The notes under the pieces: model-generated
What the model saw: the letters and a program-made list of their open reading frames with translations, nothing else
Told to the model about the DNA's origin: nothing
Database searches by the model: none
NCBI GenBank assembly: GCA_043734785.1
Contig: JAYTEX010000175.1
Span: 704-64,703, forward strand
Source: Pseudomonadota bacterium
Lineage (GTDB): Bacteria; Pseudomonadota; Gammaproteobacteria; Ga0077536
Direction: 5' to 3'
DNA length: 64,000 nucleotides
Made by a program: the position numbers and the translations under genes
In this document: positions 1-64,000 of the stretch, piece by piece
Numbering within the stretch: position 1 is the stretch's first letter
Layout: each line of letters begins with the position of its first letter

Positions 1-933
1 GATGTCTTTCAGACGGTGGATTTCAATGACATCGCCGATCTCGTCGGGCGCTGCGAAATAATCCAAGTAAATGCCCATGAGTCCCTGCTGGTTGAAGGTC
101 GCGAAAATCACGCCTTGTACCAGATCGTTAGCGGGCGCTTACAGGTCATGCTGGACGGGGTGTCGAACACGCCGATCGCCACCTTCGGCGCCGGTGCCTG
201 TATTGGGGAATTGTCGATTTTGACGCAACGCGCGGTGGCGGCCAATGTCATCGCGCTCGAACCTTCGCGCCTGCTGGTGATCGAGGAAGACATGCTCTGG
301 ACGCTGATCCGGCGCTGCCATCCGTTCGCCTGTAATCTACTCACCGTGTTATGCGACCGTGTGCGTGATACCAATGACCGTCTACGCGCGAGCATACGTG
401 CCGAAAAGCATTCGGCCAAAGTAGCCCGCATTGATTCTCTGACCGGTCTGTACAACCGGCGCTGGCTCGATGAAGTGCTGATCCGCGAGTGTCAGCAATG
501 CTTGGCGACCCAATTGCCGCTCAGTCTCATGATGATCGATATCGATTACTTCAAGCGCCTGAACGACCAACATGGCCACCTGGTCGGCGACGAAGTGCTG
601 CGGATCGTGGGCTTGCGGCTGGCCAATACGATGCGCAATTGCGGACTTGCGACCCGCTATGGCGGCGAAGAATTCGCGGTGCTGATGCCCGGCGTCAACC
701 TCGAGGATGCCTGGGTCGCGGCAGAAGAGTATCGCCGTGGTTTCGAGCGCACGGCGCTCGCCACTACCGTCGGCTCGCTGAATCTTTCAGTCTCAATCGG
801 GCTGAGCGAGCTGGGGCCGAGCGGAACGGCGCGCAAGTTGATGCGCGCGGCTGATCAAGCGCTGTATCGCGCGAAATCACTTGGCCGCAATCGGATTGAA
901 ACCCTGCCGCATACCGATTCGACGGTCAGTTAA
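1..933 (+). CDS. cNMP-binding domain + GGDEF diguanylate cyclase; the frame is open to window start, so probably 5'-partial
   Basis: The N-terminal part has the cyclic-nucleotide-binding signature FGAGACIGELSIL. The C-terminal part has GGDEF hallmarks (IDIDYFKRLND, RYGGEEF). The reading frame continues upstream of position 16. Confidence 0.8.
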   Translation, partial: DVFQTVDFNDIADLVGRCEIIQVNAHESLLVEGRENHALYQIVSGRLQVMLDGVSNTPIATFGAGACIGELSILTQRAVAANVIALEPSRLLVIEEDMLWTLIRRCHPFACNLLTVLCDRVRDTNDRLRASIRAEKHSAKVARIDSLTGLYNRRWLDEVLIRECQQCLATQLPLSLMMIDIDYFKRLNDQHGHLVGDEVLRIVGLRLANTMRNCGLATRYGGEEFAVLMPGVNLEDAWVAAEEYRRGFERTALATTVGSLNLSVSIGLSELGPSGTARKLMRAADQALYRAKSLGRNRIETLPHTDSTVS

Positions 934-1150
934 CACCAGCCCATTCCTGCTCATGGATGTGCGGTCTGCCGCCACTGCTCGAAGCGCAGGCGCGCCACCT
1001 TGTAGGCGTCGAGCGCACAAATGCCGTACACAAAAACCCGCCGGCATAACGCCCGAGAAACGAATGTGTGGGGAAGCTGAGTTGAAGCGTCACCCAACCC
1101 AACAGCACGATAAAAAAAGGAAGATGAGCCCGCGCTGCGGCCGAAGCAAG

Positions 1151-1547
1151 CTATCTAGTCATCGCTGAAAAAAATCGCTTCTATCGCAGCCAAAGCGCAT
1201 GCGGGCAGCGTATTCAAGGTAGGTTGGGGTGAGTGCCGCGAACCTCAACATCAATGATCCGCCGAGTGACCGCGTAGTCGCGAATCTGAGTATCCACGCG
1301 AGCGGGTCTACTCTCTGTTGGGCTTCGCAAGCTCACCCCAACCTACCCGATCGGGTCAAGCTCACCCCAACCTACCCGATCGGGTTAAGCTCACCCCAAC
1401 CTACCCTCTCGGGTTTCGTGTCTGTGCGCGACTTTTCAAGCTTTCGCTACTCAGCCCACAAATCTTGCAAAATCATCTCGCCACGTATGCGAGCGGTTCC
1501 CTATTTCCACCGCGCAGAATGCTTTTTTCAGGGACGACTATCTAGTC
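1151..1547 (+). mobile_element. MITE-like non-autonomous element, copy 1, with imperfect terminal inverted repeats TAGTCRTCSCTGAAAAAA
   Basis: The left end is tagtcatcgctgaaaaaaa (1156) and the right end is ttttttcagggacgacta (1523-1540). Three 29-bp tandem subrepeats gctcaccccaacctacccgatcgggtcaa lie at 1331-1415. The internal sequence is shared with the copies at 11078 and 23556. A 10-bp ctatctagtc sits at both flanks. Confidence 0.7.
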
Positions 1548-2021
1548 GACGAGATGCCGCTCGACCACGAGTTTGATGGCTACTCTGCTACTTCGATCGG
1601 GCTCGCGTGTCACTGCACGGTCTTCACCAGGCTTCCAGCCGCTGGTGCGCCCCCGGCGTAAGACCCATTCAACAAGCGCAGTTATGGTTCGGGATAGTCG
1701 CCAAGCGGCGTGCTCTGTGCCATCTGCTTGAAGCCGCCTGGGGGTACTGGAACGACCCGCAGGGTCCACGGTCGCGCCGAGGCGCGATCTGCGGCATTTA
1801 ATGGCCGCAACGATCTCTCCGCCGTGCGTAAGCCTCCACGTGCCGTCGCCAAACTTTGAGGGTTCTTCGACGCGTATGCCAAGAAGTAAGATCGTGGCGC
1901 GCGCAACGGTCTGCGCGCGCCGTAGACGGAACTCTGCAGTCCACGCGTAGCCTACAACGCCGAGCGCCGCCAAGAGGACCACCAGGCACTCAATGCGTCG
2001 CTCCCACCCGCTGCTGCCGCG

Positions 2022-3277
2022 TCAATAGCCGTGCGGCCGTGGCCACGGCATCGTGAACTGCTCGCCGCGCTTCACGAACTTGTAGCGATGCAGGTGGAAC
2101 CACGCGGAGGCCGCCATGAAGAACACCAGGATCGAAATCAGGTAGTGCGCGTAACCGAGAAAGGTCGCGAAGAATACCAACAGGCACAATAAGAACAAGA
2201 CAGCGGCGGGAATCGGATGGAACGGATGCACATAACCGCGCTTAATGGATCCCAGTGGCCATAGCCGGCGAAAACGTACCACGTTTAACGACATGAAGGT
2301 GTAGCCCAAGAGTCCTGACAGGATCGAAAACGTGATCACGCCATCGAGCCGCACATTCCAGGCGAATACCACCGCAATCGGAATCAGGAACAGGATCGAG
2401 CGGAAGGGCGTGTGGTAGCGCGGATGTACGGCGCCGAACCATTGCGGCATGTAACGATCGCGCCCCAGCGAGAACCAGGCGCGCGCCGCATCGTTGATAC
2501 AGCCATTGACGGAGATGAGCGTGGAGAACAGCGTGCCGACGAACAGGAACACCTGCAGGCCGATATTGCCAGTCAAGATCGCGGCGTCGTATAACGGCGT
2601 ATAGGCTTGGCCCAGATACTCCCATGGCATGAGGCTCGCGGTCACATACCAGGTCAGGCTGGCCCCGATGATCAGCGTGATCATACCGGTCATGGTGCCG
2701 AGCGGGATCGAGCGACCCGCCGAGCGACATTCCTCCGCCGCCTGGCACGTGCCTTCGATTCCTAAGTAATACCACATGCCGAATTGCAGCGACGCGATGA
2801 CGCCGATCCAACCGTACGGCAACCCGGTTAACAGATCACTGTGGCGTAACAGTCCGTCACTGCTGAAGGGCTCGGTACCGAAGAACAACACCACGATCAC
2901 CAGCAACACGAACGGACGGGAGTCGAGATTAGGATGCCCGGTCTCGGCCGCCACCGTTTGCAGCAGATCGGCGGCAACGAAGGCATTGCCCGCCTCGAGC
3001 ATCGTGTAGGCCAAGACCAGGTAGAGCGCGACATTGAAGGCCATGAGCGGCCCGACGATGTGCTTGGCCTGGGCGTACTGCCCCCCCCCGCCGCCGCGAC
3101 CGTGGAGGTGACCTCCGAATCGATCATCGCGACGCAGGTGTACAACAACCCGATCACCCAGCACGCGATTAAGGCCGCTAGCGCGCCGCCTTTGCCGACC
3201 GCGAAATTCCAACCCATGAATTCGCCGACCAAACAAATCCCCGCCCCCAGTCCCCACACGTGCACCGGCCCCATCAA
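2022..3277 (-). CDS. APC-family amino-acid/ethanolamine-type permease, interrupted by a 1-bp frameshift in a G9 homopolymer (coding strand) at 3081-3089
   Basis: Two overlapping minus-strand ORFs (2897..3277 and 2022..3299) together make one 12-TM APC permease. The N-terminus ...SEVTSTVAAAGGG joins ...QYAQAKHIVGPLMAF only if the run has 10 G rather than 9. The APC signature ExxxxxPxAGGxYxYxxxAxGP is then reconstituted. Confidence 0.7.
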
Positions 3278-3326
3278 CCCTTGCGCAGGTTGATCCCATG
3301 ATACTGCGTCTGCGACTCAGTGGTGC

Positions 3327-3524
3327 TCATGGGGCGTTTCCCTGGGACTCCATGAGTTCATCCACGCCTTCGCGTGAACTGACCAGCACCCCTTCGTCGT
3401 ATTCGGCACCGACTCGCATGGCGTCGATCAGCATCCAAAGCATTAACACGCCCGAGACTCCCCAGGCCACATATTCGAGTACGTTCCAGAAATCCATACT
3501 GGCTTCCTCTTGCGCAATCGTCAC
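3327..3524 (-). CDS. small hypothetical membrane protein (65 aa), translationally coupled upstream of the permease
   Basis: The ORF has one hydrophobic segment (VAWGVSGVLMLWMLI). Its ATGA start overlaps the stop of the upstream ORF at 3521-3524, and it sits 28 bp before the permease start. Confidence 0.35.
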   Translation of the reverse strand: MTIAQEEASMDFWNVLEYVAWGVSGVLMLWMLIDAMRVGAEYDEGVLVSSREGVDELMESQGNAP

Positions 3525-3994
3525 TCATCGAATTTTTCTGCGATCACTTCCCGATACTCGCGTTCAGAAAGACGCAGTATGCCGAAGTGATAAATCACCA
3601 GCAGCGCGACCGAGATGCCCAGCGTGAGGGGATTGACCGAGTAATCGAAGCGCTTATTGATGATGGCGGCTGCGGCCACAGGGTCTTTGCCGAGTTTCTC
3701 CCATTGGGTGGCCATCGTTGCGTTCTGTCCGAGTGCTTCCCAGGTGGGCGGGCTTGATGCACGTTCTGTCGCAGCACCTGCGTCCGGTGGCGCCCGCATA
3801 TTGGCCAGCCATAGCGGTGCGCTGAGTGACACGAAAACCAGAACTAAAACGAGTAAGGCATCAAACACCATGCCCATGTGGCCCTGTTCGGGCGGTTGAT
3901 AACCCGGCTTCGGCATCGGAACCCTGCCGCAAAGATTATTGCTTGATTGACGACTTGCGTTATCCAGCATCAAGATGCCGGATATCGAGCCCAT
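3521..3994 (-). CDS. hypothetical membrane protein; the true start may be internal
   Basis: The ORF has hydrophobic segments (LVLVLVFVSLSAPLW; LTLGISVALLVIYHF). I recognise no domain. It is co-oriented with the permease. Confidence 0.35.
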   Translation of the reverse strand: MGSISGILMLDNASRQSSNNLCGRVPMPKPGYQPPEQGHMGMVFDALLVLVLVFVSLSAPLWLANMRAPPDAGAATERASSPPTWEALGQNATMATQWEKLGKDPVAAAAIINKRFDYSVNPLTLGISVALLVIYHFGILRLSEREYREVIAEKFDE

Positions 3995-4339
3995 AGATGA
4001 AATCCTTGTCTGCTTCGTACTGGCGGATCATGGCGATGATGGCGGCGGTGTTGAACACCAGCATCAATAGTGCCGCGACAATTGCGTAGATGGTCACGCG
4101 AAGCGGTTAGCCGCACTCAGCTGGACGCTCCTGCGCATCCCTGCGCCCGCGGCATTAGTGATTCTCTTCACGGCATAAGCGGCGTGGCTTCTGCCTGAGC
4201 TGTGGCACGCGCCGGATGGCGGGTAGGCCGCGCTGCTGGTGGACGAAGTGCTACCCCGTGAACCGTTACGGCAATGGGTGCTGAGCGTTCCATTTGCGTC
4301 GCGGGTGAACTGTGCAAATAACTGTTTCTTGAAACCGCT

Positions 4340-4402
4340 GCTTGACATTGAAATTTTTATAATCAATAAATATATTGAATATCAACATCGCTAAATCGAG
4401 AT
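4340..4402 (+). promoter_or_regulatory. AT-rich promoter-like region with TTGACA and TATAAT-like hexamers and a palindromic operator-like site ATCAATAAATATATTGAAT
   Basis: gcTTGACAttgaaattttTATAATcaataaatatattgaatatcaac is sharply AT-rich in a ~65% GC context. It lies directly upstream of the 4403 CDS. Confidence 0.4.
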
Positions 4403-5281
4403 TTGCAAAGAGCGCGTATCGTGTTGAACTTACTTGCGCACGAACCCACCATTCGTATAAGTGCCTTTGTTGGCGTTTTCGCGTTCATGGCGATTTGGGA
4501 ACTGCTCGCGCCCCGGCGCGCCCTGGTAGTTTCTAAGCCGATTCGCTGGGCTAGTAACCTCGCTCTGGTGGTATTGAACACCGTAGCCCTTCGTGTCGTC
4601 ATTCCTGTCGCCGCGACCGGACTAGCGCTCAATGCAACTGAACAAGGCTGGGGCCTTCTGCAGCAAGTCAAACTGCCCGAAAGTCTACGCGTACTCGTCG
4701 GCTTCGTTATCCTCGATCTCGTCATCTATTTTCAACACGTGTTATTTCATGCGGTTCCCGCACTATGGCGTGTGCATCGTGTACACCACGCCGACCTCGA
4801 TTTCGACGTGACGACTGGCGCCCGCTTCCATCCGATCGAAATATTTCTGTCGATGGCGATCAAGTTCGCCGTCATCCTGGCGCTGGGCCCGCCGGCGGTT
4901 GCAGTGCTGATTTTCGAGGTGGTGCTCAATGCGGCGGCGATGTTCAGTCATTCAAACGTGCGCATCCCATCCGCGGTTGAGCGCATGGTGCGCTGGTTCA
5001 TCGTGACACCCGACATGCACCGCGTCCATCATTCAGTGCTGCCGAATGAAACCAATAGTAATTTCGGGTTTAACCTCTCGGCATGGGATCGGCTATTCGG
5101 CACCTATCGTGCGCAGCCATCAAAGGGCCATACGGAGATGACGATCGGGTTGCTGGGGTTTCGCGATCCACGCGAGGTCGATCGACTCGCCGGGATGCTG
5201 TGGCTTCCGTTCGTCAGGTCGCAAGATAAGTACGCGATCAATCGCCGATCATCGTCTTCGATTCCGAAGACGCCCTCGTGA
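4403..5281 (+). CDS. fatty acid hydroxylase / sterol desaturase superfamily membrane protein
   Basis: It has histidine boxes HRVHHAD and HRVHH plus multiple TM segments. This is typical of the ERG3/ERG25-like di-iron hydroxylase family. Confidence 0.8.
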   Translation: MQRARIVLNLLAHEPTIRISAFVGVFAFMAIWELLAPRRALVVSKPIRWASNLALVVLNTVALRVVIPVAATGLALNATEQGWGLLQQVKLPESLRVLVGFVILDLVIYFQHVLFHAVPALWRVHRVHHADLDFDVTTGARFHPIEIFLSMAIKFAVILALGPPAVAVLIFEVVLNAAAMFSHSNVRIPSAVERMVRWFIVTPDMHRVHHSVLPNETNSNFGFNLSAWDRLFGTYRAQPSKGHTEMTIGLLGFRDPREVDRLAGMLWLPFVRSQDKYAINRRSSSSIPKTPS

Positions 5282-5385
5282 CAAATTCTGTCGCCGCGCG
5301 CGTAGAGGGATATCCCTGTTGGTCGAGTGTTGGTCCTGCGGACAACGAGATTAGACGAATGACCTGGCGGTTAAAAAAATATCAT

Positions 5386-6552
5386 TCAGGCCGGATACAT
5401 CTTGACCAAGTTCTTCGCGATCAGGATCCGCTGGATCTCATTCGTGCCTTCGCCGATGCACATGAGGGGGGCATCGCGGTAATAACGTTCGATATCGTAT
5501 TCGGCCGAGTAGCCGTAGCCGCCGTGAATGCGCATCGCTTCCTGCGAGCAGTACAGCGCAGTTTCGGATGCGAACAGCTTGGCCATGCCTGCCTCCAAAT
5601 CGCAGCGCTCGCCGCGCTCGTATTTCTCGGCCGCCTGATTGGTCAGCAGTCGCGCAGCCTCCACGCGAGTCGCCATTTCGCCAAGTTTGAGCGCAATCGC
5701 CTGGTGTTCGCAGATCGGCTTACCGAAAGTTTTGCGTTGCTGGGCATAGCGGATCGAATCCTTGAGCGCCGCATTGGCGAGCCCGACACCGCGCGCCGCG
5801 ACATTGATCCGCCCGAGTTCTAACCCGCCCACTGCATGCTGGAAACCATGACCCTCTTCGCCCCCTAACACACGTTCCGCTGGAATTCGAAAATCGTTGA
5901 AGCTCAGGCCCACACTCTCCACCGAGCGATAGCCGAGCTTCTTGAGTTTGCGATCGACCGTAAAACCCGGCCCCTTCTCGGCCAGGAACATGGTCATTCC
6001 TTTGTGGGCGGGTTTGGTCGTGGGGTCGGTCTTGGTCAACACCGCGTACAGGCTGCCGTATAGGCCGTTCGTGATCCACATCTTGGAACCATTGAGCACG
6101 TAATGATCGCCATCGCGCTTCGCGACCGTCTTGATGCCCTGCAGATCGGTCCCGGCATCCGGCTCGGTCAGACACAGCGCGCCGCGCATTTCTCCAGTCG
6201 CGAGCCTGGGCAGGAACTGTTCTTTCTGCGCCTGCGTGCCGAAGCGGTAAATCAGTGTTCCGAGCATCAAATGGGAATTCAATATACCGCCGATGCTCAT
6301 GAAGACTTCGGCAATTGCGGTGACGATTTTAGCGTAGGTCGTCGACGGCAGGCTCATGCCGCCATATTCCACCGGGATCGTCAGACCGAACAGTCCGAGT
6401 TCCTTCATCTGCTCGACGAGATCGAAGGGATATTCATCCGCCTGTTCATATTTTTTCGTGACCGGTCGAACCTCCTTTTCCAGCCAGGTCGTGACTGACG
6501 CGAGGATCTGGTTTTCGTCTTCGCGACTGAATTGTGCCGCTATCGCTGCCAT
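5386..6552 (-). CDS. acyl-CoA dehydrogenase
   Basis: It has the ACAD family C-terminus (...YRDAPLMCIGEGTNEIQRILIAKNL) and the middle-domain CLTEPDAGTDL motif. I place the start at the internal Met MAAIAAQF. Confidence 0.85.
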   Translation of the reverse strand: MAAIAAQFSREDENQILASVTTWLEKEVRPVTKKYEQADEYPFDLVEQMKELGLFGLTIPVEYGGMSLPSTTYAKIVTAIAEVFMSIGGILNSHLMLGTLIYRFGTQAQKEQFLPRLATGEMRGALCLTEPDAGTDLQGIKTVAKRDGDHYVLNGSKMWITNGLYGSLYAVLTKTDPTTKPAHKGMTMFLAEKGPGFTVDRKLKKLGYRSVESVGLSFNDFRIPAERVLGGEEGHGFQHAVGGLELGRINVAARGVGLANAALKDSIRYAQQRKTFGKPICEHQAIALKLGEMATRVEAARLLTNQAAEKYERGERCDLEAGMAKLFASETALYCSQEAMRIHGGYGYSAEYDIERYYRDAPLMCIGEGTNEIQRILIAKNLVKMYPA

Positions 6553-6670
6553 GCTCGTATGCCTCGGAAAGTGGTTTAATTCGCGGTGAACGCCATCCAC
6601 CGCAATGACGGTGCTGGTCATGTGGGGCGCTGCGTGGGAAACCAGCAACACCGCCACTGATTAATCTCCA

Positions 6671-7810
6671 TCAAACCCGCAACCCTGCCTGCTTCATCAG
6701 CGGCAGTACGCGCTCGCCAAAATACTTGAGCTCCTCATAGTAATCGAGCCACGTCAGGATAAAACCCTCGATGCCGAGATCGGCGAGTTCCTGCATCTTC
6801 GCGACCACCTGTTCCGGCGTGCCGACCAGCGGATAACCGCCCCAGCCCGCGATGAAGCGCTCTCCAAACTGCTTGATCTGTTCGTTAAAGGAACTGCTCT
6901 CGACGCCGAGCAGATTCATGATGTTGTGGGTCGCCTCCCAGTCCCCTTCATCGACGATCCGGCGATACTGCGCCTGGGCTTCGGCTTCGGTGTCTCGACA
7001 GCAGACCAACCCGTAACTCATCACCCCCACCTGCCGAGCATGTTTCGCCGCGCGTTGGTGAATGTCCGTGACCAACCCTTGGGCCTGTTCTTTAGTGGCG
7101 ATGGTAATGAAGTTGAAGTCCACATGCCGCGCCGAGAACTCGCGACCCTCTTCTGAATTGCCGGCATTGATCAGCACGGGATGGGGCTGCTGAATCGGCT
7201 TCGGCAGCAGAAAACCGCCTTTGATCTGGAAGTACTCGCCCTGGTGGTCGAAGTCCTGCTCCGTCCACGCGCGCTTGATGCAGGTCAGCCAGTCCGCGGC
7301 CATGACGTAGCGGGCTTGATGCGACAGTTGCGTGATGCCGAACATTTCAATTTCAGGGCGGAACCATCCACACACGGTATTGAGCCCAAAGCGCCCGTTC
7401 GAGATGTGATCGATCGTCGCGCCCTGCTTGGCGGCCAGCAGCGGATGCACGGTCGGCACATGCGAGGTCGCATAGACCATAATCTTGCTTGTATTGCAGG
7501 CCATTGCCGTCGCCCAGGTATAGACCTCCATATTATTGGCGTTGAACAGCGTGGTGCCGCCGAAATGTTTCCAACGACCAACCGGCACCAGGAGTTCGAA
7601 ACCCAGATCGTCCGCGAGCTTGGCAATCTTGACGTTGTGTTCGTAGGTCGGCTCGAAGGTCGTCGCCGCGTGCGTAATCGTGCAGCCGTTGCTGCAGTTC
7701 ATGCCGAAGATACCGAGCTTCAGGCGATTGTCGTTGTAGACAGGCACGTGCGCTCGGCGCCAGGCGTGGATGTCATCCGGATGCAAAGGGGATACGAATT
7801 GCGAATTCAT
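6671..7810 (-). CDS. LLM-class (luciferase-like) flavin-dependent monooxygenase
   Basis: Its length and motifs fit the bacterial luciferase family TIM-barrel (GIFGMN..., GRFGLNTVCGW, VGTPEQVVAKMQEL). Confidence 0.8.
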   Translation of the reverse strand: MNSQFVSPLHPDDIHAWRRAHVPVYNDNRLKLGIFGMNCSNGCTITHAATTFEPTYEHNVKIAKLADDLGFELLVPVGRWKHFGGTTLFNANNMEVYTWATAMACNTSKIMVYATSHVPTVHPLLAAKQGATIDHISNGRFGLNTVCGWFRPEIEMFGITQLSHQARYVMAADWLTCIKRAWTEQDFDHQGEYFQIKGGFLLPKPIQQPHPVLINAGNSEEGREFSARHVDFNFITIATKEQAQGLVTDIHQRAAKHARQVGVMSYGLVCCRDTEAEAQAQYRRIVDEGDWEATHNIMNLLGVESSSFNEQIKQFGERFIAGWGGYPLVGTPEQVVAKMQELADLGIEGFILTWLDYYEELKYFGERVLPLMKQAGLRV

Positions 7811-8065
7811 GATGAGTCTGCTTTGCTTGCGGGGAGAAGTACGAAGTCGTGGCCGTGATGGAGGTCGACAGCGGCGATGACATGAACGCGATCGTGCACA
7901 GCCTGCCGATCTCGAAACAGGGTCTTATGCGCATATCGTGCCAGAGGTCAACTGGATTCCGCTGCGGTCGTATGAGAACTGAGCGATGCAACTCGAGGCG
8001 CTGGCAAGTGTTGACGAGTCGCGCTAAACACTAACCCCGTGCCCCGCGAGCTGCCGGGGCGAACC

Positions 8066-8902
8066 TCACAGCACGTGGTGCTTTCGGCAAAACTTGGTCA
8101 CGAGATCGCAGATCAGCTTAGGATCCTCGAACATCGGATAGTGGCCGATATTCTTCAGATGCACGACTTCGCTGTTCTTGATCAAGCGCCCCGTTTCGTC
8201 CGTTAACTCGCGCGGCACCCAGAAGTCGTCTTCGCCACGCACCACGAGCATGGGGCAGATCACGTTCTTCATCTTGGCGGTCACATCGTGCTGTGCCCAA
8301 CCTTCCAGATCGCCCACCGCGCTGACCTGTGAATTGCGGTGCTGCCAGCGCAGCTCTGCAATTTTTTCTGGCGAACATTTTCGGTTCAAGGATTCGATCG
8401 CCGCGCGTTCCATCATGTCCTGCCAACCCGGCGCCCAGGACGGATGAACCATCGAGGATGGCAACGGGAAGGTCGGCGTGCGTGCGCACCCTTCCATCGG
8501 CACGCCTGCCGCCATTTCACGCGAGTGATGAGCGGCGTAATCAAGCGTGATATCACCCCCAATCGAGCAACCGATAATAACCGGCTTTTTCAGACCTAGC
8601 GTCCTAACAAAGGAATATACAAACTCGGCTTGGGCATGAATGCTGCGGTGCTGCTGCCATTTAACCGGGTAGGAGCGGGAGTGCCCCGGCAGATCGAGCG
8701 CAACAGCGTGGAAACCCGCTTTGGCGAACAGGGGGAGGATGTATTGGTACTCGAGCGAACTTGCGCCCGCGGTATGCACGCAGACAATCGGCTGGCCCTC
8801 GCCGATTTCATCATAGAACGTACGCGTGCCGTCCACTTTAACGTAATGACCAAGAATGTCTTCTGGGGTTGCCATGTGCGAATTTCCGTTAGCGACCAGC
8901 AT
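8066..8902 (-). CDS. alpha/beta-fold hydrolase
   Basis: It has HTAGASS, the nucleophile elbow GCSIGG, a DLPGHSRS region, and a C-terminal His region. Confidence 0.8.
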   Translation of the reverse strand: MLVANGNSHMATPEDILGHYVKVDGTRTFYDEIGEGQPIVCVHTAGASSLEYQYILPLFAKAGFHAVALDLPGHSRSYPVKWQQHRSIHAQAEFVYSFVRTLGLKKPVIIGCSIGGDITLDYAAHHSREMAAGVPMEGCARTPTFPLPSSMVHPSWAPGWQDMMERAAIESLNRKCSPEKIAELRWQHRNSQVSAVGDLEGWAQHDVTAKMKNVICPMLVVRGEDDFWVPRELTDETGRLIKNSEVVHLKNIGHYPMFEDPKLICDLVTKFCRKHHVL

Positions 8903-9330
8903 TAACGCTTGGCGGCGGTAGCTTGAAGGGTATAGGCGAGTTCGAACATCGCCTCGGTCATGCGGCCTGCTTCGAGCAGATTGCCTTCAGTGGCGATCTC
9001 GACCGAGAGTTCACCGAGGCGTTTCATCTTCGGGTCATCATCGAAATAGCGCTTGCCCGGGAAGGTAAGATCCGCCCAGCGACGCTTGCCGCTGAGGAGG
9101 TATTTCCAGGCTTTCTCATTACCCGAGAATTTAAAGGTGTAGCCGAAGGGCGGCACTGCGCTGCGATGGTCAATCACTCGGCCACAATAAATCTTCAACC
9201 ACAGACGGTCGCTGTCCACTTCCAACAGCACAGAGCCATCGAACCAGCGGGTTTGTTCGACAAACGCGGAGTTCGCGTTAAGCGCTTTGACGAAGCGCGT
9301 TTGAAAGGTCGGTAACGCAATAAAACTCAT
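8902..9330 (-). CDS. hypothetical protein (142 aa), possibly SCP2-like or lipid-binding; stop/start overlap with the downstream hydrolase
   Basis: An ATGA overlap at 8902 suggests translational coupling. I recognise no confident domain. Confidence 0.45.
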   Translation of the reverse strand: MSFIALPTFQTRFVKALNANSAFVEQTRWFDGSVLLEVDSDRLWLKIYCGRVIDHRSAVPPFGYTFKFSGNEKAWKYLLSGKRRWADLTFPGKRYFDDDPKMKRLGELSVEIATEGNLLEAGRMTEAMFELAYTLQATAAKR

Positions 9331-9671
9331 GTATCGCCTCGCACTGGGGCACCGCGTCGCGTGTCAGGCGGGAAAGCCATGACAGCGTATCCGGGATGCA
9401 TTGATGGCAGATAGGACCGAACTCTCGGCATCGATGGTCCGGCGTTGCGTACCGGGCGCCCAAGATCCGATTGCAGGTCGCATTCTCGCGTCCACAACCG
9501 CTCCGATGCAAGGTGTCTCTAGATAAATGACCAGAATATTGGTTGCCTTTTTTTCACCTCCGTACGCCGGCGTTGAGGTGGCCACAGTCGCTTGACAGTG
9601 CTCTCCATCATACGCTGCAATGCCCAGCCCCATGCGTCAGAAAATTCTGAAATTCCCAAGGGAGAAACCCC

Positions 9672-10049
9672 ATGTTCGATCAGTCCTGGATGAAGCGCTG
9701 GCAGGACGCGGTGAATGCCAATGGCCCGATGAGCCACATCGGGAAGCATCTCACCACCGACCTGCTGCTCGGCTTCGGCGATAAACATTACGTCGTGTCC
9801 TTCCGCAGTGGCAAAGTCGCGAACTTCACCGACACGCTCGGCCCTGAAACCTGCTACTACCTCGCGCTGCGCGCACCGGCAGCGAGTTGGGAAAAATTCT
9901 GCCAGAAGGTGCCGCCGCCGATGTACAACGATATCTGGGCGATGGCACATCCGCTGCACGGCCGCCTGCAAATTGAAGGTGATCAGAAAGTGTTGTGGCA
10001 AAACATGCGCGCAATGTTCTGGGCCTTTGACCGCATGCGCGAAGTCTAA
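9672..10049 (+). CDS. SCP2 sterol-carrier-like domain protein
   Basis: The roughly 125 aa with LLGFGDKHYVVSF...GKV... and the C-terminal pattern are compatible with the SCP-2 lipid transfer fold. An RBS-like gggagaaacccc precedes the ATG. Confidence 0.6.
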   Translation: MFDQSWMKRWQDAVNANGPMSHIGKHLTTDLLLGFGDKHYVVSFRSGKVANFTDTLGPETCYYLALRAPAASWEKFCQKVPPPMYNDIWAMAHPLHGRLQIEGDQKVLWQNMRAMFWAFDRMREV

Positions 10050-10082
10050 CGCCGCCAGGTTTATGCTTACGGGAGAATCTCT

Positions 10083-10937
10083 ATGGCCAGAATAGAACCA
10101 ATTATCGGCAAATATATCTGGGTGCCTTATGAAGGCACCGAATATCGCATGTATTTCGAAGAAGCGGGCAACCCGAACGGGATCCCAATGGTGTGTCTTC
10201 ACACAGCAGGCACCGATGGTCGCGAATGGCGGCATCAACTCTGCGATGAGCGCATCGGCAAACACTTCCGCACGATCGCGATCGATCTCCCGCGCCACGG
10301 CAAGTCGATCCCCCCTTACGAGTGGTATAAGGAGAACGAAGAATACAAGCTTACTGCCAAGTTCTTCTCCGGGATCGTGATGGCCTTCTGCAAGGCTCTG
10401 GACCTCGATAAGCCGGTGATCATGGGCAGCTCCATGGGCGGCAATATTTGCATGCATCTTGCGAAGGATTACGAGAATGATGTGCGAGCCTTGATCGCGA
10501 TCGAAGCCTGCGAATGGTCGCCGGGCTGGCATCTCGATTGGCTGCGTCATGCACACATCCACGGAGGAGAAGTCTGCGCGACCTCAATCTTCGGTCTAAT
10601 GGCGCCCCAAAGCCCGGACAAGTATCGCTGGGAAACCTGGTGGTACTACTCGCAGGGCGGCCCCGGCATCTTCAAAGGTGATCTCTATTTCTACAGCTTC
10701 GATCATGACTTCCGCGGTACGACAGAGAAACTCTCCGGGAAAGTGCCGATGTACTACATGACCGGCGTCTACGATTTTGCCTGCACGCCGGAAATGACCG
10801 AAGAAACCGCCAAGAAACACCAGAACTCCGAGTGCATCATCATGGAAGAAATCGGTCACTTCCCGATGAGCGAGAACCCGGAGGTCTTCAACCGCTACCT
10901 GTATCCGGTCCTCGACAAAATCGTCGCGCTGAAATAA
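10083..10937 (+). CDS. alpha/beta-fold hydrolase
   Basis: It has VCLHTAGTDGREW, the nucleophile elbow GSSMGG, a C-terminal His (GHFPM), and the DLPRHGKS region. Confidence 0.8.
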   Translation: MARIEPIIGKYIWVPYEGTEYRMYFEEAGNPNGIPMVCLHTAGTDGREWRHQLCDERIGKHFRTIAIDLPRHGKSIPPYEWYKENEEYKLTAKFFSGIVMAFCKALDLDKPVIMGSSMGGNICMHLAKDYENDVRALIAIEACEWSPGWHLDWLRHAHIHGGEVCATSIFGLMAPQSPDKYRWETWWYYSQGGPGIFKGDLYFYSFDHDFRGTTEKLSGKVPMYYMTGVYDFACTPEMTEETAKKHQNSECIIMEEIGHFPMSENPEVFNRYLYPVLDKIVALK

Positions 10938-10962
10938 TCGCGCTAAAATAAACGCGTGATAC

Positions 10963-10996
10963 ACACCCCCCGGCGGCGCGATGCGGCCGGGGGTGC
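10963..10996 (+). terminator. GC-rich stem-loop downstream of the hydrolase gene, a putative terminator
   Basis: cacaccccccggc...gccgggggtg forms a roughly 10-bp stem with an 11-nt loop. It is followed by an A/T-rich stretch but no clean U-run. Confidence 0.3.
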
Positions 10997-11077
10997 GTGC
11001 TCTACAAAAATTTCGATACTCCATGAAATCAGGCACCGGCAATCACGCTGCCAATTCCATCGCAGGCGCGTCCTTTA

Positions 11078-11407
11078 CTTAGTCGTCCCTGAAAAGAGCA
11101 TTCTGCACGGTGGAAATAAGGAACCGCTCGCATTGTGGCGAGATGATTTTGCAAGATTTGTGGGTTTCGCCGAGCGAAAGCTTGCAAAATCGCGCGGAGA
11201 CACGAAACCCGAGAGGGTAGGTTGGGGTGAGCTTGCGAAGCCCAACAGTGAGTAGACCAGCTCGCGCGGATACTCGGCTTCGCGACTACGCGGTCACTCG
11301 GCGGATAATGGATGTTGGGGTTCGCGGCCCTCACCCCAACCTACCTTGAACACGCTGCCCGCATGCGCTTTGGCGGCGATAGAAGCAACTTTTTCAGGGA
11401 CGACTAC
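11078..11407 (-). mobile_element. MITE-like element, copy 2 (inverted orientation), with near-perfect TIRs TAGTCGTCCCTGAAAA
   Basis: The ends are cttagtcgtccctgaaaag (11078) and ttttcagggacgactac (11391-11407). Its internal sequence is collinear with copy 1 after reverse-complementing. The terminal CTA of the TIR (11403-11405) forms the TAG stop codon of the adjacent minus-strand gene. Confidence 0.75.
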
Positions 11408-12639
11408 TTATACAGCGCCACTGCATCAATCCGACGCATGATATCTAGCATGACTTTGCGGTAGCCCGCGCCTTCGATTCCACCGTAACGCCGCTTGAAA
11501 TCGGCTTCGGTCATCTGTTCCCGCAATCCGTCTGGCGCAGGAATCCATTCGAGATCCTGGGTCGCCTCCGCTGCCCGCTTTTGAATCTCGCGGGCCACCA
11601 CTCTCGACTCAGTGGCGCGCTGGCCAAAGCGGGTGCCGGCTTCATCCGCCATTAAATCGATAAAACTGAAACCACTACCGCCCCGCGAATCTTCAATTTC
11701 TTTCGCCAGGCCTATCGCATGCGCGACGGTCTTACCACCCGTCGCCGCCAACGCGGCCGAGTTCAAGAAGTGCTTGGTCAGATCATTGCGTCCATGGACG
11801 CGTACCGCGCGCCGTTGCGGTGCCGGCCACTTCGCAGCCCCCGGCACTAGCCCAGTGAGTCGCTGACCATTCACATAACTGGACAATGTCAACAAGGCTG
11901 CACGATTGTCCGCCACCGGATCACCCTTTGATGCGCGCTCGACACCGAACGCGAACAGCGGTGCCGCTAGCGCTGGTAGCGCAACTGCACCCTGTTGTTT
12001 CGCGACGACCTCGACCAGCCTGAGATGAAACTGGTGCAGACGTTCCGTATCCTCGGCAGGAATCAGTTGGTTGCGTACCGCCGTTGCGATCTCCGTGTGC
12101 CACTGATAGTGCAAAATAACGGCTGCCTGCTGAAATTCGATCCCACGCAGCAACGAGCCCGGTTCAGTGAGCCCGACACGGGCATAAGCCAACCTGAACA
12201 CCACCGCCAGCAGTGGACTGGCCAGCGCGCCAGGGAACGTAACCCGTCCAATTCGCAGATTATCGAGCGCTGGCATCCCCCCTGTTTCGGTGAGCGCAAT
12301 CGTCAGGTTCAAATACTGCCCGATCGGGTTCTTCGGCAACACGCGCGTGAACGCTGCGGACAAAATTTCCTCGCTCACCGTCACGCGCGAAGCACCGCCA
12401 CCGAGCGGCGCGAGGGCATAGTTGAGCACCAGGCTCAATTCATCGGCGCTCAACGCGAGCGACTTCAACTCACCATCGCGCAGTCGGCGCGGATCGTGCT
12501 CCAACAACAGCGCACGCGCGCGTTTGATCTGGAGCGGATTCAGGCGCTCCTGGGACGCTACTCGCGGCTCGCGCTCCAGCATCGCGAACGGCGTTGCCAC
12601 CACGACAAGCAGGATCAACCAACCGACCAATCGCGCCAC
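11404..12639 (-). CDS. hypothetical exported protein (411 aa, N-terminal signal/TM anchor), function unknown
   Basis: A hydrophobic N-terminus (LVGWLILLVVVATPFA) is followed by a long ORF with a coding-like codon pattern. I recognise no domain. Its 3' end abuts MITE copy 2. Confidence 0.55.
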   Translation of the reverse strand: MARLVGWLILLVVVATPFAMLEREPRVASQERLNPLQIKRARALLLEHDPRRLRDGELKSLALSADELSLVLNYALAPLGGGASRVTVSEEILSAAFTRVLPKNPIGQYLNLTIALTETGGMPALDNLRIGRVTFPGALASPLLAVVFRLAYARVGLTEPGSLLRGIEFQQAAVILHYQWHTEIATAVRNQLIPAEDTERLHQFHLRLVEVVAKQQGAVALPALAAPLFAFGVERASKGDPVADNRAALLTLSSYVNGQRLTGLVPGAAKWPAPQRRAVRVHGRNDLTKHFLNSAALAATGGKTVAHAIGLAKEIEDSRGGSGFSFIDLMADEAGTRFGQRATESRVVAREIQKRAAEATQDLEWIPAPDGLREQMTEADFKRRYGGIEGAGYRKVMLDIMRRIDAVALYK

Positions 12640-12842
12640 GGCGCAAAGACTCCCTTAGTGAATGTAAGTGAATAATGCGCGGCACAATATCTCATCACCA
12701 GCAACCAGATCAGTCAGCCGCGACCGCCGCCATCCTACGGGAGTCAGCGCTGTGAATCATCCAATGCGCGTACCGAGCGCGTGCCTAGTGAGTGGCAGTA
12801 TCGTGTATGCGCGGATAGCGCGCTTCCGCAGAGGCTTCCCGC

Positions 12843-13861
12843 TTAACGCGTTTCACGATGGGTCCGCATCAAGTATTGACGCACACGGACATCCGCAGTG
12901 AGTCCCAGCGCGTGATCGAGTGCCCGCGCCGCTTCATCGCGCAGGCCAAGCTTGCGTCGCAGGTAGGCAACAGCGACCCAGAACGGCTGATAATTCGCGA
13001 TATCGACCGCTGACAACGCTTCGAGCAATTTCAGGCCTCGTGTCGCATTTCCTGCTTCGGCAATCGCCACCGCCTGCCCTATCAGCGCGCCAACACTTGG
13101 GTGGTGCCTGATCAGCAAACCATATAAATGCGCGATGGCGTCCCATGGCGTTTCACCCGAGAACGCGCGCTGGCAATGGGCGGACTGAATCGCCGCTTCC
13201 AGCTGAAAACTACCCGGTGCGCGCAGACGGGACGCGTGCCGAAGACAGGCCTCAGCCTCGTGCAGCAACGCGCGATCCCAGTGCGCAACGTTCTGTTCGG
13301 TCAAGGCGACGAAGCGCCCCGCAAGATCGAACTGTGCCGGCCGCCGCGCTTCGCAGTACAGCATCAACGCGAGCAGGCCCAGGGCCTCCGCATTGTCGGG
13401 TTGCAGCTGCATAACGATCCGCGCGAGGTAGAGCGCCTCATCGGTCAACTCGGCAATCTGCGCAGGCTGGCTCGCATCCGGGCCCTGCGCCGCGACGTTC
13501 GAAGCGATGGTGTAGCCCCGTAGATGCCGTCGAGCACTGCGGCTATTCGCGCGGGCAATTCGCGCGCCTCGGGAACTTCAAACCTCAGCCCCGCATCGCG
13601 AATGGCGGCCTTTGCACGCACCAGTCGCTGCGCCATCGCGCTCGGGGAAACCAGGAAGGCACTCGCGAGCGTCTTTGCCTCGAGGCCCAGCACGGTCTGT
13701 AGCATGAGCGGCGCGTGCAATTTAGGCGGCACCTCTGGATGCGCACACACGAACATGAGTTTCAGTCGTTCATCTTGAATCGGCAAGGATTCGGTCATCA
13801 GCCGCGGCCAAATCGCCCCAGCAGTAAGCGAGCCAGGCGACGAGCCGCCCGTAAGAATCAC
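12843..13861 (-). pseudogene. COG4941-type ECF-like sigma-70 factor (TPR-like C-terminal domain) remnant: region sigma-2 missing and an internal frameshift near 13478
   Basis: The 13445..13861 ORF contains the sigma-4 region (DERLKLMFVCAHP...AMAQRLVRAKAAIRDAGLRFEVP). The 12843..13448 ORF contains the C-terminal domain (EALYLARIVMQLQPD...ALGLLALMLYCEARRP). The correct downstream frame (GYTIASNVAAQGPD...) is reached only by a +1 shift at a C4/G4 run. Only 46 bp separate it from the upstream gene, so there is no room for sigma-2. Confidence 0.6.
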
Positions 13862-13906
13862 GGGCGGCTCGTTCCGCGGCGCTCCAACCGGAATGCCCCT
13901 CCGGCA

Positions 13907-14272
13907 TTACGCCTTCTTGTTAGGCGCAATCATCACCGGCCGCACTTCAATACTCCCTTCTGCGGCACACGGCGCGCGCGCCGCCCATTCGAGCGCCTCC
14001 TCCAGCGAAGCGACCTCGAGCACGAAGTAACCGCCAAGATGCTCGCGCGTGTCGGGGAATGGTCCGTCCTGCACCTGGCGCTTGCCGTCGCGGATGCGCA
14101 CGATCGTCGCGGTGTCGGGGGCCTCCAGACCGTCGCCATTCACCACCTTGCCCGAGGCGTGCAGCGCACCGATATAGGCCATCCAGGCACCCCAGTACTC
14201 GGGCGCGGCTTTTGGGTCTTGGCGGGTGGCGAAAGATTCGGTCGTTTCTCTGAACATCAACATGTATTGCAT
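13907..14272 (-). CDS. YciI-like / DGPF-domain protein (COG3795), the usual partner of COG4941 sigma factors
   Basis: It is 121 aa and contains ...VQDGPFPDTREHLGGYFVLEV.SLEEALEWA... with the literal DGPF motif. Confidence 0.75.
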   Translation of the reverse strand: MQYMLMFRETTESFATRQDPKAAPEYWGAWMAYIGALHASGKVVNGDGLEAPDTATIVRIRDGKRQVQDGPFPDTREHLGGYFVLEVASLEEALEWAARAPCAAEGSIEVRPVMIAPNKKA

Positions 14273-14499
14273 CGGGAACTCCTCAGTGTTAGCGGATACA
14301 GCTCTCTGCCGGTCCTAACTTATTGATGCGCGAGTAGGCCCGGAATCGACAGCGAGTAGGACCGCTCGTGGCGAGCGTACGCAGCAAGCCAGAACGAAGC
14401 CATGGAATGCCACGTCGTGCCCCCCTTCGCAACGGCCGAGGCGCGTGCCTGCGGCATGGCGACCCATGCACCTCATTTTCGAGCATTTACGCGTTAACC

Positions 14500-15687
14500 T
14501 CAGCAGGCCTCGAACAGCCCTGCCGCGCCCATGCCTTTGCCGATGCACATCGACACGAGGCCGAGCTTCTTGCCGCGGCGGCGCAGTTCACGGATCAACA
14601 ACCCTGTCAGCCGCGAACCCGTCATGCCGAAGGGATGCCCGATCGCGATCGAGCCGCCGTTGACGTTGTAGATCGCGTTGTCGATACCGAGTGCATCCCG
14701 GCTGTAGAGGCATTGCGAGGCGAAGGCTTCGTTGAGTTCGACGAGATCGATATCAGCAAGCTTGAGCCCCTTGTACTTCAGCAACTTCGGGATCGCGAAT
14801 ACCGGGCCGATGCCCATTTCGTCCGGCTCGCAGCCGGCCACCGCAAAGCCGCGAAAATACGCGAGCGGGGTCAGACCCAGTTGCTGTGCGCGCCGCTCCG
14901 ACATCAGCAACGTCATCGAAGCACCGTCAGACAATTGCGAGGCATTGCCGGCGGTAACCGTACCCTCCGCTTCGAATGCCGGCGCCAGTGAGGCGAGCCC
15001 TTCAAGCGTGGTGTCCGTGCGATTGCATTCGTCCTTATCCACCGTGCCCTCGAGGATCACGGTTTCCTTGGTGTCCTTGTTGATCACCTTGCGCCACTTC
15101 ACGCTCATCGGCGCGATTTCTTCCCGGATGTAACCGGCCAGGTTCGCCGCCGCATAGCGTTGCTGGCTCTGCAAGGCATAGCGATCCTGAGCCTCGCGCG
15201 ACACCTTGTAACGGCGCGCGACAACTTCCGCAGTATTGCCCATCGCCATGTACATTGCGGGCTTTTCCGCCAGCAGCAGCGGGTTCTCATCGAACTTCGC
15301 CGGGGTGCCACGCTCGAGCCCGGTGATCGATTCCACCCCGCCCGCCATGACGACTTCGGCACAACCGCTCGCAATCTGCGTGGCGGCGACCGCAATCGCA
15401 TTCAGCCCAGAGGCGCAGGCGCGGCTGATGGTCGTGGCCGGCACCGTGACGGGCAGCTTCGAGAGTACCACCGCATAGCGCGCCAGGTTCGCGGATTGCT
15501 CGCCGATCTGGCGCCCAGCGCCGACCACCACGTCATCGACTTCGGCGGGATCAAGCGCCGGATAGCGCGCGAGCAGCGCATCGATGCAATGCGCGACGAG
15601 ATCGTCCGCCCGCGTGAGATTGAAGGTGCCGCGATAGGCCTTGGCCAATCCGGTGCGGAGACTGTCGACAATGACCACTTGGCTCAT
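14500..15687 (-). CDS. acetyl-CoA C-acyltransferase (thiolase)
   Basis: It has the thiolase active-site regions ISRACASGLNAI, NASQLSDGAS, GHPFGMTGSR and CIGKGMGAA. Confidence 0.9.
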   Translation of the reverse strand: MSQVVIVDSLRTGLAKAYRGTFNLTRADDLVAHCIDALLARYPALDPAEVDDVVVGAGRQIGEQSANLARYAVVLSKLPVTVPATTISRACASGLNAIAVAATQIASGCAEVVMAGGVESITGLERGTPAKFDENPLLLAEKPAMYMAMGNTAEVVARRYKVSREAQDRYALQSQQRYAAANLAGYIREEIAPMSVKWRKVINKDTKETVILEGTVDKDECNRTDTTLEGLASLAPAFEAEGTVTAGNASQLSDGASMTLLMSERRAQQLGLTPLAYFRGFAVAGCEPDEMGIGPVFAIPKLLKYKGLKLADIDLVELNEAFASQCLYSRDALGIDNAIYNVNGGSIAIGHPFGMTGSRLTGLLIRELRRRGKKLGLVSMCIGKGMGAAGLFEAC

Positions 15688-15958
15688 AGAGAATCCTTGG
15701 CAATGATGGAGAAAATTAGGGTGCTCGATATTTTGCCACGTCCTGACAGGAGCGACCTGCCTCGGTTACGAGTCTGCCGCGCAAGCGCGCCGGCCCTGCG
15801 TGCAACTAAACTCGCATCCCGCCCGTTCCAGTAGGCGCCCAAGCGCATATTTGTTAGCATTAGCGCCTGCTGCGAAGGGGGTTTCGCCCGCGTTCATTTG
15901 CGGTCCTAAGGTTCAATAATCCTACGCCGTGCGCCCGGCACAAAACATAGAAGAAAAA

Positions 15959-17122
15959 GCGATGACCGATCATTCCGAAACGATTGCGCAACTGCGCGAA
16001 ACCGTCAAGCGAGTGTGCGATGAATTCCCCGGCGAATACTGGCGCGCCAAGGATCGCGAGCGCCAATATCCCACCGAGTTCGTGCACGCACTCACAGAAC
16101 TGGGGCTGCTCGCCGCACTCATTCCCGAAGAGTACGGTGGCAGCGGCCTGCCGCTATCAGTCGGCGGCGAGATCCTGAAGGCCATCCACGAGTTCGGCGC
16201 CAATGCCGGGGCCTGCCACGCCCAGATGTACACCATGGGCACCGTTCTGCGTCACGGCAATGCCGAGCAGAAGGCCCAGTATTTGCCGGCCGTTGCGCGC
16301 GGCGAACTGCGCTTGCAGGCCTTCGGCGTCACCGAGCCCACGGCCGGGACCGACACCACCAGCATTTCCACGTTCGCGATGCGCAAAGGTGATCGCTATG
16401 TGGTCAACGGCCAGAAAATCTGGACATCGCGCGCCGAGCAATCTGACCTCATGGTCTTGCTGGCGCGCACCACACCGAAAGACCAGGTCAAGAAACGCAC
16501 CGAGGGCTTGTCGGTGTTTCTGATCGACATGCGCGAAACCGTCGGCCATGGCATGACGATAAAACCAATCCGTACGATGATCAATCATTCCACGACCGAA
16601 GTATTTTTTGACAACATGGAAATTCCGGCCAGCAGCCTGATCGGGGAAGAAGGTCAAGGGCTGCGCTACATCCTGTCCGGCATGAATGCCGAACGGATTC
16701 TCATCGCCTCCGAATGCGTTGGCGATGGTCGCTGGTTTATCAAGAAAGCGCGGGATTACGCCTGCGAGCGCAAGGTCTTTGGCCGACCCATCGGCCAAAA
16801 CCAGGGTATTCAATTTCCGATCGCGCGCGCATATGCCGAAGTCGAGGCGGCCAATCTGATGACAGACCGTGCGGCCGAACTCTACGAGGCCGGCAAGCCC
16901 TGTGGGACCGAGGCCAACATCTCCAAGCTGCTCGCCTCTGAAGCCGCTTGGCACGCTGCCGACACCTGCATGCAGACGTTCGGCGGCTTCGCGGTCGCTG
17001 AGGAGTACGACATTGAACGTAAGTTCCGCGAGACCCGCCTCTACCAGATTGCGCCCATCTCGACCAATCTGATCCTGTCCTATGTGGCCGAACACGAGCT
17101 TGGCCTCCCGCGCTCCTATTAA
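15959..17122 (+). CDS. acyl-CoA dehydrogenase
   Basis: It has the ACAD N/M/C domains (GVTEPTAGTD, QKIWTSRA, ...YQIAPISTNLILSYVAE). I take the start at MTDHSETIAQL. Confidence 0.85.
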   Translation, partial: AMTDHSETIAQLRETVKRVCDEFPGEYWRAKDRERQYPTEFVHALTELGLLAALIPEEYGGSGLPLSVGGEILKAIHEFGANAGACHAQMYTMGTVLRHGNAEQKAQYLPAVARGELRLQAFGVTEPTAGTDTTSISTFAMRKGDRYVVNGQKIWTSRAEQSDLMVLLARTTPKDQVKKRTEGLSVFLIDMRETVGHGMTIKPIRTMINHSTTEVFFDNMEIPASSLIGEEGQGLRYILSGMNAERILIASECVGDGRWFIKKARDYACERKVFGRPIGQNQGIQFPIARAYAEVEAANLMTDRAAELYEAGKPCGTEANISKLLASEAAWHAADTCMQTFGGFAVAEEYDIERKFRETRLYQIAPISTNLILSYVAEHELGLPRSY

Positions 17123-17136
17123 CTCGAGGAGAATCC

Positions 17137-18627
17137 ATGTCCGCACTGCCGAAGTTCAATGCCTACATCAACGGACAATCCGTGCCATCGGTATCCGGTC
17201 AAACTTTTGAAACCGTCAATCCCTATACCGCACAAATATGGGCCGAAGTTGCACGCTGTAACGCGGCGGATGTCAATCGTGCGGTAGAAGCCGCGTGGAG
17301 CGCATTCACCACCGGCGACTGGCCGACACTAAACGCCACCCAACGCGGCGCAATGGTGCACAAGCTTGGCGATCTCATCCGCGATAACGCGCGTGAACTC
17401 GCCGAATACGAGGTTCGCGACAACGGTAAACTGTTTGCCGAGATGTTCGGTCAGTGCAATTACATTCCGAACTGGTACTGGTACTACGGCGGCATGGCCG
17501 ACAAGATCGAAGGCGCGGTGATTCCGATCGACAAGGCCGACGTCTTCAACTACACGCGGCACGAACCGTTGGGGGTCATTGCGTGCATTACGCCGTGGAA
17601 TTCGCCGCTGCTGCTGCTCTCGTTCAAGCTCGCGGCGGCGCTTGCGGCCGGTAATACGGTGGTGATCAAGCCCTCGGAGTTCACATCCACCTCTACGCTG
17701 AAGCTGATGGAGCTCGTCGAGAAAGCGGGCTTCCCACCGGGGGTCGTGAACGTCGTGACCGGCTTCGGTAACGAGGTGGGAGCAGCGCTGGTCGAACATT
17801 CCAAAGTTGCCAAGGTGTGTTTCACCGGCGGGACCGAAAGCGGCGCCATGGTCTATCAAGCCGCCGCCAAGGGCTTGAAAGGCTGCACGTTGGAACTGGG
17901 CGGCAAGTCACCCAACATCGTGTTTGACGATGCCGTGCTCGACGATGCCGTGAAAGGCGCGATCTCCGGAATTTTCGCCGCTACCGGTCAGACCTGTATC
18001 GCAGGATCCCGGCTGCTCGTGCAGGACTCGATATACGATGCTTTCGTCGCGCGCCTGGTCGCGTTCGCCAAAACCGCACGCATGGGTGATCCCATGGACC
18101 CGAACACGCAGGTCGGGCCGGTGACGACACCGCCGCAGTACGAGAAAATCCTGAAATACATCGAAGTCGCGAAAAGCGAAGGCGCGGAATGCCTGCTCGG
18201 CGGCGGCCCCGGGAACGGACCCGAGTGCGGAGATTCGAAATGGTTCGTACAACCCACGATCTTCGGCGGCGTGACCAACCACATGCGAATCGCACAGGAA
18301 GAGGTGTTCGGTCCAGTGCTCTCGATCATTCGTTTCAAGACAGATGAGGAAGCGGTGGAGATCGCGAACGATATCGCGTTTGGTCTCGCCGCCGGCGTGT
18401 GGACGCAATCGATCAAGCGCGCGATCAAGATCTCGAATGCAATTCGCGCCGGCACAATCTGGGTCAATACCTACCGCGCGGTGAGTTATCTCTCGCCCTT
18501 CGGCGGCTATAAAAAATCTGGCTTAGGGCGCGAAAATGGGATCGAAGGCATGCGCGAGTTCCTGCAGACCAAGAGTGTGTGGATTTCGACGGCCTCCGAT
18601 GTCCCCAACCCGTTCGTCATGCGCTAG
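17137..18627 (+). CDS. NAD(P)-dependent aldehyde dehydrogenase
   Basis: It has the ALDH motifs FTGGTESG, ELGGKSP and the catalytic Cys region GQTCIAGSR. It is 496 aa. Confidence 0.9.
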   Translation: MSALPKFNAYINGQSVPSVSGQTFETVNPYTAQIWAEVARCNAADVNRAVEAAWSAFTTGDWPTLNATQRGAMVHKLGDLIRDNARELAEYEVRDNGKLFAEMFGQCNYIPNWYWYYGGMADKIEGAVIPIDKADVFNYTRHEPLGVIACITPWNSPLLLLSFKLAAALAAGNTVVIKPSEFTSTSTLKLMELVEKAGFPPGVVNVVTGFGNEVGAALVEHSKVAKVCFTGGTESGAMVYQAAAKGLKGCTLELGGKSPNIVFDDAVLDDAVKGAISGIFAATGQTCIAGSRLLVQDSIYDAFVARLVAFAKTARMGDPMDPNTQVGPVTTPPQYEKILKYIEVAKSEGAECLLGGGPGNGPECGDSKWFVQPTIFGGVTNHMRIAQEEVFGPVLSIIRFKTDEEAVEIANDIAFGLAAGVWTQSIKRAIKISNAIRAGTIWVNTYRAVSYLSPFGGYKKSGLGRENGIEGMREFLQTKSVWISTASDVPNPFVMR

Positions 18628-18630
18628 GCC

Positions 18631-19740
18631 ATGAGCGCCCTCTCAGAGGTGCTCGTGGTGTCGTTGGAGCAGGCGGTCGCCGCGCCCTATGCCACGCGCC
18701 TGCTGGCCGAAGCCGGCGCGCGGGTGATCAAAATCGAGCGCGAAGAGGGCGATTTTGCGCGCGCCTACGATACCGTCGTCAACGGGGAATCCACCTTTTT
18801 TGTGTGGCTCAATGCGGGCAAGGAATCGCTGATCCTGGATGTGAAAGCGCCGGCAGATCAGGCGCTGTTACGCGCCATGTTGATCAAGGCCGATGTCTTC
18901 ATTCAGAACCTGCGCCCTGGTGCGCTCGACCGCATCGGGTTCAGCTACAACGAGGTCGCCAAGCTGAATCCCGGCCTGGTCATGTGCAGTATCTCTGGCT
19001 ACGGCATGGAAGGTCCGCTGGCTGAGATGAAGGCCTATGATTTTCTGGTCCAGGCGGAGAGCGGTTTGTGTTCGGTGACCGGCACGGACGGCGTACCCGC
19101 CCGTTGCGGGATCTCGATCAGCGATATTTCCACCGGCCTTTCCGCGTACGGAGAAATCCTGCGCGCGCTGCTGGAACGCGCCAAGACCGGACGCGGGCAG
19201 TTTCTCGACATCTCGCTGTTCGATGTCATGAGTGAGTGGATGAGCGTGCCGCTGGCGCTCTACCAATACGGGGGGCGTTTGCTCACCGGCACCGGTCTCG
19301 ACCATCCACAAATAGCACCCTACGGCGCCTATGCGACTAAGGATGGCTTGATCATTATCGCCGTGCAGAACCATCGCGAGTGGATCAGCCTATGCGAGAC
19401 GCTCGGCTGCGCGGAACTCCTAGGCGATGAACGGTTCAACACGATCCCGGCGCGCGTGCAACACCGAGAGGCGCTCAAGATCGAACTCGAGCGAATCTTC
19501 CTGCAGCATACGCGAGAGGAACTGGCGAGCATTCTGGATCGAGGCAGTATCGCCTATGGCAGAATCAACAACGTGCAGGATGTCTGGTCGCATCCGGCGT
19601 TGAAAACCAAGGAAGTCCTGTCGCGCGGGAAAACCGCGACCTTCGTGCGCAGAGTGTGCGATCAAGCGGAGGCTCCACGGGTGGTGCCAGGCCTGGGCGC
19701 ACACACGGAGTCGATCAAGAAAGAATTTCTGGAGAAATAG
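18631..19740 (+). CDS. family III CoA-transferase (CaiB/BaiF-like)
   Basis: The N-terminus VLVVSLEQAVAAPYATRLLAEAGARVIKIER and the overall length are typical of CaiB/BaiF. Its ATG overlaps the upstream stop region. Confidence 0.85.
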   Translation: MSALSEVLVVSLEQAVAAPYATRLLAEAGARVIKIEREEGDFARAYDTVVNGESTFFVWLNAGKESLILDVKAPADQALLRAMLIKADVFIQNLRPGALDRIGFSYNEVAKLNPGLVMCSISGYGMEGPLAEMKAYDFLVQAESGLCSVTGTDGVPARCGISISDISTGLSAYGEILRALLERAKTGRGQFLDISLFDVMSEWMSVPLALYQYGGRLLTGTGLDHPQIAPYGAYATKDGLIIIAVQNHREWISLCETLGCAELLGDERFNTIPARVQHREALKIELERIFLQHTREELASILDRGSIAYGRINNVQDVWSHPALKTKEVLSRGKTATFVRRVCDQAEAPRVVPGLGAHTESIKKEFLEK

Positions 19741-19791
19741 CGTCAATCGCTAGAGGGCACGGCAATTAATAACATCTTAAGGGGAGTAGTC

Positions 19792-20730
19792 ATGAACCTG
19801 AAATCAATCTGTGCGTTGGCGATAGTGGCGTGGGCGACCAACAGCGTCGCCGACGATGCCGCCTGGTATCCCTCCAAGTGGGGCAAGGACGATCAACTCG
19901 GCGCCTTCAATATGAACGGCCCGGCACTGACACTCGAAGCCGCGAAACTCATCAAGACCGGCAAGACCTATCGTCTCGCCATCGAGTCGAATCCCTCCAC
20001 CCCGGCCTTCCCGCCGCGCAACCTGCACGTGATCGTGCTCGCACCGAATCAGCTGTCCGGTAAGTCGCTCGGCAGCAACAAGATGACGTATGCGGACGAT
20101 ATCATCAACGGCTGGGTCGGCGTTGGCTCGCAGATCGATGGCCTCGGTCACGCCGGGATCGATCAACGCTACTACAACGGTGTGCAAGGCAACGACTTCA
20201 TCAAGCCCGATGGCCTCACCAAATTTGGGACGCAGCAGTTTCCGCCAGTCGTGACTCGCGGCATTCTAATCGACATGGCCAAGTGCGCCGGGAAAGACAT
20301 CCTTGATGTCGGCTACGCTTACACCAAGGTGTTAATCGAAGCCTGCGCCAAGCAACAGAACACCGAGATAAAACGCGGCGATGTGGTGCTGTTTAATTCC
20401 GGCTGGATGAACATGATAACCAAGGATCTGGCCACGTATAACAAGGGCGAACCGGGCCTTGGCAAGGGCGGTGCGGAATATCTCGCCGGCCTGGAGGTCA
20501 TGGCGGTGGGCGGGGATACTTGGGGCTTGGAAGTGCTACCAGCGGAAACGGCGGACGAAGCATTTCCAGTGCATCAGATTCTGTTGCCCAAGAACGGCAT
20601 TTATATTCTCGAGAATATGGATACCCGCGAATTAGCGAAAGATCAAGCGTACGAATTCATGTTCGTGCTGGGTGCCGCGCGGCTGACTGGCGCGGTGCAG
20701 ATGATCATCAATCCGGTCGCGATTCGCTAA
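19792..20730 (+). CDS. cyclase-family protein (kynurenine formamidase-like fold) with N-terminal signal peptide
   Basis: It has a signal peptide MNLKSICALAIVAWATNSVA and the cyclase-family motif QIDGLGH, at typical length. Confidence 0.7.
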   Translation: MNLKSICALAIVAWATNSVADDAAWYPSKWGKDDQLGAFNMNGPALTLEAAKLIKTGKTYRLAIESNPSTPAFPPRNLHVIVLAPNQLSGKSLGSNKMTYADDIINGWVGVGSQIDGLGHAGIDQRYYNGVQGNDFIKPDGLTKFGTQQFPPVVTRGILIDMAKCAGKDILDVGYAYTKVLIEACAKQQNTEIKRGDVVLFNSGWMNMITKDLATYNKGEPGLGKGGAEYLAGLEVMAVGGDTWGLEVLPAETADEAFPVHQILLPKNGIYILENMDTRELAKDQAYEFMFVLGAARLTGAVQMIINPVAIR

Positions 20731-20863
20731 CTGCGTCATCCCGGACGGAGCCGCGTAGCGGCGCAGGTCCGGGATCCAGGGGCATTTAAGGCTCAGGATG
20801 GACCCCGGATAAACGCCGCGCGTTTTCCGGGATGTCGGGGTTGATGCGTTCACGCGTTGATCA

Positions 20864-21916
20864 ATGAAACCCTTCTACACGATGAGAGAAAACGCCGTGG
20901 CTACCATTCTAATCGACGGTCCCTACTTCGAAGAATTTACCAGCGGCCAGACGTTTGTCGCGCCGTCCATCACGGTCACCGATGGGCACGCGGCGGTGTA
21001 TGCCGCGTTGTTCGGTGATCGCATGCGTTTGCCGCTGGATCGGCACCTGTCACGTAAGGTCACGGGCGATCCACGTGGTCTGTGTCATCCGTATCTCGCG
21101 ATGCACCTCGCGGCGGGCCAGACGACTTATGCCTCGCAACATGTGAAAGGTAATCTGTTCTATCGCGGCGTGCTGCTACAGCGCCCCGTGTTCCTTGGTG
21201 ACTCGCTCTACACCACCACCAAGGTGGTGGGTCTGAAACAAAATAAAGCCAAAGCCGGGCGCGCCGCCACCGGCATGGTGGCGCTTGAAATGACCACAGT
21301 GAATCAGCGAGACGAAGTCGTACTGCATTTCTGGCGGTGTCCCATGATTGCTTGCAAAGACCCTGCGGCTTTGACTGGGCATAACGATAACTTTGATTGG
21401 ATGAAAAACACGTTCTCAATCGAGGAGCTGACTGGCGCGTTACCACAGCAGTGGAACCTCGCGCCGCTCGCCAGTGATCTCACGGGTTTAAAGTCACCGA
21501 CCGTGGCCGCGGGAGACGTGTTCGAAATCGCCCCCAAAGACACCGTGACCTGTGCGCCCGAGCTCGTGCGAATGTCGCTCAATATCGCCTACACCCATAC
21601 CGACGAGACACGGAGTTATCTGGGCCAGCGCCTGGTCTACGGGGGGCACACGATATCGCTCGCCCTGGCGCAGATCGGGCGCGCGCTGCCCAATCTGCTG
21701 CACATGGTGGCCTGGCGCCATTGTGATCACCTGGGCCCCGTGCTTGAAGGCGATTTGATCAGCAGCCGTTTCACGGTGGTGAGTTGTCATCCCGTGCAAA
21801 CCGGGGGCACGCTTTATGACCTGTCCGTAGAGGCTTCTGCGCACCGCAAGAACAAGAATGGCGAGATGCTAGGCGAGAAGGTACTCGATTGGGGCTTGGT
21901 GGTATGGGGAGCTTGA
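20864..21916 (+). CDS. MaoC-like (R)-specific enoyl-CoA hydratase/dehydratase, double hot-dog architecture
   Basis: Its roughly 350 aa hold two hot-dog halves, resembling mesaconyl-CoA/itaconyl-CoA hydratase-type proteins. Confidence 0.7.
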   Translation: MKPFYTMRENAVATILIDGPYFEEFTSGQTFVAPSITVTDGHAAVYAALFGDRMRLPLDRHLSRKVTGDPRGLCHPYLAMHLAAGQTTYASQHVKGNLFYRGVLLQRPVFLGDSLYTTTKVVGLKQNKAKAGRAATGMVALEMTTVNQRDEVVLHFWRCPMIACKDPAALTGHNDNFDWMKNTFSIEELTGALPQQWNLAPLASDLTGLKSPTVAAGDVFEIAPKDTVTCAPELVRMSLNIAYTHTDETRSYLGQRLVYGGHTISLALAQIGRALPNLLHMVAWRHCDHLGPVLEGDLISSRFTVVSCHPVQTGGTLYDLSVEASAHRKNKNGEMLGEKVLDWGLVVWGA

Positions 21917-22060
21917 GACGTCACATGGATCGCACAAGCCGCATGCGGATACCTCGAATTTTCAGTTGAACGGCGGGGCCTCGGCTTTCTTCTTGGTGCC
22001 CTGTTTGTGCTTGATAGTTACGCTTGACATATATAGGTGTACGGAGAATGATGGCTTTCG

Positions 22061-22345
22061 ATGGCAATCAAAACGTGGGCTTGTAACAGAACGGAATTGA
22101 TATTCAACGGCGGTAGTCCCGATATTGTTCCTCGCACCCTGTTGAAGCGAGCGCACGGGAAGCTTCTTATGCTGCATGCCGCAGTGGATTTGCGTGATTT
22201 ACGGGTACCCTCGGCGAATTGCCTTGAGAAGCTCCACGGCGACCGCGCCGGGCAATACAGCATCCGGATCAACAACCAATACCGGGTTTGTTTTTCGTGG
22301 CGCGGCGGCGATGCCTACCAAGTTGAAATCGCGGACTATCACTGA
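22061..22345 (+). CDS. higB: type II toxin HigB (RelE/ParE superfamily, plasmid-maintenance-system killer)
   Basis: ...GQYSIRINNQYRVCFSWRGGDAYQVEIADYH is the hallmark HigB C-terminus. The toxin precedes the antitoxin, which is the HigBA order. Confidence 0.85.
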   Translation: MAIKTWACNRTELIFNGGSPDIVPRTLLKRAHGKLLMLHAAVDLRDLRVPSANCLEKLHGDRAGQYSIRINNQYRVCFSWRGGDAYQVEIADYH

Positions 22346-22357
22346 GGAACTGATACC

Positions 22358-22648
22358 ATGCGCGCGCCCATCCATCCCGGCAAAATTCTTAAAACTGAAT
22401 TTTTGGACGAACTCGGACTCACCGCTTATGCGCTGGCCAAGGCGCTTCGCGTGCCCGCGAACCGTGTCACCGGGATCGTCAATGGTGATCGTGGCATCAC
22501 GGCGGATACCGCGCTGCGCTTGTCCCGGTACTTTGGCACGAGTCCGGAATTCTGGCTGAACCTTCAAGCGCACTACGATCTTTCCGTCGCCAAGCGGACT
22601 CTCGGCCAGAAGATCGAGCGGGAAGTGCCCGTCATGACGGCGGCGTAG
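22358..22648 (+). CDS. higA: type II antitoxin HigA (XRE-family HTH)
   Basis: HPGKILKTEFLDELGLTAYALAKALRVPANRVTGIVNGDRGITADTALRLSRYFGTSPEFWLNLQAHYDL matches the HigA/VapI HTH family. Confidence 0.85.
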   Translation: MRAPIHPGKILKTEFLDELGLTAYALAKALRVPANRVTGIVNGDRGITADTALRLSRYFGTSPEFWLNLQAHYDLSVAKRTLGQKIEREVPVMTAA

Positions 22649-22747
22649 GTACCTCACGCCGCACTCCGGTGATACCCTCTGTGAGCACGAAGCCAATGCC
22701 ATCGAACTTGCGAACTTGCCGCGTTGGCCGGATGCCGGCACAAAAGC

Positions 22748-23527
22748 TCACAGACTTGCCGTATGCCCGCCGTCCACCGTCATCAGGTTGCCATTCATAT
22801 AGCGTGACGCATCCGAGGCCAGGTAAATGAGCGCGCCATCCAGCTCCGAAGGCTCGCCGAAACGCTGGGCCGGGATCCGACTGCGTAGTCGCTCGCCAGC
22901 CGGTGTCTGCAACCATTCATCGTTCATCTCGGTCGTGAAATAGCCGGGCGCCAAGGCATTCACGCGAATGCCAGAAGACGCCAGATCCACGCACAAGTCG
23001 CGGCCCAGATTGATCAAGCCCGCCTTCGCAGCGGAGTAAGGCGCAAGATGCCCGATCGCGCGGATGCCAAGAACAGACGCGATATTGATGATGCTCGCGC
23101 CGCGCTTATCGGCCAACCGGCGCTTGATCACTTCTTGTGCGAGAACCCAGGGGCCACGCAGATTGGTCTCATACACCGTGTCCCACTGCTCGTCCGTGAG
23201 CTTCTGCGGCGCTTTCGGGATCGCAATACCAGCGTTGTTGACCAGCACATCGATCGGCGCAATCGCTTCAACCGCCGCCACGCAGGCGCGAATATTCTCG
23301 CGCTCGCGCACGTCCAACGCATAAACCTCGCAGCGCCCGCCCTCCGCACGCAACTCCACTGCCAGCGCTTCCAGCTTGGAAGTCCCGCGCGAACATAGCG
23401 CGACTCGCGCACCTGCCCTGGTCAAGGTGCGGGCAAAATGGCGGCCAAGGCCGCTGGACGCACCGGTGACCAGAATATGTTTGGCGGACAGATCGAACAC
23501 TGAAGTCAAAAACGTTTTCGGATCCAT
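22748..23527 (-). CDS. SDR-family short-chain dehydrogenase/reductase
   Basis: It has VTGASSGLGRHFARTL (the TGxxxGxG motif) and the YxxxK catalytic region YSAAKAG. Confidence 0.85.
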   Translation of the reverse strand: MDPKTFLTSVFDLSAKHILVTGASSGLGRHFARTLTRAGARVALCSRGTSKLEALAVELRAEGGRCEVYALDVRERENIRACVAAVEAIAPIDVLVNNAGIAIPKAPQKLTDEQWDTVYETNLRGPWVLAQEVIKRRLADKRGASIINIASVLGIRAIGHLAPYSAAKAGLINLGRDLCVDLASSGIRVNALAPGYFTTEMNDEWLQTPAGERLRSRIPAQRFGEPSELDGALIYLASDASRYMNGNLMTVDGGHTASL

Positions 23528-23555
23528 GGATTCCCTCGTGTATGCAAACCTAATT

Positions 23556-24045
23556 TAGTCGTCCCTGATCCGCCGAGTGACCGCGTCGTCGCGAATCTGA
23601 GTATCCGCGCGAGCGGGTCTACTCACTGTTGAGCTTCGCAAGCTCACCCCAACCTACCCGATCGGGTCAAGCTCACCCCAACAACCCGATCGGGTTTCGT
23701 GTCTGCGCGCGATTTTGCAAGCTTTCGCCCCGCTCAGCGGGCAGCGTGTTCAAGGTAGGTTGGGGTGAGCGCCGCGAACCCCAACATCCATTATTCGCCG
23801 AATCACCGCGTCGTCGCGAATCTGAGTATCCGCGCGTGCGGGTCTACTCACTGTTGGGCTTCGCAAGCTCACCCCAACCTACCCGATCGGGTCAAGCTCA
23901 CCCCAACAACCCGCTCGGGTTTCGTGTCTGCGCGCGATTTTGCAAGCTTTCGCTGCTCAACCCACAAATCTTCCAAAATCATCTCGCCACAATGCGAGCA
24001 GTTCCCTATTTCCACCGCGCAGAATGCTTTTTTCAGGGACGACTA
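23556..24045 (+). mobile_element. MITE-like element, copy 3 (dimeric/internally duplicated), with TIRs TAGTCGTCCCTGA...TCAGGGACGACTA
   Basis: The ends are at 23556 and 24045. It contains two tandem copies of the roughly 190-bp internal unit, each with 2 x 29-bp subrepeats. It lies 28 bp upstream of the SDR start codon. Confidence 0.75.
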
Positions 24046-24054
24046 ATTTAAACC

Positions 24055-24165
24055 TAGAAACCGAAGTTGACCGTTTAGAGATGTGAGCCAGCGTATGACT
24101 GGATTGAGGGTTGTCGTTCAAACCTGCGTCACTTTAGGGTGACCGTCGCTACGCGATGCGCCGAT
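24055..24165 (+). repeat. conserved non-coding element copy A (about 85% identical to 31797..31900), containing a short ORF MTGLRVVVQTCVTLG
   Basis: By-eye alignment: tagaaacc...gtgagc..gcgtatg.ctggattg.g.gt.gtcgttcaaa.ctgcgtcac.tta.gggtga.cg.cgctacgc is shared with the copy upstream of the LLM gene at 31916. Confidence 0.6.
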
Positions 24166-24228
24166 TAACTGAAATCTCTAGGATAATCGCTCCGGGCTTT
24201 CCAGGAAGACGGAATGAAATCGGCCCGC

Positions 24229-25503
24229 TCAACGCGCGCCAGTATTTAGCGCGCTAGGTTCAAAATCCTTCTGATCAACCCCTTTCGGATTGGTGATGGT
24301 GACCATCTGCAAGGTCGTGCAGTGTTTGTTCTGCAGATCGATGGCCGCAGAAGAATCCAGCATCGGCACCCCACTGCCCTTATTTTCAGCCAGATGATAA
24401 TCCGGGTGCGCCACGCCAGCCATCAGCAACTTCCAGAGCACCCCACCGCGGTCGTAGACCTTGCTGAAGATCGGCATGCTGGTTTGCGCATCCACATAGA
24501 AAACACGCTTGGATAACGGATGATCATCGCGCCGCGGCTTGCCTTCGAGAATATAGGCACGGCGTAACTGCCAGGTCACCTTCGGGAAACAACCGGATTG
24601 GCCGGTGAAATCGACAAAGTGGTAATCGTAGTGCCGCGCCTTGCGGGGGGAATGTTCAAGCAGATCGTGCCGGTACATCGGCAGCAGAATATAGGTAGCA
24701 CCGCGGAACGACCATTCCATGTCTTTCAAACGTCCGGAGTAGCCTAGAAAATCTTCGATCATGAGGTCGCTACCCAGGAAGGAATCGGTGCGCGCGGTGG
24801 TCGCCACTCGACGCACTCGGCGCAGATTCGGCACGTACATCCAACCCTGTTCCTCGGCGTTGTCATCACTGTTGTAGTAAATGAGTAGCTTGGTGCCTTC
24901 GACATCGGTCGGATCTTCTGCTTCCAAGGTGATAGCGCTGTAGATGGCGTAGGGGTTCCTTTCGAATGCGGGGAGCGGTTCGTTCACATGCCGGAACATG
25001 TACCGCATGCCCTGCGCATTGAAGGTCAAGGTGCGTTCTATGCTCTGGCTGTGCATGTCGCGATAGTCCCAATACATCTCAGGAATCGTCACACTGTCCG
25101 CGCCAAAGGCATAGCGCATGTTCCAGGCGAGGCGCTCGCCGGCACGCGGATCATCAACGCTCAATTCGCCCGGAAACGGTCGCCCGGCGGTGTAGTTCAA
25201 GATCTCACTAGGCTTCGAGCCAAGCGTCGTCTGGCCCTCATACTGCTGGGTCGCGGTCACAAAATTCGGATGCGGATCGAAGGACAGCGGCTCACCGACG
25301 GTGATGGTGTACCAGCCTTGCGCGATGAGATCCGCCAAGTCTGGATCGAGCACCTGCCGATACTGATCCAGACCTTCGGCGCTGATCACGGTGCCAGGCG
25401 GCGGCGAAAGCTCCTGGATTTGGACGAGATCAAGATCGAAATCGCCTGCCAGCGCCGGGATCGTCAACGCCACAAGCATCAAACCGGAAATGAGGTGGAC
25501 CAT
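24229..25503 (-). CDS. DUF1329-family periplasmic protein (paralogue 1), with signal peptide
   Basis: It has a signal peptide MVHLISGLMLVALTIPALA and NYTAGRPFPG and YVPNLRRVRRV...DSFLGSDLMIEDF motifs. These are shared with the paralogue at 27619..28995 (NYTAGRPFDP, YIPSLRRVRRISV...DSLLGTDHTLEDF) and are characteristic of DUF1329. Confidence 0.75.
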   Translation of the reverse strand: MVHLISGLMLVALTIPALAGDFDLDLVQIQELSPPPGTVISAEGLDQYRQVLDPDLADLIAQGWYTITVGEPLSFDPHPNFVTATQQYEGQTTLGSKPSEILNYTAGRPFPGELSVDDPRAGERLAWNMRYAFGADSVTIPEMYWDYRDMHSQSIERTLTFNAQGMRYMFRHVNEPLPAFERNPYAIYSAITLEAEDPTDVEGTKLLIYYNSDDNAEEQGWMYVPNLRRVRRVATTARTDSFLGSDLMIEDFLGYSGRLKDMEWSFRGATYILLPMYRHDLLEHSPRKARHYDYHFVDFTGQSGCFPKVTWQLRRAYILEGKPRRDDHPLSKRVFYVDAQTSMPIFSKVYDRGGVLWKLLMAGVAHPDYHLAENKGSGVPMLDSSAAIDLQNKHCTTLQMVTITNPKGVDQKDFEPSALNTGAR

Positions 25504-25623
25504 GTTGGACCGGGATCGGGAGGAAGAACTTAAGGCCATGGATGAATTTTCTCTTCTGAATTGCCACGTCGCTGCGTCAACGAGGGAGAGTCGACCATTC
25601 GCGCGCAGCGCCACCTCCAGACG

Positions 25624-26244
25624 TTACAACGCCAGCGAGGACAATGAATAAAACTTTTTAATCGCAGGCAAGGCCAAGGTCAAGGACGCCATCATCAGCG
25701 AATGCATCGGGCGCCCTTGTTCAATACATTGCAGAAAATCCTGCACATCGACGAGTTCAACTTCAAGATCTTCGTAGGTGTCCAGTTTGGGTTCGGCCAC
25801 CTTACGACAACCCGTGCCCAGAAACACATGCATCCGGTTGTCTTGTAACCCGGGGTTCGGATAGTGGTGGCCGAGGTAGGTCAGCCGGCTCACGCCATAT
25901 CCCGTTTCTTCCATGAGTTCGCGGCGCGCCGCGCTCTCGGGGGTCTCATCTTTGTTCTCTGGGTCGAGCGTGCCACCGGGAAACTCGTAGAAGCGCCGTT
26001 TGGCGGCGTGACGGTATTGATTGACCAGCACAATCTTGCCGTCGTCCGTGAGTGCGACCACATTCGCCCAGTCGACGAACTCCATGACGTAGTACGCCGG
26101 CATGATCCGTTCGTTCGGAAGCGCGCAGCGATCTTTGCGGAAACGGAAATACGGATGGCTGAACAATTCGTCCGAACTCAAAACCTCCCAGGAGGTCAGG
26201 CGCTGTTTCGGATCTGGGGTATCAGTCATGGTGATCCTATACAA
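25624..26244 (-). CDS. NUDIX hydrolase
   Basis: It has the Nudix box GGTLDPENKDETPESAARRELMEETG. Confidence 0.8.
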   Translation of the reverse strand: MYRITMTDTPDPKQRLTSWEVLSSDELFSHPYFRFRKDRCALPNERIMPAYYVMEFVDWANVVALTDDGKIVLVNQYRHAAKRRFYEFPGGTLDPENKDETPESAARRELMEETGYGVSRLTYLGHHYPNPGLQDNRMHVFLGTGCRKVAEPKLDTYEDLEVELVDVQDFLQCIEQGRPMHSLMMASLTLALPAIKKFYSLSSLAL

Positions 26245-26277
26245 GGTTGTTCAGCAACGGGTTCTGCGCGGGCGAGA

Positions 26278-27435
26278 TCAGGTTTCAACACCACCGACGA
26301 AGTTTCCGTCCGCTGAGTGGATGATAGCCCATGCAGCCATGGTGCGAATCCCTGGGTTCTGATCTTTAAGGAAAGTGCTGAGTTCAGGCACGGTCGAGGC
26401 GTCGCGTCGGTGGCCTATTAGCCATAAGGTCTGCAGGCGAACATCGGCATCCGTGTGCGCCAGTCCCCACTGATAAAGAAACCCGGCATCCCCACCGTTC
26501 CAGCCCCAGGATTCAAGCAGTCGCGTCGCTGTATCAGCCGGCAACGGGCAGCAGGTAATCAGGGTTTTAGTCACCTCGCGCGCTACCGCGAGCGGCAGGC
26601 GCCGAATCGCGCCAGCCATGACCGTCGCCTCCAGCGGCTTGCCATACGCGATTACGTTAATGAGCTTGGCGATCGCCACGTCGTCCTTAAGACCCGCGCT
26701 GCTGGCGATGGCAGCCAGCTTTACTCTACCGTCGAGGTCCTCGCTCGCCATCTGCGTGAGCGCGGCTTTAGAGGCAGCCGTATCGATGTGGCCCAGGGAC
26801 GCCGCCGCGACTTCGCGTTCATCACTGGTCTCGCCTGCATGCGCGATTGCGATGACCTCGCGCCCTATTTCGGCGCCATGGCCGTTCGAGGCCAGGGCGT
26901 AATAACCATAGGCACGAACGGTGGGCATTTCTTGTGGATTATCGGTGATGCGATGGACCGCTGCGTTGACCTCGTCGGTGTCGATCGTCGAGAGGGCTTG
27001 CAATGCGTTCTTTCGGACGTAGGCCTTATCCGAGGACAGTGCCTCAATAAGCACATCTTCGAGATCCCCGCGCGGCGTCGCCGCAAGAGATTCGATCATC
27101 AGGGTCAAGGTCACGCTGTCCTGCTCGGCCACCCGCATGATCATATCGACCCCGTTCGGATGGTTCGTGCTGAGCAGGGTGTCGATCGCCGAGCGCTTGA
27201 TCACGAAATCATTCGATGCCGCATACTTGGCCAACAGATCTAACGCTGCTTTGTCGCCGGTCTCCACCAGCGCACCCGCCGCGAGGATCTGGTCGTACAC
27301 ATCCTCGGAGGTGAGCTGACTGCGCGCCACGCGGATCGCGTCGTGGAGGGCGGTATCCGTTGGCGGCCGCTCATTCGCGCGGAGCGATCCGCTGATCAAG
27401 ATGCTTAGAAGCAGGACTGCAGCGATTTTTTTCAT
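26278..27435 (-). CDS. HEAT/PBS-lyase-type repeat protein with N-terminal signal peptide
   Basis: It has a signal peptide MKKIAAVLLLSILISGSLRA. It is Ala/Leu/Asp-rich with a repetitive helical pattern (DxxVRxxAxxAL-like repeats). Confidence 0.7.
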   Translation of the reverse strand: MKKIAAVLLLSILISGSLRANERPPTDTALHDAIRVARSQLTSEDVYDQILAAGALVETGDKAALDLLAKYAASNDFVIKRSAIDTLLSTNHPNGVDMIMRVAEQDSVTLTLMIESLAATPRGDLEDVLIEALSSDKAYVRKNALQALSTIDTDEVNAAVHRITDNPQEMPTVRAYGYYALASNGHGAEIGREVIAIAHAGETSDEREVAAASLGHIDTAASKAALTQMASEDLDGRVKLAAIASSAGLKDDVAIAKLINVIAYGKPLEATVMAGAIRRLPLAVAREVTKTLITCCPLPADTATRLLESWGWNGGDAGFLYQWGLAHTDADVRLQTLWLIGHRRDASTVPELSTFLKDQNPGIRTMAAWAIIHSADGNFVGGVET

Positions 27436-27552
27436 AGCGGGTTTCCAGCAAATTAAAAGAATCTGTGCCCGTTAGAGCCCCTCTCGAGACACTCGTTCCC
27501 CCTGCCTAGTACCGTCACCGAGAAAGCCTTGCCTTTATGCACAGTAGGCTCC

Positions 27553-27581
27553 ATAAAAAACGGGCCGCTGATGCGGCCCGC
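27553..27581 (-). terminator. rho-independent terminator after the DUF1329 paralogue 2 gene
   Basis: On the minus strand, gcGGGCCGCatcaGCGGCCCGttttttatgg gives an 8-bp GC stem, a 4-nt loop and a T6 run. It is 38 nt past the stop. Confidence 0.7.
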
Positions 27582-27618
27582 CTATTAAACAACGCAATCT
27601 AGGTGAGGAGCAAACCGC

Positions 27619-28995
27619 TTAGCGGCCTTCCGTCAGATAGTTCACATCAAGGGTCTTCTTCACATCCTTCAGCTCGGTGTCGGGATTGGCGATTCCACGG
27701 CAGGGCACCAAGGTGCCGCGATTGTTCTGGAGGTCGATCACATTGATGCTCTGGAAGGAGCTAACCTTCAGACCATCCGGCGTTGGGACGCCGCCAAAGT
27801 CGCCCGTCGCTTGCGCCTTGAACTGCGGATCGTCGGTGAACGCCTTCGTCAACTGCCACACCTTCCACAGCACGTTGGCCTTGTCGTAGCTGTTGGCGTA
27901 ATAGCATTCACCCGATTCACGATCAGCCGTCAGGAACTTCTGCGAATATGGGTGGCTAGAACGTTTCGGCGTTTGCTTGATGATGTCCACTTTGCGCAGC
28001 GCCCAATCGTCCAGCGGGATCCAGCCATTCGGGCCGTAGTAGATCGTGTGCGTGTTGCGCGATCGGGCTACCGCCAGCATGTTGGCGGTCCCCACATATT
28101 CCCACTCGTGCTCTAGCGGGCGACCGTTGAAGCAATAAAAATCTTCAAGGGTGTGGTCCGTACCGAGTAGCGAGTCGGATTTCACTTCCACCGAGATACG
28201 GCGGACTCGACGCAGGCTTGGAATGTACGCCCAGGAATCGTCTGATTTGCGCGGATCATCATAGCGCAGGATGAGGAACGCGGTGCCGGCAATGTCGAAG
28301 GGTGCGGTGAAGCCCGTGTATTCACGGAATTCAGTGTTCTTGGCAAAGCCTTCGCCGTTGTTCACTTTATAACCGGTTTCCGGCAGGTCGGAACGATGTG
28401 AAAACATCACCCGCTGGTAGGGGCCGGTCAGCACACGCTCAAAGCTGCCACCGCCGGTATAGAACGACGCGTATTTACCGCCCTGGTCAGTCATGACGTC
28501 ATGACCTGAATGCTCGCCGCCTGCGCGGACCCACACCCAGTGTATTTCACCGACGCGTATGCCATCGTTTTGCCAGCGGAAATTAAAGTTCCACGCCATC
28601 TTCGAGCCGTCTTCCTTGCTGCCCGGCGTGAAAGTGGCCGGGTCAAATGGACGACCGGCGGTGTAGTTTTCCATGGCGCCGTCAGCAGCAATGGTGGCCT
28701 GACCCGCGAATTTTTCGGTCGCCGCTTTGTAGACGTCTGGCGGCGAAATGTCGCCCGCGTCCTTGATCTTCATGTCCATGCCTTCGAAGATCACTTGGTC
28801 GGCTAATTCGGGCGGAATGAAGGGGCGGATCAGATCAGCCTTATCGAAGGTGATGGTATCCCCATCAATAAACTGAGGGGTCGCGCCCTCGTTAGCCTTG
28901 ACCCAGGCCAGGAAGTCTTCAGGGGTCGCCGCGCCGGCCACCAGCGGTTGCGCGGCAATCGCGGCCATTACGGCGCAGCGGATAGATTTATGCAT
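27619..28995 (-). CDS. DUF1329-family periplasmic protein (paralogue 2), with signal peptide
   Basis: It has a signal peptide MHKSIRCAVMAAIAAQPLVAGAA and the family motifs listed for paralogue 1. Confidence 0.8.
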   Translation of the reverse strand: MHKSIRCAVMAAIAAQPLVAGAATPEDFLAWVKANEGATPQFIDGDTITFDKADLIRPFIPPELADQVIFEGMDMKIKDAGDISPPDVYKAATEKFAGQATIAADGAMENYTAGRPFDPATFTPGSKEDGSKMAWNFNFRWQNDGIRVGEIHWVWVRAGGEHSGHDVMTDQGGKYASFYTGGGSFERVLTGPYQRVMFSHRSDLPETGYKVNNGEGFAKNTEFREYTGFTAPFDIAGTAFLILRYDDPRKSDDSWAYIPSLRRVRRISVEVKSDSLLGTDHTLEDFYCFNGRPLEHEWEYVGTANMLAVARSRNTHTIYYGPNGWIPLDDWALRKVDIIKQTPKRSSHPYSQKFLTADRESGECYYANSYDKANVLWKVWQLTKAFTDDPQFKAQATGDFGGVPTPDGLKVSSFQSINVIDLQNNRGTLVPCRGIANPDTELKDVKKTLDVNYLTEGR

Positions 28996-29038
28996 AGTAA
29001 GCTCCTCGCTCTCTCCTAGCTATTGAGTGCCCCTCCAG

Positions 29039-29074
29039 CTGGAATAAGTTCCAGCTGGAGGGGCGCGTGATATA
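29039..29074 (-). other. perfect 16-bp stem hairpin (GCCCCTCCAGCTGGAA-taag-TTCCAGCTGGAGGGGC) between the DUF1302 and DUF1329 genes
   Basis: A perfect inverted repeat with a 4-nt loop and no U-run. It lies between the DUF1302 stop (29083) and the DUF1329 start (28995). Confidence 0.6.
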
Positions 29075-29082
29075 TCTCGTTC

Positions 29083-31353
29083 CTAGAACTGATACTTCAG
29101 TTGGAAAAATAACTCGTCGTTGTTACGCAGCGCACCGATGCCTTCGCGTGCCACACCGAATACCGATTGCTGCGCAAAAGTGTCATTGCCACTGCCTTTG
29201 CCGCCCTGGATGGGTACCACAAATGTGGAGAACGGACCGGAATCATGCCGGAAGTTCTCGTTGCCACCCCAAATGGTGTGGAGACCACCCTTGATGGACC
29301 AGTGGTTATCAATCTTCCACTCGGTGTTGAAGCCGGCCACCCAGGAGTTTGAGGCCTCTTCCCACACCAGGAAGCCGATCGGGGTCACCCGATCGCGCAT
29401 GTAGTTGGCGATGAAGAAGAAGGTGGCGATGAAGTTGTGCTCATCGGTATAGAAACCGGTGTGCTTGTCCCCTTCATGATCGATGTACCAAGTGTCGAAG
29501 AGCTGGGTAGACAGGAAGAAGGTCCGGTTCTTGTTCAGCCATTTGATCCAGGTGGGACGGTCAATACCGATCGACCAACGCATCACGTCGCTTTCATCTA
29601 CCCAGTTAGCCTTGCGCGTGTTGTTCACGAGCTCGTCCAGGGTAATCGAAGATTCGACGCGAAGTACGGTGCCGGTAAGGCTTTCGAAGTAGTCGAAAGA
29701 CATGCCGGTGGTATTCGAACGCTTGTACTGGATGTCTGTCTGGCCGCCGAGCACTGAAAAGTTCTGAGCTCCGCCTGTCCAGAAAAGGCTCGCATCATTT
29801 TGCGCAATGGCCTGTCGTGCCAAGGCTCCGCCCGCCGTATTGTTCTGGGCGATCGTATTGATTGCGTCCTGGGGATCCATCACTCGAATGGGGATATTCC
29901 CCTGGGCTGGATTCGCCCGCATTTCTGCCAGACCGAAGATCAACGCGTCATTGGCGGCGCCCACGTTTCCGTTAAATCCGCTGACAGCATTCACGTTCAC
30001 ACTGTGGAAACGGAAGATCGGAGTGTCCTGATAACCGTTGTAGTTCGTAAATGCAAAATGCACTTCACTCAAACGAAACTCCCAACGGACGCCGCCTTCA
30101 GTGTGGTCAAAGGACCAATCCGGGCGATCTTCCAGATTCAACCCGACGGGCTGGCCGAAACCAGACGGCAAACGGGGATCGTTCGGACCTTGGGCGCCGC
30201 AGATATCGGCTGCCGTAACACCAGGTAGATTAACCGAGTTCACCCCTAAGCAAGGTTCCACCGAGAAGAACGTATTGAACGCCGCGAAGGTCGATTTTTC
30301 CTTGGCGAACGGATGTGCCCAACCGGCGCCCGGATTGCCTAAGCCGACCGGTTCGAACTGATCGAAGTTCCACAGGAACTGGATCGCGTTGTCGGTGGTC
30401 GGGCCTAGGTCACCAAACTTCCATTGCGCCGAAGCCATCCATTGCGGGATGCGGATGTCCTCAAAGGAGTCAAAGAAGAAATGCTGGCCGAAATCGACCG
30501 GATTAACGATATCTTGCAGACGGAAGAAGTCCGTCTTCCCCCACACGATTTGCTGCTTGCCGACGCGGAACCACCAGTCGCCCACCGTCGCGTCCGCGTA
30601 GAGTTCGCGAAACGGATAGATGCGGCGGTTGGAGTCCGTGTTGTTCATCGCAACGTCCAACGGATCGTTATCGACATTCAAACAGCGCGTGCAGTCGAGT
30701 TCCATGCCACTCGTGACGGACACGACCGGGAAGCCCGATTGGCCGGCACCGCCAGGGTTAAACGCGGTGGCTGTACTGAATTTCGAGCCATTTGCCGCTC
30801 GACCGAAAATGGCCTCGAAATTTCCCGACAACCAAGCCTCGTTCTGCAGTCCCTGGGTCACAATCTTCGAGATACCGCCAGTACTGAATTGTGCGTGGCC
30901 GTCAGACGCCGTCACACCGGTTGAGCCCAGCAGATAGTCAAAGCCACCAAACCCAACCGGATCGTTCTGAAAGTTGAAGGTGTTCCCGAGGTAGGAAGGC
31001 TTAGTGCCCCCGCGACCCCGATCGCCACTTAAGGAATCACCATAGTAATAAGCGGCATCGAATTCGGGCCGCACCACAGTGACGAACGATAAGGTATCGA
31101 ACACACCAACATCCGTGTAATTCGCGGACGCCTCGATCTGGAGGCGTTGAATCCACTGATTCAGGTACTGATCGCCATTACCGACGGTCGCGCGTGCCTC
31201 ACTCGAAATGAACCCGTTAATTTCAACTTCACCACCAAGCGCATCGATCGTGATACGCGCTTCCGCCGGCGTGCTCACCACGAGCGCCGAGGTCAACGCG
31301 TAAGCGCCAATTGATAGAGCGCGTAAAGTGCGTTTCATCGCGTTATCTCCCAT
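29083..31353 (-). CDS. DUF1302-family outer-membrane beta-barrel protein (756 aa), with signal peptide
   Basis: It has a signal peptide MKRTLRALSIGAYALTSALVVSTPAEA, alternating beta-strand-like composition rich in G/N/F/Y/W/D, and a C-terminal ...FQLKYQF (OMP-type terminal Phe). Its size and context with DUF1329 are typical. Confidence 0.8.
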   Translation of the reverse strand: MGDNAMKRTLRALSIGAYALTSALVVSTPAEARITIDALGGEVEINGFISSEARATVGNGDQYLNQWIQRLQIEASANYTDVGVFDTLSFVTVVRPEFDAAYYYGDSLSGDRGRGGTKPSYLGNTFNFQNDPVGFGGFDYLLGSTGVTASDGHAQFSTGGISKIVTQGLQNEAWLSGNFEAIFGRAANGSKFSTATAFNPGGAGQSGFPVVSVTSGMELDCTRCLNVDNDPLDVAMNNTDSNRRIYPFRELYADATVGDWWFRVGKQQIVWGKTDFFRLQDIVNPVDFGQHFFFDSFEDIRIPQWMASAQWKFGDLGPTTDNAIQFLWNFDQFEPVGLGNPGAGWAHPFAKEKSTFAAFNTFFSVEPCLGVNSVNLPGVTAADICGAQGPNDPRLPSGFGQPVGLNLEDRPDWSFDHTEGGVRWEFRLSEVHFAFTNYNGYQDTPIFRFHSVNVNAVSGFNGNVGAANDALIFGLAEMRANPAQGNIPIRVMDPQDAINTIAQNNTAGGALARQAIAQNDASLFWTGGAQNFSVLGGQTDIQYKRSNTTGMSFDYFESLTGTVLRVESSITLDELVNNTRKANWVDESDVMRWSIGIDRPTWIKWLNKNRTFFLSTQLFDTWYIDHEGDKHTGFYTDEHNFIATFFFIANYMRDRVTPIGFLVWEEASNSWVAGFNTEWKIDNHWSIKGGLHTIWGGNENFRHDSGPFSTFVVPIQGGKGSGNDTFAQQSVFGVAREGIGALRNNDELFFQLKYQF

Positions 31354-31796
31354 AGTTTCCCCCTTCTATAACGCAGTGACCGGCCTCTCCGAGCCCAAGT
31401 CGCTGCAATCTCTCACCATTAATATGGATCGACCCTCGTGGCGAGGCTGACGAAATCGGTTGCGATCCCTCATCCCCTGCGCCGGTCGTTGGTCTCGAAT
31501 TCCTGCGTGCGCGTCGTCATCACGAACCGGCACTTTCCCCCAGCCGGTCGGTTTCTGCGCATTGCCATGCACTCGGGCATGGCCTGACGAGCCTTCGGTT
31601 GCGGGTGAGTTTGCCATAGGTGTTGTATCCGGTAAACATTTTTTTCAATATCTCGCCCCTTCTACTCGATTTAGTGGTGACTTTCCAACTTTCCTACCCT
31701 TTTTCACGTTGGCGCCGTGTCCTTATTCGTCTTCCGCGTTCAGTGCGGAACACCTGTACTCGGTTGCGGGAAGTGCGCGATGATTAGGCGTGAGCG

Positions 31797-31900
31797 TAGA
31801 AACCTCAGTTTGAGAACGTGAGCGCGCGTATGGCTGGATTGGCGTGGGTCGTTCAAATCTGCGTCACGTTATGGGTGAGCGCCGCTACGCCGCGTGTTCA
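31797..31900 (+). repeat. conserved non-coding element copy B, immediately upstream of the LLM monooxygenase gene
   Basis: See copy A. It sits within the 518-bp divergent intergenic region between DUF1302 (minus strand) and the LLM gene (plus strand). Confidence 0.6.
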
Positions 31901-31919
31901 ACGGGGGTTTTTAGGTTGA
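31830..31919 (+). CDS. possible leader peptide / uORF (29 aa, MAGLAWVVQICVTLWVSAATPRVQRGFLG) whose stop TGA overlaps the TTG start of the LLM gene (TTGA)
   Basis: The peptide is partially conserved in copy A (MTGLRVVVQTCVTLG). It is speculative. Confidence 0.25.
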   Translation: MAGLAWVVQICVTLWVSAATPRVQRGFLG

Positions 31920-33304
31920 TAGAGATTGGTGTGTTCCACAACGGGGCGAGCGACCTGCCCCCTATCCGCACCGCGGATGGCACGGTCTGCAATGACGGCT
32001 CACTCGCCGAAGTGCATGCTGCGGCACAACGCACCATCGTCAATCAAATCCGCCAAGGCATCCTCGCGGATACCTTGGGCTTCGATTACTGGTTCCAGAC
32101 CGAGCACCATTTCCAGCCGGAAGGCGCGGAGATGAGTCCGAATCCACTGGCCAGCGAAATGGCCATCGCGGCCAACACTCGCCATATCCGGCTCGGCCAG
32201 GCGGCCAACATCATCACCTGGCATCACCCCGTGCGGCTGGCGGAGATGGCGGCGATGCTGGATGTCGTGAGCGGTGGCCGAGTAGAGGTGGGGGTGGGTC
32301 GCGGCTATCAGCCTCGCGAGAACGAAGTGCTAGGCAAGCCTTACGGCTCAACCATTCAAGATCAAGAACGAAACCGGGTCGCGTTTGCCGAGGCACTGGA
32401 TATTCTCATCAAGTGCTGGACAGAGCCCTCGTTCTCCCATCGCGATGAATTTTTCTCGATTCCGCCCCGCTACACGAAATGGAACCACAAGCAGACGATC
32501 GCCTATTTCGGCATGGACAAAGTCGAGCGCAGAGTGGACGAAATCCTGAAGCTCGGCGGCCCAGACATGTATTCCGCCGGCAATCCCGTGCTTGCGACCA
32601 CCACCACGCTGAAAGAAATCAGCGTGTTTCCACAACCGCTGCAAAAACCCTACCCGCAATTGTGGGAACCGCTGACCAGCCCACGCTCCATCCATTTTGC
32701 GGCGGAAAAAGGCGTAAATGGGTATTTCATTATCGAACCCACCCCGCGCCTCAAACAGAACGTGGAACTGTATTACGAAGCGGCGGAGCAAGCCGGCTGG
32801 CCCGATCGATTAAATCGCGGCCGATTCAAGTATGGCTGGGACGCCGAGAAGCGCCGCGGCATCGTGACCTGCCGCTACATTCATCTGCTGCTGCCAGGAA
32901 TGAAGCGTGAGCCCGAGCTTGCGCGCTTCAAACTGGCGCTGGAAGTGCAATGGGACTATTACGGGCCGTTTGGCTTTGCCGCCCTGCTGGCCGCGACCGG
33001 CGATGAGTTTCTCGACCTGCGCACGAAGATCCAACCCGAATCGCTGCTGCAGAAAGAAGTCGCCTTGTTCGGCACGCCGGACGAAGTCGTGGCGCAAATC
33101 ATGCGCATCAAGGAAGACGTGGGGTATGAAGACTTCATGTTTCATTGCTGGTTCGAGCTGGCCGGCTTCAAGGGACCGGAAATCGAAGACCAGATGCGCT
33201 ACTTCGCCGAGACCTGCATGCCACTCCTGCACCGCGCCTGCGGCGGGCGACCGCCACGCCGCGAGGCCTTCGAAGTGCCGTCCTTTGATGATGTGCGGCG
33301 CTGA
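31916..33304 (+). CDS. LLM-class flavin-dependent monooxygenase (large, about 460 aa)
   Basis: It has the bacterial luciferase-family N-terminus LIEIGVFHNG..., a flavin-site-like middle region, and a C-terminal GTPDEVVAQIMRIKEDVGYEDFM. It is followed by a flavin reductase. The start is ambiguous: TTG 31916, or in-frame ATG 31871 or 31844. Confidence 0.75.
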   Translation: MIEIGVFHNGASDLPPIRTADGTVCNDGSLAEVHAAAQRTIVNQIRQGILADTLGFDYWFQTEHHFQPEGAEMSPNPLASEMAIAANTRHIRLGQAANIITWHHPVRLAEMAAMLDVVSGGRVEVGVGRGYQPRENEVLGKPYGSTIQDQERNRVAFAEALDILIKCWTEPSFSHRDEFFSIPPRYTKWNHKQTIAYFGMDKVERRVDEILKLGGPDMYSAGNPVLATTTTLKEISVFPQPLQKPYPQLWEPLTSPRSIHFAAEKGVNGYFIIEPTPRLKQNVELYYEAAEQAGWPDRLNRGRFKYGWDAEKRRGIVTCRYIHLLLPGMKREPELARFKLALEVQWDYYGPFGFAALLAATGDEFLDLRTKIQPESLLQKEVALFGTPDEVVAQIMRIKEDVGYEDFMFHCWFELAGFKGPEIEDQMRYFAETCMPLLHRACGGRPPRREAFEVPSFDDVRR

Positions 33305-33460
33305 AGCGGAAGGGTAAGACTGCGCCGGCAACAACGGCGTGGGGGCTGGAAACGCATGGCGACCTGACTGACTGAAAAGCCCCGCCGCTGCAGAGGCTAG
33401 CCAGTGGCGCCAAGGGGACTCACAATACGCGCTGCCATTCCCCTTAATGAAAGCGCATCG

Positions 33461-33949
33461 ATGACTGAACTTACGCCAGAATATTTCCGCAAGGCTTGTG
33501 GCTACTGGGCCACCGGCGTTTCCATCGTGACCACTCGCGATGTCGATGAAACCCCCTATGGATTGACCATGAACGCGGTCACCTCTTTGTCGCTGACGCC
33601 GGCATTGTTCATTGTCTGTGTGGACAATAAGTCGGACACCTTGGAGCCCATGAAGCGCAGCGGTGTGTTCTGCATCAATGTGCTCAGCGCCGGTCAGCAG
33701 GATTTATCGAACAATTTCTCCAAAAAAAGTCCCAATAAGTTCGAGGGCGTAGGTTTCGAGCGCGGCAGCACGGGCTCGCCCATGTTGGATGGCCGCCTGA
33801 TGGCGATCGATTGCCAGGTAACGGCGGTGCACCCCGGTGGGGACCATCATATTTTTGTCGGCGAAGTCCGCGCTGTCACCTTCCCGGATTCCGACGCGAT
33901 CGAACCGCTGCTCTATTACCGCGGACGCTACACAGGGATCTTGCCCTGA
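33461..33949 (+). CDS. NAD(P)H-flavin reductase (HpaC/flavin-reductase-like domain), partner of the monooxygenase
   Basis: It has the flavin-reductase-like fold signature (YWATGVSIVTTRD...YGLTMNAVTSLSLTPALFIVCV...F..V.F), is about 160 aa, and lies downstream of the LLM gene. Confidence 0.75.
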   Translation: MTELTPEYFRKACGYWATGVSIVTTRDVDETPYGLTMNAVTSLSLTPALFIVCVDNKSDTLEPMKRSGVFCINVLSAGQQDLSNNFSKKSPNKFEGVGFERGSTGSPMLDGRLMAIDCQVTAVHPGGDHHIFVGEVRAVTFPDSDAIEPLLYYRGRYTGILP

Positions 33950-34134
33950 AATTCGCCATTGCGGCGCCCAATAATCCTGGCCAAAAAACGGGGGTTTACT
34001 TGTACCCGCGCCATGCTTATTGGTATGTTACGCGGCCGCAAAACGCGGGTTGGCGGTAATTTTGAGCACGCATTTTTGCGCGGTCCCGCCTGCTCACAGC
34101 ATTCATCATTCATCATCCTGCAGGGCAATGACCC

Positions 34135-35367
34135 ATGACTATTGATCGCAATCGGCTACTCGGCACGCTGGCATTCACCGCCTCAATCGGCCTCGGCGCC
34201 GCACACGCGGCGGACGAAGCGCTGGTCGATCAACGTGCCCCGCTCGTGATCGATTTCCTCGATGGCGCCTACGTGTCCGGGGCAGGCGGCATCGTGGTGA
34301 CTGGCGCACACGGCCTTCTGGGGCTCTTGAAAATGAACGGCCAGGGCGCGGAATTCACCCGCTACCCAAACATTCCGAACGAAGATTTCACGGCACTGGA
34401 ACGCTGGTCAGACACTGAAGTTCTGCTCGGCACGTCTGACGGTAAGGTCTATCTGTTCGACGGCAAGACGGCGACGGAAGTCGGGAAAATTTCCGAGTTC
34501 AACGAACCAGTCCTCGATATCGCGGCCGCGAATGGCACCGCTTGGGCCGTCGGCGGCCGCGGGATGCTCGCGAATACAAAGGACGGTAAAACCTGGTCAC
34601 CGGTCGAAATCCCCGAAGTGACACAGCCGCAAATGACCTTCCCGGGCACCGAACCGGGCGAATGGTACTTCGGGGTCAGCAACTTGAAGATGGACAGCCT
34701 GGTGCTCAACGCTACGGTGGGTGGCAAACCCGTCGTGCTCGATACCGATTACACCCTGTACCCAGATGAAGGCTTCATCCAGTTCATTACGACGTTGGAT
34801 ACGGCCCCGCCGCCCACCATCGACTTCAAGTTTGCCCCTGGGCCAGCCTTTCGCCCAGGCGACGTGTCATGGAACGTGGCGCTGTTCGACGGCACCAAGC
34901 TCACCATCGCCGGTGAGTTCGGCATGATTCTGCAAACCACTGACGGTGGCCAGAATTGGATCCGGCGTGATTCGCTCCTCACGCCCCTAGAGCCCGAACC
35001 GCCGTACTGGATCGCGGGCACGCAGAAGGGTTCGAATATTTACCTAGCCGGTGCGGCAGGGGTAATGCGAGCGAGCACCGATGGCGGCGCGACCTGGGCT
35101 CAATTGCCGGCGCCGAGTGCCGAGGGCGTGTTCGGCGTCGCTGTCACGAGTGCCGGCCAGCCGGCAGTGGCGGGCGCGGTGGGTCTTATTGGCATTCTGA
35201 ACGGTCCCGAATGGACCATCGCTGATCGCAGCGAGCTGCAGCTCTTGTCCTGGATCAGAACCCCGGTGGAGATGCCGGATGGGAGGCTGGTGATGTTGGG
35301 TGGGCGCGCGACAGTCATCGCTTTTAAGGATGGCAAATGGGCCCGTGTTCCCGTCGCTTTCAAATAA
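34135..35367 (+). CDS. Ycf48-like / BNR-repeat beta-propeller protein with signal peptide
   Basis: It has a signal peptide (MTIDRNRLLGTLAFTASIGLGAAHA) and repeated motifs of the form S.DGG.TW (TKDGKTWSPV, TTDGGQNWIRR, STDGGATWAQL) typical of BNR/Ycf48-like propellers. It is a co-conserved partner of DUF1302/DUF1329 clusters. Confidence 0.7.
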   Translation: MTIDRNRLLGTLAFTASIGLGAAHAADEALVDQRAPLVIDFLDGAYVSGAGGIVVTGAHGLLGLLKMNGQGAEFTRYPNIPNEDFTALERWSDTEVLLGTSDGKVYLFDGKTATEVGKISEFNEPVLDIAAANGTAWAVGGRGMLANTKDGKTWSPVEIPEVTQPQMTFPGTEPGEWYFGVSNLKMDSLVLNATVGGKPVVLDTDYTLYPDEGFIQFITTLDTAPPPTIDFKFAPGPAFRPGDVSWNVALFDGTKLTIAGEFGMILQTTDGGQNWIRRDSLLTPLEPEPPYWIAGTQKGSNIYLAGAAGVMRASTDGGATWAQLPAPSAEGVFGVAVTSAGQPAVAGAVGLIGILNGPEWTIADRSELQLLSWIRTPVEMPDGRLVMLGGRATVIAFKDGKWARVPVAFK

Positions 35368-35416
35368 GCGGGCGTCGTCGCTATCGTCGCCTACCATGGC
35401 GGGAGAGTTGGGTCAG

Positions 35417-35995
35417 CTACACCTCGGCCTGGCGGAAGCAACTCACCAAGTGATCGTTCACCATGCCCGTTGCCTGCAGGTGGGCATACATGACGGTGGA
35501 GCCCAGGAACTTGAATCCACGCCGCTTCAGATCTTTGGCCAGTGAGTCCGACTCTGCTGAGGTGGCGACGACGTCTGCCATCGTACGTGGACGATTGACT
35601 CGCGGTTGGCCGTTCACGAATGCCCAGAGGTAATGCTCGAAGCGGCCGAACTCCGCTTGCACTTCGAGAAAACAGCGGGCATTGGAAATAGCCGCTGAGA
35701 TTTTGGCTCGATTGCGGATAATGTTCGGGTTATTCATCAGCGCTTCGATGTGGTGCGTATCGAAGCAGGCGACTTTTTCCGGCTCGAAATTCGCGAAGGC
35801 TGCGCGATAGCCCTGCCGTTTGCGCAACACCGTGAGCCAGCTCAAACCCGCTTGCGCGGCTTCAAGGGTCAGGAATTCGAACAGGATGCGATCGTCGTGG
35901 ACTGGCACGCCCCACTCCGCATCGTGATAGGCGATCATTTCAGGCTTGTCGCCAGCCCATGCGCAACGACTGATCGGTGCCATGCTGCTGCTCAT
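35417..35995 (-). CDS. tag: DNA-3-methyladenine glycosylase I
   Basis: It has YHDAEWGVP, FEFLTLEAAQAGLSW, the Zn-site Cys/His pattern, and GMVNDH. Confidence 0.85.
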   Translation of the reverse strand: MSSSMAPISRCAWAGDKPEMIAYHDAEWGVPVHDDRILFEFLTLEAAQAGLSWLTVLRKRQGYRAAFANFEPEKVACFDTHHIEALMNNPNIIRNRAKISAAISNARCFLEVQAEFGRFEHYLWAFVNGQPRVNRPRTMADVVATSAESDSLAKDLKRRGFKFLGSTVMYAHLQATGMVNDHLVSCFRQAEV

Positions 35996-36028
35996 GAGAA
36001 AATGATCTCCACCGGTCTCAACGTTCGC

Positions 36029-36799
36029 TCAGCGCGGCGGCAATCGACTGGCCGCATCGAGACGAATGCATTCGCCATTAAGATACGAATTCTCGACGAT
36101 GTGTGCGGCCAGCTTGGCGTATTCGCTCGGCATGCCAAAGCGCTTCGGGTATTCGAGCTGTGCTTCGATGCCAGCGCGGATCTTATCCGATAGCCCTTTG
36201 ACCATCGGGGTTTCGAACAGGCCCGGCGCGATGGTCATGCAACGAATGCCGTCTCGTGCCAAATCGCGCGCGATTGGCAACGTCATGCTCACCACGCCCC
36301 CCTTGCTTGCGGCATACGCGGCCTGCCCGGTTTGCCCGTCGTAGGCCGCGATAGAGGCCGTATTGATGATCACGCCGCGCTCGCCACTCGCGCCTTCGGG
36401 GGCGTTCTTGGTCATCTCGAGCGCTGCAAGCCGCAGCACGTTGAAGGTGCCGATCAGGTTGATATTGATGATCCTGACATAGTGATCGAGCGCATGAGGC
36501 TCCCCGCGACTGACCGTCTTGGCCGCCGTGCCGATGCCTGCACAGTTGATGCAGATATGCACCGCGCCGAAGCGGGTCATCACCTGGGTCAGCGCGGCTT
36601 TGACCTCCGCCTCGCTGGTGACGTCCACCCGGCAATACATTGCATTGGCCCCAATCCTGCTCGCCGCCACCTGGCCCAAGTCGTCATTAAGATCGAATAG
36701 CGCGACTTTGGCGCCCGCCGCCGCGAAGGCCTCGGCGCTCGCCTGCCCCAGACCCGACGCGCCGCCGGTGATCACGGCTACTTTCCCGTTGATTTGCAT
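36029..36799 (-). CDS. SDR-family 3-hydroxyacyl-CoA dehydrogenase-like (HSD17B10-type)
   Basis: It has VAVITGGASGLG and a YAASKGG catalytic motif. It is adjacent to a thiolase. Confidence 0.8.
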   Translation of the reverse strand: MQINGKVAVITGGASGLGQASAEAFAAAGAKVALFDLNDDLGQVAASRIGANAMYCRVDVTSEAEVKAALTQVMTRFGAVHICINCAGIGTAAKTVSRGEPHALDHYVRIININLIGTFNVLRLAALEMTKNAPEGASGERGVIINTASIAAYDGQTGQAAYAASKGGVVSMTLPIARDLARDGIRCMTIAPGLFETPMVKGLSDKIRAGIEAQLEYPKRFGMPSEYAKLAAHIVENSYLNGECIRLDAASRLPPR

Positions 36800-36820
36800 G
36801 GTGTGCTCTCGCTCGCAAAA

Positions 36821-38002
36821 TTAAATCAGCTCAATCCCAACGGCGGTCGCTTCCCCCCCCCCGATGCACAGACTCGCAACACCGCGTCGCTTGCCCATGT
36901 CGCGCAAGGCGTGAATCAGGGTGACGATGATGCGCGCGCCTGAGGCGCCCACTGGATGGCCGAGCGCGCACGCACCACCGCGTACATTGACCTTTTCGTG
37001 CGCCAATTTGAGATCGTGCATGGCCGCCATTGCAACGACCGCGAAGGCTTCGTTGATCTCGTAGAGATCGACATCTGCATCGGTCCAGCCGAGACGCTGC
37101 ATGAGTTTCTGGATCGCGAACACCGGTGCCGTGGTGAACCAGCCGGGCTCCTGGGCATGCGTGGCATGGCCCAGGATTCGCGCCAGAGGTACCTGACCGG
37201 AATGTGTAGCGTGGCGTTCGGAAGTCAGAATCAACGCCGCTGCGCCATCCGATATCGAACTCGAATTCGCCGCCGTGACCGTGCCATCTTTGGCGAATGC
37301 CGGACGCAGCTGCGGGATCTTGTCAAGCTTGGCTTTACCGGGTTGTTCATCGATTTCGATCCGCTTGGCGTCGCGACCGTTCATGACGTCGACTGGCGTA
37401 ATCTCCGCCGCGAAGGCCCCCGAGGTAATCGCCTGTTGTGCCCGCTTCAGCGAGGTAATGGCGTAGGCATCTTGCGCTTCACGCGTGAAGCCGTACTTTT
37501 GCGCGCAGTCTTCGGCAAACGTGCCCATCAAGCGACCGCGCTGGTAGACATCCTCAAGACCGTCAATAAACATGTGATCGAGTATTTCGCCATGTCCAAG
37601 CCGCATGCCAACGCGCACTTTAGGCAGCAGGTAGGGCGCGTTGGACATACTCTCCATGCCACCGGCGACGATGACGTTCGCGCTACCCGCCATGATGGCG
37701 TCGTAGCCGATCATCACGGCTTTCATTCCCGAGCCGCACATCTTATTGACCGTGGTGCAGCCGACGCTGCGCGGAATGCCAGCGCCGATCGAAGCCTGCC
37801 GCGCTGGCGCCTGTCCGAGCCCCGCGGGGAGCACGCAGCCCATCAGCGTTTCGTCGACGGTGGCGGGATCGACTTTCGCGCGTTCAAGCGCCGCTTTGAT
37901 GGCGGCGGAACCCAGCGCGGGTGCGGTAACCGAGGCTAAATCGCCTTGCATACCGCCCATGGGCGTGCGTGCCGCGCCGGTGATGACGACTGGATTGTGC
38001 AT
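36821..38002 (-). CDS. acetyl-CoA acetyltransferase / beta-ketothiolase
   Basis: It has NKMCGSGMKAV, ANSSSISDGAA, GHPVGASGAR and CIGGGEA. It carries an in-frame G10 homopolymer at 36853-36862. Confidence 0.9.
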   Translation of the reverse strand: MHNPVVITGAARTPMGGMQGDLASVTAPALGSAAIKAALERAKVDPATVDETLMGCVLPAGLGQAPARQASIGAGIPRSVGCTTVNKMCGSGMKAVMIGYDAIMAGSANVIVAGGMESMSNAPYLLPKVRVGMRLGHGEILDHMFIDGLEDVYQRGRLMGTFAEDCAQKYGFTREAQDAYAITSLKRAQQAITSGAFAAEITPVDVMNGRDAKRIEIDEQPGKAKLDKIPQLRPAFAKDGTVTAANSSSISDGAAALILTSERHATHSGQVPLARILGHATHAQEPGWFTTAPVFAIQKLMQRLGWTDADVDLYEINEAFAVVAMAAMHDLKLAHEKVNVRGGACALGHPVGASGARIIVTLIHALRDMGKRRGVASLCIGGGEATAVGIELI

Positions 38003-38265
38003 GTAAAAAATCTCCAGGATGTTTAAGGCCGTTCATAGTTTACCCCAGAGTCGTTGGCCGTGGCATCGGGAGGGCGCCGGGTCGCGCCTGCGCCAAGGAG
38101 TGCGCAGTCGCAAGACCGACCAGTCCGTCGCCCACGATCGGGGGATCCGCGTGCATGCTGAGCGGATGGGCTCGAGGCGAATAGTGGAGTGACAGAATAT
38201 GCGCGAGGCGGTGAATGGTGCTCCAGTCGCGCCGGGAGATTCCTCGTCACGCCGCCTAGACTGCC

Positions 38266-39231
38266 CTAGGCCACCTGGGATATTTTCATCGCCGCCGAGA
38301 ACTGGTCGCAGCGCTCGATAAAATCGTGCGCGGTTTTCGGCATCGGGACTCTGGCGAACGCAACCCACTCCATGATTTTTTTGCCCTCCCGAACGAGCTC
38401 CATCCCGCGGGTGACACAGAGGCTCCGTTCCTCTGCCGCGTTCACGCGCGGTTCGAACAAATAAAGCTCGTCGCCCGAGGCGACAAACTCCGGCCAGACC
38501 TCGAAGATCGCAGGATCCGTTTTCATGGTTTCGCTTTCGAGCTTGGCGGCCTTGGCGTAGGCGCTAACGCGTGCCGGCACGCCGGTAAATTGCGCCAGGT
38601 GACTGAAGGTCTGGACCAGCTTGCCTGCAATCTGATCGATGGCCGACATACACAACGCGACCTTGATGTAACGCGACGCGTAGAAATCGGCGATCGGCAT
38701 GTAGAACGCTTTGAGCGGTTCGCCCCAGAGTTCATCCAGACCTTCTTCTCCGCTGAAGTGGAGCACTTGCTTGCCGAGGTCGAACGCCTCGAGAAAGCAG
38801 GTTTCGCACTCGCGCAGCAGTTCATTGTCGTAAGCGATTTCAATGCCACGCTGCTTGAGTTCAAAAATGATGTTGAAGATATCCGAACCGCGATTCAGCA
38901 ATGCGCCCGCGAGCATGGCGGCGTTGACCCTTCTGCGATAGGGATCGGTTTGGCGGTCATAGGCGGCGCGCGCACTCTGGAGTTTATATCCCGGTGTATT
39001 GATCCCGGGTTCCGTGTGGTGGAAAACCCGTTTGGTCAGTTGATCGATCAGTTCCCGGCGGGCGACTTCCTCATTGGCCGGGACATCGTAATGGCGAATC
39101 CAGTAGCCATCGAAAAAAATGACTCTTTTGCCATCCAGTTGGCTGATCGCGCCATTCGTAGGCACGGCGAGCGCTTGGTCGACGCTGGGGGATCGAGGAT
39201 GGGTGTCTGTCGTCATAACCATGGCTCTCAA
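38266..39231 (-). CDS. hypothetical protein (about 320 aa), no domain recognised
   Basis: A long ORF with a coding-like codon pattern in a lipid-catabolic neighbourhood. The start is uncertain (MRAMVMTTDTHP). Confidence 0.5.
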   Translation of the reverse strand: MRAMVMTTDTHPRSPSVDQALAVPTNGAISQLDGKRVIFFDGYWIRHYDVPANEEVARRELIDQLTKRVFHHTEPGINTPGYKLQSARAAYDRQTDPYRRRVNAAMLAGALLNRGSDIFNIIFELKQRGIEIAYDNELLRECETCFLEAFDLGKQVLHFSGEEGLDELWGEPLKAFYMPIADFYASRYIKVALCMSAIDQIAGKLVQTFSHLAQFTGVPARVSAYAKAAKLESETMKTDPAIFEVWPEFVASGDELYLFEPRVNAAEERSLCVTRGMELVREGKKIMEWVAFARVPMPKTAHDFIERCDQFSAAMKISQVA

Positions 39232-39603
39232 GCTACGCGGTCGCTTTGCGCAAGATATCTACTTCCCGCTAGGCCAGCGTCCGACGCGGACCTGGCCCGT
39301 TCCACCCTGGGTGCCTCGGCGGGGCGCGTATGATACAAACATCGACTTACGGATCGATATCGATCACGGGCTCGATGGGATCTAGCGGCCGCGCCATTAA
39401 ATCCTCATCCTCCGCGCATGGCTACTTGTGATATAAGCCCGCGACACACAGGCGCAAAAACCCAGTACCCAATGCACGACTCGATGCCGGGCAAAGCCAC
39501 TCGTCGCGATGACTTACGTCATTAACAATTTCTCGCCGGGCCAAAACCCGCTGCCCGGCACCCCGTTCTCCAAACACTGAGACAACACCGAAAGGAATGC
39601 GCA

Positions 39604-40761
39604 ATGGGTCCATTACAGGGCGTTAAAATCGTCGAGTTCGCGGGCATCGGCCCTGGCCCTCTGTGCGGCATGATGCTGGCCGATATGGGTGCAGAAGTTC
39701 TGCGTATCGATCGCAAAGTGCCGGTCAGTCACTACGCCGGCCAGAAGTTTGATTCCTACAATCCCGGACGCTTCGGGGTTCTCAATCGTGGCAAACGCTC
39801 GGTAACCTTGCATCTCAAGTTGCCGGAAGGAGTGGCGGCGGCACGCCGGCTGGTGGCGCAGGCCGATGCCCTGATCGATCCCTTCCGACCCGGCGTGATG
39901 GAGAAGCTCGGTCTCGGCCCTGCGCCTTGCCTGGCGGAGAATCCCCGCCTCGTCTATGGCCGCATGACCGGTTTCGGACAAGATGGCCCGCTGGCGCAGG
40001 CCGCCGGCCATGACCTGAACTACATCGGCATCTCCGGCGCCTTGCACATTATCGGGCGACCGGGCGAGAAGCCGGTACCGCCCATCAACTATGTAGGAGA
40101 TTACGGCGGCGGTGCCTGTATGCTGGCCTTCGGGATCGCCTGCGGGCTGGTTGAAGCGCGCAGTTCAGGGCGCGGACAGATCATCGATACCGCCATGACA
40201 GAGGGCTCTGCGATCCTGGCGGCGATGATGTACGGCATGTTTGCACAGGGCGCGTGGCAGCCCAAAGGTCAGAACCGAATCGATGGCGGTGCCCACTTCT
40301 ATGATGTTTACGAATGTCAGGACGGCAAGTATCTGACGGTTGCCTGCGCCGAACCGCAGTTCTACGAACTGTTACTCGACCTCATGCAACTCGACGACCC
40401 TGAATTGCGCACCGACCGCATGAACCCAGCGCGCTGGCCTGATCTGAAGGCACGTCTGGTCGTTGCTTTTAAGTCCAGGACCCGTGACGAATGGTGCGCC
40501 ATCCTGGAAGGCACGGATGCTTGCGTAACGCCAATGCTCGATTTCGCTGAAGCGCCGCGCCATCCCCACAATGTTGCACGCAAGGCCTTCATTACATTGG
40601 ATGGCGTCACCCAACCGGCGCCTGCACCGCGCTTCAGCCGGACCGTCCCGGAAGTGACCCGGCGTCCGCCTTTGGCCGGTGAAAACAACCGCGACGCGCT
40701 CCTCGACTGGGGTTTCAGCGAACCGGAGATCGCGGCATTACAGGCTTCGGGCGCGTTATAA
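39604..40761 (+). CDS. family III CoA-transferase, alpha-methylacyl-CoA racemase (AMACR/Mcr)-like
   Basis: The N-terminus GPLQGVKIVEFAGIGPGPLCGMMLADMGAEVLRIDR is very similar to AMACR/CaiB family N-termini. It is 385 aa. Confidence 0.8.
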   Translation: MGPLQGVKIVEFAGIGPGPLCGMMLADMGAEVLRIDRKVPVSHYAGQKFDSYNPGRFGVLNRGKRSVTLHLKLPEGVAAARRLVAQADALIDPFRPGVMEKLGLGPAPCLAENPRLVYGRMTGFGQDGPLAQAAGHDLNYIGISGALHIIGRPGEKPVPPINYVGDYGGGACMLAFGIACGLVEARSSGRGQIIDTAMTEGSAILAAMMYGMFAQGAWQPKGQNRIDGGAHFYDVYECQDGKYLTVACAEPQFYELLLDLMQLDDPELRTDRMNPARWPDLKARLVVAFKSRTRDEWCAILEGTDACVTPMLDFAEAPRHPHNVARKAFITLDGVTQPAPAPRFSRTVPEVTRRPPLAGENNRDALLDWGFSEPEIAALQASGAL

Positions 40762-40914
40762 CTGCCCAAATCGAGGCGCACCAGGCCCTAGGAAAACGGT
40801 AATCCACAAACTGTTTGCGCAGTTCGAGCTTGCTTAAGCTTGCCCGTCGCCGTGTGCGGCAACTGCGCCGCGACCGGTGCGCCCAAGCACACTTTCTCGT
40901 GCTAGAGTCAGAAA

Positions 40915-41964
40915 ATGCCCGCTCGCCTCCTGACTATCCGGCGCCCCGATGATTGGCACGTGCACCTGCGCGACGAGCGTATGCTGGCCGCAGTCCTGCC
41001 CGCGACCGCCGGCATCTTCGCCCGCGCCATCGTGATGCCTAACCTCCAGCCGCCGGTCACCACCGCCAAGGCGGCCGCGGCCTATCGTGCGCGGATTATC
41101 GCGGCGCTGCCGCGTGAGTCTCACTTCACGCCGCTCATGACTTGCTATCTGACCGACACCATCGATCCCACCGACATGGCGGTAGGATTCCGCGCCGGCA
41201 TTTTCACGGCGGCCAAACTCTATCCCGCTGGCGCAACCACCCATTCGCAAGCCGGCGTCACCGCCATGCCGCGAATCCACCGCACCTTGGAGACCTTGCA
41301 GACGCTGGGGATGCCACTGCTCGTGCATGGCGAGGTGGTGGATGAGGAGGTGGATGTATTCGATCGGGAAGCGGTCTTCATCGAACGTGAGATGGTGCCT
41401 CTGCGGCGAGATTTTCCCGAGCTGAAGCTGGTGTTCGAACACATCACCACCCAGGAAGCCGTCGAGTTCGTGACCGAAGCGCCGGGTCCTACCGCCGCCA
41501 CCGTGACGCCGCACCACCTCATGATTAATCGCAATGCGATGTTCGCCGGCGGGATCCGTCCGCATGCCTACTGCTTACCGGTCGCGAAGCGAGAGCAGCA
41601 TCGATTGGCGCTGCGCCAGGCCGTCACTTCGGGCAATCCGCGATTTTTTTTAGGCACCGATTCGGCGCCTCATCTGCGCCACCTGAAAGAGCACGATTGC
41701 GGATGCGCCGGAGTCTTCAACGCACCGACCGCGATGGCGTGCTATGCGCAGGTTTTCGCGGAGGAAAATTGCCTTTCGCTGCTCGAGGGGTTTGCCTCGG
41801 TGTATGGTCCCCGGTTCTACGGCTTGCCCCTCAATGAAGATCGCATCGAACTTGCGCAAACTGCCGCTGCCGACCCCACCACAGAGTGGTTAACCCCTGA
41901 CGGCGCGGTTCGAGTCTTCACCCCCCCTGGCGGCTTGTGCTGGCGTGTGCGCTCGATTGGCTAA
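40915..41964 (+). CDS. pyrC: dihydroorotase (homodimeric class II type)
   Basis: It has DDWHVHLRD, the carboxylated Lys region (AAKLYPAGATTHS), and VFEHITT...FLGTDSAPH. Confidence 0.9.
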   Translation: MPARLLTIRRPDDWHVHLRDERMLAAVLPATAGIFARAIVMPNLQPPVTTAKAAAAYRARIIAALPRESHFTPLMTCYLTDTIDPTDMAVGFRAGIFTAAKLYPAGATTHSQAGVTAMPRIHRTLETLQTLGMPLLVHGEVVDEEVDVFDREAVFIEREMVPLRRDFPELKLVFEHITTQEAVEFVTEAPGPTAATVTPHHLMINRNAMFAGGIRPHAYCLPVAKREQHRLALRQAVTSGNPRFFLGTDSAPHLRHLKEHDCGCAGVFNAPTAMACYAQVFAEENCLSLLEGFASVYGPRFYGLPLNEDRIELAQTAAADPTTEWLTPDGAVRVFTPPGGLCWRVRSIG

Positions 41965-41967
41965 CGC

Positions 41968-43272
41968 GTGACCTCGGAACCTTCAGTGAGCGCGGCCGGC
42001 GAATTACTGGTCGCGCGCGACCGCCGACATCTCTGGCACCCGTATAGTGCTGTAAACGGGCCGACGCCTTTGTTCCCCGTGGTCTCTGCCTCGGGCGTAC
42101 GCTTGCGCCTCGCCGACGGCCGCGAACTCATTGATGGCATGTCGTCGTGGTGGTCGGCAATCCACGGTTACAACGTCCCCGAACTGAATACTGCGGCGGC
42201 GGCCCAACTGGCCCGCATGTCGCACGTGATGTTCGGCGGTCTGACCCATGAACCGGCTATCGCGTTGGCCGAACGGCTGGTCGAGATGACGCCAGTGGGG
42301 CTCGACACGGTGTTCTTTGCCGACAGTGGATCGGTCGCCGTGGAGGTCGCGATTAAAATGGCGCTCCAGTTTTGGGCCGCGCGCGGCCAGCCACAGCGCC
42401 AACGCCTATTGACGATTCGGGGTGGCTATCACGGGGATACGTTCGGCGCGATGTCCGTGTGCGATCCGATGACGGGCATGCATAAACTTTTCCAAGGTGC
42501 GCTCGCCGCGCAGATTTTCGCGCCGCGTCCCGAGTGTCGGTTTGACGGCACCTGGGATGATCGCGACTGCGACGAATTCGAGCAGCTGATTGGTCATCAC
42601 GCGCCCGAATTAGCGGCCGTCATCCTGGAGCCGATCGTGCAAGGTGCTGGCGGCATGTGGTTCTACCATCCTCGCTACCTGCAGCGGATCAGATCCCTGT
42701 GCGATCACCACGGTCTGCTGTTGATTGCGGACGAGATCGCCACCGGTTTCGCACGGACGGGGAAATTGTTTGCATGCGAGCACGCCGCCATTACGCCCGA
42801 CATCCTGTGCGTCGGAAAAGCGCTGACGGGCGGCTACATGACACTGGCGGCAACCCTGGCGACGCGAGAAATCGCCGAGACGATCGCCGGTGCCCCGCCG
42901 GGCGTATTCATGCATGGCCCCACCTTCATGGCCAATCCGCTGGCCTGCCAGGTCGCGCTGGCAAGCATTAATCTTCTGCTTGATAGCCCTTGGCAAGCCC
43001 GGATTTTGCGCCTAGGCGCGTTGCTTGCCGAAGGGCTCGAGCCCTGTCGCGCACTGGCTCAGGTGGCAGATGTGCGAGTGTGTGGCGCAATTGGCGTGGT
43101 CGAGATGACTCACCCTGTCGACCTCTGCACGATGCCCCACGCGTTCGTCGCGCGCGGCGTGTGGGTGCGACCCTTCGGTCGACTAGTCTATGTCATGCCG
43201 CCTTTCATCATTGACGAGCAGGACTTGCGAACACTCACGACGGCGATCGTGGAGGTCGTGTCGAACAGCTAA
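41968..43272 (+). CDS. bioA: adenosylmethionine-8-amino-7-oxononanoate aminotransferase
   Basis: It has HLWHPYS, SSWWSAIHGYN, DEIATGFARTGKLFA (PLP Lys), and a BioA-like overall class-III aminotransferase pattern. Confidence 0.85.
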   Translation: MTSEPSVSAAGELLVARDRRHLWHPYSAVNGPTPLFPVVSASGVRLRLADGRELIDGMSSWWSAIHGYNVPELNTAAAAQLARMSHVMFGGLTHEPAIALAERLVEMTPVGLDTVFFADSGSVAVEVAIKMALQFWAARGQPQRQRLLTIRGGYHGDTFGAMSVCDPMTGMHKLFQGALAAQIFAPRPECRFDGTWDDRDCDEFEQLIGHHAPELAAVILEPIVQGAGGMWFYHPRYLQRIRSLCDHHGLLLIADEIATGFARTGKLFACEHAAITPDILCVGKALTGGYMTLAATLATREIAETIAGAPPGVFMHGPTFMANPLACQVALASINLLLDSPWQARILRLGALLAEGLEPCRALAQVADVRVCGAIGVVEMTHPVDLCTMPHAFVARGVWVRPFGRLVYVMPPFIIDEQDLRTLTTAIVEVVSNS

Positions 43273-43303
43273 CCGTGGGTGATGGATCAGTATCGCCGTT
43301 TCT

Positions 43304-44398
43304 TTAAGCTCGATAAGCGGCGGCGAGTGTCGCCACCGCCGGATAGGTGATTCTGCCATCACAAACATTTAACCCATTGGCCAAGTGCGGATCGGCGCTA
43401 AGCGCGCGTGAGTACCCGTGGTCGGCGAGTTTGAGCACGAATGGCAAGGTGGCATTGTTGAGTGCCTGTGCGGAGGTCCGAGGCACTGCACCCGGCATGT
43501 TGGCCACGCAGTAATGAATCACGTGATCGACCACGAAGGTCGGCGCCGAGTGCGTGGTCGGATGACTCGTCTCAGCGCACCCGCCCTGGTCGATCGCGAC
43601 GTCCACAATGACCGAGCCGGGTTGCATCAGGCCGAGCATCTTGCGCGTGATGAGCTTCGGCGCCGCGGCGCCGGGAACCAGGACGGCGCCGATCACAAGA
43701 TCAGCCGTCTGCAGCGCCTGTTCAGTACTGTCGCGGGTCGCGAAGAGTGTCGTAAGGCGTCCGCCAAACTGGGCGTCGAGCGCGCGCAGGCGTGGCAAGG
43801 ACTTATCTAGCACGGTCACCTTGGCCTGCATGCCCGCCGCCATTTGAATCGCGTTGGTGCCGACCACTCCGCCGCCAATCACGACCACGTGCGCTGGCGC
43901 GACGCCAGGGATGCCGCCGAGTAGGATGCCCGCGCCGCCCATCGAGCGTTCGAGGCAGCGGGCCCCCGCCTGGATGGCGAGCCGACCCGCCACCTCACTC
44001 ATGGGCGCCAGCAATGGCAGGCTGCCATCGCTAGCCGTCACCGTTTCATAGGCGATGCCGACTACCCCGGTGGCGGCCAGCGCCAGTGCCAGCGCTGGGT
44101 CGGCGGCGAGATGCAGATAAGTAAAAAGTATCTGATCAGGTCGCAAGAGCGCGATTTCGCTCGTTTGCGGCTCTTTAACCTTCACGATCATCTCCGCGCA
44201 CTCGAATACCTCGGCGGCACAGGACAGGATGCGTGCGCCGAGGGCCGCATACATGTCGTCAGTGGCACCGATGCCGAGACCCGCACCCCTTTCGACGCAC
44301 ACCTCATGGCCGTGCGCGAGCGCCTCGCGCACGCTGCTAGGCGTCATCCCGACTCGGAACTCGTGGGACTTGATTTCTTTTGGAACGCCGATGCGCAT
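43304..44398 (-). CDS. ald: alanine dehydrogenase
   Basis: The N-terminus [20 protein letters not shown], the NAD-binding [10 protein letters not shown] and its length match AlaDH. Confidence 0.85.
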
Positions 44399-44540
44399 GG
44401 TGCGACTCCTGTGACGGAAGATGGAATAGTCATAAGCCCGATAACCGCCGCTGCGATGTGCAAAGGCTAGCCCAAGTCGGGCGCGAGTTTATTGTTTTGT
44501 TGCAAAAAATGGACTCCAATACGAAAGAATATCGCTGTTT

Positions 44541-45164
44541 TTGATGCCCATGGACCTTCCAATAAGAAGCCCGCGCGCGGACCTGTCAGGTAACGACGGG
44601 TTTGTCGCGCGCGCCCTGCTGAAATGGCCTGACGTTCCCGCCTGTTATGGCTGGCTGGGGCTGAATGGTCGCGGGCGTTGGTTAATCCAGGGTGCACCCA
44701 TCGCGCATTCAGGCATCCTCGATTTTCTCAACCGTCACTACTTGGCGGATCAGCGGGGCTGCTGGTATGTCCAGAATGGACCGCAACGCGCCTATGTCGA
44801 CCTCGAGCTTGCGCCGTGGATTCTGGTCCTCGACGGGCATCACCAACTCATGACTCATACGGGTCGCCAAGTCACGCGAATCGAAGCGCTCACCATCACC
44901 GACACAGGACAGATTTTCCTACTGACCGAGCACGGATTTGGTGCACTTTCTGACCGCGATCTCGCGAATTTCCTCGCCTGCTGTGGATCTGACGCGCATT
45001 CGCTGTCGCATGAGCAGTGGCTGGAAGCCCTGCTGGCACTGAATCACGGAGATGCGCACCTTGCGCTGCTTTGGGGTGGGCATCGAATTCGATGCCGTCA
45101 TGTGCCGTGGCACGACTTGGAGCATGAGTTCGGATTTCAACGGCATCCTGCTGGCGAGCGCTAA
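44541..45164 (+). CDS. conserved hypothetical protein (possibly DUF1285-like)
   Basis: It is 207 aa and contains GRWLIQGAPIAH...CWYVQNGPQRAYVDLELAPWIL. The assignment is tentative. Confidence 0.45.
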   Translation: MMPMDLPIRSPRADLSGNDGFVARALLKWPDVPACYGWLGLNGRGRWLIQGAPIAHSGILDFLNRHYLADQRGCWYVQNGPQRAYVDLELAPWILVLDGHHQLMTHTGRQVTRIEALTITDTGQIFLLTEHGFGALSDRDLANFLACCGSDAHSLSHEQWLEALLALNHGDAHLALLWGGHRIRCRHVPWHDLEHEFGFQRHPAGER

Positions 45165-45231
45165 GGCCTTGGTCGTGTAATTTGCACGTAACGATGACGT
45201 AACCGCCTGTAAATTCAGATAAGCTACACGC

Positions 45232-46824
45232 ATGGAGTTGGATGAAACAGCGCTGATCGACGTTCGCGGCAAGCAACTCGACAGACTTCTAAAACAGAGT
45301 CGCGCAGAGATCCTGGCCGGGCTCGGTGCAATTGTCTTAGGCGTGCTCGTGACCAGCGGAGCGGTGCCGGCTGTGGCCGCCCTTGCCTGGGCGGCGGTGA
45401 CAGCGCTCTGTTACGGCAGCCGCTATGTACTCGTCGAACTCCAGAGTCGCCAGCCGGTTACCGATGCCACGGTCAAGCGACGGACCCAGATGTTCGTCGG
45501 CACAGTCGCCGCGACCGGACTGTGCTGGGGACTGTTCGTCGCGTATTCGTTGAGCCGCAATGAACTCGCCCTTAGCCTACCGTTACTGTTGCTGGCGAGT
45601 GCTGCGTGCGTCCTTTCGCTGGGCGCACACGCCGGTTCCGAGCAAGCCGGGATCACCACCGCACTGACGACCCTACTACCCGCAAGCGCGGTGCTCGTGG
45701 TGCAACTGAGCAAACTTGAGCTGATGTCTGCCGCCGGCGTCTTAGCGCTCGGTGCGGCCGCTGTGTTTACCGCCCGCAGCCTTAAAGGACAAATCTGGGA
45801 AGCCACCGCGCTGCGCGAACGCAACAAGAACTTATCAAGTTATCTCGACCAACGCCGGGATCAGGTCGAAAAGCTTAACGTGGAACTGAAAACCACCCAG
45901 GCGAAACATGAACAATCCGAGGTGAATCTACGCCGCACCTCGGCGGACCTCGGACTGGTACAAGGAAAATCAAAGGCGCTCGCCGACACACTGGAGCGAA
46001 TTTCACCGATGTGCCAGGTCACAGGACTGGCTAATCGGCGGCATTTTGACCAGCTCATGGATGGCGAATGGCGCCGTGCGGCCCGTGAAGGCAAGGTCCT
46101 ATCGATTTGTGTGCTGGACATCGACGACTACGACGAGTACGTAGCGACCTATGGTCAGCAACCGGCGGATGCGCTGTTGAAGCGAATCGCCACCAGCCTC
46201 AAGGGCTTCGGCCGCCGCGCCGGCGATACGGCAGGCCGCTACGACGACCATAAGCTGGCCTTGTTGCTCCCCGGCTGTGACACGCGTATCGCCAACCGAA
46301 TGGCTGAAGCCGCGCGCAAAAGAATCGAGCAGCTGGCAATCCCGCACGCCAATGCGAAAAACAACCCGATCGTCACCGCCCATCTCGGCGTTGCGATGAT
46401 TAAGCCGAACCGTTCGCTCGCGCCAGAAACGCTCCTGAAACGTGTGGATACTGCGCTCTACGAAGCGCGTTTCCAGGGCGGCAACCGGGTAATTGCTTAC
46501 CAACCGCTCAGCAAACTCCGGGTTGAACGGTGGGAACCTCCGCGTGATGGTCCGCTGAGCGAGCAATCGCTCATGCAGAAGCTGCTGGTCTGGGGATATG
46601 ACACGACAAAGCTCCTGATGCGTCCCGGCACTAAAGTCGAACCCGAGATTGTGGCCGCAGAAAAAGTCCTTGCCATTGCAAGTGGTGAACTCAAGATCGA
46701 GGTCGAAGGACACACCATGAACCTAAAACCCGGCGATTGTGTGTTCATCCCGCAGGGCGTAGAACTCGGGCTAGAGGTCCTCGGCGAGCGTTCGGTACTG
46801 AAATTCACCGCCGCGAAGCACTAA
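45232..46824 (+). CDS. membrane protein with coiled-coil linker, degenerate GGDEF domain (RYDDHK in place of GGDEF/GGEEF) and C-terminal cupin domain
   Basis: The N-terminal roughly 190 aa contain multiple TM helices. The GGDEF-like core is LANRRHFDQ...SICVLDIDDYDEY...GDTAGRYDDHKLALLLPG, with the A-site replaced. The C-terminus GELKIEVEGHTMNLKPGDCVFIPQGVELGLEVLGE is cupin_2-like. Confidence 0.7.
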   Translation: MELDETALIDVRGKQLDRLLKQSRAEILAGLGAIVLGVLVTSGAVPAVAALAWAAVTALCYGSRYVLVELQSRQPVTDATVKRRTQMFVGTVAATGLCWGLFVAYSLSRNELALSLPLLLLASAACVLSLGAHAGSEQAGITTALTTLLPASAVLVVQLSKLELMSAAGVLALGAAAVFTARSLKGQIWEATALRERNKNLSSYLDQRRDQVEKLNVELKTTQAKHEQSEVNLRRTSADLGLVQGKSKALADTLERISPMCQVTGLANRRHFDQLMDGEWRRAAREGKVLSICVLDIDDYDEYVATYGQQPADALLKRIATSLKGFGRRAGDTAGRYDDHKLALLLPGCDTRIANRMAEAARKRIEQLAIPHANAKNNPIVTAHLGVAMIKPNRSLAPETLLKRVDTALYEARFQGGNRVIAYQPLSKLRVERWEPPRDGPLSEQSLMQKLLVWGYDTTKLLMRPGTKVEPEIVAAEKVLAIASGELKIEVEGHTMNLKPGDCVFIPQGVELGLEVLGERSVLKFTAAKH

Positions 46825-46961
46825 ATTGTCGGGCGCCCCAAGGGTCTCTCGGCGCACGGATCTCCCGCGCGAGGTCGATTTGATTGGCGTCGTGGTGGCG
46901 CCCATGGCGGGAGATCTCGTCACAATATCTGTTTTACCCAAGCAAAGGATTCCATAGGAAT

Positions 46962-47642
46962 ATGAGTAAGAAGTTCGTTATTTTTGCCGTGTGCTGCTAT
47001 CTCGCGCCCGCCCTCGCCGCGGAGGGAGGCATCACGCTGGATACCGACCAGAAGCGGATCAGCTATGCAATCGGACTCAGCACTGCGCAAAGCATCGCGC
47101 GCCAAGGTGTCGAGCTCGATTTGAACACCTTCATGACGGGCGTGCGGGATGCTGTGGAGGGCGCCCCCCCTCGTCTGACTCAGGAGGAATTTAAGGCGGC
47201 GCTTGCCAATGCCACGAGCTCCGTTAACGACAAACTCAAGGAGCGCGCCAAATCAAACCTCGAAGCCGGCCTGGCATTCATGCACGCAAACAAGGAGAAG
47301 AAAGAGGTCGTCGAGCTTTCGAACGGCATTCAATACAAAGAGTTGCGCAAGGGCTCCGGGAAGCGGCCTAAAGTCGAGGACACCGTGGTGGTGCACTACG
47401 AGGGCAGCCTCATCGACGGGACGGTTTTTGACAGTTCGAAGGCCCGCGGCGAACCGGCGACTTTCCCGATCAACGGCGTGATCCAGGGGTGGCAGGAAGT
47501 GCTGCCGCTGATGGCGACGGGCTCACGTTGGCAGGTCGTGATCCCGCCCAAACTCGCGTATGGCATCCAAGGTGCCGGCGCCGGTATCGGCCCCAATGAG
47601 ACACTGGTGTTCGAAATCGAATTGTTGGAAATCAAGCACTAG
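46962..47642 (+). CDS. FKBP-type peptidyl-prolyl cis-trans isomerase (FkpA/FklB-like) with signal peptide
   Basis: It has a signal peptide MSKKFVIFAVCCYLAPALA and the FKBP domain (VVVHYEGSLIDGTVFDSS...IQGWQEVLPLM..GSRWQVVIPPKLAYG...LVFEIELLEI). Confidence 0.85.
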   Translation: MSKKFVIFAVCCYLAPALAAEGGITLDTDQKRISYAIGLSTAQSIARQGVELDLNTFMTGVRDAVEGAPPRLTQEEFKAALANATSSVNDKLKERAKSNLEAGLAFMHANKEKKEVVELSNGIQYKELRKGSGKRPKVEDTVVVHYEGSLIDGTVFDSSKARGEPATFPINGVIQGWQEVLPLMATGSRWQVVIPPKLAYGIQGAGAGIGPNETLVFEIELLEIKH

Positions 47643-47658
47643 CGGGAGCAGCAAACTG

Positions 47659-48786
47659 CTAGCGCCGCACCGCCACTTGCCGACGCTGCTCAAGCGGGCA
47701 TTGCGCCACCCTGGCAACGAGCTCAGAACCGAGCAGTGCGACCCGCCACCCCTGCAGCAGTCTGGAGGGCGGGTCGCCGAGGATCGTGGCTTCAAGATCT
47801 TTACGGTTTGCGATTAGCGTCGCCGACATGCCCGTTTCCGCCGCGCGTTGTTTGACCAGCGCCTGTAATTCGCCAAGCAAGCGAGTCCCCTCGGTGCTCA
47901 GTCGCCAGTGCACAATATCGCGATCCTCCCCGAATTCCGTGGCAGCCAGTACCTGGATGATTTCATCCCCATGGCGGCGCACGATCGACGCCGCCATGCC
48001 AGCAATAGTTCCCAAGGCAGCCCGGCTGCTTGCGGCATTCGCGGCGATCGCGAGTAGCGCCTCGTCTTTGAGTAGCCACCCGCGCGGACAATCCAGGCGT
48101 TGCGCGGTGCGCTCTCGCCAGATCGCCAGCGCTCGCCCGCGCGCCGCCGCCCGCGTGGTAACAGCAGCCAGTCCGGGCAATCGGCGCCAAGCTTCTTCGG
48201 GCAATTCCGCGCCGCGTACGGCGGGTCCGAGACCTGCCGTTTCCTCCCACAGCCAGTCCAATTTTCCAGCCTCCTCCAGGGCCTGGCGAAGCACCTGGTA
48301 GAGCGCTCCCAGGTATTTCACATCATCCTGGGCATAGGCCAGTTGCGCCGGTGACAACGGCCGTTGCGTCCAATCAGTTCTGGTTTGGGATTTGTCCAAG
48401 GTCACGCCAAAGTAGTGCTGAACCAACCAGGCATACGCCACCTGGTCGGGATGGCCCACCATCGCAGCGGCGAGTTGGGTGTCGAACAGCGGCCAAACAG
48501 CGCCAATCCCGGCATGGTTCAACGCCTCAAGATCCTGGCGAGCCGCGTGAAATATTTTGACTTGATGCTCGCAAGTCAGGAACTGACTCAGGCGTTCCAG
48601 GTCCGATAGCACGAGCGTATCGACGACAAAGTCAGTGGTGGGGGCCCCGATTTGCAGGAGACACAGCTTTGGGTAGTAGGTGCGTTCGCGAAGAAATTCG
48701 GTATCCACCGCTAACCAAGGTGCGTGCGCCACTGTGGTGAGGGCGGCCTCCAGCGCGTCCGGTTGGTCGATTAGCGTTGGTGTCAC
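47659..48786 (-). CDS. rnd: ribonuclease D
   Basis: It has the DEDDy 3'-5' exonuclease N-terminus (LAVDTEFLRERTYYPKLCLLQI...KIFHAARQDLEAL) plus an HRDC-like C-terminus. Confidence 0.85.
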   Translation of the reverse strand: MTPTLIDQPDALEAALTTVAHAPWLAVDTEFLRERTYYPKLCLLQIGAPTTDFVVDTLVLSDLERLSQFLTCEHQVKIFHAARQDLEALNHAGIGAVWPLFDTQLAAAMVGHPDQVAYAWLVQHYFGVTLDKSQTRTDWTQRPLSPAQLAYAQDDVKYLGALYQVLRQALEEAGKLDWLWEETAGLGPAVRGAELPEEAWRRLPGLAAVTTRAAARGRALAIWRERTAQRLDCPRGWLLKDEALLAIAANAASSRAALGTIAGMAASIVRRHGDEIIQVLAATEFGEDRDIVHWRLSTEGTRLLGELQALVKQRAAETGMSATLIANRKDLEATILGDPPSRLLQGWRVALLGSELVARVAQCPLEQRRQVAVRR

Positions 48787-48993
48787 GAGCGCCTCGCCGC
48801 GCGCCGTAGGTGGGCCGCGTAGGACCTCCTCCTCGGCTCCAGAAATTCCTTAAACGAATGCGTCAACAATGCGCTTTTTCTCACTTTTTCTGGACCCAGG
48901 GCCGAGTTGGATACGCTACACTACACCCGATTATATTCCAAATGGCCAGCCCGGCGCTTCGGCCCGAAGGTCGGCGTCAAAGCAGCGAGATTT

Positions 48994-51189
48994 ATGCGTA
49001 AGTTCACCTATGGCACCGTGTTACTGGTCGTCTGTGCTCTCACGAGCTCCACCCATGCGTTAGTTCCGACGGTCGCATTGGACCAACTCGTGCCGCACGC
49101 AGAGCATCGGCGCGCCACCCGCCTGATTACCCATTTCATCGCCAACTACCACTACAGGAAAGCGCCGCTGGATGACGCCCTGTCGGAAGTCATCTTCAAA
49201 AACTACCTCGACGCCCTTGATCCGACCAAGAGCTACCTATTGCAGTCTGACATCGATGAGTTTGCCGCCTACTCGCGGGAATTAGACGATGACCTGCGAA
49301 ATTCGGACCTTGATTCTGTCTACCAGATCTTCATCCGTTATCGGCAGCGCGTGGAAGCGCGCATCGGATTCGCCACGAAGCTACTCGACGTGCCGATGGA
49401 CTTTAAGGTGGATGAATCCTTCGACTTCGACCGTGAAAAGGCCAAGTGGTCGGCGACCGAAGCTGAACTCGCAGAACTTTGGCGCAAGCGCGTCAAGAAC
49501 GACTGGTTATCCTTGCGTCTCTCGGGCAAGCAGGATGCCGCTATCGCCGATACCTTGAAAAAGCGCTATCAGGGCCTCATTAGACAAACCGCGCAGTTCA
49601 ATAGCGAAGATATTTTTCAGACCTTTATCAACGCTTACACGACGGCGATCGATCCCCATACCGCGTATTTTTCACCGCGTACTTCTGAGAATTTCAAGAT
49701 CAGAATGAGCCTGTCGCTCGAAGGTATTGGCGCCGTATTGCAAAGCGATAACGAGTACACCCTGGTGCGCGAAGTCGTGCGCGGAGGCCCTGCGGGTCTG
49801 AGTGGCAAACTGCACACGAACGACCGCATCGTCGGCATCGGTCAAGGCGAAAAAGGCGACCTGGTCGACGTCATCGGTTGGCGCCTGGACGATGTGGTGG
49901 ATTTAATCCGCGGCCCGAAAGATTCCGAGGTTGTGCTGCAAATACTGCCGAAAGGCGCCAGCCCGGATGGCGTGACCAAACTTATCAAACTCACGCGCAA
50001 CACGATTCAACTCGACGATCAGGCCGCGCAGAAAAAAATCCTCGAAGTGCCGCAAGGTAGTGCCAGGATAAAACTCGGGATTATCGAAATTCCTACCTTC
50101 TACATGGACTTCGAGGCACGCATGCGCGGCGACGAGAGTTATCGCAGCACCACGCGCGACGTCCACAAACTCATCAATGAGCTGCGCGCCGAAAAAGTCG
50201 CCGGGATCGTGATTGATCTGCGTGCCAATGGGGGCGGCTCGCTCTCCGAGGCGACTGAATTGACCGGTTTGTTTATCGACACAGGCCCAGTGGTGCAGGT
50301 CAGAAACTCGCAAGGACGCGTACAGCTCGAGCGCGATACCGAAGCGGGGGTTGTCTACGATGGACCGCTCGCCGTGCTCGTCGATCGTAATAGTGCGTCA
50401 GCCTCCGAGATTTTCGCGGCGGCGATTCAAGACTATCGAAGAGGCCTAGTGCTCGGTGAGCCGACATTCGGCAAGGGTACCGTGCAAAACCTCGTTGACC
50501 TGAATCGATTCGACGAGAAAGCAAACGGCAAACTTGGCCAGCTTAAGGCCACGATCGCGCAATTCTTCAGAGTCGAAGGCGACAGCACCCAACATCGGGG
50601 CGTTATTCCCGATATCGCGTTCCCAAGTGGATTCAGTGATAAGAAACAAGGCGAACGCGCGTTGGAGCATGCACTCCCGTTCGCGCACATTGCCGCAGTA
50701 CGCTTCACCCCCGTGCAACCTGCCCAACCCCATGTCGAGGAGTTGCGCGAGATACACAACAAGCGGGTCGCTCAGGATGCCGCCTATCAAGCATTGCTGG
50801 CACAAGAACACGCGTTACAAGACGCTGCGGATACCTCAATTGTCACGTTGCTAGAAAGTAAGCGCAAAGAAGAACACGAGAAAGCTCGACGCGAGCAGAA
50901 CGAACGCGAGAACCAGATCCGTGCTGCCCACGGTCAACCCCCGAAAGCCCTTAAATCGCCCGAAGAAGCAGCCGCAGAGATCGATGATCTGCCGGACGCC
51001 GAAGACCCGGCGAAGGATAAGGACAAGTTCGATGTCGTATTGGAAGAAGCCGCCAATGTGCTGCGAGATTTGTTGCTGGTATCCGGCATCCCGGCTCCGC
51101 AATTCGCTGATTCCGACGCTTCGCCCGCTCCGAAACCTGCGATCTCCGCGGCAAAAGCCAACCGGCTCGCACCACACCTCCAGCAGTGA
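48994..51189 (+). CDS. prc: carboxy-terminal processing (tail-specific) protease
   Basis: It has a signal peptide (MRKFTYGTVLLVVCALTSSTHA), a PDZ region, and S41 catalytic regions (IDLRANGGGSL, TFGKGTVQ). It has a Glu/Lys-rich C-terminal tail. Confidence 0.85.
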   Translation: MRKFTYGTVLLVVCALTSSTHALVPTVALDQLVPHAEHRRATRLITHFIANYHYRKAPLDDALSEVIFKNYLDALDPTKSYLLQSDIDEFAAYSRELDDDLRNSDLDSVYQIFIRYRQRVEARIGFATKLLDVPMDFKVDESFDFDREKAKWSATEAELAELWRKRVKNDWLSLRLSGKQDAAIADTLKKRYQGLIRQTAQFNSEDIFQTFINAYTTAIDPHTAYFSPRTSENFKIRMSLSLEGIGAVLQSDNEYTLVREVVRGGPAGLSGKLHTNDRIVGIGQGEKGDLVDVIGWRLDDVVDLIRGPKDSEVVLQILPKGASPDGVTKLIKLTRNTIQLDDQAAQKKILEVPQGSARIKLGIIEIPTFYMDFEARMRGDESYRSTTRDVHKLINELRAEKVAGIVIDLRANGGGSLSEATELTGLFIDTGPVVQVRNSQGRVQLERDTEAGVVYDGPLAVLVDRNSASASEIFAAAIQDYRRGLVLGEPTFGKGTVQNLVDLNRFDEKANGKLGQLKATIAQFFRVEGDSTQHRGVIPDIAFPSGFSDKKQGERALEHALPFAHIAAVRFTPVQPAQPHVEELREIHNKRVAQDAAYQALLAQEHALQDAADTSIVTLLESKRKEEHEKARREQNERENQIRAAHGQPPKALKSPEEAAAEIDDLPDAEDPAKDKDKFDVVLEEAANVLRDLLLVSGIPAPQFADSDASPAPKPAISAAKANRLAPHLQQ

Positions 51190-51251
51190 CGACGCGAAAG
51201 TCATTCGCGGGGAGTTGCTAGCCTCCAGGCACGAGTCCAAAAGCCATTAGC

Positions 51252-52352
51252 ATGCTCCTCAGATTTTTTTTGATGATACTCGTGGCAGGGGCAATCTTCG
51301 GGGGTCTGGCGCTCACCAAGCAGCGTCAGTTTCGGGAGATGGCCGCAAAATTTTCCACGCCCCCGCCCCCCACCCACGTGGCAGTCACCACGGTCACACG
51401 AAAATCCTGGCCGCGCATCATCAAGGGCACGGGCAGTCTCACCGCAGTACAAAACACCTTTGTGACCAACGAAGCGCCCGGGATCGTGACGGCCTTGAAC
51501 TTCGACTCGGGCCAAATCGTCAGCAAGGGGGATGCGCTCGTGACCCTCGAATCGTCTGTCGATACGGCGGTGCTCAAAGGACTCCTCGCCGAACAACGCC
51601 TGGCCGAGGTGCAATTTGAGCGCACGGCGAAGCTCGTGCGTGATCGCACCATGGCCCAGTCGCAATTCGACGAGGCTGCCGCGCGGCGGGACCGTGCTGC
51701 GGCGGAGGTCGGCGCGCAGCAGGCCCAGCTCGCCAAGAAAACCGTGCTGGCGCCATTCAGCGGCACCTTGGGCATTCGTCAGGTCGATGTTGGCGATTAT
51801 CTAAAAGCAGGTTCGAGTATCGTCGCCTTACAGACAGTGGATCCGATTTTTCTGGATTCCGCGATTCCGGAGCGGTTTATACCGCTGCTCAAGGTAGGCC
51901 AGGCAGTCAGCATCCGCGTTCAGGCTTACGGTGATGAGCGCTTCTCAGGTCGTTTGACCGCAATCGAGCCCGGGGTTGATACCGCCACCCGCATGATCCG
52001 CGTGCGTGCCGAGCTCGCCAATACGGACCAGCGACTGCGCTCTGGCATGTTTGTAGAAGTCGAGGCGGTGCAAGACGCAACCGAGGAGGTCGATGTCGTG
52101 CCGGCAACGGCGATCACCTACAGCCCGTACGGCAACTCGGTGTTCATCCTCGCCCACGGCGACGGCGGGCTGACGGTGGAACGCCGCCAGATCGAAACGG
52201 GCGCCTCGCGCGGCGGCGAAATCGCCATTACCAAGGGACTGCAGGCTAGCGAACAAGTCGTCGCAGTCGGCCAGAATAAGTTACGTAACGGCATGCGCGT
52301 CGAAATCGTCACGGACCACGCCCTGCGTACTGATCAAACCCCAGCGCACTGA
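51252..52352 (+). CDS. RND efflux periplasmic adaptor (membrane fusion protein, HlyD family)
   Basis: It has an N-terminal TM, coiled-coil and beta-barrel pattern, and lies immediately upstream of an RND permease. Confidence 0.85.
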   Translation: MLLRFFLMILVAGAIFGGLALTKQRQFREMAAKFSTPPPPTHVAVTTVTRKSWPRIIKGTGSLTAVQNTFVTNEAPGIVTALNFDSGQIVSKGDALVTLESSVDTAVLKGLLAEQRLAEVQFERTAKLVRDRTMAQSQFDEAAARRDRAAAEVGAQQAQLAKKTVLAPFSGTLGIRQVDVGDYLKAGSSIVALQTVDPIFLDSAIPERFIPLLKVGQAVSIRVQAYGDERFSGRLTAIEPGVDTATRMIRVRAELANTDQRLRSGMFVEVEAVQDATEEVDVVPATAITYSPYGNSVFILAHGDGGLTVERRQIETGASRGGEIAITKGLQASEQVVAVGQNKLRNGMRVEIVTDHALRTDQTPAH

Positions 52353-52361
52353 GCAACTCAC

Positions 52362-55300
52362 GTGGCGTTCACCGACATTTTCGTGCGCCGACCGGTACTG
52401 TCCAGTGTCGTGAATTTACTTATCCTGCTACTCGGCGTGCGCGCGATCTTCTCGCTCGAACTGCGGCAGTTTCCGAAAACGGAAAACGCGGTTGTGACGG
52501 TCACGACGGCCTACCCGGGTGCGAGCAGCGATCTCGTGAAGGGCTTTATCACCACGCCGCTGCAGCAAGCGATAGCGGAATCCGACGGGATAGATTTCAT
52601 GTCCTCGAGTAGCCGTCAGGGCGTGTCGATGATCGAGGTCACCATGAAACTCAACTACAGCGCGCATAACGCGGTAGCGGAGATACAAAGCAAGGTTGCC
52701 AGTCAGCGCGGTGTGCTGCCACGCGAAGCCGATGATCCCATCATCGAGGCCAAGGTCGGGGATCCGACGTCGCTCATGTACATCGCGTTCTACAGCGACA
52801 GTATGTCTCCGCAGCAAATTCAGGATTATCTGTTGCGCGTGGTCAGGCCCCAATTGCAGGCCCTGCCAGGCGTCGCGAAAGCGAATATCTTCGGTAAAAA
52901 TGGCTATGCCATGCGGATTTGGCTCGACCCCAAACGCATGGCGGCGCTCAATGTTACCGCCGCCGATGTGCGCGATGTGCTCCAGAAGAACAACTACCTC
53001 GTGGGGCCCGGTTCCACTCGTGGACAGTATGTGGGGGTTGATCTCGATACCACCACGGACATCAATCGCGTTGAGGATTTCAATGATCTGATCATTCGCG
53101 CGCACGGTGGTGCACTGGTCCGCTTATCGGATGTCGCGCGCTCTGAGCTTGGCGCTGAAGACTACAACTTCACCAGTTGGTACAACGACAACACCGCGAG
53201 CTATATCGGAATCGATCCGACCCCTGGTGCCAACCCTTTGACTGTCGCGCAACAAGTGCGCAGCGAAATCCCGAAGATCAAGAGCCAGATGCCAAGCGGG
53301 CTACAGGTCATGATCCCCTATGACGCGAGCCAGTTCATTGAAGAATCGATCAAGGAGGTTTTTGTCACGCTGGGAGAGGCAGTATTGATCGTGCTACTGG
53401 TGATTTATTTATCTCTGGGCTCTTTGCGGGCCGCGCTGATTCCAGCCGTCGCGGTGCCGCTTTCAATTATTGGTGGCGCTTTCCTGATGCTGCTGCTCGG
53501 ATATTCGATCAATACCCTGACTTTGCTCGCCATGGTGCTCGCGATCGGACTCGTCGTCGATGACGCCATTGTGGTGGTCGAAAACGTACATCGCCATCTG
53601 CAGCAAGGGTTGCAGCCCGTGGCGGCGGCACTGGTGGGTGCGCGCGAACTGCGTCTGCCGATCATCGCGATGACGACCACGCTCGTCGCAGTTTATGCCC
53701 CGATCGGCTTCATGGGCGGGCTCGTCGGCACGCTGTTCACCGAGTTTGCATTTTCACTCGCAGGGGCAGTCCTGATTTCGGGCGTGGTCGCCCTGACGCT
53801 ATCGCCGATGTTGAGTTCCAAGGTGCTTAAGGCGGGGCACGACAGTGGGTTTGAGCGCCTGGTCGAGCGCTTCTTCACCGCGCTCGGCAATGGCTACCGT
53901 AGGGTCTTGAGCTGGATGCTCGACGGCTGGCCGGTGTTGATCGTATTCGCCATGTTGGTGATGCTCAGCATGTTTCCGATGTACATGGTCAGCCAGAAGG
54001 AACTCGCGCCATCCGAAGACCATGGCATCCTGTTCGTCGCGGCGCGTGGCCCGGAGGTTGCCACGCTCGATTACACCAAGGCATACACCCGCGAAATGCT
54101 GCAGGCCTACCAATCCATTCCTGAGTACAACGAGAGCTTTTTCATCCTCGGCTTCGGTTCACCGAATTCGAGTTTCGGCGGATTTAGACTGAAACCTTTG
54201 GCCGAACGCACACGTAGCCAGGCCGAGGTTCAACAGGCGCTGCAACCTAAACTCAACAACGTGACGGGTGTGCAGGCCAATGCATTCTCGCGGCCCAGCT
54301 TGCCCGGGGCTGGTCGCGGGCTGCCGATCCAGTTCGTGGTGCTTACCGCTGCGGATTATCCTCAGCTCGACGCAAGCGTAGACGAGCTTCTAGGCGCGGC
54401 CATGAAAAGCGGAAAATTCATGTTCCTGCAGAAATCGGTGGAATTTGCGCGACCTAAAACGACCGTGGTCGTCGATCGCAACCGCGCCGGTGCACTTGGG
54501 ATTCAGATGGAAGATGTGGGCCGCGAACTTGCCACTATGCTCGGTGGCAACTACGTAAACTGGTTCAATCTGGAAGGACGCAGCTACAAGGTGATTCCGC
54601 AGGTACCGGATGAAATGCGGGCCACCGAAGACATGCTGCAGGGCTACTACATCCGCACTGCGAGCGGCCATCTGGTGCCGATGTCGAGTATTGTGTCGTT
54701 CGAATCCACGGTCGAACCCAGCGAACGCGCTCAATTTCAGCAACTCAATTCGCTGACCTTGCAGGGCTTGACTGCGCCTGGCGTCGCGATGGGGGATGCG
54801 CTGCAGTTCCTGAACGACCAAGCGGCGCTTGTGCTGCCAGATGGCTTTGCCTGGGATTACGCGGGGGTGTCTCGTCAGTACATCCAGGAAGGAAACGCCT
54901 TGATCGTAACCATGTTGCTGGCCGCAATGGTGATCTACCTGGTGCTGGCTGCCCAGTTCGAGAGCTGGCGCGATCCACTGATCATTATGATGTCGGTCCC
55001 GATGTCCATTGCGGGGGCGCTGGCGTTCATCATGTTGGGATTCGCGACCATTAATATTTACACACAGGTAGGACTCATCACCTTGATCGGCTTGATCGCG
55101 AAGAATGGCATCCTGATTGTCGAGTTCGCGAACCAGCTCCAACTGGAGCACGGTTTGAGCAAGCGTGCAGCCATCGAGCAGGGCGCAATGATCCGGTTGC
55201 GTCCAATCTTGATGACGACCATCGCGATGATTGTCGCCATGGTCCCCTTACTGACGGCGGCCGGCCCTGGCGCGGTGAGTCGGTTTCACATCGGGCTCGT

Positions 55301-55463
55301 GATCGCGGCCGGCCTTGGCTTGGGCACTTTGTTCACGTTATTCATTGTGCCAGCCTTCTATCTGGCGCTGGCGCGCGATCATCGACAACCCGGCACCGCA
55401 AATGACTACCTGCCGTCCAGGATTTCCCTCACACTCGAATCCACACCCATCCGGAAAGCCTGA
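52362..55463 (+). CDS. RND multidrug efflux permease (HAE1, AcrB/AcrD family)
   Basis: It is 1033 aa with 12-TM and two large periplasmic loops, and an N-terminus (MAFTDIFVRRPVLSSVVNLLILLLG) typical of AcrB. No outer-membrane factor gene is adjacent. Confidence 0.9.
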   Translation: MAFTDIFVRRPVLSSVVNLLILLLGVRAIFSLELRQFPKTENAVVTVTTAYPGASSDLVKGFITTPLQQAIAESDGIDFMSSSSRQGVSMIEVTMKLNYSAHNAVAEIQSKVASQRGVLPREADDPIIEAKVGDPTSLMYIAFYSDSMSPQQIQDYLLRVVRPQLQALPGVAKANIFGKNGYAMRIWLDPKRMAALNVTAADVRDVLQKNNYLVGPGSTRGQYVGVDLDTTTDINRVEDFNDLIIRAHGGALVRLSDVARSELGAEDYNFTSWYNDNTASYIGIDPTPGANPLTVAQQVRSEIPKIKSQMPSGLQVMIPYDASQFIEESIKEVFVTLGEAVLIVLLVIYLSLGSLRAALIPAVAVPLSIIGGAFLMLLLGYSINTLTLLAMVLAIGLVVDDAIVVVENVHRHLQQGLQPVAAALVGARELRLPIIAMTTTLVAVYAPIGFMGGLVGTLFTEFAFSLAGAVLISGVVALTLSPMLSSKVLKAGHDSGFERLVERFFTALGNGYRRVLSWMLDGWPVLIVFAMLVMLSMFPMYMVSQKELAPSEDHGILFVAARGPEVATLDYTKAYTREMLQAYQSIPEYNESFFILGFGSPNSSFGGFRLKPLAERTRSQAEVQQALQPKLNNVTGVQANAFSRPSLPGAGRGLPIQFVVLTAADYPQLDASVDELLGAAMKSGKFMFLQKSVEFARPKTTVVVDRNRAGALGIQMEDVGRELATMLGGNYVNWFNLEGRSYKVIPQVPDEMRATEDMLQGYYIRTASGHLVPMSSIVSFESTVEPSERAQFQQLNSLTLQGLTAPGVAMGDALQFLNDQAALVLPDGFAWDYAGVSRQYIQEGNALIVTMLLAAMVIYLVLAAQFESWRDPLIIMMSVPMSIAGALAFIMLGFATINIYTQVGLITLIGLIAKNGILIVEFANQLQLEHGLSKRAAIEQGAMIRLRPILMTTIAMIVAMVPLLTAAGPGAVSRFHIGLVIAAGLGLGTLFTLFIVPAFYLALARDHRQPGTANDYLPSRISLTLESTPIRKA

Positions 55464-55466
55464 ACG

Positions 55467-56240
55467 ATGCACGCGAATCTTTTTGATCTCACCGGCAAAG
55501 TCGCATTAATTACCGGCGGCAGCCGCGGTCTTGGACGCGAGATGGCGCTGGCGTTTGCCGACCATGGCGCCCACGTGGCCATCGCCAGCCGTAAACTGGA
55601 TCAGTGCGAAAAAACCGCGGCCGAAATCGCGGCGCGCGGCGTGCAATCTTTCGCACACGCCTGCCATGTCGCGAAATGGCCGGAGATTGAGGCGCTGGTC
55701 GAGGCGACTTACGCCCGCTTCGGACGGGTCGATATCCTGGTCAACAATGCGGGCTTGTCTCCGCTCTACCCATCGCTGGATGCGATCACCGAAGAACTGT
55801 TCGATAAGGTGATCGGGATTAACCTCAAAGGCCCGTTTCGCTTGAGCGCATTGGTCGCGAAACGCATGATGGCGGGCGATGGCGGCTCGATCATCAATGT
55901 GTCGAGTACTGCCGCCGTCACCCCGAGCCCAGCGTCGGAACCCTACTGTTCTGCAAAAGCGGGGCTTAACGCGCTGACGAGATCGATGGCATACGCCTAC
56001 GGCCCTAAGGTGCGCGTGAACTGCATCATGCCGGGTCCGTTTCTGACGGACATCTCCAAAGCCTGGGACATGGAAGCGTTCGCTGCAGGTGCGAAAATCA
56101 ATATCCCCCTGCAGCGCGGCGGGCAGCCGCACGAGATCGTCGGCGCCGCGCTTTATCTCGCCAGCAACGCCGCCAGTTTCACGACGGGGACCATCATCGC
56201 CGTGGATGGCGGCTCGCAGGGCAACCCCCGCATCCTCTAG
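55467..56240 (+). CDS. SDR-family oxidoreductase
   Basis: It has VALITGGSRGLG and a YCSAKAG catalytic motif. Confidence 0.85.
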   Translation: MHANLFDLTGKVALITGGSRGLGREMALAFADHGAHVAIASRKLDQCEKTAAEIAARGVQSFAHACHVAKWPEIEALVEATYARFGRVDILVNNAGLSPLYPSLDAITEELFDKVIGINLKGPFRLSALVAKRMMAGDGGSIINVSSTAAVTPSPASEPYCSAKAGLNALTRSMAYAYGPKVRVNCIMPGPFLTDISKAWDMEAFAAGAKINIPLQRGGQPHEIVGAALYLASNAASFTTGTIIAVDGGSQGNPRIL

Positions 56241-56257
56241 CTGCCTGCAACAAGCAA

Positions 56258-56362
56258 GCGGGGAAATCGGGGACAGACCACGATTATCGGTCGTTCATTT
56301 AATCGTGGTCTGTCCCCGATTTCCGTCGCTGATTTCCGCTACCTGATTTCCGCTATCACGGC
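56258..56362. repeat. Repeat A: about 100-bp element with a 26-bp-arm perfect palindrome (ggaaatcggggacagaccacgatta / taatcgtggtctgtccccgatttcc) followed by 3 x CTGATTTCCG iterons; direct repeat of 57203..57298
   Basis: Read directly. The loop is tcggtcgttcattt. The tail overlaps the ParE stop codon. Confidence 0.75.
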
Positions 56363-56652
56363 GTTTGTTGCGCCGCGTGCTTCACTCTCAAAATCTGGAC
56401 GGTGCGGGCCTCGGCCAGCACACGATAAAAAACGATGTAGTTCGGATGCACGACCAGTTCGCGCAACCACTCGGGCAAGCCCGGCCGCCCTTGGCGGCCA
56501 AGTTCTGGATGCTGTGCAAGCGGCTCGGTCTTGTCGCGCAGTCCCTGGCCGAAGCTCTTGGCCCGCGTCGGGCTGTCCTTGCCGATGTAGCGCACGATGG
56601 CGCGCAAATCCTCGCGTGCCATCGGCCGCCATTCAATGCGGCAAGGCAGCAA
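56356..56652 (-). CDS. type II toxin, RelE/ParE family (ParE-like)
   Basis: ...IEWRPMAREDLRAIVRYIGKDSPTRAKSFGQGLRDKTEPLAQHPELGRQGRPGLPEWLRELVVHPNYIVFYRVLAEARTVQILRVKHAAQ matches the ParE/RelE pattern. The probable TTG start overlaps the end of the upstream antitoxin gene. The longer annotated ORF (from 56772) is an out-of-frame overlap. Confidence 0.75.
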   Translation of the reverse strand: MLPCRIEWRPMAREDLRAIVRYIGKDSPTRAKSFGQGLRDKTEPLAQHPELGRQGRPGLPEWLRELVVHPNYIVFYRVLAEARTVQILRVKHAAQQTP

Positions 56653-57085
56653 TGTCGGCGTCCATCTCGGCCATGACTTCATCGTGCGGAATGCTCGTCC
56701 GTGGGTCGTCAATGGATGCCTGAATCTCGCCGGCCAGCCACTGGTTATAGGCGGCGGCTTCGTGTGCTCCACGCATGGCCTCGGCGCGGTTTTGCCGGCT
56801 GCGGGTCATGTCCTTTTGGTCGGGATTCCAGTTGGTGGCGTCGAGCTGCGCAACGGTAATACCCACGTCGCGCAACACGATCAGCGCAGAAGTAGGATTG
56901 CCAAAGCGGCGCGGCTCGGTGCTGCGGGCCTTCACCAAAAAGGCGTCTTGGCCGCTGCGGGTGGCGATTTCAACAAAGAAGCCGCCGCCCTGCCCTTTCA
57001 GGGTTACACCCTTCACGCCGCCAGCGCTGACCGTAGCGCGTAGCTGCTCTAGTGTCATGCTGTGCATGGTGCGCTCCTTTATCAA
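56633..57085 (-). CDS. putative antitoxin (150 aa): ParD/RHH-like C-terminal region fused to an unrecognised N-terminal domain
   Basis: It lies immediately upstream of, and overlaps, the ParE-like toxin. The C-terminus ...AAYNQWLAGEIQASIDDPRTSIPHDEVMAEMDADIAALP resembles ParD-type antitoxin tails. The N-terminal roughly 90 aa (..KGQGGGFFVEIATRSGQDAFLVKARSTEPRRFGNP..) are unassigned. Confidence 0.55.
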   Translation of the reverse strand: MIKERTMHSMTLEQLRATVSAGGVKGVTLKGQGGGFFVEIATRSGQDAFLVKARSTEPRRFGNPTSALIVLRDVGITVAQLDATNWNPDQKDMTRSRQNRAEAMRGAHEAAAYNQWLAGEIQASIDDPRTSIPHDEVMAEMDADIAALPH

Positions 57086-57202
57086 TCTAGGTTACCAGCA
57101 AGTCTCTATTGTGCACGAGTGATAGAAACCATGCGCGCACTTCGTTCGAGACGGCGCTAATCCACCTAGTGGCATTGGCGCCTGTGCTATCAGCGGCGAG
57201 GG

Positions 57203-57298
57203 CGGGAAATCGGGGACAGACCGCGATTATCGGTCCGATTATCGGTTGTTCATTTAATCGTGGTCTGTCCCTGATTTCTTCCTGATTTCTTTGATCGC
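57203..57298. repeat. Repeat B: second copy of the palindrome-plus-iteron element (one arm mismatch, internal gattatcgg duplication, 2 x CTGATTTCTT)
   Basis: gggaaatcggggacagaccgcgatta...taatcgtggtctgtccctgatttc lies upstream of the toxin-antitoxin promoter region. Confidence 0.75.
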
Positions 57299-57674
57299 TC
57301 GAGTCTGTGGCTGTGTGGCGCTCCGGTGCGTTGGTATTCTTCATGCAAGCTCCTTGGTCTGAATTGGAGCCTAGCAAAAAATCAATCTACACAACATTCA
57401 GGACACCCTCAAATGCTGGCCGGTAGGGGAACCAAATGAGGCGTGAGCACTGCTCTAGCAACCGCGAATCTCGCAAAAATCGAATACGCTCCTGTGCCGC
57501 CGGTGTGATTGGAGGTATCCCGGGCGGTTTCCGTACCAGTTCCGTACTGGGTTCTTTAGGGCGCTAGAAAATAAGATAACTCTTTTATTTTATTGGCGAG
57601 CGATGTAAGGATCGAGCCTACGACCCTCGCCTGGAGAGGACCGTCGTTCGGGTTACGCACGTCACCCGACGATT

Positions 57675-58607
57675 TCAAGCACTGAGATCGCGTATCACGT
57701 AATTCAGGGCCGTGAAGTACACCGATTCCCGCGCGAATTCAGCTTCGTCAGCCTGAATCCCGGCATAGGCCTCACTGGCCAGATAGTCTTCGATATCGTT
57801 CATATTCGCGAACGACATGACCCCTACGCCATCGAAACGATCGCCCACCGGATCGTAGAGCTTATCGCCCTCGGCGCTGATATTGACGAGTTGCGCATAG
57901 CGCCGAAGTAGCCGCGAGCCGGGTGCTGAACGGGTCACGAGATCCGCATGCTGCGCCATCCAGTGCCCGCGAAATTGGGCACGCGTGAGTTCGGCGTTGC
58001 GCACATGGGTTTTGATTAGAATGACCGGATCGCGGCGCCTATCGCCTTGTAGCACCACATGCTCTTCGGCGACATGGAAGCCGAACCCGCGAATAAACAC
58101 CGCTTCGTCGGGCACAATCTTGTTCCCGTACTTACCGGGGCCAAGGTTAAAAAATGACTCCAGATCCTGTTTAGAACGATAGCCCAGTTGCGCCATGCCG
58201 TCCCACTGCGGGCGCTGGTAGGGCGCGCAGCGGGTGGAAGGATCTTTCACGAGCATGCCGCTTTCATCCAGCTGTGGGCTATACGGAGGGGGTCGCGCTG
58301 ACGTGGGGCCAGCTGGCACGCGATGGTGCTGCAGGTAATACGTTAGCAGCCCGGTCTGGTGATCCTCCGCACCATCCACATGGAGAATGTTCGGGCCATG
58401 GACCTTCCGCCAGTATTCATCGAACGCTTCCCATTCGAGCTGAGGCTTGTCCGTGAGCGCCAGACGCCGGTCCTGAACACCCTGATCTTCGGTGCCCTGC
58501 CCTGCACGATTGACGTTGTACTGTGGACGGGCGTGCCGGAGCGCTTCCGGCGCCTGGCTGTCAGCGCGAATAGCCAGGGCATTCAACACGATTAAGGGTG
58601 ATTTCAT
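57675..58607 (-). CDS. secreted protein with two EthD-like domains (tandem)
   Basis: It has a signal peptide MKSPLIVLNALAIRADS. Both halves are EthD-like: half 1 (..EWEAFDEYWRKVHGPNI..TYYLQHH..WDGMAQLGYRSKQDLESFF) and half 2 (..RAQFRGHWMAQHADLV..LRRYAQLV..FDGVGVMSFANMNDIEDYLASEAY). Confidence 0.5.
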   Translation of the reverse strand: MKSPLIVLNALAIRADSQAPEALRHARPQYNVNRAGQGTEDQGVQDRRLALTDKPQLEWEAFDEYWRKVHGPNILHVDGAEDHQTGLLTYYLQHHRVPAGPTSARPPPYSPQLDESGMLVKDPSTRCAPYQRPQWDGMAQLGYRSKQDLESFFNLGPGKYGNKIVPDEAVFIRGFGFHVAEEHVVLQGDRRRDPVILIKTHVRNAELTRAQFRGHWMAQHADLVTRSAPGSRLLRRYAQLVNISAEGDKLYDPVGDRFDGVGVMSFANMNDIEDYLASEAYAGIQADEAEFARESVYFTALNYVIRDLSA

Positions 58608-58655
58608 CGTTCCTCCAAGTGTTCCTGCAATTAACGAAATGTATGGGGTTGAAAT

Positions 58656-59096
58656 TCAACATCCCTTGCGCAGTACGACCCGCGAGGCACCCGTGCGCGG
58701 CAGCGTAATCTGCACGCCCTTATCCGGTCGGTCCGTCGCGCTGAGGCACATGAAGGCCGAGCGCTCACCGGTCCACCGCAAGCCAATATTCCTTTTCGTG
58801 AAAGGAACGCCATCATACGCAAGCTCGGTCTTTAGCAACTGCTCTCGGGTGTCTGCTTTTTGATCGTGCAGCTCCAGCGCGATATGGTAGGGACCGTGGG
58901 GCAACCACGGCTCGATGACATAAGCGGTCAGGGTGTAGTCGCTGTGAGGGGATAAAGCAGTCTCAAAAACGCTGGTTCTGCTCGCTTCCGAGCAACCCGT
59001 GGTGATCCATGCTGCAAGCAAAAGGGTCACGGCGCAGCGTCGCCACGCGCAATACGCCTGTCGCGCACACCACTGGGGACAGCGCTGGCTAGACAC
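58656..59096 (-). CDS. hypothetical lipoprotein
   Basis: It has a lipobox-like LLLAAWITTGC. The start is uncertain. The ATG at 59096 overlaps the stop of the upstream gene. Confidence 0.4.
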   Translation of the reverse strand: MSSQRCPQWCARQAYCAWRRCAVTLLLAAWITTGCSEASRTSVFETALSPHSDYTLTAYVIEPWLPHGPYHIALELHDQKADTREQLLKTELAYDGVPFTKRNIGLRWTGERSAFMCLSATDRPDKGVQITLPRTGASRVVLRKGC

Positions 59097-60097
59097 TATT
59101 TCAACAACGCCCGGAGCGCGTTATCAATGAAGGCGTTATCGGGCGCGGACAATCCAAATCCTGCACCGTGTCCCCAGACCGATGGAATTGGCCGACATTC
59201 CGCGTGCGGCATCAGGCGCACCTCTGCTTCATTATCGGCGACTCGAAAGTAGAGATCGGTCTCGCTCGGCATCACGATCGCCCGGCATTTAATCGCACCC
59301 AACGCGCGTATGAAGTCTTCCTTGAACACAGGATTGGCGCTGATATCGCCATTCAACCAGGTGCTCGCCATTGCCAACAGGTTATTCGCATCATTTTGCA
59401 GAAAGTAATTCTGGGTCAATAACACGACGTCTTGCCGTGCGCCTAGGCCCAACTCGCGATAGTGTGCGCCGCGCATGAAGTCCTGCGAGAACAGCCAGGC
59501 AGCATAAACCTTGCCAAAAGTGAGCATGCCACGCAACGGCGGTGATTCGTACCAGCCATCCTTGAAATCAGGGTCGAGACGCAGTGTCGCCATCGCACTG
59601 TCCACAAACAAATAGTTGTGATCGGATATACGAGCGGTCGCGCAAATTGGGGCGATTGCGTCGATAAGGTCCGGAAATAACGCGCCCCATTGGAAGGCTT
59701 GCATTCCCCCCATCGAGAACCCGGTGACTAACCGGATTTTCTTGACCTTCAAGTGTTCGGTCAGCAACTTGTGCTGACAGATAACGTTGTCGTACAGACC
59801 CACCAGCGGAAACGCGCCCCTGCCATAAGGTGCTGGGGTATTGTGGGGCGAACTGGAACAACCGTTGCCAAACATGTTCACAATGACGACGAAGTACTTG
59901 CGGGTATCGATGACTCTGCCGGACGCCAGCATGAACTCCGTTTCAGTGTGCCGACCACCGTAGAAGGTGGGGATCACGATGGCGTTGTCGCGCGCCTTCG
60001 AAAGTTTGCCGAAGGTCTTGTAAGCAAGCTTCAGGTCGAGCGTGACCCCGGATTGCAACGTGTATTTGGGGATCTCGAATACTTCGTGGTCAGCCAT
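59096..60097 (-). CDS. MetX-like alpha/beta hydrolase (homoserine O-acetyltransferase family fold)
   Basis: It has GFSMGGMQAFQW (nucleophile elbow), a YFVVIVNMFGNGCSSSP region, and a C-terminal His region, at about 330 aa. Confidence 0.75.
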   Translation of the reverse strand: MADHEVFEIPKYTLQSGVTLDLKLAYKTFGKLSKARDNAIVIPTFYGGRHTETEFMLASGRVIDTRKYFVVIVNMFGNGCSSSPHNTPAPYGRGAFPLVGLYDNVICQHKLLTEHLKVKKIRLVTGFSMGGMQAFQWGALFPDLIDAIAPICATARISDHNYLFVDSAMATLRLDPDFKDGWYESPPLRGMLTFGKVYAAWLFSQDFMRGAHYRELGLGARQDVVLLTQNYFLQNDANNLLAMASTWLNGDISANPVFKEDFIRALGAIKCRAIVMPSETDLYFRVADNEAEVRLMPHAECRPIPSVWGHGAGFGLSAPDNAFIDNALRALLK

Positions 60098-60130
60098 CTG
60101 TGGTGCTCCTGTTACGGTTGTTCACACGCG

Positions 60131-60478
60131 CTAGTGCGGCATCGACTTCGACAACAAGGTCAGGACCAACACGCCGGCGAGGATCAGACCGATCCCGAAA
60201 AAGGCCGACGCGTCCAGGTTCTGGCGATAGAGTACCCAGGCAATCAACATCACGAACACCTGCCCCACGCCGGACCAGATAGCGTATGCGATGCCGACCG
60301 GAATGGTACGCAAGGTCAGGCTCAAGAAATAAAATGCCGCCGAATACCCTACGACCACCAGCAGCGAAGGCCCCAAGGCCTTAAATCCATCGGCCGCCTT
60401 CAGCGCTGAGGTCGCGATGACTTCGCAGAAGATGGCGATTCCTAAATAGAAGTAGTGCAAGCACGCGCGCCCTGGCAA
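60131..60478 (-). CDS. SMR-family small multidrug resistance transporter (EmrE/QacE-like)
   Basis: It has 4 TM and the conserved membrane-embedded Glu in FCEVIATSALKA. It ends ...LILAGVLVLTLLSK. The true start is probably a few codons downstream of the annotated Met. Confidence 0.8.
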   Translation of the reverse strand: MPGRACLHYFYLGIAIFCEVIATSALKAADGFKALGPSLLVVVGYSAAFYFLSLTLRTIPVGIAYAIWSGVGQVFVMLIAWVLYRQNLDASAFFGIGLILAGVLVLTLLSKSMPH

Positions 60479-60556
60479 TAGGTGACCATGATTATACTCA
60501 TCACTGCGGCAAATCTTTGACCTGACGAACTGGCGTTGTAATGCTAGCCTTCAGCA

Positions 60557-62185
60557 ATGGAATTCAGGGCTTTGATACGTCGTTTTTTTGACCGTCACGT
60601 GCGCGAACTGCCGCGCCATTTCCGCGTTGCCTACCTGCCGCCGCTCATGGTTTACCTGGCAGCGGGGGTGTCCGGCCTTACCGCCATCGTTGGCACATTT
60701 TTCGTCAAGGATTCACTGGGCCTCTCAGCCGCGTTTCTGGCGGCGATCGGGTTTTGGGCAGGGATCCCGTGGGCGCTCAAGATGCCGATGGGTCATCTCG
60801 TCGACTTGTTGTGGCATCAAAAGGGCTGGTTCGTCCTGCTTGGTGCGAGCCTGATCGGAATAAGCCTGCTCATCATGCTGGGCTTGCTGGGCGCACCGGA
60901 CGACATGCGCGGAATTCTCTCGCTTGAGCATTGGTACGTGCTTGCCGCGCTGTTATCGCCGATCGGCTACATGATGCAGGATACGGTCGCGGATGCGATG
61001 ACCGTCGAAGCCGTGCCCACGGTGGACGATCAGGGCAATCCGCTGCCGCCTGAACAGCGGCGACTGATGAACACCACCATGCAGACTTTAGGGCGTATCG
61101 CCATTATTAGCGGTGGCGTGCTCGTCTCATTGGCGAACGTTATTCTTTTCGCAGGCGTTGATCAAAATGATCCGCTGGCCACGCGCGAGGTGTATCTGGA
61201 TATCTATCAACTGGCGCTATTGATCCCGCTCATTTCTGTCGCAGGCGTCGCGCTGGCGGCCTTCCTGAAGGCGCAGCAGTTACGCGCGCTTATCCATAAG
61301 GGGTGGACGCGGGCCGCGGCACTCGCGACGCTCGCGAAACATCCCGATGCGGTGCGGCCGAACTGGGGGATCCTCGGTGGTAGCGCAGCGTTTGTGGTCC
61401 TCACCATCGCCGTTGGCACCTCTTCCCTCGCCTTGGGGCAAGAACTGATTTTTGCCGGTTCCTTCACGGTCATCAGTTATCTGATGTGGCGCCTACTCCG
61501 CGAGCTATCGGAAGACGCGCGACGCACCTTGCTTGGGACTGCGATTATTATCTTCGTGTTTCGCGCGATTCCGGGCACCGGCGCCGGCAGTACCTGGTGG
61601 ATGATCGACACCTTGGGTTTTGACCAGGCTTTTCTGGCTCGCCTTTCATTGATCTCCAGCATCCTGACCTTGGTCGGTCTTTTTGCGTTCCGAAGACTGA
61701 TGGCGGAGCGCTCGATCATCTACATTGTGGCTATCCTGACGGTCGCCGGATTCATCCTCGGGTTGCCAATCCTCGGGATGTATTACGGTCTCCATGAATG
61801 GACTGCGCAACTGACGCATGGCGTCGTAGACGCGCGCTTTATCGCGCTGATCGACACCGCGTTAGAGTCGCCATTGGGCCAGATTTCGATGGTGCCCTTG
61901 CTGGCCTGGATCGCCAACTCGGCACCTGCCCACCTGAAAGCCACCTTCTTTGCAGTCATGGCGTCGTTTACCAATCTCGCACTGTCCGCGTCCCAGCTTG
62001 GGACGAAGTATCTGAATCAGGTGTTTGAAGTCACTCGAGAGATCAGGGATGCCGGGGGCATGCTCGTCACCCCGGCGGATTACACGCAGCTTGGCAATCT
62101 GTTGCTTATCGTCAGCACACTGGCGCTCGTTCTGCCATGCCTCGCGATTATCATCACGCGCGCGTTGAAGCTTAGCAGTGCGTAG
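60557..62185 (+). CDS. MFS-type membrane transporter, folate-biopterin transporter (BT1)-like
   Basis: It has about 12 TM. The N-terminal pattern YLAAGVSGLTAIVGTFFVKDSLGLSAAF is reminiscent of the FBT family. Confidence 0.55.
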   Translation: MEFRALIRRFFDRHVRELPRHFRVAYLPPLMVYLAAGVSGLTAIVGTFFVKDSLGLSAAFLAAIGFWAGIPWALKMPMGHLVDLLWHQKGWFVLLGASLIGISLLIMLGLLGAPDDMRGILSLEHWYVLAALLSPIGYMMQDTVADAMTVEAVPTVDDQGNPLPPEQRRLMNTTMQTLGRIAIISGGVLVSLANVILFAGVDQNDPLATREVYLDIYQLALLIPLISVAGVALAAFLKAQQLRALIHKGWTRAAALATLAKHPDAVRPNWGILGGSAAFVVLTIAVGTSSLALGQELIFAGSFTVISYLMWRLLRELSEDARRTLLGTAIIIFVFRAIPGTGAGSTWWMIDTLGFDQAFLARLSLISSILTLVGLFAFRRLMAERSIIYIVAILTVAGFILGLPILGMYYGLHEWTAQLTHGVVDARFIALIDTALESPLGQISMVPLLAWIANSAPAHLKATFFAVMASFTNLALSASQLGTKYLNQVFEVTREIRDAGGMLVTPADYTQLGNLLLIVSTLALVLPCLAIIITRALKLSSA

Positions 62186-62228
62186 TCATGCGCCTTCTTC
62201 TGGCGTACTCTCTGGCAACCTTCCCGAC

Positions 62229-62966
62229 TTACTGGAACAAGGCTTTCAAGCTGCCGATATCCTGCAGGTTGGCCCCGACCACCAATACGGCATAGGCGAG
62301 CGCCCCAAAATAGACGAGGGTGGCCAGCACCATCAGATACCCAAACAGAACGAAGACACCGTCGCGCTGTACCATACCCGCCGCGAGCAGCAACACCGCC
62401 ACGCCTGGAAAAGTATTCGAGAAGGGCACAAACCCCAGTGGGAACAGCAAGAGCGTCCCCGCTACCACGATCATCACCCCATTGACGCGATTGAGCGTGG
62501 CGCCGTGGGTAAGCGCCAAGAGTCGAGGTTGAATCACCTTATCAATCCGACGCATCAAACTGACCCCTTTATCCATGGCGGGCAGCAGATTCTCCACGGC
62601 GATCGTGTGCTTTAGCAGACGCACCGGTAACCACGGCATTCTATTCAGCACCACGCCGACGCCCACCAGAATAACCACGAGACTGAACACCGTGCTGACG
62701 CCCGGAATCGAGACTGGCAGTAGGAACGGCACCATTAGCAGCATCACGAACAGCAGCAACCCTTGTTCGCCGATCAGTTCGAGCAGGTGACCGAGCGTTA
62801 TCTGCTCGCCTCGGATCGATTGTCGAACCTCAAGCAGAGTCTGCGACAAGCTCCGTGTGGGATGTTGGAAGCGGACGGTCATGGTATTTCGGGCATCAAT
62901 CCGCGCCCCCACCGAATGGCGCATAGCGGCCAGCGTGCGCGCGATGGCCGCTATGCGTAACGTCAC
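62229..62966 (-). CDS. ExoD-family membrane protein (exopolysaccharide synthesis-related)
   Basis: GEQITLGHLLELIGEQGLLLFVMLLMVPFLLPVSIPGVSTVFSLVVIL... matches the ExoD topology and motifs. The likely start is the internal Met (MTVRF...). Confidence 0.65.
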   Translation of the reverse strand: MTLRIAAIARTLAAMRHSVGARIDARNTMTVRFQHPTRSLSQTLLEVRQSIRGEQITLGHLLELIGEQGLLLFVMLLMVPFLLPVSIPGVSTVFSLVVILVGVGVVLNRMPWLPVRLLKHTIAVENLLPAMDKGVSLMRRIDKVIQPRLLALTHGATLNRVNGVMIVVAGTLLLFPLGFVPFSNTFPGVAVLLLAAGMVQRDGVFVLFGYLMVLATLVYFGALAYAVLVVGANLQDIGSLKALFQ

Positions 62967-64000
62967 TTCGCACGGCGCGCGGCCCTTTCAGTTTCGTGCT
63001 TCGTCGTCATTGCCTCGAGTGCCTGACGCTGCTGCTCAACCAGCTCCTGGCGCTGCGCACTGGCCCTGACTTGCGCATTAATCGTGGGGTGTGCTTGCCC
63101 TTGGAATTCCGGCATCACATCGCTCGCGAATAACTCAAAACTGCGCCGGGTAGCCGCAGGGCTCGCCCATTCGTGCGCCAGCATCAAAAACGCACCAAAT
63201 CCACCATTAGACTGGGCCACGAGGCGATCAATCTGTGCCTTACAATCCTCCGGCGTACCAATCACCCCGAGGCCAGAGCCCGTGACAAACTCGATCATCT
63301 CCGCCACGCTATCACCGCTGACAGTCATATGCGGAAGTCCGGCGACAGTCTTGAAATAGTTGAACCATTGCGCGATCCCGTACTCGACGTCCTTGCGCGC
63401 TTGTTCCCGTGTCTCGGCGCAATGTACGGGCCCAACGAGCCGCCATTTATTGCGATCTGCCTGCGTGCCGTAATGCGCAGCTTGCTCTTCCATGACATTC
63501 CAGTGCTGGCCCAAGACATCAAACCCGGCCGCTTGCGTCGCGCCCAGCGAGAGCAAACCGACGCCATGCTTACCCGCCAGTCGCGGGCCCGACGGTGAGG
63601 CCACGGCCGCGACCGCAATATCGAACAGTGGGTTTGAATACGGACGCAGGTGAAGATGGGCGTCACGCAGTTCCCAGCGGTGGTTCTTGAAGTTGACCGG
63701 TTCATCGCTCGTCAGCAATTGCATGACAAGGTCAAATCCTTGCTCGAGAAGTTCCCGCGTTTCTGCTTGCGGAATTCCAATCATGGCCGCATCGGTAGGC
63801 AATGACCCAGGCCCGGCCCCGAACATGATTCGGCCCTGTGTGAGGTGGTCAAGCAGGACCAACCGCTCCGCAATCCACAGGGGATGATGGTAACCGACAC
63901 TAATGACCCCGGTGCCAAGCTTGATTCGACGTGTGCGCTCCGCGGCGGCAGCAATGAAGACCTCTGGGGATGCAATGATCTCCATGCCGGCCGAATGATG
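62963..64000 (-). CDS. LLM-class flavin-dependent oxidoreductase, 5'-partial (continues beyond window end)
   Basis: It has the luciferase-like TIM-barrel pattern (IKLGTGVISVGYHHPLWIAERL...GRIMFGAGPG...). The frame is open to position 64000. Confidence 0.8.
   Translation of the reverse strand, partial: HHSAGMEIIASPEVFIAAAAERTRRIKLGTGVISVGYHHPLWIAERLVLLDHLTQGRIMFGAGPGSLPTDAAMIGIPQAETRELLEQGFDLVMQLLTSDEPVNFKNHRWELRDAHLHLRPYSNPLFDIAVAAVASPSGPRLAGKHGVGLLSLGATQAAGFDVLGQHWNVMEEQAAHYGTQADRNKWRLVGPVHCAETREQARKDVEYGIAQWFNYFKTVAGLPHMTVSGDSVAEMIEFVTGSGLGVIGTPEDCKAQIDRLVAQSNGGFGAFLMLAHEWASPAATRRSFELFASDVMPEFQGQAHPTINAQVRASAQRQELVEQQRQALEAMTTKHETERAARRAK

Follow-up and report, generated by a model that had tools for sequence, protein, structure and literature searches.

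Correia elements of Neisseria are short MITEs with terminal repeats that begin with TA; they lie in TA-containing targets at gene boundaries and can influence neighbouring transcription there; their target duplication is TA only, and we know of no transposase partner for them. Among IS5-like insertion sequences, ISGlo4, from plasmid pGLOV01 of Trichlorobacter lovleyi SZ, is 1469 bp long with a ~440-aa DDE transposase, and ISRm12 of Sinorhizobium meliloti is an autonomous element. BrickBuilt, from Porphyromonas gingivalis, is a MITE with a variable number of 23-nt internal tandem units (PMC4596501). Pairs of GTAG REPs have been described as “HH dimers” with spacers of 20–100 bp (PMC3733652) and as REPINs (PMC3116915), and Di Nocera et al. 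reported REP dimers inside longer palindromes in Anabaena variabilis (PMC3733652).

The stretch of DNA that we analysed, referred to as the window, is 64 kb long and derives from an uncultured gammaproteobacterium. It contains three copies of an element which is genuine but, apart from the unusual palindromic, REP-like sequence that it carries, a rather ordinary derivative of a transposon. Six matches to TAGTCGTCCCTGAAAA were found in the whole window when up to three mismatches were allowed (0.26 expected). They form three inverted pairs, and the aligned arms of the copies are collinear with 92–93% identity, in agreement with the initial annotation, which had described three collinear copies with inverted termini. 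The terminal inverted repeat is ~16–19 bp long; four of the six ends are perfect, one has two substitutions (the left end of copy 1, whose mutant form is TAGTCATCGCTG), and one is truncated. Boundaries are given throughout with the terminal TA counted inside the element (Table 1). The terminal repeats are probably unrelated to those of Correia elements.

The three copies are dispersed at unrelated loci within the 64 kb, all at gene boundaries (copy 2 between two convergent genes, facing the 3' end of each), and there were no additional fragments of the element elsewhere in the window. Copy 3 had been called dimeric. Its core does contain an internal duplication with a 225-bp period, beginning at GCGGGCAGCG, but it is not a simple dimer: on the left side, the 13-nt terminal repeat is joined to the core via a ~85-nt deletion. 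In short-read assemblies of the same strain, contigs end inside the element at copies 2 and 3, which is consistent with a multi-copy repeat and accounts for these assembly breaks. Given ~7–8% divergence between copies and damage to two of the six terminal repeats, the activity of the element may be old.

Table 1. Positions of the elements, their target duplications, internal repeats and adjoining genes in the window.
Feature	Position	Strand	Details
MITE copy 1	1156..1540	+	385 bp; right terminal repeat intact, left with 2 substitutions (TAGTCATCGCTGAAAA)
MITE copy 2	11080..11406	-	327 bp, shortest form; both terminal repeats perfect; one 29-bp unit
MITE copy 3	23556..24045	+	490 bp; right end intact; left terminal repeat 13 nt
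Target duplication TATCTA, copy 1	left 1152..1157, right 1539-1544		read directly
Target duplication TAAGTA, copy 2	gene side 11405..11410, far side 11076-11081	-	
Target duplication TAATTTA, copy 3	left 23551..23557, right 24044-24050		
Tandem 29-bp array, copy 1	1329..1415	+	3.0 units of AAGCTCACCCCAACCTACCCGATCGGGTT; TRF
Tandem 29-bp array, copy 3, first module	23639..23695	+	2.0 units; TRF
Tandem 29-bp array, copy 3, second	23864..23920		2.0 units; TRF
REP-like hairpin 1, copy 2	11314..11344	-	GTAG-GTTGGGG-TGAGGGCCGCGAA-CCCCAAC
REP-like hairpin 2, copy 2	11217..11246	+	GTAG-GTTGGGG-TGAGCTTGCGAAG-CCCAAC
CDS, 411 aa, conserved hypothetical	11404..12639	-	stop overlaps copy 2 end; C-terminus intact
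SDR gene	22748..23527	-	start codon 28 nt from copy 3

Target duplications flank all three copies, and every one fits TA(N2-3)TA; at copy 1, the last TA of the left duplication and the first TA of the right one coincide with the terminal TA of the element on the respective side. Uninterrupted sites for copies 2 and 3 exist in close relatives. A relative whose neighbouring protein is 95% identical (L142) reads ...CTGTATAAATAGCAGACGCGCC... and is collinear with both flanks of copy 2, which overlap on a single TAA[A/G]TA. In a second relative (GCA_031397265.1, L143; SDR 99% identical), a single TAAATTA lies between the DUF1329 and SDR genes at the position of copy 3. There was no clean empty site for copy 1 in the relative compared, because that relative is non-homologous across a ~650–750-bp stretch (748 bp). 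The terminal repeats, the duplications and the two empty sites together uphold, by the test that the initial annotation had set for itself, the proposal that these are non-autonomous, MITE-like transposable elements. The length of the duplication is ambiguous, since the sequence may be read as a duplication of 6–7 bp, or of 2–3 bp if the terminal TA belongs to the element. The classical IS5 subgroup typically duplicates 4 bp, and 2–4 bp is usual in several IS5-family subgroups; neither reading of the window copies matches the typical 4 bp. Correia elements differ here as well, in having a TA-only duplication.

The initial annotation had raised the possibility of an autonomous partner with the same termini, and the identical terminal repeat indeed bounds IS5-family insertion sequences in metagenomes as well as ISGlo4. 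The exact 16-mer of the repeat occurs at at least 120 loci in JGI metagenomes, where pairs of repeats ~1.5 kb apart enclose ORFs of 446–474 aa with matches to DUF772 and DDE_Tnp_1 and with NF033578 scores of 495–531 bits, against a cut-off of 275. Among the matches listed, an IS5-type transposase lies just within the terminal repeat at 44 of the 61 loci for which 600 bp or more of the interior could be read. At 106 of 123 independent ends, again among the matches listed, a TA follows two or three bases beyond the edge of the element, which is the flank pattern of the three window copies; these ~1.5-kb relatives of ISGlo4 have the same TA-NN(N) preference. ISGlo4 itself carries TAGTCGTCCCTGAAAA at 16 of 16 positions at one end and 14 of 16 at the other. 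In contrast to ISGlo4, the window elements are 327–490 bp long and non-coding, and they have only ~19–30 terminal bases in common with ISGlo4-type insertion sequences. ISRm12 is a more distant relative with a homologous terminal repeat (TAGTCGGCGCTGAAAAA / TAGTCGGCCCTGAACAA) that differs at 3–4 positions; its flanks (TATT...TTTA) fit the TA-NN-TA pattern, and its transposase is ~49% identical to those of the metagenome elements. It is in other organisms that this terminal repeat has been shown to go with a transposase. The 64-kb window contains no IS5 transposase and, as first described, its elements are non-autonomous within it.

We consider it probable (roughly 0.85) that these elements are a MITE family mobilised in trans by an IS5-family DDE transposase of the ISGlo4/ISRm12-like group (NCBIfam NF033578), and we infer that a matching IS is present in the host, or formerly was, and does the mobilising. 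Such a transposase would recognise the 16–19-bp terminal inverted repeat TAGTCGTCCCTGAAAA(AGT) and would insert the element into AT-rich TA-N2-3-TA sites, after which the target would appear as a 6–7-bp direct repeat TA(N2-3)TA, or as a 2–3-bp duplication with the TA inside the element. In a genome of 58% G+C, these sites would be concentrated at gene boundaries (stop codons and promoter regions), and this clustering of targets would explain how the copies can abut gene ends and yet leave the genes undamaged. The non-coding interior consists of two GTAG-tagged, REP-like hairpins in inverted orientation and a spacer, and has probably diversified since by slippage (1–3 units of 29 bp), by the 225-bp duplication and by deletion. 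This reading connects the MITE, which is new, with an IS5 subgroup that is very widespread and has 17–19-bp ends near-invariant across environments, and it documents the TA-N2-3-TA target preference of that subgroup from more than 120 independent ends. It leaves the current understanding of MITEs unchanged.

The 29-bp internal tandem subrepeats noted previously were recovered by TRF, at one to three units per array, and each unit spans the second REP-like hairpin's 3' half and ~10 nt more. BrickBuilt and the window elements are both small, intergenic and non-coding, with inverted ends and tandem units of 23 nt and 29 nt, respectively. However, BrickBuilt is mostly minisatellite, whereas in the window elements the tandem units arose as a minor, secondary expansion within one REP-like arm, and the two have no sequence relationship.

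The two REP-like hairpins are mutually inverted at a spacing of ~95 nt, with their GTAG ends pointing outward, and both arms have a GTAG tag, a 6–7-bp stem and a 13-nt loop. In predicted DNA and RNA folds, the two arms pair with each other over a 16-bp stem. The hairpin potential ascribed to the element was confirmed, as predicted folding beats that of shuffled sequence with z = -7.2 (DNA) and -7.4 (RNA). The interior has two of the hallmarks of REPs and REPINs: a GTAG (GT[AG]G) tag adjoining an imperfect palindrome of 20–40 bp (PMC3733652), and an inverted REP pair giving one long predicted hairpin. Its spacer and outward GTAG orientation fit the HH-dimer layout; unlike GTAG REPs and REPINs, however, the pair in the window travels within an element that has terminal repeats at its ends and target duplications around it, and the window, which has no solo copies, does not show the high extragenic copy number that marks such repeats. 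We rejected coding potential for the internal ORFs: they have no Pfam match, and their amino-acid differences (~9 changes in the first 40 aligned codons) follow the nucleotide differences between copies that are 92% identical as DNA. That the GTTGGG...CCCAAC hairpins are integron attC sites is unlikely, because the pairs are singletons beside housekeeping genes, with no cassette arrays.

Outside the window, the interior is found apart from its ends. A 30-mer of it occurs, without terminal repeats, in scattered genomes of Gamma-, Beta- and “delta”-proteobacteria, and the REP pair without terminal repeats is present in at least 12 other genomes. A scan of species-representative genomes with a core 20-mer found, in other taxa, just the REP pair and never the pair together with terminal repeats, which implies that the host species lies outside this collection. 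Other genomes have one or two exact REP matches each, a lower bound, as an exact 20-mer was needed. Two Pseudoxanthomonas species have the REP pair at the same locus, where it is conserved better than its flanks. Copy 2 had no BLASTN match among PLSDB plasmids, viral contigs had no match to the right end of the element or to the REP 20-mer, and the interior was absent from the listed matches among the at least 120 metagenome terminal-repeat loci. In the searched literature, the terminal-repeat and REP strings gave chance primer matches only. The family thus appears new, as the initial annotation had it, across the plasmids, species-representative genomes, viral contigs, listed metagenome matches and literature covered.

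A REP doublet carried by a DDE-type MITE is a minor oddity, and it could be a route by which REPs pass between genomes. An unlikely extension of this thought is that the element is a chimera, in which a REPIN, whose REP doublet a tyrosine/HUH transposase replicates, was captured within an IS5-type MITE such that one 330-bp sequence could be moved by two unrelated enzymes. If so, the DDE route could spread a REP family to new genomes by horizontal transfer, which might help to explain an identical 30-nt REP arm at one or two copies across Gamma-, Beta- and “delta”-proteobacteria, and RAYT processing, as opposed to slippage, could have left the 29-bp head-to-tail REP half-units behind as scars.

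It is also quite unlikely that the element, once mobile, has been domesticated as a structured host sequence acting at gene ends in transcript stabilisation or termination, or as a small RNA. The very strong predicted structure (z about -7), the gene-boundary position of all three copies and the conservation of the REP pair relative to its flanks in Pseudoxanthomonas would suit such a role. However, Rfam gave nothing credible either for the whole window at the gathering threshold or for copy 2 and a Pseudoxanthomonas REP pair at a permissive E-value, and promoter- and terminator-like sites are no more frequent than in shuffled sequence. The target preference suffices to explain the gene-boundary position. 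Moreover, insertion polymorphism between close relatives, together with large insertions, deletions and duplications among copies, argues against constraint on the element.

We regard as improbable a REPIN-type origin, in which the internal inverted REP pair would be the mobile unit, a REP-associated tyrosine (HUH/Y1) transposase its enzyme, and the outer repeats incidental. The two inverted GTAG-tagged hairpins ~95 nt apart with their predicted 16-bp stem, the agreement of this layout with the HH dimer of GTAG REPs (PMC3733652), and the finding of the pair elsewhere without terminal repeats all speak for it. Against it, the two empty sites show an inserted segment bounded by the terminal repeats, not by the REP pair. 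The window insertions also have target duplications and, to our knowledge, HUH/Y1 transposition makes none (IS200/IS605-type mechanisms). In addition, there were no REP copies in the 64-kb window beyond those in the three elements, and no RAYT gene among the 10 neighbouring ORFs scanned beside the inspected REP pairs.

It is highly improbable that the elements are MITEs of the IS630/Tc1-mariner type with a TA-only duplication, although TA brackets each element on both sides and a metagenome element (L032) has an IS630-like ORF within these terminal repeats. A TA-only duplication would make the empty sites 4–5 bp longer, whereas a TA(N2-3)TA is present just once at the sites in the relatives; the transposases within the terminal repeats are IS5-type (NF033578, DUF772, DDE_Tnp_1); and L032 resembles a disrupted IS5 element, since part of an IS5 transposase, its C-terminal end, is still there. 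Segmental duplication or recombination as the source of the three copies is scarcely credible: the internal 225-bp duplication of copy 3 and the rearranged region around copy 1 might suggest it, but in every copy homology breaks off precisely at the inverted ends, these ends are the same as those of elements that carry a transposase, each insertion is flanked by a short direct repeat of its own, and the target duplications together with the precise empty sites for copies 2 and 3, which keep a single target copy, exclude it. A Tn3-derived MITE (TIME), for which we presumed a resemblance to GGGGTCGTCTCAGAAAACGG, was rejected as well. TIMEs have a ~38-bp inverted repeat starting with GGGG and a 5-bp duplication; the ends here start with TAGTCG and the duplication is 6–7 (or 2–3) bp, both of which misfit.

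For annotation, the transposon reading accounts for three odd intergenic blocks and bears on two neighbouring genes. Copy 3 begins 28 nt upstream of the start codon of the SDR gene, as recorded initially, and displacement of the SDR promoter by this insertion is possible. A consensus scan of this junction found no promoter-like site and one terminator-like site, the latter within the range of shuffled sequence. At copy 2, the initial annotation correctly stated that the terminal repeat supplies the stop codon of the adjoining 411-aa gene: the TAG, at 11406-11404, is the first three bases of the repeat and consists of the target TA and the G of the element. The further suggestion that the insertion had altered, or truncated, the C-terminus of this protein has to be corrected. 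The protein ends in ...ALYK as its homologues do, and all 14 homologues in the alignment terminate at one and the same column, in ..ALY[K/R/Q] followed by a stop. The end is unchanged because the target TAAGTA already contained a stop, such that insertion converted CTG TAT AAG TAA into CTG TAT AAG TAG.

A search of the window for the 16-mer TAGTCGTCCCTGAAAA, allowing up to 3 mismatches, returned 6 matches where 0.26 would be expected by chance, and these form three inverted pairs. Together with the collinear alignment of the sequences they enclose (shared arms 92–93% identical), they bear out the three copies of a non-coding mobile element claimed in the initial annotation. We set the boundaries with the terminal TA counted inside the element. 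BLAST revealed no further fragments of it in the window besides these copies. The element folds far more stably than shuffled sequence (z = −7.2 as DNA and −7.4 as RNA).

Coordinates of the element copies and of example REP-like heterodimers in other genomes
Feature	Location	Positions	Strand	Length
MITE copy 1	window	1156-1540	+	385 bp
MITE copy 2	window	11080-11406	-	327 bp
MITE copy 3	window	23556-24045	+	490 bp
REP-like heterodimer	L016	7052-7136		
REP-like heterodimer	L005	6153-6237		

The 29-bp internal tandem subrepeats reported earlier were also detected by TRF, which gave 3.0 units in copy 1 and 2.0 in each half of copy 3; copy 2 has one. This variation in unit number would fit slippage following dispersal. 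Copy 1 carries two substitutions in its left terminal repeat, and at the left end of copy 3, 13 terminal-repeat bases are joined to the core through a deletion of ~85 nt. Copy 3 had been described as dimeric. Its core does recur, with a period of 225 bp, but this reflects internal rearrangement and not the fusion of two elements.

Two checks on mobility had been proposed, target-site duplications and empty sites in relatives. Direct repeats surround 3 of the 3 copies: TATCTA at copy 1, TAAGTA at copy 2 and TAATTTA at copy 3. Empty sites were recovered for copies 2 and 3. The Logan contig L142, from a relative, encodes an orthologue of CDS 11404-12639 with 95% identity; its empty site reads ...GCGCTGTATAAATAGCAGACGCGCCTGCG..., and the window flanks of copy 2 align to it without gaps on both sides, overlapping on a single TAA[A/G]TA. 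Contig JANNLX010000896.1 of GCA_031397265.1 (L143), whose SDR is 99% identical, is collinear with both flanks of copy 3, and the interval from its DUF1329 gene to its SDR gene holds a single TAAATTA. Because the copies are flanked by direct repeats and two empty sites exist, an origin by segmental duplication is ruled out. A duplication of TA only is likewise ruled out, as it would leave empty sites 4–5 bp longer than observed. In short-read assemblies of the same strain, contigs stop within the element at copies 2 and 3, the behaviour expected of a multi-copy repeat.

The exact 16-mer occurs at at least 120 loci in JGI metagenomes. At L045, L077, L093, L106 and L116, facing terminal repeats ~1.5 kb apart enclose an ORF of 446–474 aa. 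The three ORFs scanned (L045, L077 and L093) matched Pfam DUF772 and DDE_Tnp_1, and against a cut-off of 275 bits they reached 495–531 bits with the NCBIfam model NF033578 (‘IS5 family transposase’). Among the matches listed, 61 loci offer 600 bp or more of interior sequence within the contig, and 44 of these encode such a transposase just inside the terminal repeat; short elements with identical ends are also present, one of 93 bp at L064 and one of 206 bp at L070. ISGlo4, from Trichlorobacter lovleyi pGLOV01, agrees with the terminal repeat in 16/16 positions at one end and 14/16 at the other; the terminal repeat of ISRm12 (Sinorhizobium) has diverged to TAGTCGGCGCTGAAAAA. Autonomous elements sharing the terminal repeats, which the initial annotation had advised seeking, are therefore found in these metagenomic IS5-family elements and in ISGlo4, and on sequence similarity the element's ends are assigned to a known IS5 subgroup. 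The window itself is without an IS5 transposase, in agreement with the earlier observation that no transposase is present. As a separate observation, the same terminal repeats bound a 1.5-kb element at L032 10-1539, in which an IS630-like transposase spread over two frames precedes what is left of the IS5 transposase, its C-terminal end alone; another IS appears to have interrupted or supplanted an IS5 element here.

Among the matches listed, TA stands two bases outside the element at 89 of 123 independent ends and three bases outside at 17 more, and position −3 is A at 110 of the 123. The window copies obey this TA-N2-3-TA rule exactly. The duplication would be either 2–3 bp, with the terminal TA part of the element, or 6–7 bp. 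One paired case, L116 (flanks GATT and TTTA), favours the 2–3 bp duplication with the terminal TA belonging to the element; ISRm12 is flanked by TATT and TTTA. In a genome of 58% G+C, this preference is sufficient to explain why the copies lie at gene boundaries.

The core of the element is an inverted pair of hairpins, the first GTAG-GTTGGGG-TGAGGGCCGCGAA-CCCCAAC and the second the reverse complement of GTAG-GTTGGGG-TGAGCTTGCGAAG-CCCAAC, spaced ~95 nt apart, with outer parts that form a 16-bp stem. The 29-bp unit corresponds to the 3' half of the second arm plus ~10 nt. This pair agrees with the description of GTAG-tagged REPs and ‘HH dimers’ (stem 5–13 bp, loop 2–20 nt, spacer 20–100 bp; PMC3733652); REP dimers set within longer palindromes are also noted in Anabaena variabilis (PMC3733652). 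The invariant 20-mer of the second arm was found at 15 loci in species-representative genomes, a collection without the host species, with 1–2 matches per genome, in Pseudoxanthomonas, Methyloprofundus, Sedimenticola, Nitrococcus, Lysobacteraceae, Rhodocyclaceae, other Betaproteobacteria, a ‘delta’ MAG and a Phycisphaerae MAG. Outside the window it lies mostly in the same heterodimer with a spacer of ~30 nt; terminal repeats accompany it at 0 of the 15 loci, and the neighbours of the pair in other genomes are unrelated housekeeping genes. A working REPIN would show high copy number and a RAYT gene. High copy number was not seen in the window, where the REP motif is confined to the three elements, and we therefore treat the REP pair as cargo of the MITE.

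At L004–L018 the heterodimer reads [A/G]TAGGTTGGGGTGA..CCCCAAC, ~30 nt, GTTGGGCTTCGCAAGCTCACCCCAACCTA[C/T]. Its 30-nt arm is identical across distantly related Proteobacteria, and two Pseudoxanthomonas species have it at the same locus, far better conserved than the flanks. L006 4440-5045 (MAG MFD05684.bin.1.22) has three tandem 213-bp units, each with the same REP-like inverted pair, an arrangement reminiscent of the duplication with 225-bp period inside copy 3.

By the features tested the element is a MITE, its three copies being counted within the 64-kb window. Its interior was not found in plasmids, species-representative genomes, viral contigs or the searched literature, nor at the metagenome terminal-repeat loci (among the at least 120 matches listed). 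BrickBuilt, a bacterial MITE with an internal minisatellite, is a precedent for its internal tandem units (PMC4596501). Less ordinary are a DDE-type MITE carrying a REP doublet and the wide, unexplained spread of the exact REP arm.

Copy 2 lies between two convergent gene 3' ends. The proposal that it altered the C-terminus of CDS 11404-12639 was not borne out, as 14 of 14 homologues (54–95% identical) finish in one and the same column of the alignment, ALY[K/R/Q] being their last residues before the stop. The stop is already within the reconstructed target (CTG TAT AAG TAA); on insertion its last base is replaced by the G of the element, giving TAG. Copy 3 cuts off the ribosome-binding site and start codon of the SDR gene (22748-23527) from a ~200-bp intergenic region kept in the relative. 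A consensus scan of the copy 3/SDR region found no promoter-like site and one terminator-like site, within the range of shuffled sequence; an effect on SDR expression would be possible but is unsupported. Directly downstream of the SDR gene is a HigB-like toxin/HTH_3 antitoxin pair (window ~22176-22741; L140 1204-1683). The more distant relatives L144–L146 are without this pair; in them an additional Abhydrolase_3 gene separates DUF1329 from SDR instead.

No clean empty site for copy 1 was found in the 94% identical relative GCA_031397265.1. Window 1140-1887, which spans copy 1 together with the next 347 bp on the right, has no homology to L147 2085-2730, where the minus strand carries two complete ORFs (219 and 94 aa). 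Since the window retains only their termini, ORF 1542-1982 is probably a remnant or chimeric ORF.

A near-perfect palindrome of ~60 nt (GGGAAATCGGGGACAGACCACGATTA...TAATCGTGGTCTGTCCCCGATTTCC), of a family unrelated to the MITE, occurs in two copies at 56261-56323 and 57204-57278. These flank a ~900-bp segment with two small minus-strand ORFs, which is probably a toxin-antitoxin cassette because the antitoxin domain PaaA2 (‘stability determinant’) is present in one of the ORFs.

Follow-up and report, generated by a model that had tools for sequence, protein, structure and literature searches.

In Castellaniella defragrans, the AmeABCD system consists of a DUF1302 protein (AmeA), a DUF1329 protein (AmeB), a COG4447 BNR protein (AmeC), and an HAE3 RND protein (AmeD), and is required for growth on monoterpene hydrocarbons (PMC6394551). 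Cofitness links the DUF1302, DUF1329, BNR, and RND families, whose cluster is divided in P. stutzeri (10.1101/072470). In P. putida, growth on Tween 20 and butyl stearate requires both gene pairs (10.1101/2020.07.04.188060). DUF1302-DUF1329 and DUF1329-BNR-RND complexes have been predicted by AlphaFold-Multimer (PMC10866462; PMC13499233).

Here, we analyzed a 64-kb stretch of gammaproteobacterial DNA (the window), for which an original prediction had proposed an undescribed combination of these envelope genes with a two-component monooxygenase. Rather than a new system, the region is a known one in variant form: its gene order recurs elsewhere, and split systems are documented in Pseudomonas. 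Judging by gene neighborhoods, the parent locus is conserved across dozens of uncultured Gammaproteobacteria from freshwater and marine habitats. The region is probably a lineage-specific, pump-less copy of this locus, an AmeABCD-like envelope system for very hydrophobic compounds in an island of CoA-dependent degradation, with the pump likely provided in trans and a HEAT-repeat protein as the likely adaptor.

Gene content and layout of the locus

All 8 predicted domain calls, including DUF1302, DUF1329, BNR, HEAT_2, and NUDIX, were recovered by Pfam profile search, every match lying above the gathering score. The divergent layout and the lipid/CoA-type catabolic neighborhood had also been described correctly. 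The first gene of the envelope operon, on the minus strand, encodes a DUF1302 outer-membrane β-barrel of 751 aa with a signal peptide (29083..31338). Its PF06980 match (E 3e-23) covers residues 239-756, the C-terminal two thirds, and 40 related loci carry orthologues that are 47-88% identical. The same strand encodes a LolA-like DUF1329 protein, paralogue a (27619..28995, 458 aa, signal peptide; PF07044 E 3e-36, LolA_like E 3e-16), an exported HEAT-repeat α-solenoid (26278..27435, 385 aa; HEAT_2 E 2e-25), a cytoplasmic NUDIX hydrolase of the ADP-ribose/ADP-sugar pyrophosphatase type (25624..26229, 201 aa; Pfam NUDIX E 7e-17), and a second LolA-like DUF1329 protein, paralogue b (24229..25539, 436 aa, signal peptide; PF07044 E 6e-58, LolA_like E 2e-20). 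Across a divergent intergenic region (31339..31915), the plus strand encodes an FMN-dependent luciferase-like monooxygenase (LLM) of the LuxA/type II Baeyer-Villiger kind (31916..33304, 462 aa), an NAD(P)H:flavin reductase (33461..33949, 162 aa; Flavin_Reduct E 4e-45), and a periplasmic Ycf48-like BNR β-propeller with a signal peptide (34135..35367, 410 aa; PSII_BNR 34.3 bits, cut-off 27). The Bac_luciferase match of the LLM (E 3e-34) covers only its N-terminal third.

At the Pfam stage, the open reading frames of DUF1329b (24229-25614), NUDIX (25624-26244), and DUF1302 (29083-31353) on the minus strand, and of LLM (31844-33304) and flavin reductase (33404-33949) on the plus strand, were longer. 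The starts of DUF1302, DUF1329b, NUDIX, and flavin reductase were revised from gene calls on identical contigs, and the LLM start was placed at TTG 31916 to match the MIEIGVFHNG with which the orthologue consensus opens. By sequence, DUF1302, both DUF1329 proteins, HEAT, and BNR carry signal-peptide-like N-terminal segments, which are absent from NUDIX, LLM, and flavin reductase. The first 174 nt from position 24055, where the cluster had been predicted to begin, are non-coding DNA.

Both DUF1329 paralogues contain the predicted motifs NYTAGRPF and Y(V/I)PxLRRVRR, the latter as Y(I/V)P(S/N)LRRVRR, and share 28% identity over ~455 aligned columns. Paralogue b is the universal copy (44 loci), and paralogue a is an accessory copy of one sub-clade only (23 loci). 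Such pairs are frequent in the family.

Genes for CoA-dependent catabolism flank the envelope operon across ~45 species. In the window, one arm (15929..23527; Pfam and NCBIfam) encodes an acyl-CoA dehydrogenase, an aldehyde dehydrogenase, a family III CoA-transferase, a cyclase-family protein, a two-domain MaoC hydratase, and an SDR, in an order beside the envelope operon that most relatives share. The opposite arm (35417..38002, minus strand; Pfam), which encodes a 3-methyladenine glycosylase, an SDR, and a thiolase, is kept beside BNR in relatives. A repeat element of ~500 nt (23551..24050), whose ends are 18-nt inverted repeats and which contains a 167-nt sequence in two direct copies, occupies the site of a cytoplasmic HSL-type esterase gene in most relatives and has related copies at 1201-1540 and 11079-11362. 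No esterase remnant was found at this site, and by this comparison the esterase gene is deleted from the locus in the genome of the window.

The exported HEAT-repeat protein

Anchoring the comparison on HEAT identified orthologues in 46 species-level loci, all from MAGs. The gene lies between DUF1302 and DUF1329, with the same catabolic genes flanking, in 43/46 loci, and this position holds down to 25-28% HEAT identity. The comparison anchored on DUF1302 gave the same picture: a HEAT_2 gene is found downstream where DUF1302 identity is at least 43%, and at 37% or less the order is the canonical BNR-MMPL-DUF1302-DUF1329 without HEAT. A signal-peptide-like N-terminal segment is present in 24 of 27 orthologues, and a DUF1329-HEAT pair also occurs at a second site of another genome (L049). 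As judged from synteny, HEAT is a conserved component, or add-on, of one DUF1302 subfamily. This role appears to be novel, and the HEAT protein of this cluster is unmentioned in the literature that we searched. Against the NCBIfam models for CpcE, CpcF, and NblB, it scores far under the cut-offs.

LLM, flavin reductase, BNR, and NUDIX

Flavin reductase and BNR are present in all readable loci and adjacent in every one, the reductase with or without LLM, whereas LLM occurs in only 11 of 34. The oxygenase is therefore no fixed part of the system, and of the oxygenase pair predicted for the cluster only the reductase is constant. The AF2 model of LLM is a TIM barrel that Foldseek matches best to RslO1, LuxA, and 3,6-diketocamphane monooxygenase. 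The best NCBIfam model for the reductase is HsaB-like (152 bits, cut-off 230). BNR matches PDB entries of Ycf48 (E 2e-8, residues 242-388) and shares 21-39% identity with the BNR genes preceding MMPL in distant canonical loci.

The PDB matches of NUDIX include the M. tuberculosis ADPRase (1mk1, E 3e-19), NudF, T. thermophilus Ndx2, and the B. methanolicus activator protein, and it belongs to the ADPR pyrophosphatase family. Over the 34 readable loci, 11 have both LLM and NUDIX, 20 neither, 3 NUDIX only, and none LLM only, counts that ignore phylogeny. On the tree, the two genes switch state together at least 5 times, and they are gained or lost jointly at two different insertion points. This joint gain and loss appears to be novel. 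HEAT and NUDIX had both been predicted as insertions; both are indeed present, but HEAT is a conserved component and NUDIX, which co-varies with LLM, is no random insertion.

Loss of the MMPL gene

No MMPL gene lies within the window, and a tblastn search with a relative's MMPL detected no remnant in it (best E 5.9). Its sole RND gene encodes an AcrB-type pump (52362-55463) with an adaptor. Among relatives, an MMPL/HAE3 RND gene of ~800 aa is located immediately upstream of DUF1302 in 20/35 readable loci (L006, L007, L008, L013, L035, and L060, among others), between LLM or flavin reductase and DUF1302, the site of the divergent intergenic region in the window. Three of these MMPL-bearing relatives, L008, L035, and L060, have HEAT identities of 72-86%. 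The presence of MMPL in such close relatives indicates that the window is a derived version that lost the pump gene, rather than one built pump-less. The predicted local absence of MMPL is thus correct, and the finding of the same order with a canonical MMPL gene in over half of the loci in part supports the reading, named in the original prediction as its refutation, of an ordinary family member.

MMPL is missing without remnants from 15 of the 35 loci, the window included, and the corresponding gaps in the others measure 167-1071 nt. The HEAT tree implies at least 4 separate losses. Near relatives are split (L035 and L060 with MMPL, L009 and the window without), and a sub-clade of ~10 species lacks it entirely in the locus. 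The DUF1329 pair is present in 13/15 MMPL-less versus 4/20 MMPL-positive loci, one clade supplying most cases. BNR and flavin reductase are kept in every MMPL-less locus that extends that far. MMPL genes also occur on their own, with 73-81% identity to in-cluster MMPL; one chromosome carries such a gene at 3.82 Mb and a HEAT locus without MMPL at 1.57 Mb. The single MMPL-less genome amenable to this check has a stand-alone MMPL that branches apart from the in-cluster MMPLs of its nearest relatives, and that may be a paralogue, or a gene acquired by transfer, instead of the relocated original. The retention of BNR, together with stand-alone MMPL genes of the same subfamily in related genomes, suggests that the pump is most likely supplied from elsewhere.

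Proposed model and alternatives

In the model that we infer, partly from the literature and including substrate and transport direction, the DUF1302 barrel would provide outer-membrane passage and the LolA-like DUF1329 proteins would ferry hydrophobic cargo across the periplasm, docking on the barrel at one side and on an inner-membrane BNR-propeller/MMPL (HAE3 RND) complex at the other. The HEAT solenoid, encoded between barrel and carrier, would most likely serve the DUF1329 carrier(s) as an adaptor or scaffold in the periplasm. With MMPL deleted from the locus, the pump would most likely come from another site, as with PP_0765/6 and PP_2018/9 of P. putida. LLM and flavin reductase would form an optional two-component monooxygenase acting on a cytoplasmic carbonyl intermediate. 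NUDIX, the co-inherited partner of LLM, may act as a pyrophosphatase on flavin (FAD to FMN) or on an ADP moiety.

The traceless losses of MMPL, its absence from a whole sub-clade, and the enrichment of DUF1329a in MMPL-less loci would also fit a system in which two DUF1329 proteins, HEAT, and the barrel suffice for passive capture and delivery of hydrophobic compounds, so that MMPL became dispensable and was then lost. This would be the literal reading of the unusual configuration in the original prediction, and we consider it unlikely. Every MMPL-less locus retains BNR, which elsewhere pairs with the RND pump both genomically and in cofitness, a stand-alone MMPL of the same subfamily is present in a genome whose locus is pump-less, and the split clusters of Pseudomonas still need their RND pump; moreover, the DUF1329a association is confounded by phylogeny.

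RND and MMPL pumps are exporters, an awkward fit if the role within a catabolic island is uptake. The system could instead serve envelope biogenesis or efflux, exporting lipids or envelope components or expelling toxic hydrophobes, as has been suggested for the Shewanella cluster and AmeABCD, and play no part in substrate capture, with the catabolic neighbors reflecting only co-regulation under solvent stress. In relatives, MMPL shows a relationship to the lipid exporters MmpL4/5 and HpnN, Price et al. observed pleiotropic phenotypes and suggested that a cell-wall component is exported (10.1101/072470), and AmeABCD has been read as an efflux and tolerance system (PMC6394551). However, the same CoA-dependent genes surround the operon in ~45 species, the P. 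putida genes are required for hydrophobic esters but not free fatty acids, and AmeABCD mutants fail on hydrocarbons yet grow on oxygenated derivatives, which substrate handling fits equally well as tolerance; we rate this alternative slightly lower still. That the LLM/flavin reductase/BNR unit merely adjoins an unrelated envelope operon by chance, with HEAT and NUDIX as passengers, is very improbable. The patchy occurrence of LLM, its close homologues (65% identity) in Actinobacteria, where the contexts are quite unlike this one and have no envelope genes, and a cytoplasmic NUDIX among exported operon neighbors would agree with it, but conserved synteny largely refutes it for HEAT, whose pairing with DUF1329 recurs in L049, and the constant flavin reductase-BNR adjacency and the coupled turnover of LLM and NUDIX also argue against it.

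Comparison with known systems

An AmeABCD-like system with the pump in trans thus remains the favored reading. The locus resembles AmeABCD in its DUF1302, DUF1329, and BNR families, to which relatives add the HAE3/MMPL pump, and in lying inside a catabolic island for hydrophobic compounds. It differs in lacking a pump gene, in the exported HEAT and cytoplasmic NUDIX, in a DUF1302 ~150 aa longer than AmeA and a BNR ~95 aa longer than AmeC, and in gene order, which in relatives is MMPL-DUF1302-(DUF1329a)-HEAT-(NUDIX)-DUF1329b with BNR divergent beside flavin reductase.

P. putida encodes DUF1302/DUF1329 (PP_0765/PP_0766) apart from BNR/RND (PP_2018/PP_2019), and P. stutzeri RCH2 is split alike (10.1101/2020.07.04.188060; 10.1101/072470; PMC10866462), a precedent for a functional system spread over two loci. 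There too, barrel and carrier genes lie apart from the RND pump and beside fatty-acid/CoA catabolic genes. In Pseudomonas, BNR is encoded with the pump, in contrast to the window, where it remains at the barrel locus; in addition, a LuxR-type regulator adjoins the Pseudomonas pair, and HEAT, NUDIX, and LLM are missing. Sama_1588-1591 of Shewanella amazonensis and the canonical metagenome BNR-MMPL-DUF1302-DUF1329 cassettes (L075-L135) contain the same four families, often with tandem DUF1329, but their DUF1302 is only 23-37% identical and a HEAT gene is not detectable in them (one has a TPR protein). Unlike PBS-lyase HEAT-like repeat proteins (CpcE/CpcF, YibA), the HEAT protein of the window is exported to the periplasm and has no phycobilisome context.

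For the modeled LLM, whose activity is a predicted one, the best structural matches are the type II Baeyer-Villiger monooxygenases 3,6-diketocamphane monooxygenase (4uwm) and RslO1 (7bip). With these and the progesterone LLM of Caenibius tardaugens (PMC12239570), it shares a predicted TIM barrel, an adjacent flavin reductase, and a catabolic setting, to which most relatives of the window add a nearby HSL-type esterase. It differs in its ~20% sequence identity, in being ~120 aa longer with poorly modeled insertions, and in belonging to its own highly conserved family, which extends to Actinobacteria.

Gene content of the cluster

Every gene named in the original prediction was recovered by six-frame ORF listing with Pfam and NCBIfam scans, the HMM check that it had proposed. 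The minus strand carries DUF1302 (29083-31338), DUF1329 paralogue a (DUF1329a, 27619-28995), a HEAT_2 protein (26278-27435), a NUDIX hydrolase (25624-26229), and DUF1329 paralogue b (DUF1329b, 24229-25539). Divergent from these envelope genes, a luciferase-like monooxygenase (LLM, 31916-33304), a flavin reductase (33461-33949), and a Ycf48-like BNR propeller (34135-35367) lie on the plus strand. DUF1302 matches PF06980 with 83 bits against a cut-off of 23.2 (E = 3e-23), its translation shows an N-terminal signal sequence, and a DUF1329 gene adjoins this barrel gene, as in AmeABCD-like systems. The two DUF1329 copies match PF07044 with 197 and 126 bits (cut-off 23.1), and both have a LolA_like match and a signal peptide. 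The motifs quoted for them, NYTAGRPF and Y(V/I)PxLRRVRR, are indeed common to both paralogues, which are 28% identical to each other. The BNR protein matches PSII_BNR with 34.3 bits (cut-off 27) and PDB Ycf48 entries at E = 2e-8, and is homologous, at 21-39% identity, to the BNR genes preceding MMPL in canonical cassettes. A signal-peptide-like N-terminus is present on DUF1302, DUF1329a, DUF1329b, HEAT, and BNR, and none was found on NUDIX, LLM, and the reductase.

Genes for two thiolases, two SDRs, an acyl-CoA dehydrogenase, an aldehyde dehydrogenase, a family III CoA-transferase, a two-domain MaoC hydratase, and a cyclase-family protein flank the cluster. Upstream, at 4403-8902, is another gene set of the oxygenase/ester type, comprising a fatty-acid hydroxylase-family protein, an acyl-CoA dehydrogenase, a second full-length LLM (6671-7810), and an alpha/beta hydrolase (8066-8902). 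Neither an Rfam search at gathering thresholds nor a scan for tRNAs gave a match in the whole window. Promoter and terminator sites in 22000-36200 were no more numerous than in shuffled sequence, so the operon boundaries were drawn from gene spacing only.

The locus is conserved in uncultured relatives

A HEAT alignment, searched against one genome for each GTDB species, yielded 46 loci, all in uncultured MAGs, onto which we mapped the proteins of the window together with the MMPL (an HAE3-type RND pump) and the esterase of relatives. The labels read uncultured Gammaproteobacteria or Pseudomonadota for nearly all of them and Myxococcota for the most distant (26% identity). Contigs identical to the window come from lake-type metagenomes. 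The consensus order begins on the left with thiolase, (SDR), Tag glycosylase, and the leftward BNR, flavin reductase, and LLM, followed by the rightward MMPL. It continues with DUF1302, DUF1329a, HEAT, NUDIX, DUF1329b, esterase, and SDR, all rightward, and ends with the leftward MaoC, cyclase, CoA-transferase, ALDH, and ACAD. LLM, MMPL, DUF1329a, NUDIX, the esterase, and the cyclase are present in some species only. In 43 of the 46 loci, HEAT is encoded between the DUF1302 and DUF1329 genes. The esterase, which follows DUF1329b in most relatives, is of the cytoplasmic HSL type, with HGGG and GDSAG motifs and no signal peptide. Across relatives, the locus stays inside CoA-dependent catabolic genes; its role in growth on hydrophobic compounds, or in tolerating them, is putative.

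Two relatives depart from this layout. DUF1329a is tandemly duplicated in one (L025, 6305-9253) and occupies two ORFs of 264 and 235 aa in another (L060, 4277-5877), probably through a frameshift. Five MAG records (L011, L012, L017, L019, and L026) bear the titles 'Klebsiella pneumoniae', 'uncultured Klebsiella sp.' or 'Hydrogenophaga intermedia'; almost all other carriers of the locus are uncultured environmental Gammaproteobacteria, and the titles are probably labelling errors made at submission. In a strain variant (L145, ERZ28573538 scaffold_65179) compared with window positions 31034-35304, the 96% nucleotide similarity ends at 31034, and the N-terminal ~250 residues of its DUF1302 are only 63% identical to those of the window protein, which indicates a recombination breakpoint inside its barrel gene.

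Two kinds of repeats occur around the window's envelope genes. A MITE/REP-like repeat of ~500 nt (23551-24050) has 18-nt terminal inverted repeats, two 167-nt direct copies (95% identical), and internal palindromes, with related copies at 1201-1540 and 11079-11362. It sits exactly at the position of the HSL-type esterase in most relatives, and the 140-aa ORF inside it (23629-24051) is probably no gene. Two same-strand copies of a 73-nt motif, 82% identical (31818-31890 and 24083-24154), bracket the five-gene envelope operon; no further copy was found in the window or in the loci of other species. An RNA structure was considered for this motif, and folding of both copies on both strands gave stabilities not above those of shuffles. 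The motif may be a recombination scar.

The HEAT protein defines a subfamily

The HEAT protein has 96 homologues of ~385 aa with 29-96% identity. An exhaustive profile search retrieved only ~45 full-length cluster representatives among 1.8 billion proteins, and the matches beyond these were generic giant HEAT-repeat proteins only. We then scanned metagenomes with the DUF1302 alignment as anchor and mapped the genes onto the matches. Where DUF1302 is at least 43% identical, a HEAT_2 gene is found downstream, also in loci with a HEAT identity of only 25-28% (L069, L071, and L074). Where DUF1302 is at most 37% identical, the order is the canonical BNR-MMPL-DUF1302-DUF1329, often with two DUF1329 genes and without HEAT; one such locus has a TPR protein instead.

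The AF2 model of the HEAT protein (pLDDT 91) is a 23-helix solenoid, in keeping with a HEAT_2 alpha-solenoid, and its closest folds are the bilin lyase CpcE, alphaRep proteins, and YibA. Membership in the bilin-lyase family (CpcE, CpcF, and NblB) was rejected, because the protein is exported and reaches only 18-28 bits with NCBIfam models whose cut-offs are 220-330; an export signal is present in 24 of 27 orthologues. Our literature search found no mention of DUF1329 together with HEAT repeats. We read the protein as a putative periplasmic adaptor or scaffold of this subfamily. Additional HEAT genes occur in two genomes that also carry the main locus: one at a second site (L049, JBHIYN010000001.1), paired with a DUF1329a-like gene without a barrel, and an orphan second paralogue (L044, OZ244981.1, 1.07 Mb) beside hydantoinase and amidase genes.

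The MMPL pump is absent from the window

An MMPL protein of ~800 aa (Pfam MMPL; PDB relatives MmpL4/5 and HpnN) is encoded directly upstream of DUF1302 in 20 of the 35 loci with a readable junction. The corresponding site in the window is an intergenic region of 577 nt. The 64-kb window has no HAE3/MMPL RND permease and thus lacks this component of an AmeABCD-like cassette; its sole RND pump (52362-55463) is of the AcrB type and unrelated. The gaps in the 15 MMPL-less loci, the window included, measure 167-1071 nt, and a tblastn search at E < 10 of the window and all these loci detected no MMPL pseudogene or remnant. The pump was lost at at least four places on the HEAT tree. Close relatives are split, with MMPL kept in L035 and L060 and absent from L009 and the window, and strain variants with 96-97% nucleotide identity to the window (L145-L149) are also pump-less.

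Stand-alone MMPL genes (P0100, P0113, and P0130) are 73-81% identical to in-cluster ones. One of them, P0130, lies at 3.82 Mb of chromosome OZ257136.1 (the L039 genome), whose HEAT locus at 1.57 Mb has no MMPL. On the MMPL tree, built to test for simple relocation of the original gene, stand-alone and in-cluster genes interleave, and P0130 branches away from the neighbours expected of a relocated gene. We therefore call it, more cautiously than a relocated orthologue, a stand-alone member of the same subfamily, which may not be the original pump gene. The closest MMPL homologues (P0189, P0100, P0113, and P0130) have contexts from samples other than that of the window. BNR, which in other systems accompanies the pump in genomes and in cofitness, is kept in every pump-less locus, so that a pump is most likely encoded elsewhere in the window's genome. 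In two genomes (L058, GCA_001468985.1; L059, GCA_022843415.1), Mg-chelatase (BchI/D-like) and carotenoid genes adjoin a stand-alone MMPL that shares 81% identity with in-cluster pumps; given these neighbours, some members of the lineage may be aerobic anoxygenic phototrophs.

The LLM is an accessory gene that co-varies with NUDIX

The LLM matches PF00296 with 119.5 bits, as expected of a Bac_luciferase TIM barrel. For its AF2 model (pTM 0.83), the closest folds in Foldseek were RslO1, LuxA, and the type II Baeyer-Villiger enzyme 3,6-diketocamphane monooxygenase (3,6-DKCMO), at E values of 1e-20 to 1e-14. LadA ranks well below this group, which argues against a LadA-type alkane hydroxylase. No NCBIfam subfamily cut-off is reached and identity to characterised enzymes is only ~20%; Baeyer-Villiger or aldehyde oxygenation is a putative activity. 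Baeyer-Villiger enzymes of the LLM type do act in catabolism, for example on progesterone (PMC12239570). The flavin reductase (Flavin_Reduct, E = 4e-45) begins 156 nt downstream and also occurs in loci without the LLM, so it is not exclusive to it. Its best model is HsaB-like, which prompted us to consider a steroid pathway; the score is 152 bits against a cut-off of 230, and no other steroid-specific gene reaches an equivalog score. Among the 34 loci with both insertion points readable, the LLM is present in 11, and flavin reductase and BNR always are. The LLM is an accessory gene.

The LLM family is highly conserved, with 65% identity in Pseudonocardia and Mycobacterium. In Mycobacterium lentiflavum (L061), its neighbours are a MimR-type regulator, ADH, ALDH, an MBL hydrolase, RibBA, and a flavin reductase. 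In Pseudonocardia sp. T1-2H (L062), it directly follows a four-gene operon for a soluble di-iron (propane/acetone-type) monooxygenase. These actinobacterial contexts hint at a possible role in oxidising small or methyl ketones.

The NUDIX protein matches PF00293 with 62 bits and contains the RRELMEETG (REx2EE) motif. PDB ADPRases match residues 19-194 at E = 3e-19, covering the fold, the Nudix box, and an N-terminal dimerisation domain, and the precomputed gene annotation has a weak NDPSase_N match. None of the equivalogs NudE, NudF, and YffH matched (best NudE, 51 bits against a cut-off of 169). By these matches we assign it to the ADP-ribose pyrophosphatase type.

NUDIX is inserted between HEAT and DUF1329b, a point different from that of the LLM. 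Nevertheless the two genes go together: 11 of the 34 loci have both, 20 have neither, 3 have NUDIX only, and none has the LLM only (Fisher p about 1e-6, not corrected for phylogeny). On the HEAT tree, at least five joint changes of state are seen. Thermus thermophilus Ndx2, which the NUDIX protein matches, can hydrolyse FAD as well, which, with RibBA as a neighbour of the LLM in Mycobacterium, suggests a speculative role of NUDIX in flavin supply. That the LLM and NUDIX are gained and lost as a pair gives a concrete, testable lead on an orphan LLM family conserved at 65% from Gammaproteobacteria to Actinobacteria.

A tentative model and comparison with known systems

To our knowledge, DUF1302 and DUF1329, two widespread and conserved families with phenotypic importance in Pseudomonas, Shewanella, and terpene degraders, have neither an established mechanism nor a solved structure. 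A tentative joint reading, which we judge doubtful, would make the HEAT protein a true fifth subunit of an HAE3-type hydrophobe-trafficking subfamily, allow a two-carrier module without a dedicated RND pump, and make NUDIX a dedicated helper of the LLM. The HEAT adaptor would load or dock the LolA-like DUF1329 carrier at the DUF1302 barrel, and two carriers could let the module run without its own pump. NUDIX would supply FMN from FAD or remove an inhibitory ADP-containing adduct; we know of no described Nudix-flavoenzyme partnership of this kind. The locus family offers natural experiments, with the pump in or out of the locus, one or two carriers, and the HEAT partner present or absent, that could guide complex prediction and reconstitution.

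In Castellaniella defragrans, AmeABCD consists of DUF1302, DUF1329, a COG4447 BNR, and an HAE3 RND protein and is required for growth on monoterpene hydrocarbons (PMC6394551). The four families form a cofitness group in Shewanella, Kangiella, and Pseudomonas (10.1101/072470). In P. putida, PP_0765/6 and the distant PP_2018/9 are both needed on Tween 20 and butyl stearate (10.1101/2020.07.04.188060), so that separation of barrel and carrier from BNR and pump is already documented. AlphaFold-Multimer predicted DUF1302-DUF1329 and DUF1329-BNR-RND complexes, suggesting a shuttle model (PMC10866462; PMC13499233).

The original prediction is thus confirmed as an observation and supported in part as an interpretation. 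It had taken the absent MMPL as the mark of an unusual system, to be abandoned if the same gene order were commonly found with a canonical MMPL just outside the window. The 64 kb indeed contain no MMPL, but the pump in 20 of 35 related loci and the documented splits largely explain its absence. It had also held that the system was not a described one, which stands for the HEAT-containing subfamily but not for the four-family set. We infer the substrate, the transport direction, the role of the HEAT protein, and the location of the pump in the window's genome. Within the AmeABCD-like systems, the cluster belongs to a conserved, undescribed subfamily that contains HEAT, of which it is a split member without the pump.

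Follow-up and report, generated by a model that had tools for sequence, protein, structure and literature searches.

The closest described relatives of the locus considered here are the TIRtrons, in which a RAYT-like Y1 gene lies between terminal inverted repeats (TIRs) (TIRYT; Di Nocera, De Gregorio & Rocco 2013, BMC Genomics 14:522). TIRYT repeats carry the motif GGGGWSAS, form families of moderate size and are reported to occur singly, as dimers and in clusters (PMC3733652; PMC6006769). Most TIRYT belong to subclass 2.1 of Quentin et al. 2018, with a C-terminal HTH (Bac_DnaA_C, HTH_23 or HTH_28). The REPIN/RAYT system offers a second point of comparison: two inverted short repeats and a short spacer give a long hairpin that is non-autonomous, a single-copy Y1 gene is flanked by the same repeat, and copies lie between genes, frequently at the 3' end of one (Bertels & Rainey 2011, PLoS Genet 7:e1002132). 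A third lies in IS200/IS605 elements and MITEs (PATEs), with their Y1 HUH transposase, structured ends, gene-less miniatures and freedom from target-site duplication. TIRtrons have been described by comparative genomics only, and we know of no biochemical test of any TIRYT.

Many of these traits recur in the repeat family described below, two members of which enclose a toxin-antitoxin (TA) pair in the window (the whole 64-kb stretch of DNA that was analysed). We conclude that each of the two palindromes, dimers A and B, is most probably a 63-75-bp non-autonomous mobile element, a gene-less TIRtron and analogue of a REPIN, because its arm brackets a Y1 gene elsewhere and carries the GGGGWSAS motif. 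The finding is real but fairly ordinary mobile DNA.

Architecture of the locus

Table 1. Features of the locus and its flanks, in window coordinates
Feature	Position	Strand	Description
SDR host gene	55467..56240	+	Pfam adh_short_C2, E 3.8e-60
Insertion, ~1.37 kb	56255..57622	.	Between SDR and EthD genes; contains both dimers, TA pair and tail
Dimer A	56262..56324	.	Two inverted 25-nt TIR arms (56262-56286, 56300-56324), 13-nt spacer
Tip repeats of A ('iterons')	56325..56354	+	GTCG-CTGATTTCC-GCTAC-CTGATTTCC-GCT
ParE-family toxin gene	56356..56652	-	Pfam PF05016, E 1.3e-20; RelE/StbE TIGR02385
Antitoxin gene, 144 aa	56633..57067	-	Pfam PF21217, E 2.7e-13; NCBIfam NF050103
TA operon upstream (promoter) region	57068..57204	-	Belongs to conserved 852-bp TA module (56355-57206)
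Dimer B	57205..57279	.	Arms 57205-57229 and 57255-57279, 25-nt spacer
Tip repeat of B	57280..57295	+	TTC-CTGATTTC-TTT; copy number strain-variable
Insertion tail, 327 bp	57296..57622	.	No recognised gene or RNA
EthD-domain host gene	57675..58607	-	Pfam PF07110, E 1.7e-21

The original prediction described two repeats enclosing nothing but a two-gene TA module, each with a palindrome of 26-bp arms, perfect in A and with one mismatch in B, followed by tandem iterons. The ParE and antitoxin genes are indeed all that lies between them, and the palindromes are real, but the arms measure 25 nt in A and 24 nt in B (57205/6-57229 and 57255-57278/9). Those of A are 100% complementary and form a perfect palindrome, as proposed; those of B are 92% complementary and differ at two positions rather than one, both G/A differences that become G-T in the fold. 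The two dimers are direct repeats of each other (families D1 and D2, 95-97% identity) and have in common the spacer TCGGT(C/T)GTTCATT, so they are sister copies, the spacer of B reaching its greater length because of a 12-nt tandem duplication (CGATTATCGGTC). With up to three mismatches allowed, the 18-mer GGAAATCGGGGACAGACC occurs four times in 64 kb against 0.07 expected, and all four copies are arms of dimers A and B, the window having no other. As single-stranded DNA, dimer A folds at -30.5 kcal/mol (z -10.4), with an uninterrupted 25-bp stem on both strands, and dimer B at -24.7 kcal/mol (z -7.5). A single arm forms only a weak small hairpin (-3.3 to -5.8 kcal/mol) in which common G to A variants break a pair, and covariation therefore lends no support to REP-like recognition of a single-stranded DNA hairpin.

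Tandem iterons are present at A, with two copies of CTGATTTCC, whereas B has just one extra CTGATTTC (57282-57289) beside its arm tip. The two CTGATTTCC copies (56329 and 56343) are the only exact matches in the window and both lie just outside A's right arm, a count that is weak by itself because two or more copies arose in 8 of 100 shuffles. The tip repeats of A are tandem partial copies of the right arm's outer tip and run to within 1 nt of the ParE stop codon, and the motif at B likewise repeats its arm's outer tip; with that tip counted, alignment gives two AGAAATCAGG units at B in the window against three in contigs L012 and L018. Across the repeat family, tip duplications are found on the outer side of 18 of 172 members and on the inner side of 8. 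The CTGATTTCC 'iterons' may be slippage-type duplications of the arm tip.

Judged by its sequence, the enclosed pair is a ParE/PaaA2-type type II module with the antitoxin first, and a predicted plasmid stability module. A PaaA2/RelB-type C-terminal toxin-binding motif is predicted in the antitoxin, whose ATG at 57067 is preceded, 7 nt ahead, by an AAGGAG ribosome-binding site. ParE may begin with the TTG at 56652 or with the ATG at 56622, its native ATG having been lost, by comparison with plasmid homologues, in a 34-nt junction deletion that also removes the antitoxin's last 5 residues. Antitoxin and toxin have 88% nucleotide identity to conjugative plasmids, on which the module adjoins repA (pKUN4507_1, NZ_LC155906) with the same gene order and promoter region; the window's module differs in being chromosomal and in its junction deletion. 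Homology to plasmids extends to 57134, and the module boundary at 57206 is common to five contigs (L013-L017). At its other end the module breaks off 1 nt past the stop codon of ParE and has thereby lost the terminator that it has on plasmids. The same module also occurs free of repeats, on plasmids and, at 98.6% nucleotide identity, in other contigs; the repeats do not belong to the TA system.

A strain-specific insertion

A comparison of related strains, proposed with the original prediction, reveals the block to be polymorphic. The insertion is carried by L011 (99.9% identity) and L012 (97.6%) and is absent from six strain contigs that are ~98% identical (L020, L021, L022, L024, L026 and L028), in which only 73 bp separate the SDR stop from the EthD stop. 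Homology of this empty site to the window ends at 56252-56254 and resumes at 57623-57628. The left junction lies 7 nt from dimer A, itself 21 nt beyond the SDR stop codon, and the right junction 343 nt past dimer B; the boundaries of the insertion and those of the elements do not coincide, which counts against the TIRtron reading. The dimers occur nowhere else in the window and are missing in the sister strains, so they arrived together with the TA module.

The tail of the insertion has a GC content of 0.51 against 0.59 for the window; it has no plasmid match and no credible Rfam match, and is found only in contigs with the same insertion. Searches for a donor context, using the antitoxin and an 85-aa ORF that runs across dimer B, matched either the same chromosomal context or plasmid-like contexts free of the repeats, and no other. 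A tRNA or att remnant at 57596-57640 was considered and rejected: ARAGORN finds nothing there, and half of the string is native DNA because it straddles the insertion junction.

The arm as a dispersed repeat

The arm, which reads GAAATCGGGGACAGACC and in which GGGGACAG fits GGGGWSAS, is a ~25-nt repeat (GAAATCGGGGACAGACCACGATTA) of Alpha-, Beta-, Gamma- and Deltaproteobacteria that at least 120 metagenome contigs also hold, as single copies or as inverted dimers with variable spacers. Its consensus as a TIR is GAAATC(G/A)GGGACAGACCACG(A/T)TT, with the core sequence AATCRGGGACAGACCNCGWTT. The exact 24-mer was found at 10 genome loci in four proteobacterial classes, the arm alone being common to these loci, and a 21-nt core matches at least 120 metagenome stretches. 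The family includes 72-73 inverted dimers, whose spacers range from 1 to 130 nt while the arms are conserved. No target-site duplication beyond chance surrounds the 73 dimers. Members usually adjoin gene 3' ends, an ORF stop codon lying 0-15 nt from the element's side in 25% of cases against 1.6% at random positions, and the adjoining genes are mostly housekeeping. Some contigs hold several copies (L093 and L094; three in L008), and one, L060, has three dimers in 14 kb, two of which flank a GYD-domain gene and not a TA pair. The original suggestion of a REP/MITE-like pair of hairpins is thereby upheld, in that the arm is multi-copy and dispersed, forms inverted dimers and brackets a RAYT-like Y1 gene elsewhere.

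The likeness to REPINs has limits. The arm tips read (G)GAAATC and CGATTA and lack the GTAG or CGTC tetranucleotide tag of classical REPs, a single arm is weakly self-complementary, and copy number here is low: the window's two copies in 64 kb, both within the insertion, fall below the density typical of REPIN populations. Classical REPs, moreover, are lineage-specific, whereas the arm keeps its sequence from one proteobacterial class to another. The ends of IS200/IS605 elements differ in another way, being two different subterminal imperfect hairpins where the dimer family has a terminal inverted repeat. Searches of other collections yielded no TIR in IMG/VR viral contigs and no match in PLSDB plasmids at E <= 0.01, and a literature search by sequence string returned unrelated primer matches only. 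No Rfam family reached gathering score in the whole window, and in a relaxed scan of 56200-57700 the palindromes gave only spurious miRNA-precursor-like matches (17-29 bits against cut-offs of 40-150).

Bracketing of Y1 transposase genes

At no fewer than four loci (at least L005, L069, L091 and L132) a Y1 (IS200-like, RAYT-like) transposase gene encoding ~230 aa is bracketed by inverted TIRs, which in L005 stand at 2926 (plus) and 3744 (minus). The bracketing repeats have the orientation '+ ... -', as in the dimers, and in five further contigs (L006, L096, L102, L104 and L128) a Y1 transposase gene adjoins a TIR. The bracketed proteins match the Y1_Tnp profile (PF01797) at E of about 1e-13. 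Against the NCBIfam model REP_Tyr_transpos the same proteins score 65-77 bits, under the 80-bit cut-off, a further difference from REPIN/RAYT, and against the NCBIfam IS200 model 20.8 bits, where the cut-off is 55. Five cognate transposases have a C-terminal extension of ~100 aa with no Pfam match at E <= 5. In the cognate proteins (~230-250 aa) Pfam detects no DnaA_C or HTH domain of the kind seen in subclass 2.1, and Bac_DnaA_C (E 3e-9) was found only in a more distant protein, from L001, that is not bracketed by the TIR of the dimer family.

This bracketing is established in other genomes and not in the window's own. The window differs from a TIRtron in holding gene-less dimers only; tblastn finds no Y1 transposase gene in its 64 kb, a point against the TIRtron reading. 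By analogy with IS200/IS605 and REP/RAYT, a Y1 transposase would copy the dimers in trans via single-stranded DNA. Most likely both elements inserted beside the TA module where a cognate transposase was active, be it in a previous host or at another place in this genome, and the block would then have reached its present site through a recombination event.

Alternative explanations

A more ambitious reading has the two dimers and the TA module (about 56262-57279) moving jointly, with a Y1 transposase acting in trans, the outer arms serving as ends and the TA pair as stabilising cargo. The outer arms (56263 plus, 57278 minus) do have the '+ ... -' arrangement of TIRs that bracket a transposase gene, A and B are sister copies with the same spacer, both came with the TA module (neither the remaining window nor the sister strains have them), and just 7 nt separate dimer A from the insertion's left junction. 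Yet the insertion reaches 343 nt past dimer B, and its right end is consequently not a TIR. All contigs with a dimer-TA-dimer arrangement share one chromosomal context, the only discordant contig being L018; as the TA copies have >141 identical bases in common, L018 can be a chimera of assembly. Where dimers are merely dense, as in L060, the cargo between them is not a TA pair. On this balance we consider joint movement unlikely.

The same reading draws on a pattern that also sits awkwardly with gene-less TIRtrons: at 5 of the 10 genome loci of the exact 24-mer, TA genes lie within about 200 nt. In two larger metagenome samples such a pattern is missing, and TA genes are not enriched beside TIRs. 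Pfam searches with 121 ORFs lying no more than 150 nt from a TIR, and with 70 ORFs beside the closest TIR variants, returned mostly housekeeping families and, as a raw count, about four TA-like matches; a general association between TIR and TA was rejected, housekeeping families predominating in both ORF samples. It is quite improbable, in our estimate, that the dimer-TA-dimer structure is a composite single-strand transposon that lends its outer arms to a Y1 (HUH) transposase in trans and so mobilises the intervening DNA between replicons. If it were, it would constitute a route of cassette mobilisation that neither integrons nor DDE composite transposons use, and the TA excess beside the exact 24-mer would be its trace.

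Alternatively, the palindromes could be hairpins maintained for a regulatory or terminator function (as bidirectional terminators, as insulators or as 3' hairpins that stabilise mRNA), their mobility being irrelevant; the original prediction similarly held that repeat A would be a strong bidirectional terminator. The hairpin folds very stably as RNA (-58 kcal/mol, z -10), family members adjoin stop codons far above chance, many of them end in GATTTT and so resemble intrinsic terminators, and dimer A sits exactly where plasmids have a terminator after ParE. The window's copies, however, have no T-run, their arms being followed by GATTTCC or GATTTCTTC, and a terminator scan flags neither dimer; the proposed strong bidirectional terminator has partial support only. 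Conservation of the 21-nt sequence across proteobacterial classes, free spacers and transposase bracketing indicate a mobile element and not terminators that evolved locally, and a role in the host is compatible with gene-less TIRtrons as a secondary effect. A host function as the whole explanation is therefore very unlikely; at most, the dimers may give the converging transcripts of SDR and ParE a stable hairpin at the 3' end.

Chromosomal integrons commonly carry TA pairs, and palindromes of attC-like length, perfect or imperfect, flank exactly one small operon here, much as 60-120-bp palindromic sites flank small promoter-proximal cargo such as TA pairs in cassette arrays. That the palindromes are attC-like or other site-specific recombination sites and the TA pair a gene cassette, as first proposed, is nonetheless extremely improbable: the core sites R' (GTTRRRY) and R'' (RYYYAAC) are absent from 56241-57320; no ORF in 64 kb resembles an integrase or tyrosine recombinase (IntI1 probe; all E > 0.6), nor do called genes within 10 kb on either side hold an integrase domain; dimer A, a perfect stem, is for that reason without the extrahelical bases used in attC strand choice; there is a single 'cassette' and no array; the same arm is a dispersed repeat tied to a different class of enzyme, the Y1 transposase; and the TA module occurs elsewhere without the repeats, in other contigs as on plasmids, an outcome that the original prediction had itself named as refuting it.

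Implications

Read as gene-less TIRtrons, the dimers make this locus a clean natural case: the two are near-identical, lack a gene and lie in an insertion that differs in presence between 98%-identical strains. They adjoin a plasmid-derived addiction module, and the arm sequence of their family shows unusual conservation between classes of Proteobacteria. For annotation the message is that such palindromes, with 25-bp arms and flanking small operons, are not to be taken for attC sites. The locus lends itself to asking whether a Y1 transposase moves the dimers, whether two dimers can carry cargo, and whether the hairpins end or stabilise transcripts.

Two palindromes in a strain-specific insertion

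The region is best explained by two REPIN-like, gene-less copies of a TIRtron that flank a plasmid-derived ParE module within a strain-specific insertion. In six contigs from strains ~98% identical to the window, the gap between the SDR and EthD genes measures only 73 bp, and their homology to the window ends at 56252-56254 and restarts at 57623-57628; the window therefore carries an insertion of 1.37 kb (see table). Both palindromic elements belong to it, since no arm copies lie outside. The insertion begins 7 nt before copy A and ends 343 nt beyond copy B, with neither a junction duplication nor an inverted repeat at the ends.

Features of the insertion, its surroundings and compared loci
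Feature	Coordinates	Strand	Description
SDR gene	55467-56240	+	
Insertion	56255-57622		In order: 7 nt; copy A and tip repeats; 852-bp TA module; copy B and tip repeat; 327-bp tail
Copy A	56262-56324		Perfect palindrome; arms 25 nt (GGAAATCGGGGACAGACCACGATTA / TAATCGTGGTCTGTCCCCGATTTCC); spacer 13 nt; ssDNA fold -30.5 kcal/mol, z -10.4
Module segment in L013-L017	56355-57206	-	98.6% nucleotide identity
Antitoxin/toxin junction	56620-56660	-	34-nt deletion
Copy B	57205-57279		Arms 24 nt, 92% complementary; spacer 25 nt; ssDNA fold -24.7 kcal/mol, z -7.5
Tail	57296-57622		327 bp; GC 0.51
tRNA-like string	57596-57640	-	GGGTCGTAGGCTCGATCCTTACATCGCTCGCCA
EthD gene	57675-58607	-	
Upstream strain indels	L022 ~1422-1523; L026 ~3446-3547		Against window 50751-50989 and 52343-53013
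Structural variant, same locus	L027 6750-7937		
Sister family	L093 6879-7005; L094 83-151, 4349-4417; L145 ~2880		Arms AATCGGGGTCAGAGCCCGATT
TA-rich loci with exact 24-mer	L001 400-4100; L005 1400-4600; L006 1-2900; L002 1-2300; L008 2900-3550		
Second repeat	L013 ~1490-1600; L014 ~1210-1420; L018 ~975-1059; L027 ~7850-7900		…GGGGTCAGGTCTCGCTTTGTAGCATTCG…GGTGCCGGAG(C/T)TTTGCTTATTTG
Tn402/Tn5053-type repeat	L154 and L155 (plasmids) ~3390-3420		TGTC(G/A)TTTTCAGAAG(G/A)CGACTGCAC

As originally predicted, the palindromic direct repeats enclose nothing but the ParE and antitoxin genes. The palindromes themselves are real, whereas the arm length (26 bp) and mismatch count (one, in B) first given for them need correcting. 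Copies A and B align at 95-97% identity, and the spacer sequence they have in common shows them to be sister copies; the longer spacer of B is due to a 12-nt tandem duplication. Four matches to the arm 18-mer were found in the 64 kb, where 0.07 would be expected, and each of them is an arm of A or B; allowing up to six mismatches, the other 62 kb and the related contigs' flanks yield no further copy. The supposed iterons do exist in tandem, as two CTGATTTCC units directly beyond copy A's right arm and one extra unit of this type at copy B, and they are duplications of the arm's outer tip.

The tail, of lower GC and with an AT-rich stretch (ctagaaaataagataactcttttattttatt), contains no gene or RNA family and has no homologues in plasmids; among the loci compared, only the same insertion matches it. 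A minus-strand ORF of 85 aa, starting at 57344 with a good AAGGAG site and reading through copy B, is probably spurious. A string resembling a tRNA 3' end (T-arm, acceptor, CCA) is probably a chance resemblance, as ARAGORN finds no tRNA there and the string spans the right junction, being partly native intergenic DNA. A structural variant of another kind occupies this locus in a same-species contig (L027), which has lost most of EthD and carries a RelB/YafQ-type TA pair; with it, the SDR-EthD neighbourhood looks like a hotspot for TA-carrying rearrangements. Strains also differ by indels farther upstream, one of them (L026) inside an RND pump gene region.

A dispersed arm family linked to Y1 transposases

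In a scan of one genome per species, GAAATCRGGGACAGACCRCGATTA was found at 10 loci in Alpha-, Beta-, Gamma- and Deltaproteobacteria, which have only the ~25-nt arm in common with the window, and its 21-nt core matched at least 120 stretches of metagenome contigs. The arm occurs singly or as an inverted dimer; the 72-73 dimers counted combine strongly conserved arms with unrelated spacers of 1-130 nt, and no target-site duplication above chance level surrounds them, which is what HUH/Y1 elements should show. Of the element sides, 25% have an ORF stop codon (ORFs of 100 aa or more) within 0-15 nt, as opposed to 1.6% of random positions; a repeat block beginning 1 nt past the ParE stop is therefore usual in this family and does not mark the edge of a cassette. 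Tip duplications adjoin the outer side of 18 of 172 arms and the inner side of eight, and the variation at copy B among strains (2 versus 3 units) points to slippage. The small hairpin that a single arm can form has little stability (-3.3 to -5.8 kcal/mol) and loses a pair in common variants, and REP-like hairpin recognition is therefore not claimed.

At four loci (L005, L069, L091, L132) the gene between two inverted arms encodes a Y1_Tnp (IS200-like) domain protein of ~230-250 aa, and at five others (L006, L096, L102, L104, L128) an arm adjoins such a gene at a contig end. These proteins score best as REP-associated tyrosine transposases in NCBIfam (65-77 bits, below the cut-off of 80) and fall far under the cut-off of the IS200 model; the window itself encodes no Y1 transposase. 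Di Nocera et al. (PMC3733652) gave the name TIRtrons or TIRYTs to RAYT-like genes with terminal inverted repeats sharing GGGGWSAS, repeats that also lie elsewhere in genomes as single, dimeric or clustered copies. The arm-bracketed genes show this arrangement, and the arm, which reads GGGGACAG, carries the published motif. Most TIRYTs belong to subclass 2.1, with C-terminal HTH domains (Quentin et al., PMC6006769), whereas Bac_DnaA_C was detected only in the more distant L001 protein and not in the five cognate ones. Together, the arm family, the transposase bracketing and the TIRtron match lead us to read the palindromes as gene-less TIRtrons: each has the outer structure of a TIRtron minus the gene and is a REPIN analogue. 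The REP/MITE-like hairpins that the original prediction offered as an alternative are supported by the dispersed arms, inverted dimers and Y1 bracketing. In a sister family, GGGGTCAG of the arm likewise fits GGGGWSAS; it shares some contigs with the GGGGACAG family, and hybrid dimers pair the two in L062 and L088.

A plasmid-derived toxin-antitoxin module

The module consists of a ParE toxin gene (PF05016, E 1e-20) and a gene for a 144-aa antitoxin with a PaaA2/RelB-type C-terminus (PF21217; NF050103), the exact antitoxin protein being present in 11 public contigs. L011 (99.9% identity over 17 kb) and L012 (97.6%) represent the same chromosomal locus with both palindromes. In contigs L013-L017 the same module has other flanks and no repeats, its homology ending at the inner edges of both repeat blocks; judged from these copies, the repeats are not integral to the TA system, and on the terms of the original prediction such repeat-free copies refute its cassette reading. 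Identity reaches 88% with conjugative plasmids (pKUN4507_1 of Achromobacter; an Enterobacter plasmid) and ~80% with Sulfuriferula and Acidovorax plasmids. In the two inspected, pKUN4507_1 and that of Sulfuriferula, the module has repA close by and a hairpin-plus-T-run terminator after it; copy A takes the place of that terminator in the window, and the flanks of L014 and L017 match this plasmid context. Neither IMG/VR viral contigs nor PLSDB plasmids contain the arm core. The elements probably joined the plasmid-derived module on a chromosome.

Compared with plasmid homologues, every aligned metagenome copy (L012-L018) has the same deletion as the window, between direct repeats GCCTT(G/A)CCG, which removes the last five antitoxin residues (KKKRA) and the ParE ATG plus six codons. 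ParE must then start at TTG 56652 or ATG 56622, and the toxin may be attenuated. Where the palindromes are missing, a second repeat follows the module, and L027 has this repeat downstream of its unrelated RelB/YafQ pair; two tail-to-tail TA copies are separated by it in L014, possibly an assembly artefact. On plasmids L154 and L155, what we take to be a Tn402/Tn5053-type inverted repeat stands immediately upstream of the TA promoter.

Alternative readings

As RNA, the hairpins reach -58 kcal/mol, which makes them very stable, and they may act as 3' stabilisers; the strong bidirectional terminator once suggested for copy A has this stability in its favour, but no T-run follows the hairpins and a terminator scan flags neither.

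That the two dimers carry the TA pair as a composite transposon is improbable, because the insertion's right end does not fall at a dimer and no second site has come to light. In its favour, TA genes lie within ~200 nt of the arm at five of the 10 exact-24-mer genome loci: in L008 the arm begins 2 nt past a RelE stop, in L006 a VapC gene ends inside it, and in L001 a Phd/VapC pair follows 57 nt downstream. This excess was not reproduced in two larger metagenome samples (121 and 70 ORFs), where neighbours are mostly housekeeping genes (RbfA, L31, DsbB, TatC, MscL, PEP carboxylase and others) and only ~4 are TA-like. Contig L018, a hybrid, can be explained as a chimera of the assembly, since the TA copies share >141 identical bases. 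In L060, with three dimers in 14 kb, two dimers 1 kb apart enclose genes for a GYD-domain protein and a small lipoprotein, and such an arrangement therefore arises wherever dimers are dense. Translations from the TA-rich loci read as VapBC, Phd/Doc, MazEF, HipAB, HigB, ParD, CcdA-like and RelE/Phd types, and several arms there touch a toxin stop codon or sit ~60-110 nt upstream of an antitoxin gene.

An integron cassette with attC-like ends, which the repeat-bounded TA pair had suggested, is rejected: R'/R'' core sites are absent, the window has no integrase-like ORF (IntI1 probe; E > 0.6), the called genes 10 kb to each side include no integrase, and both extrahelical bases and a cassette array are lacking.

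TIRtron-type elements are known but poorly studied. The locus is a warning not to read such palindromes as attC sites, and its main value is as a natural substrate for testing TIRYT activity.
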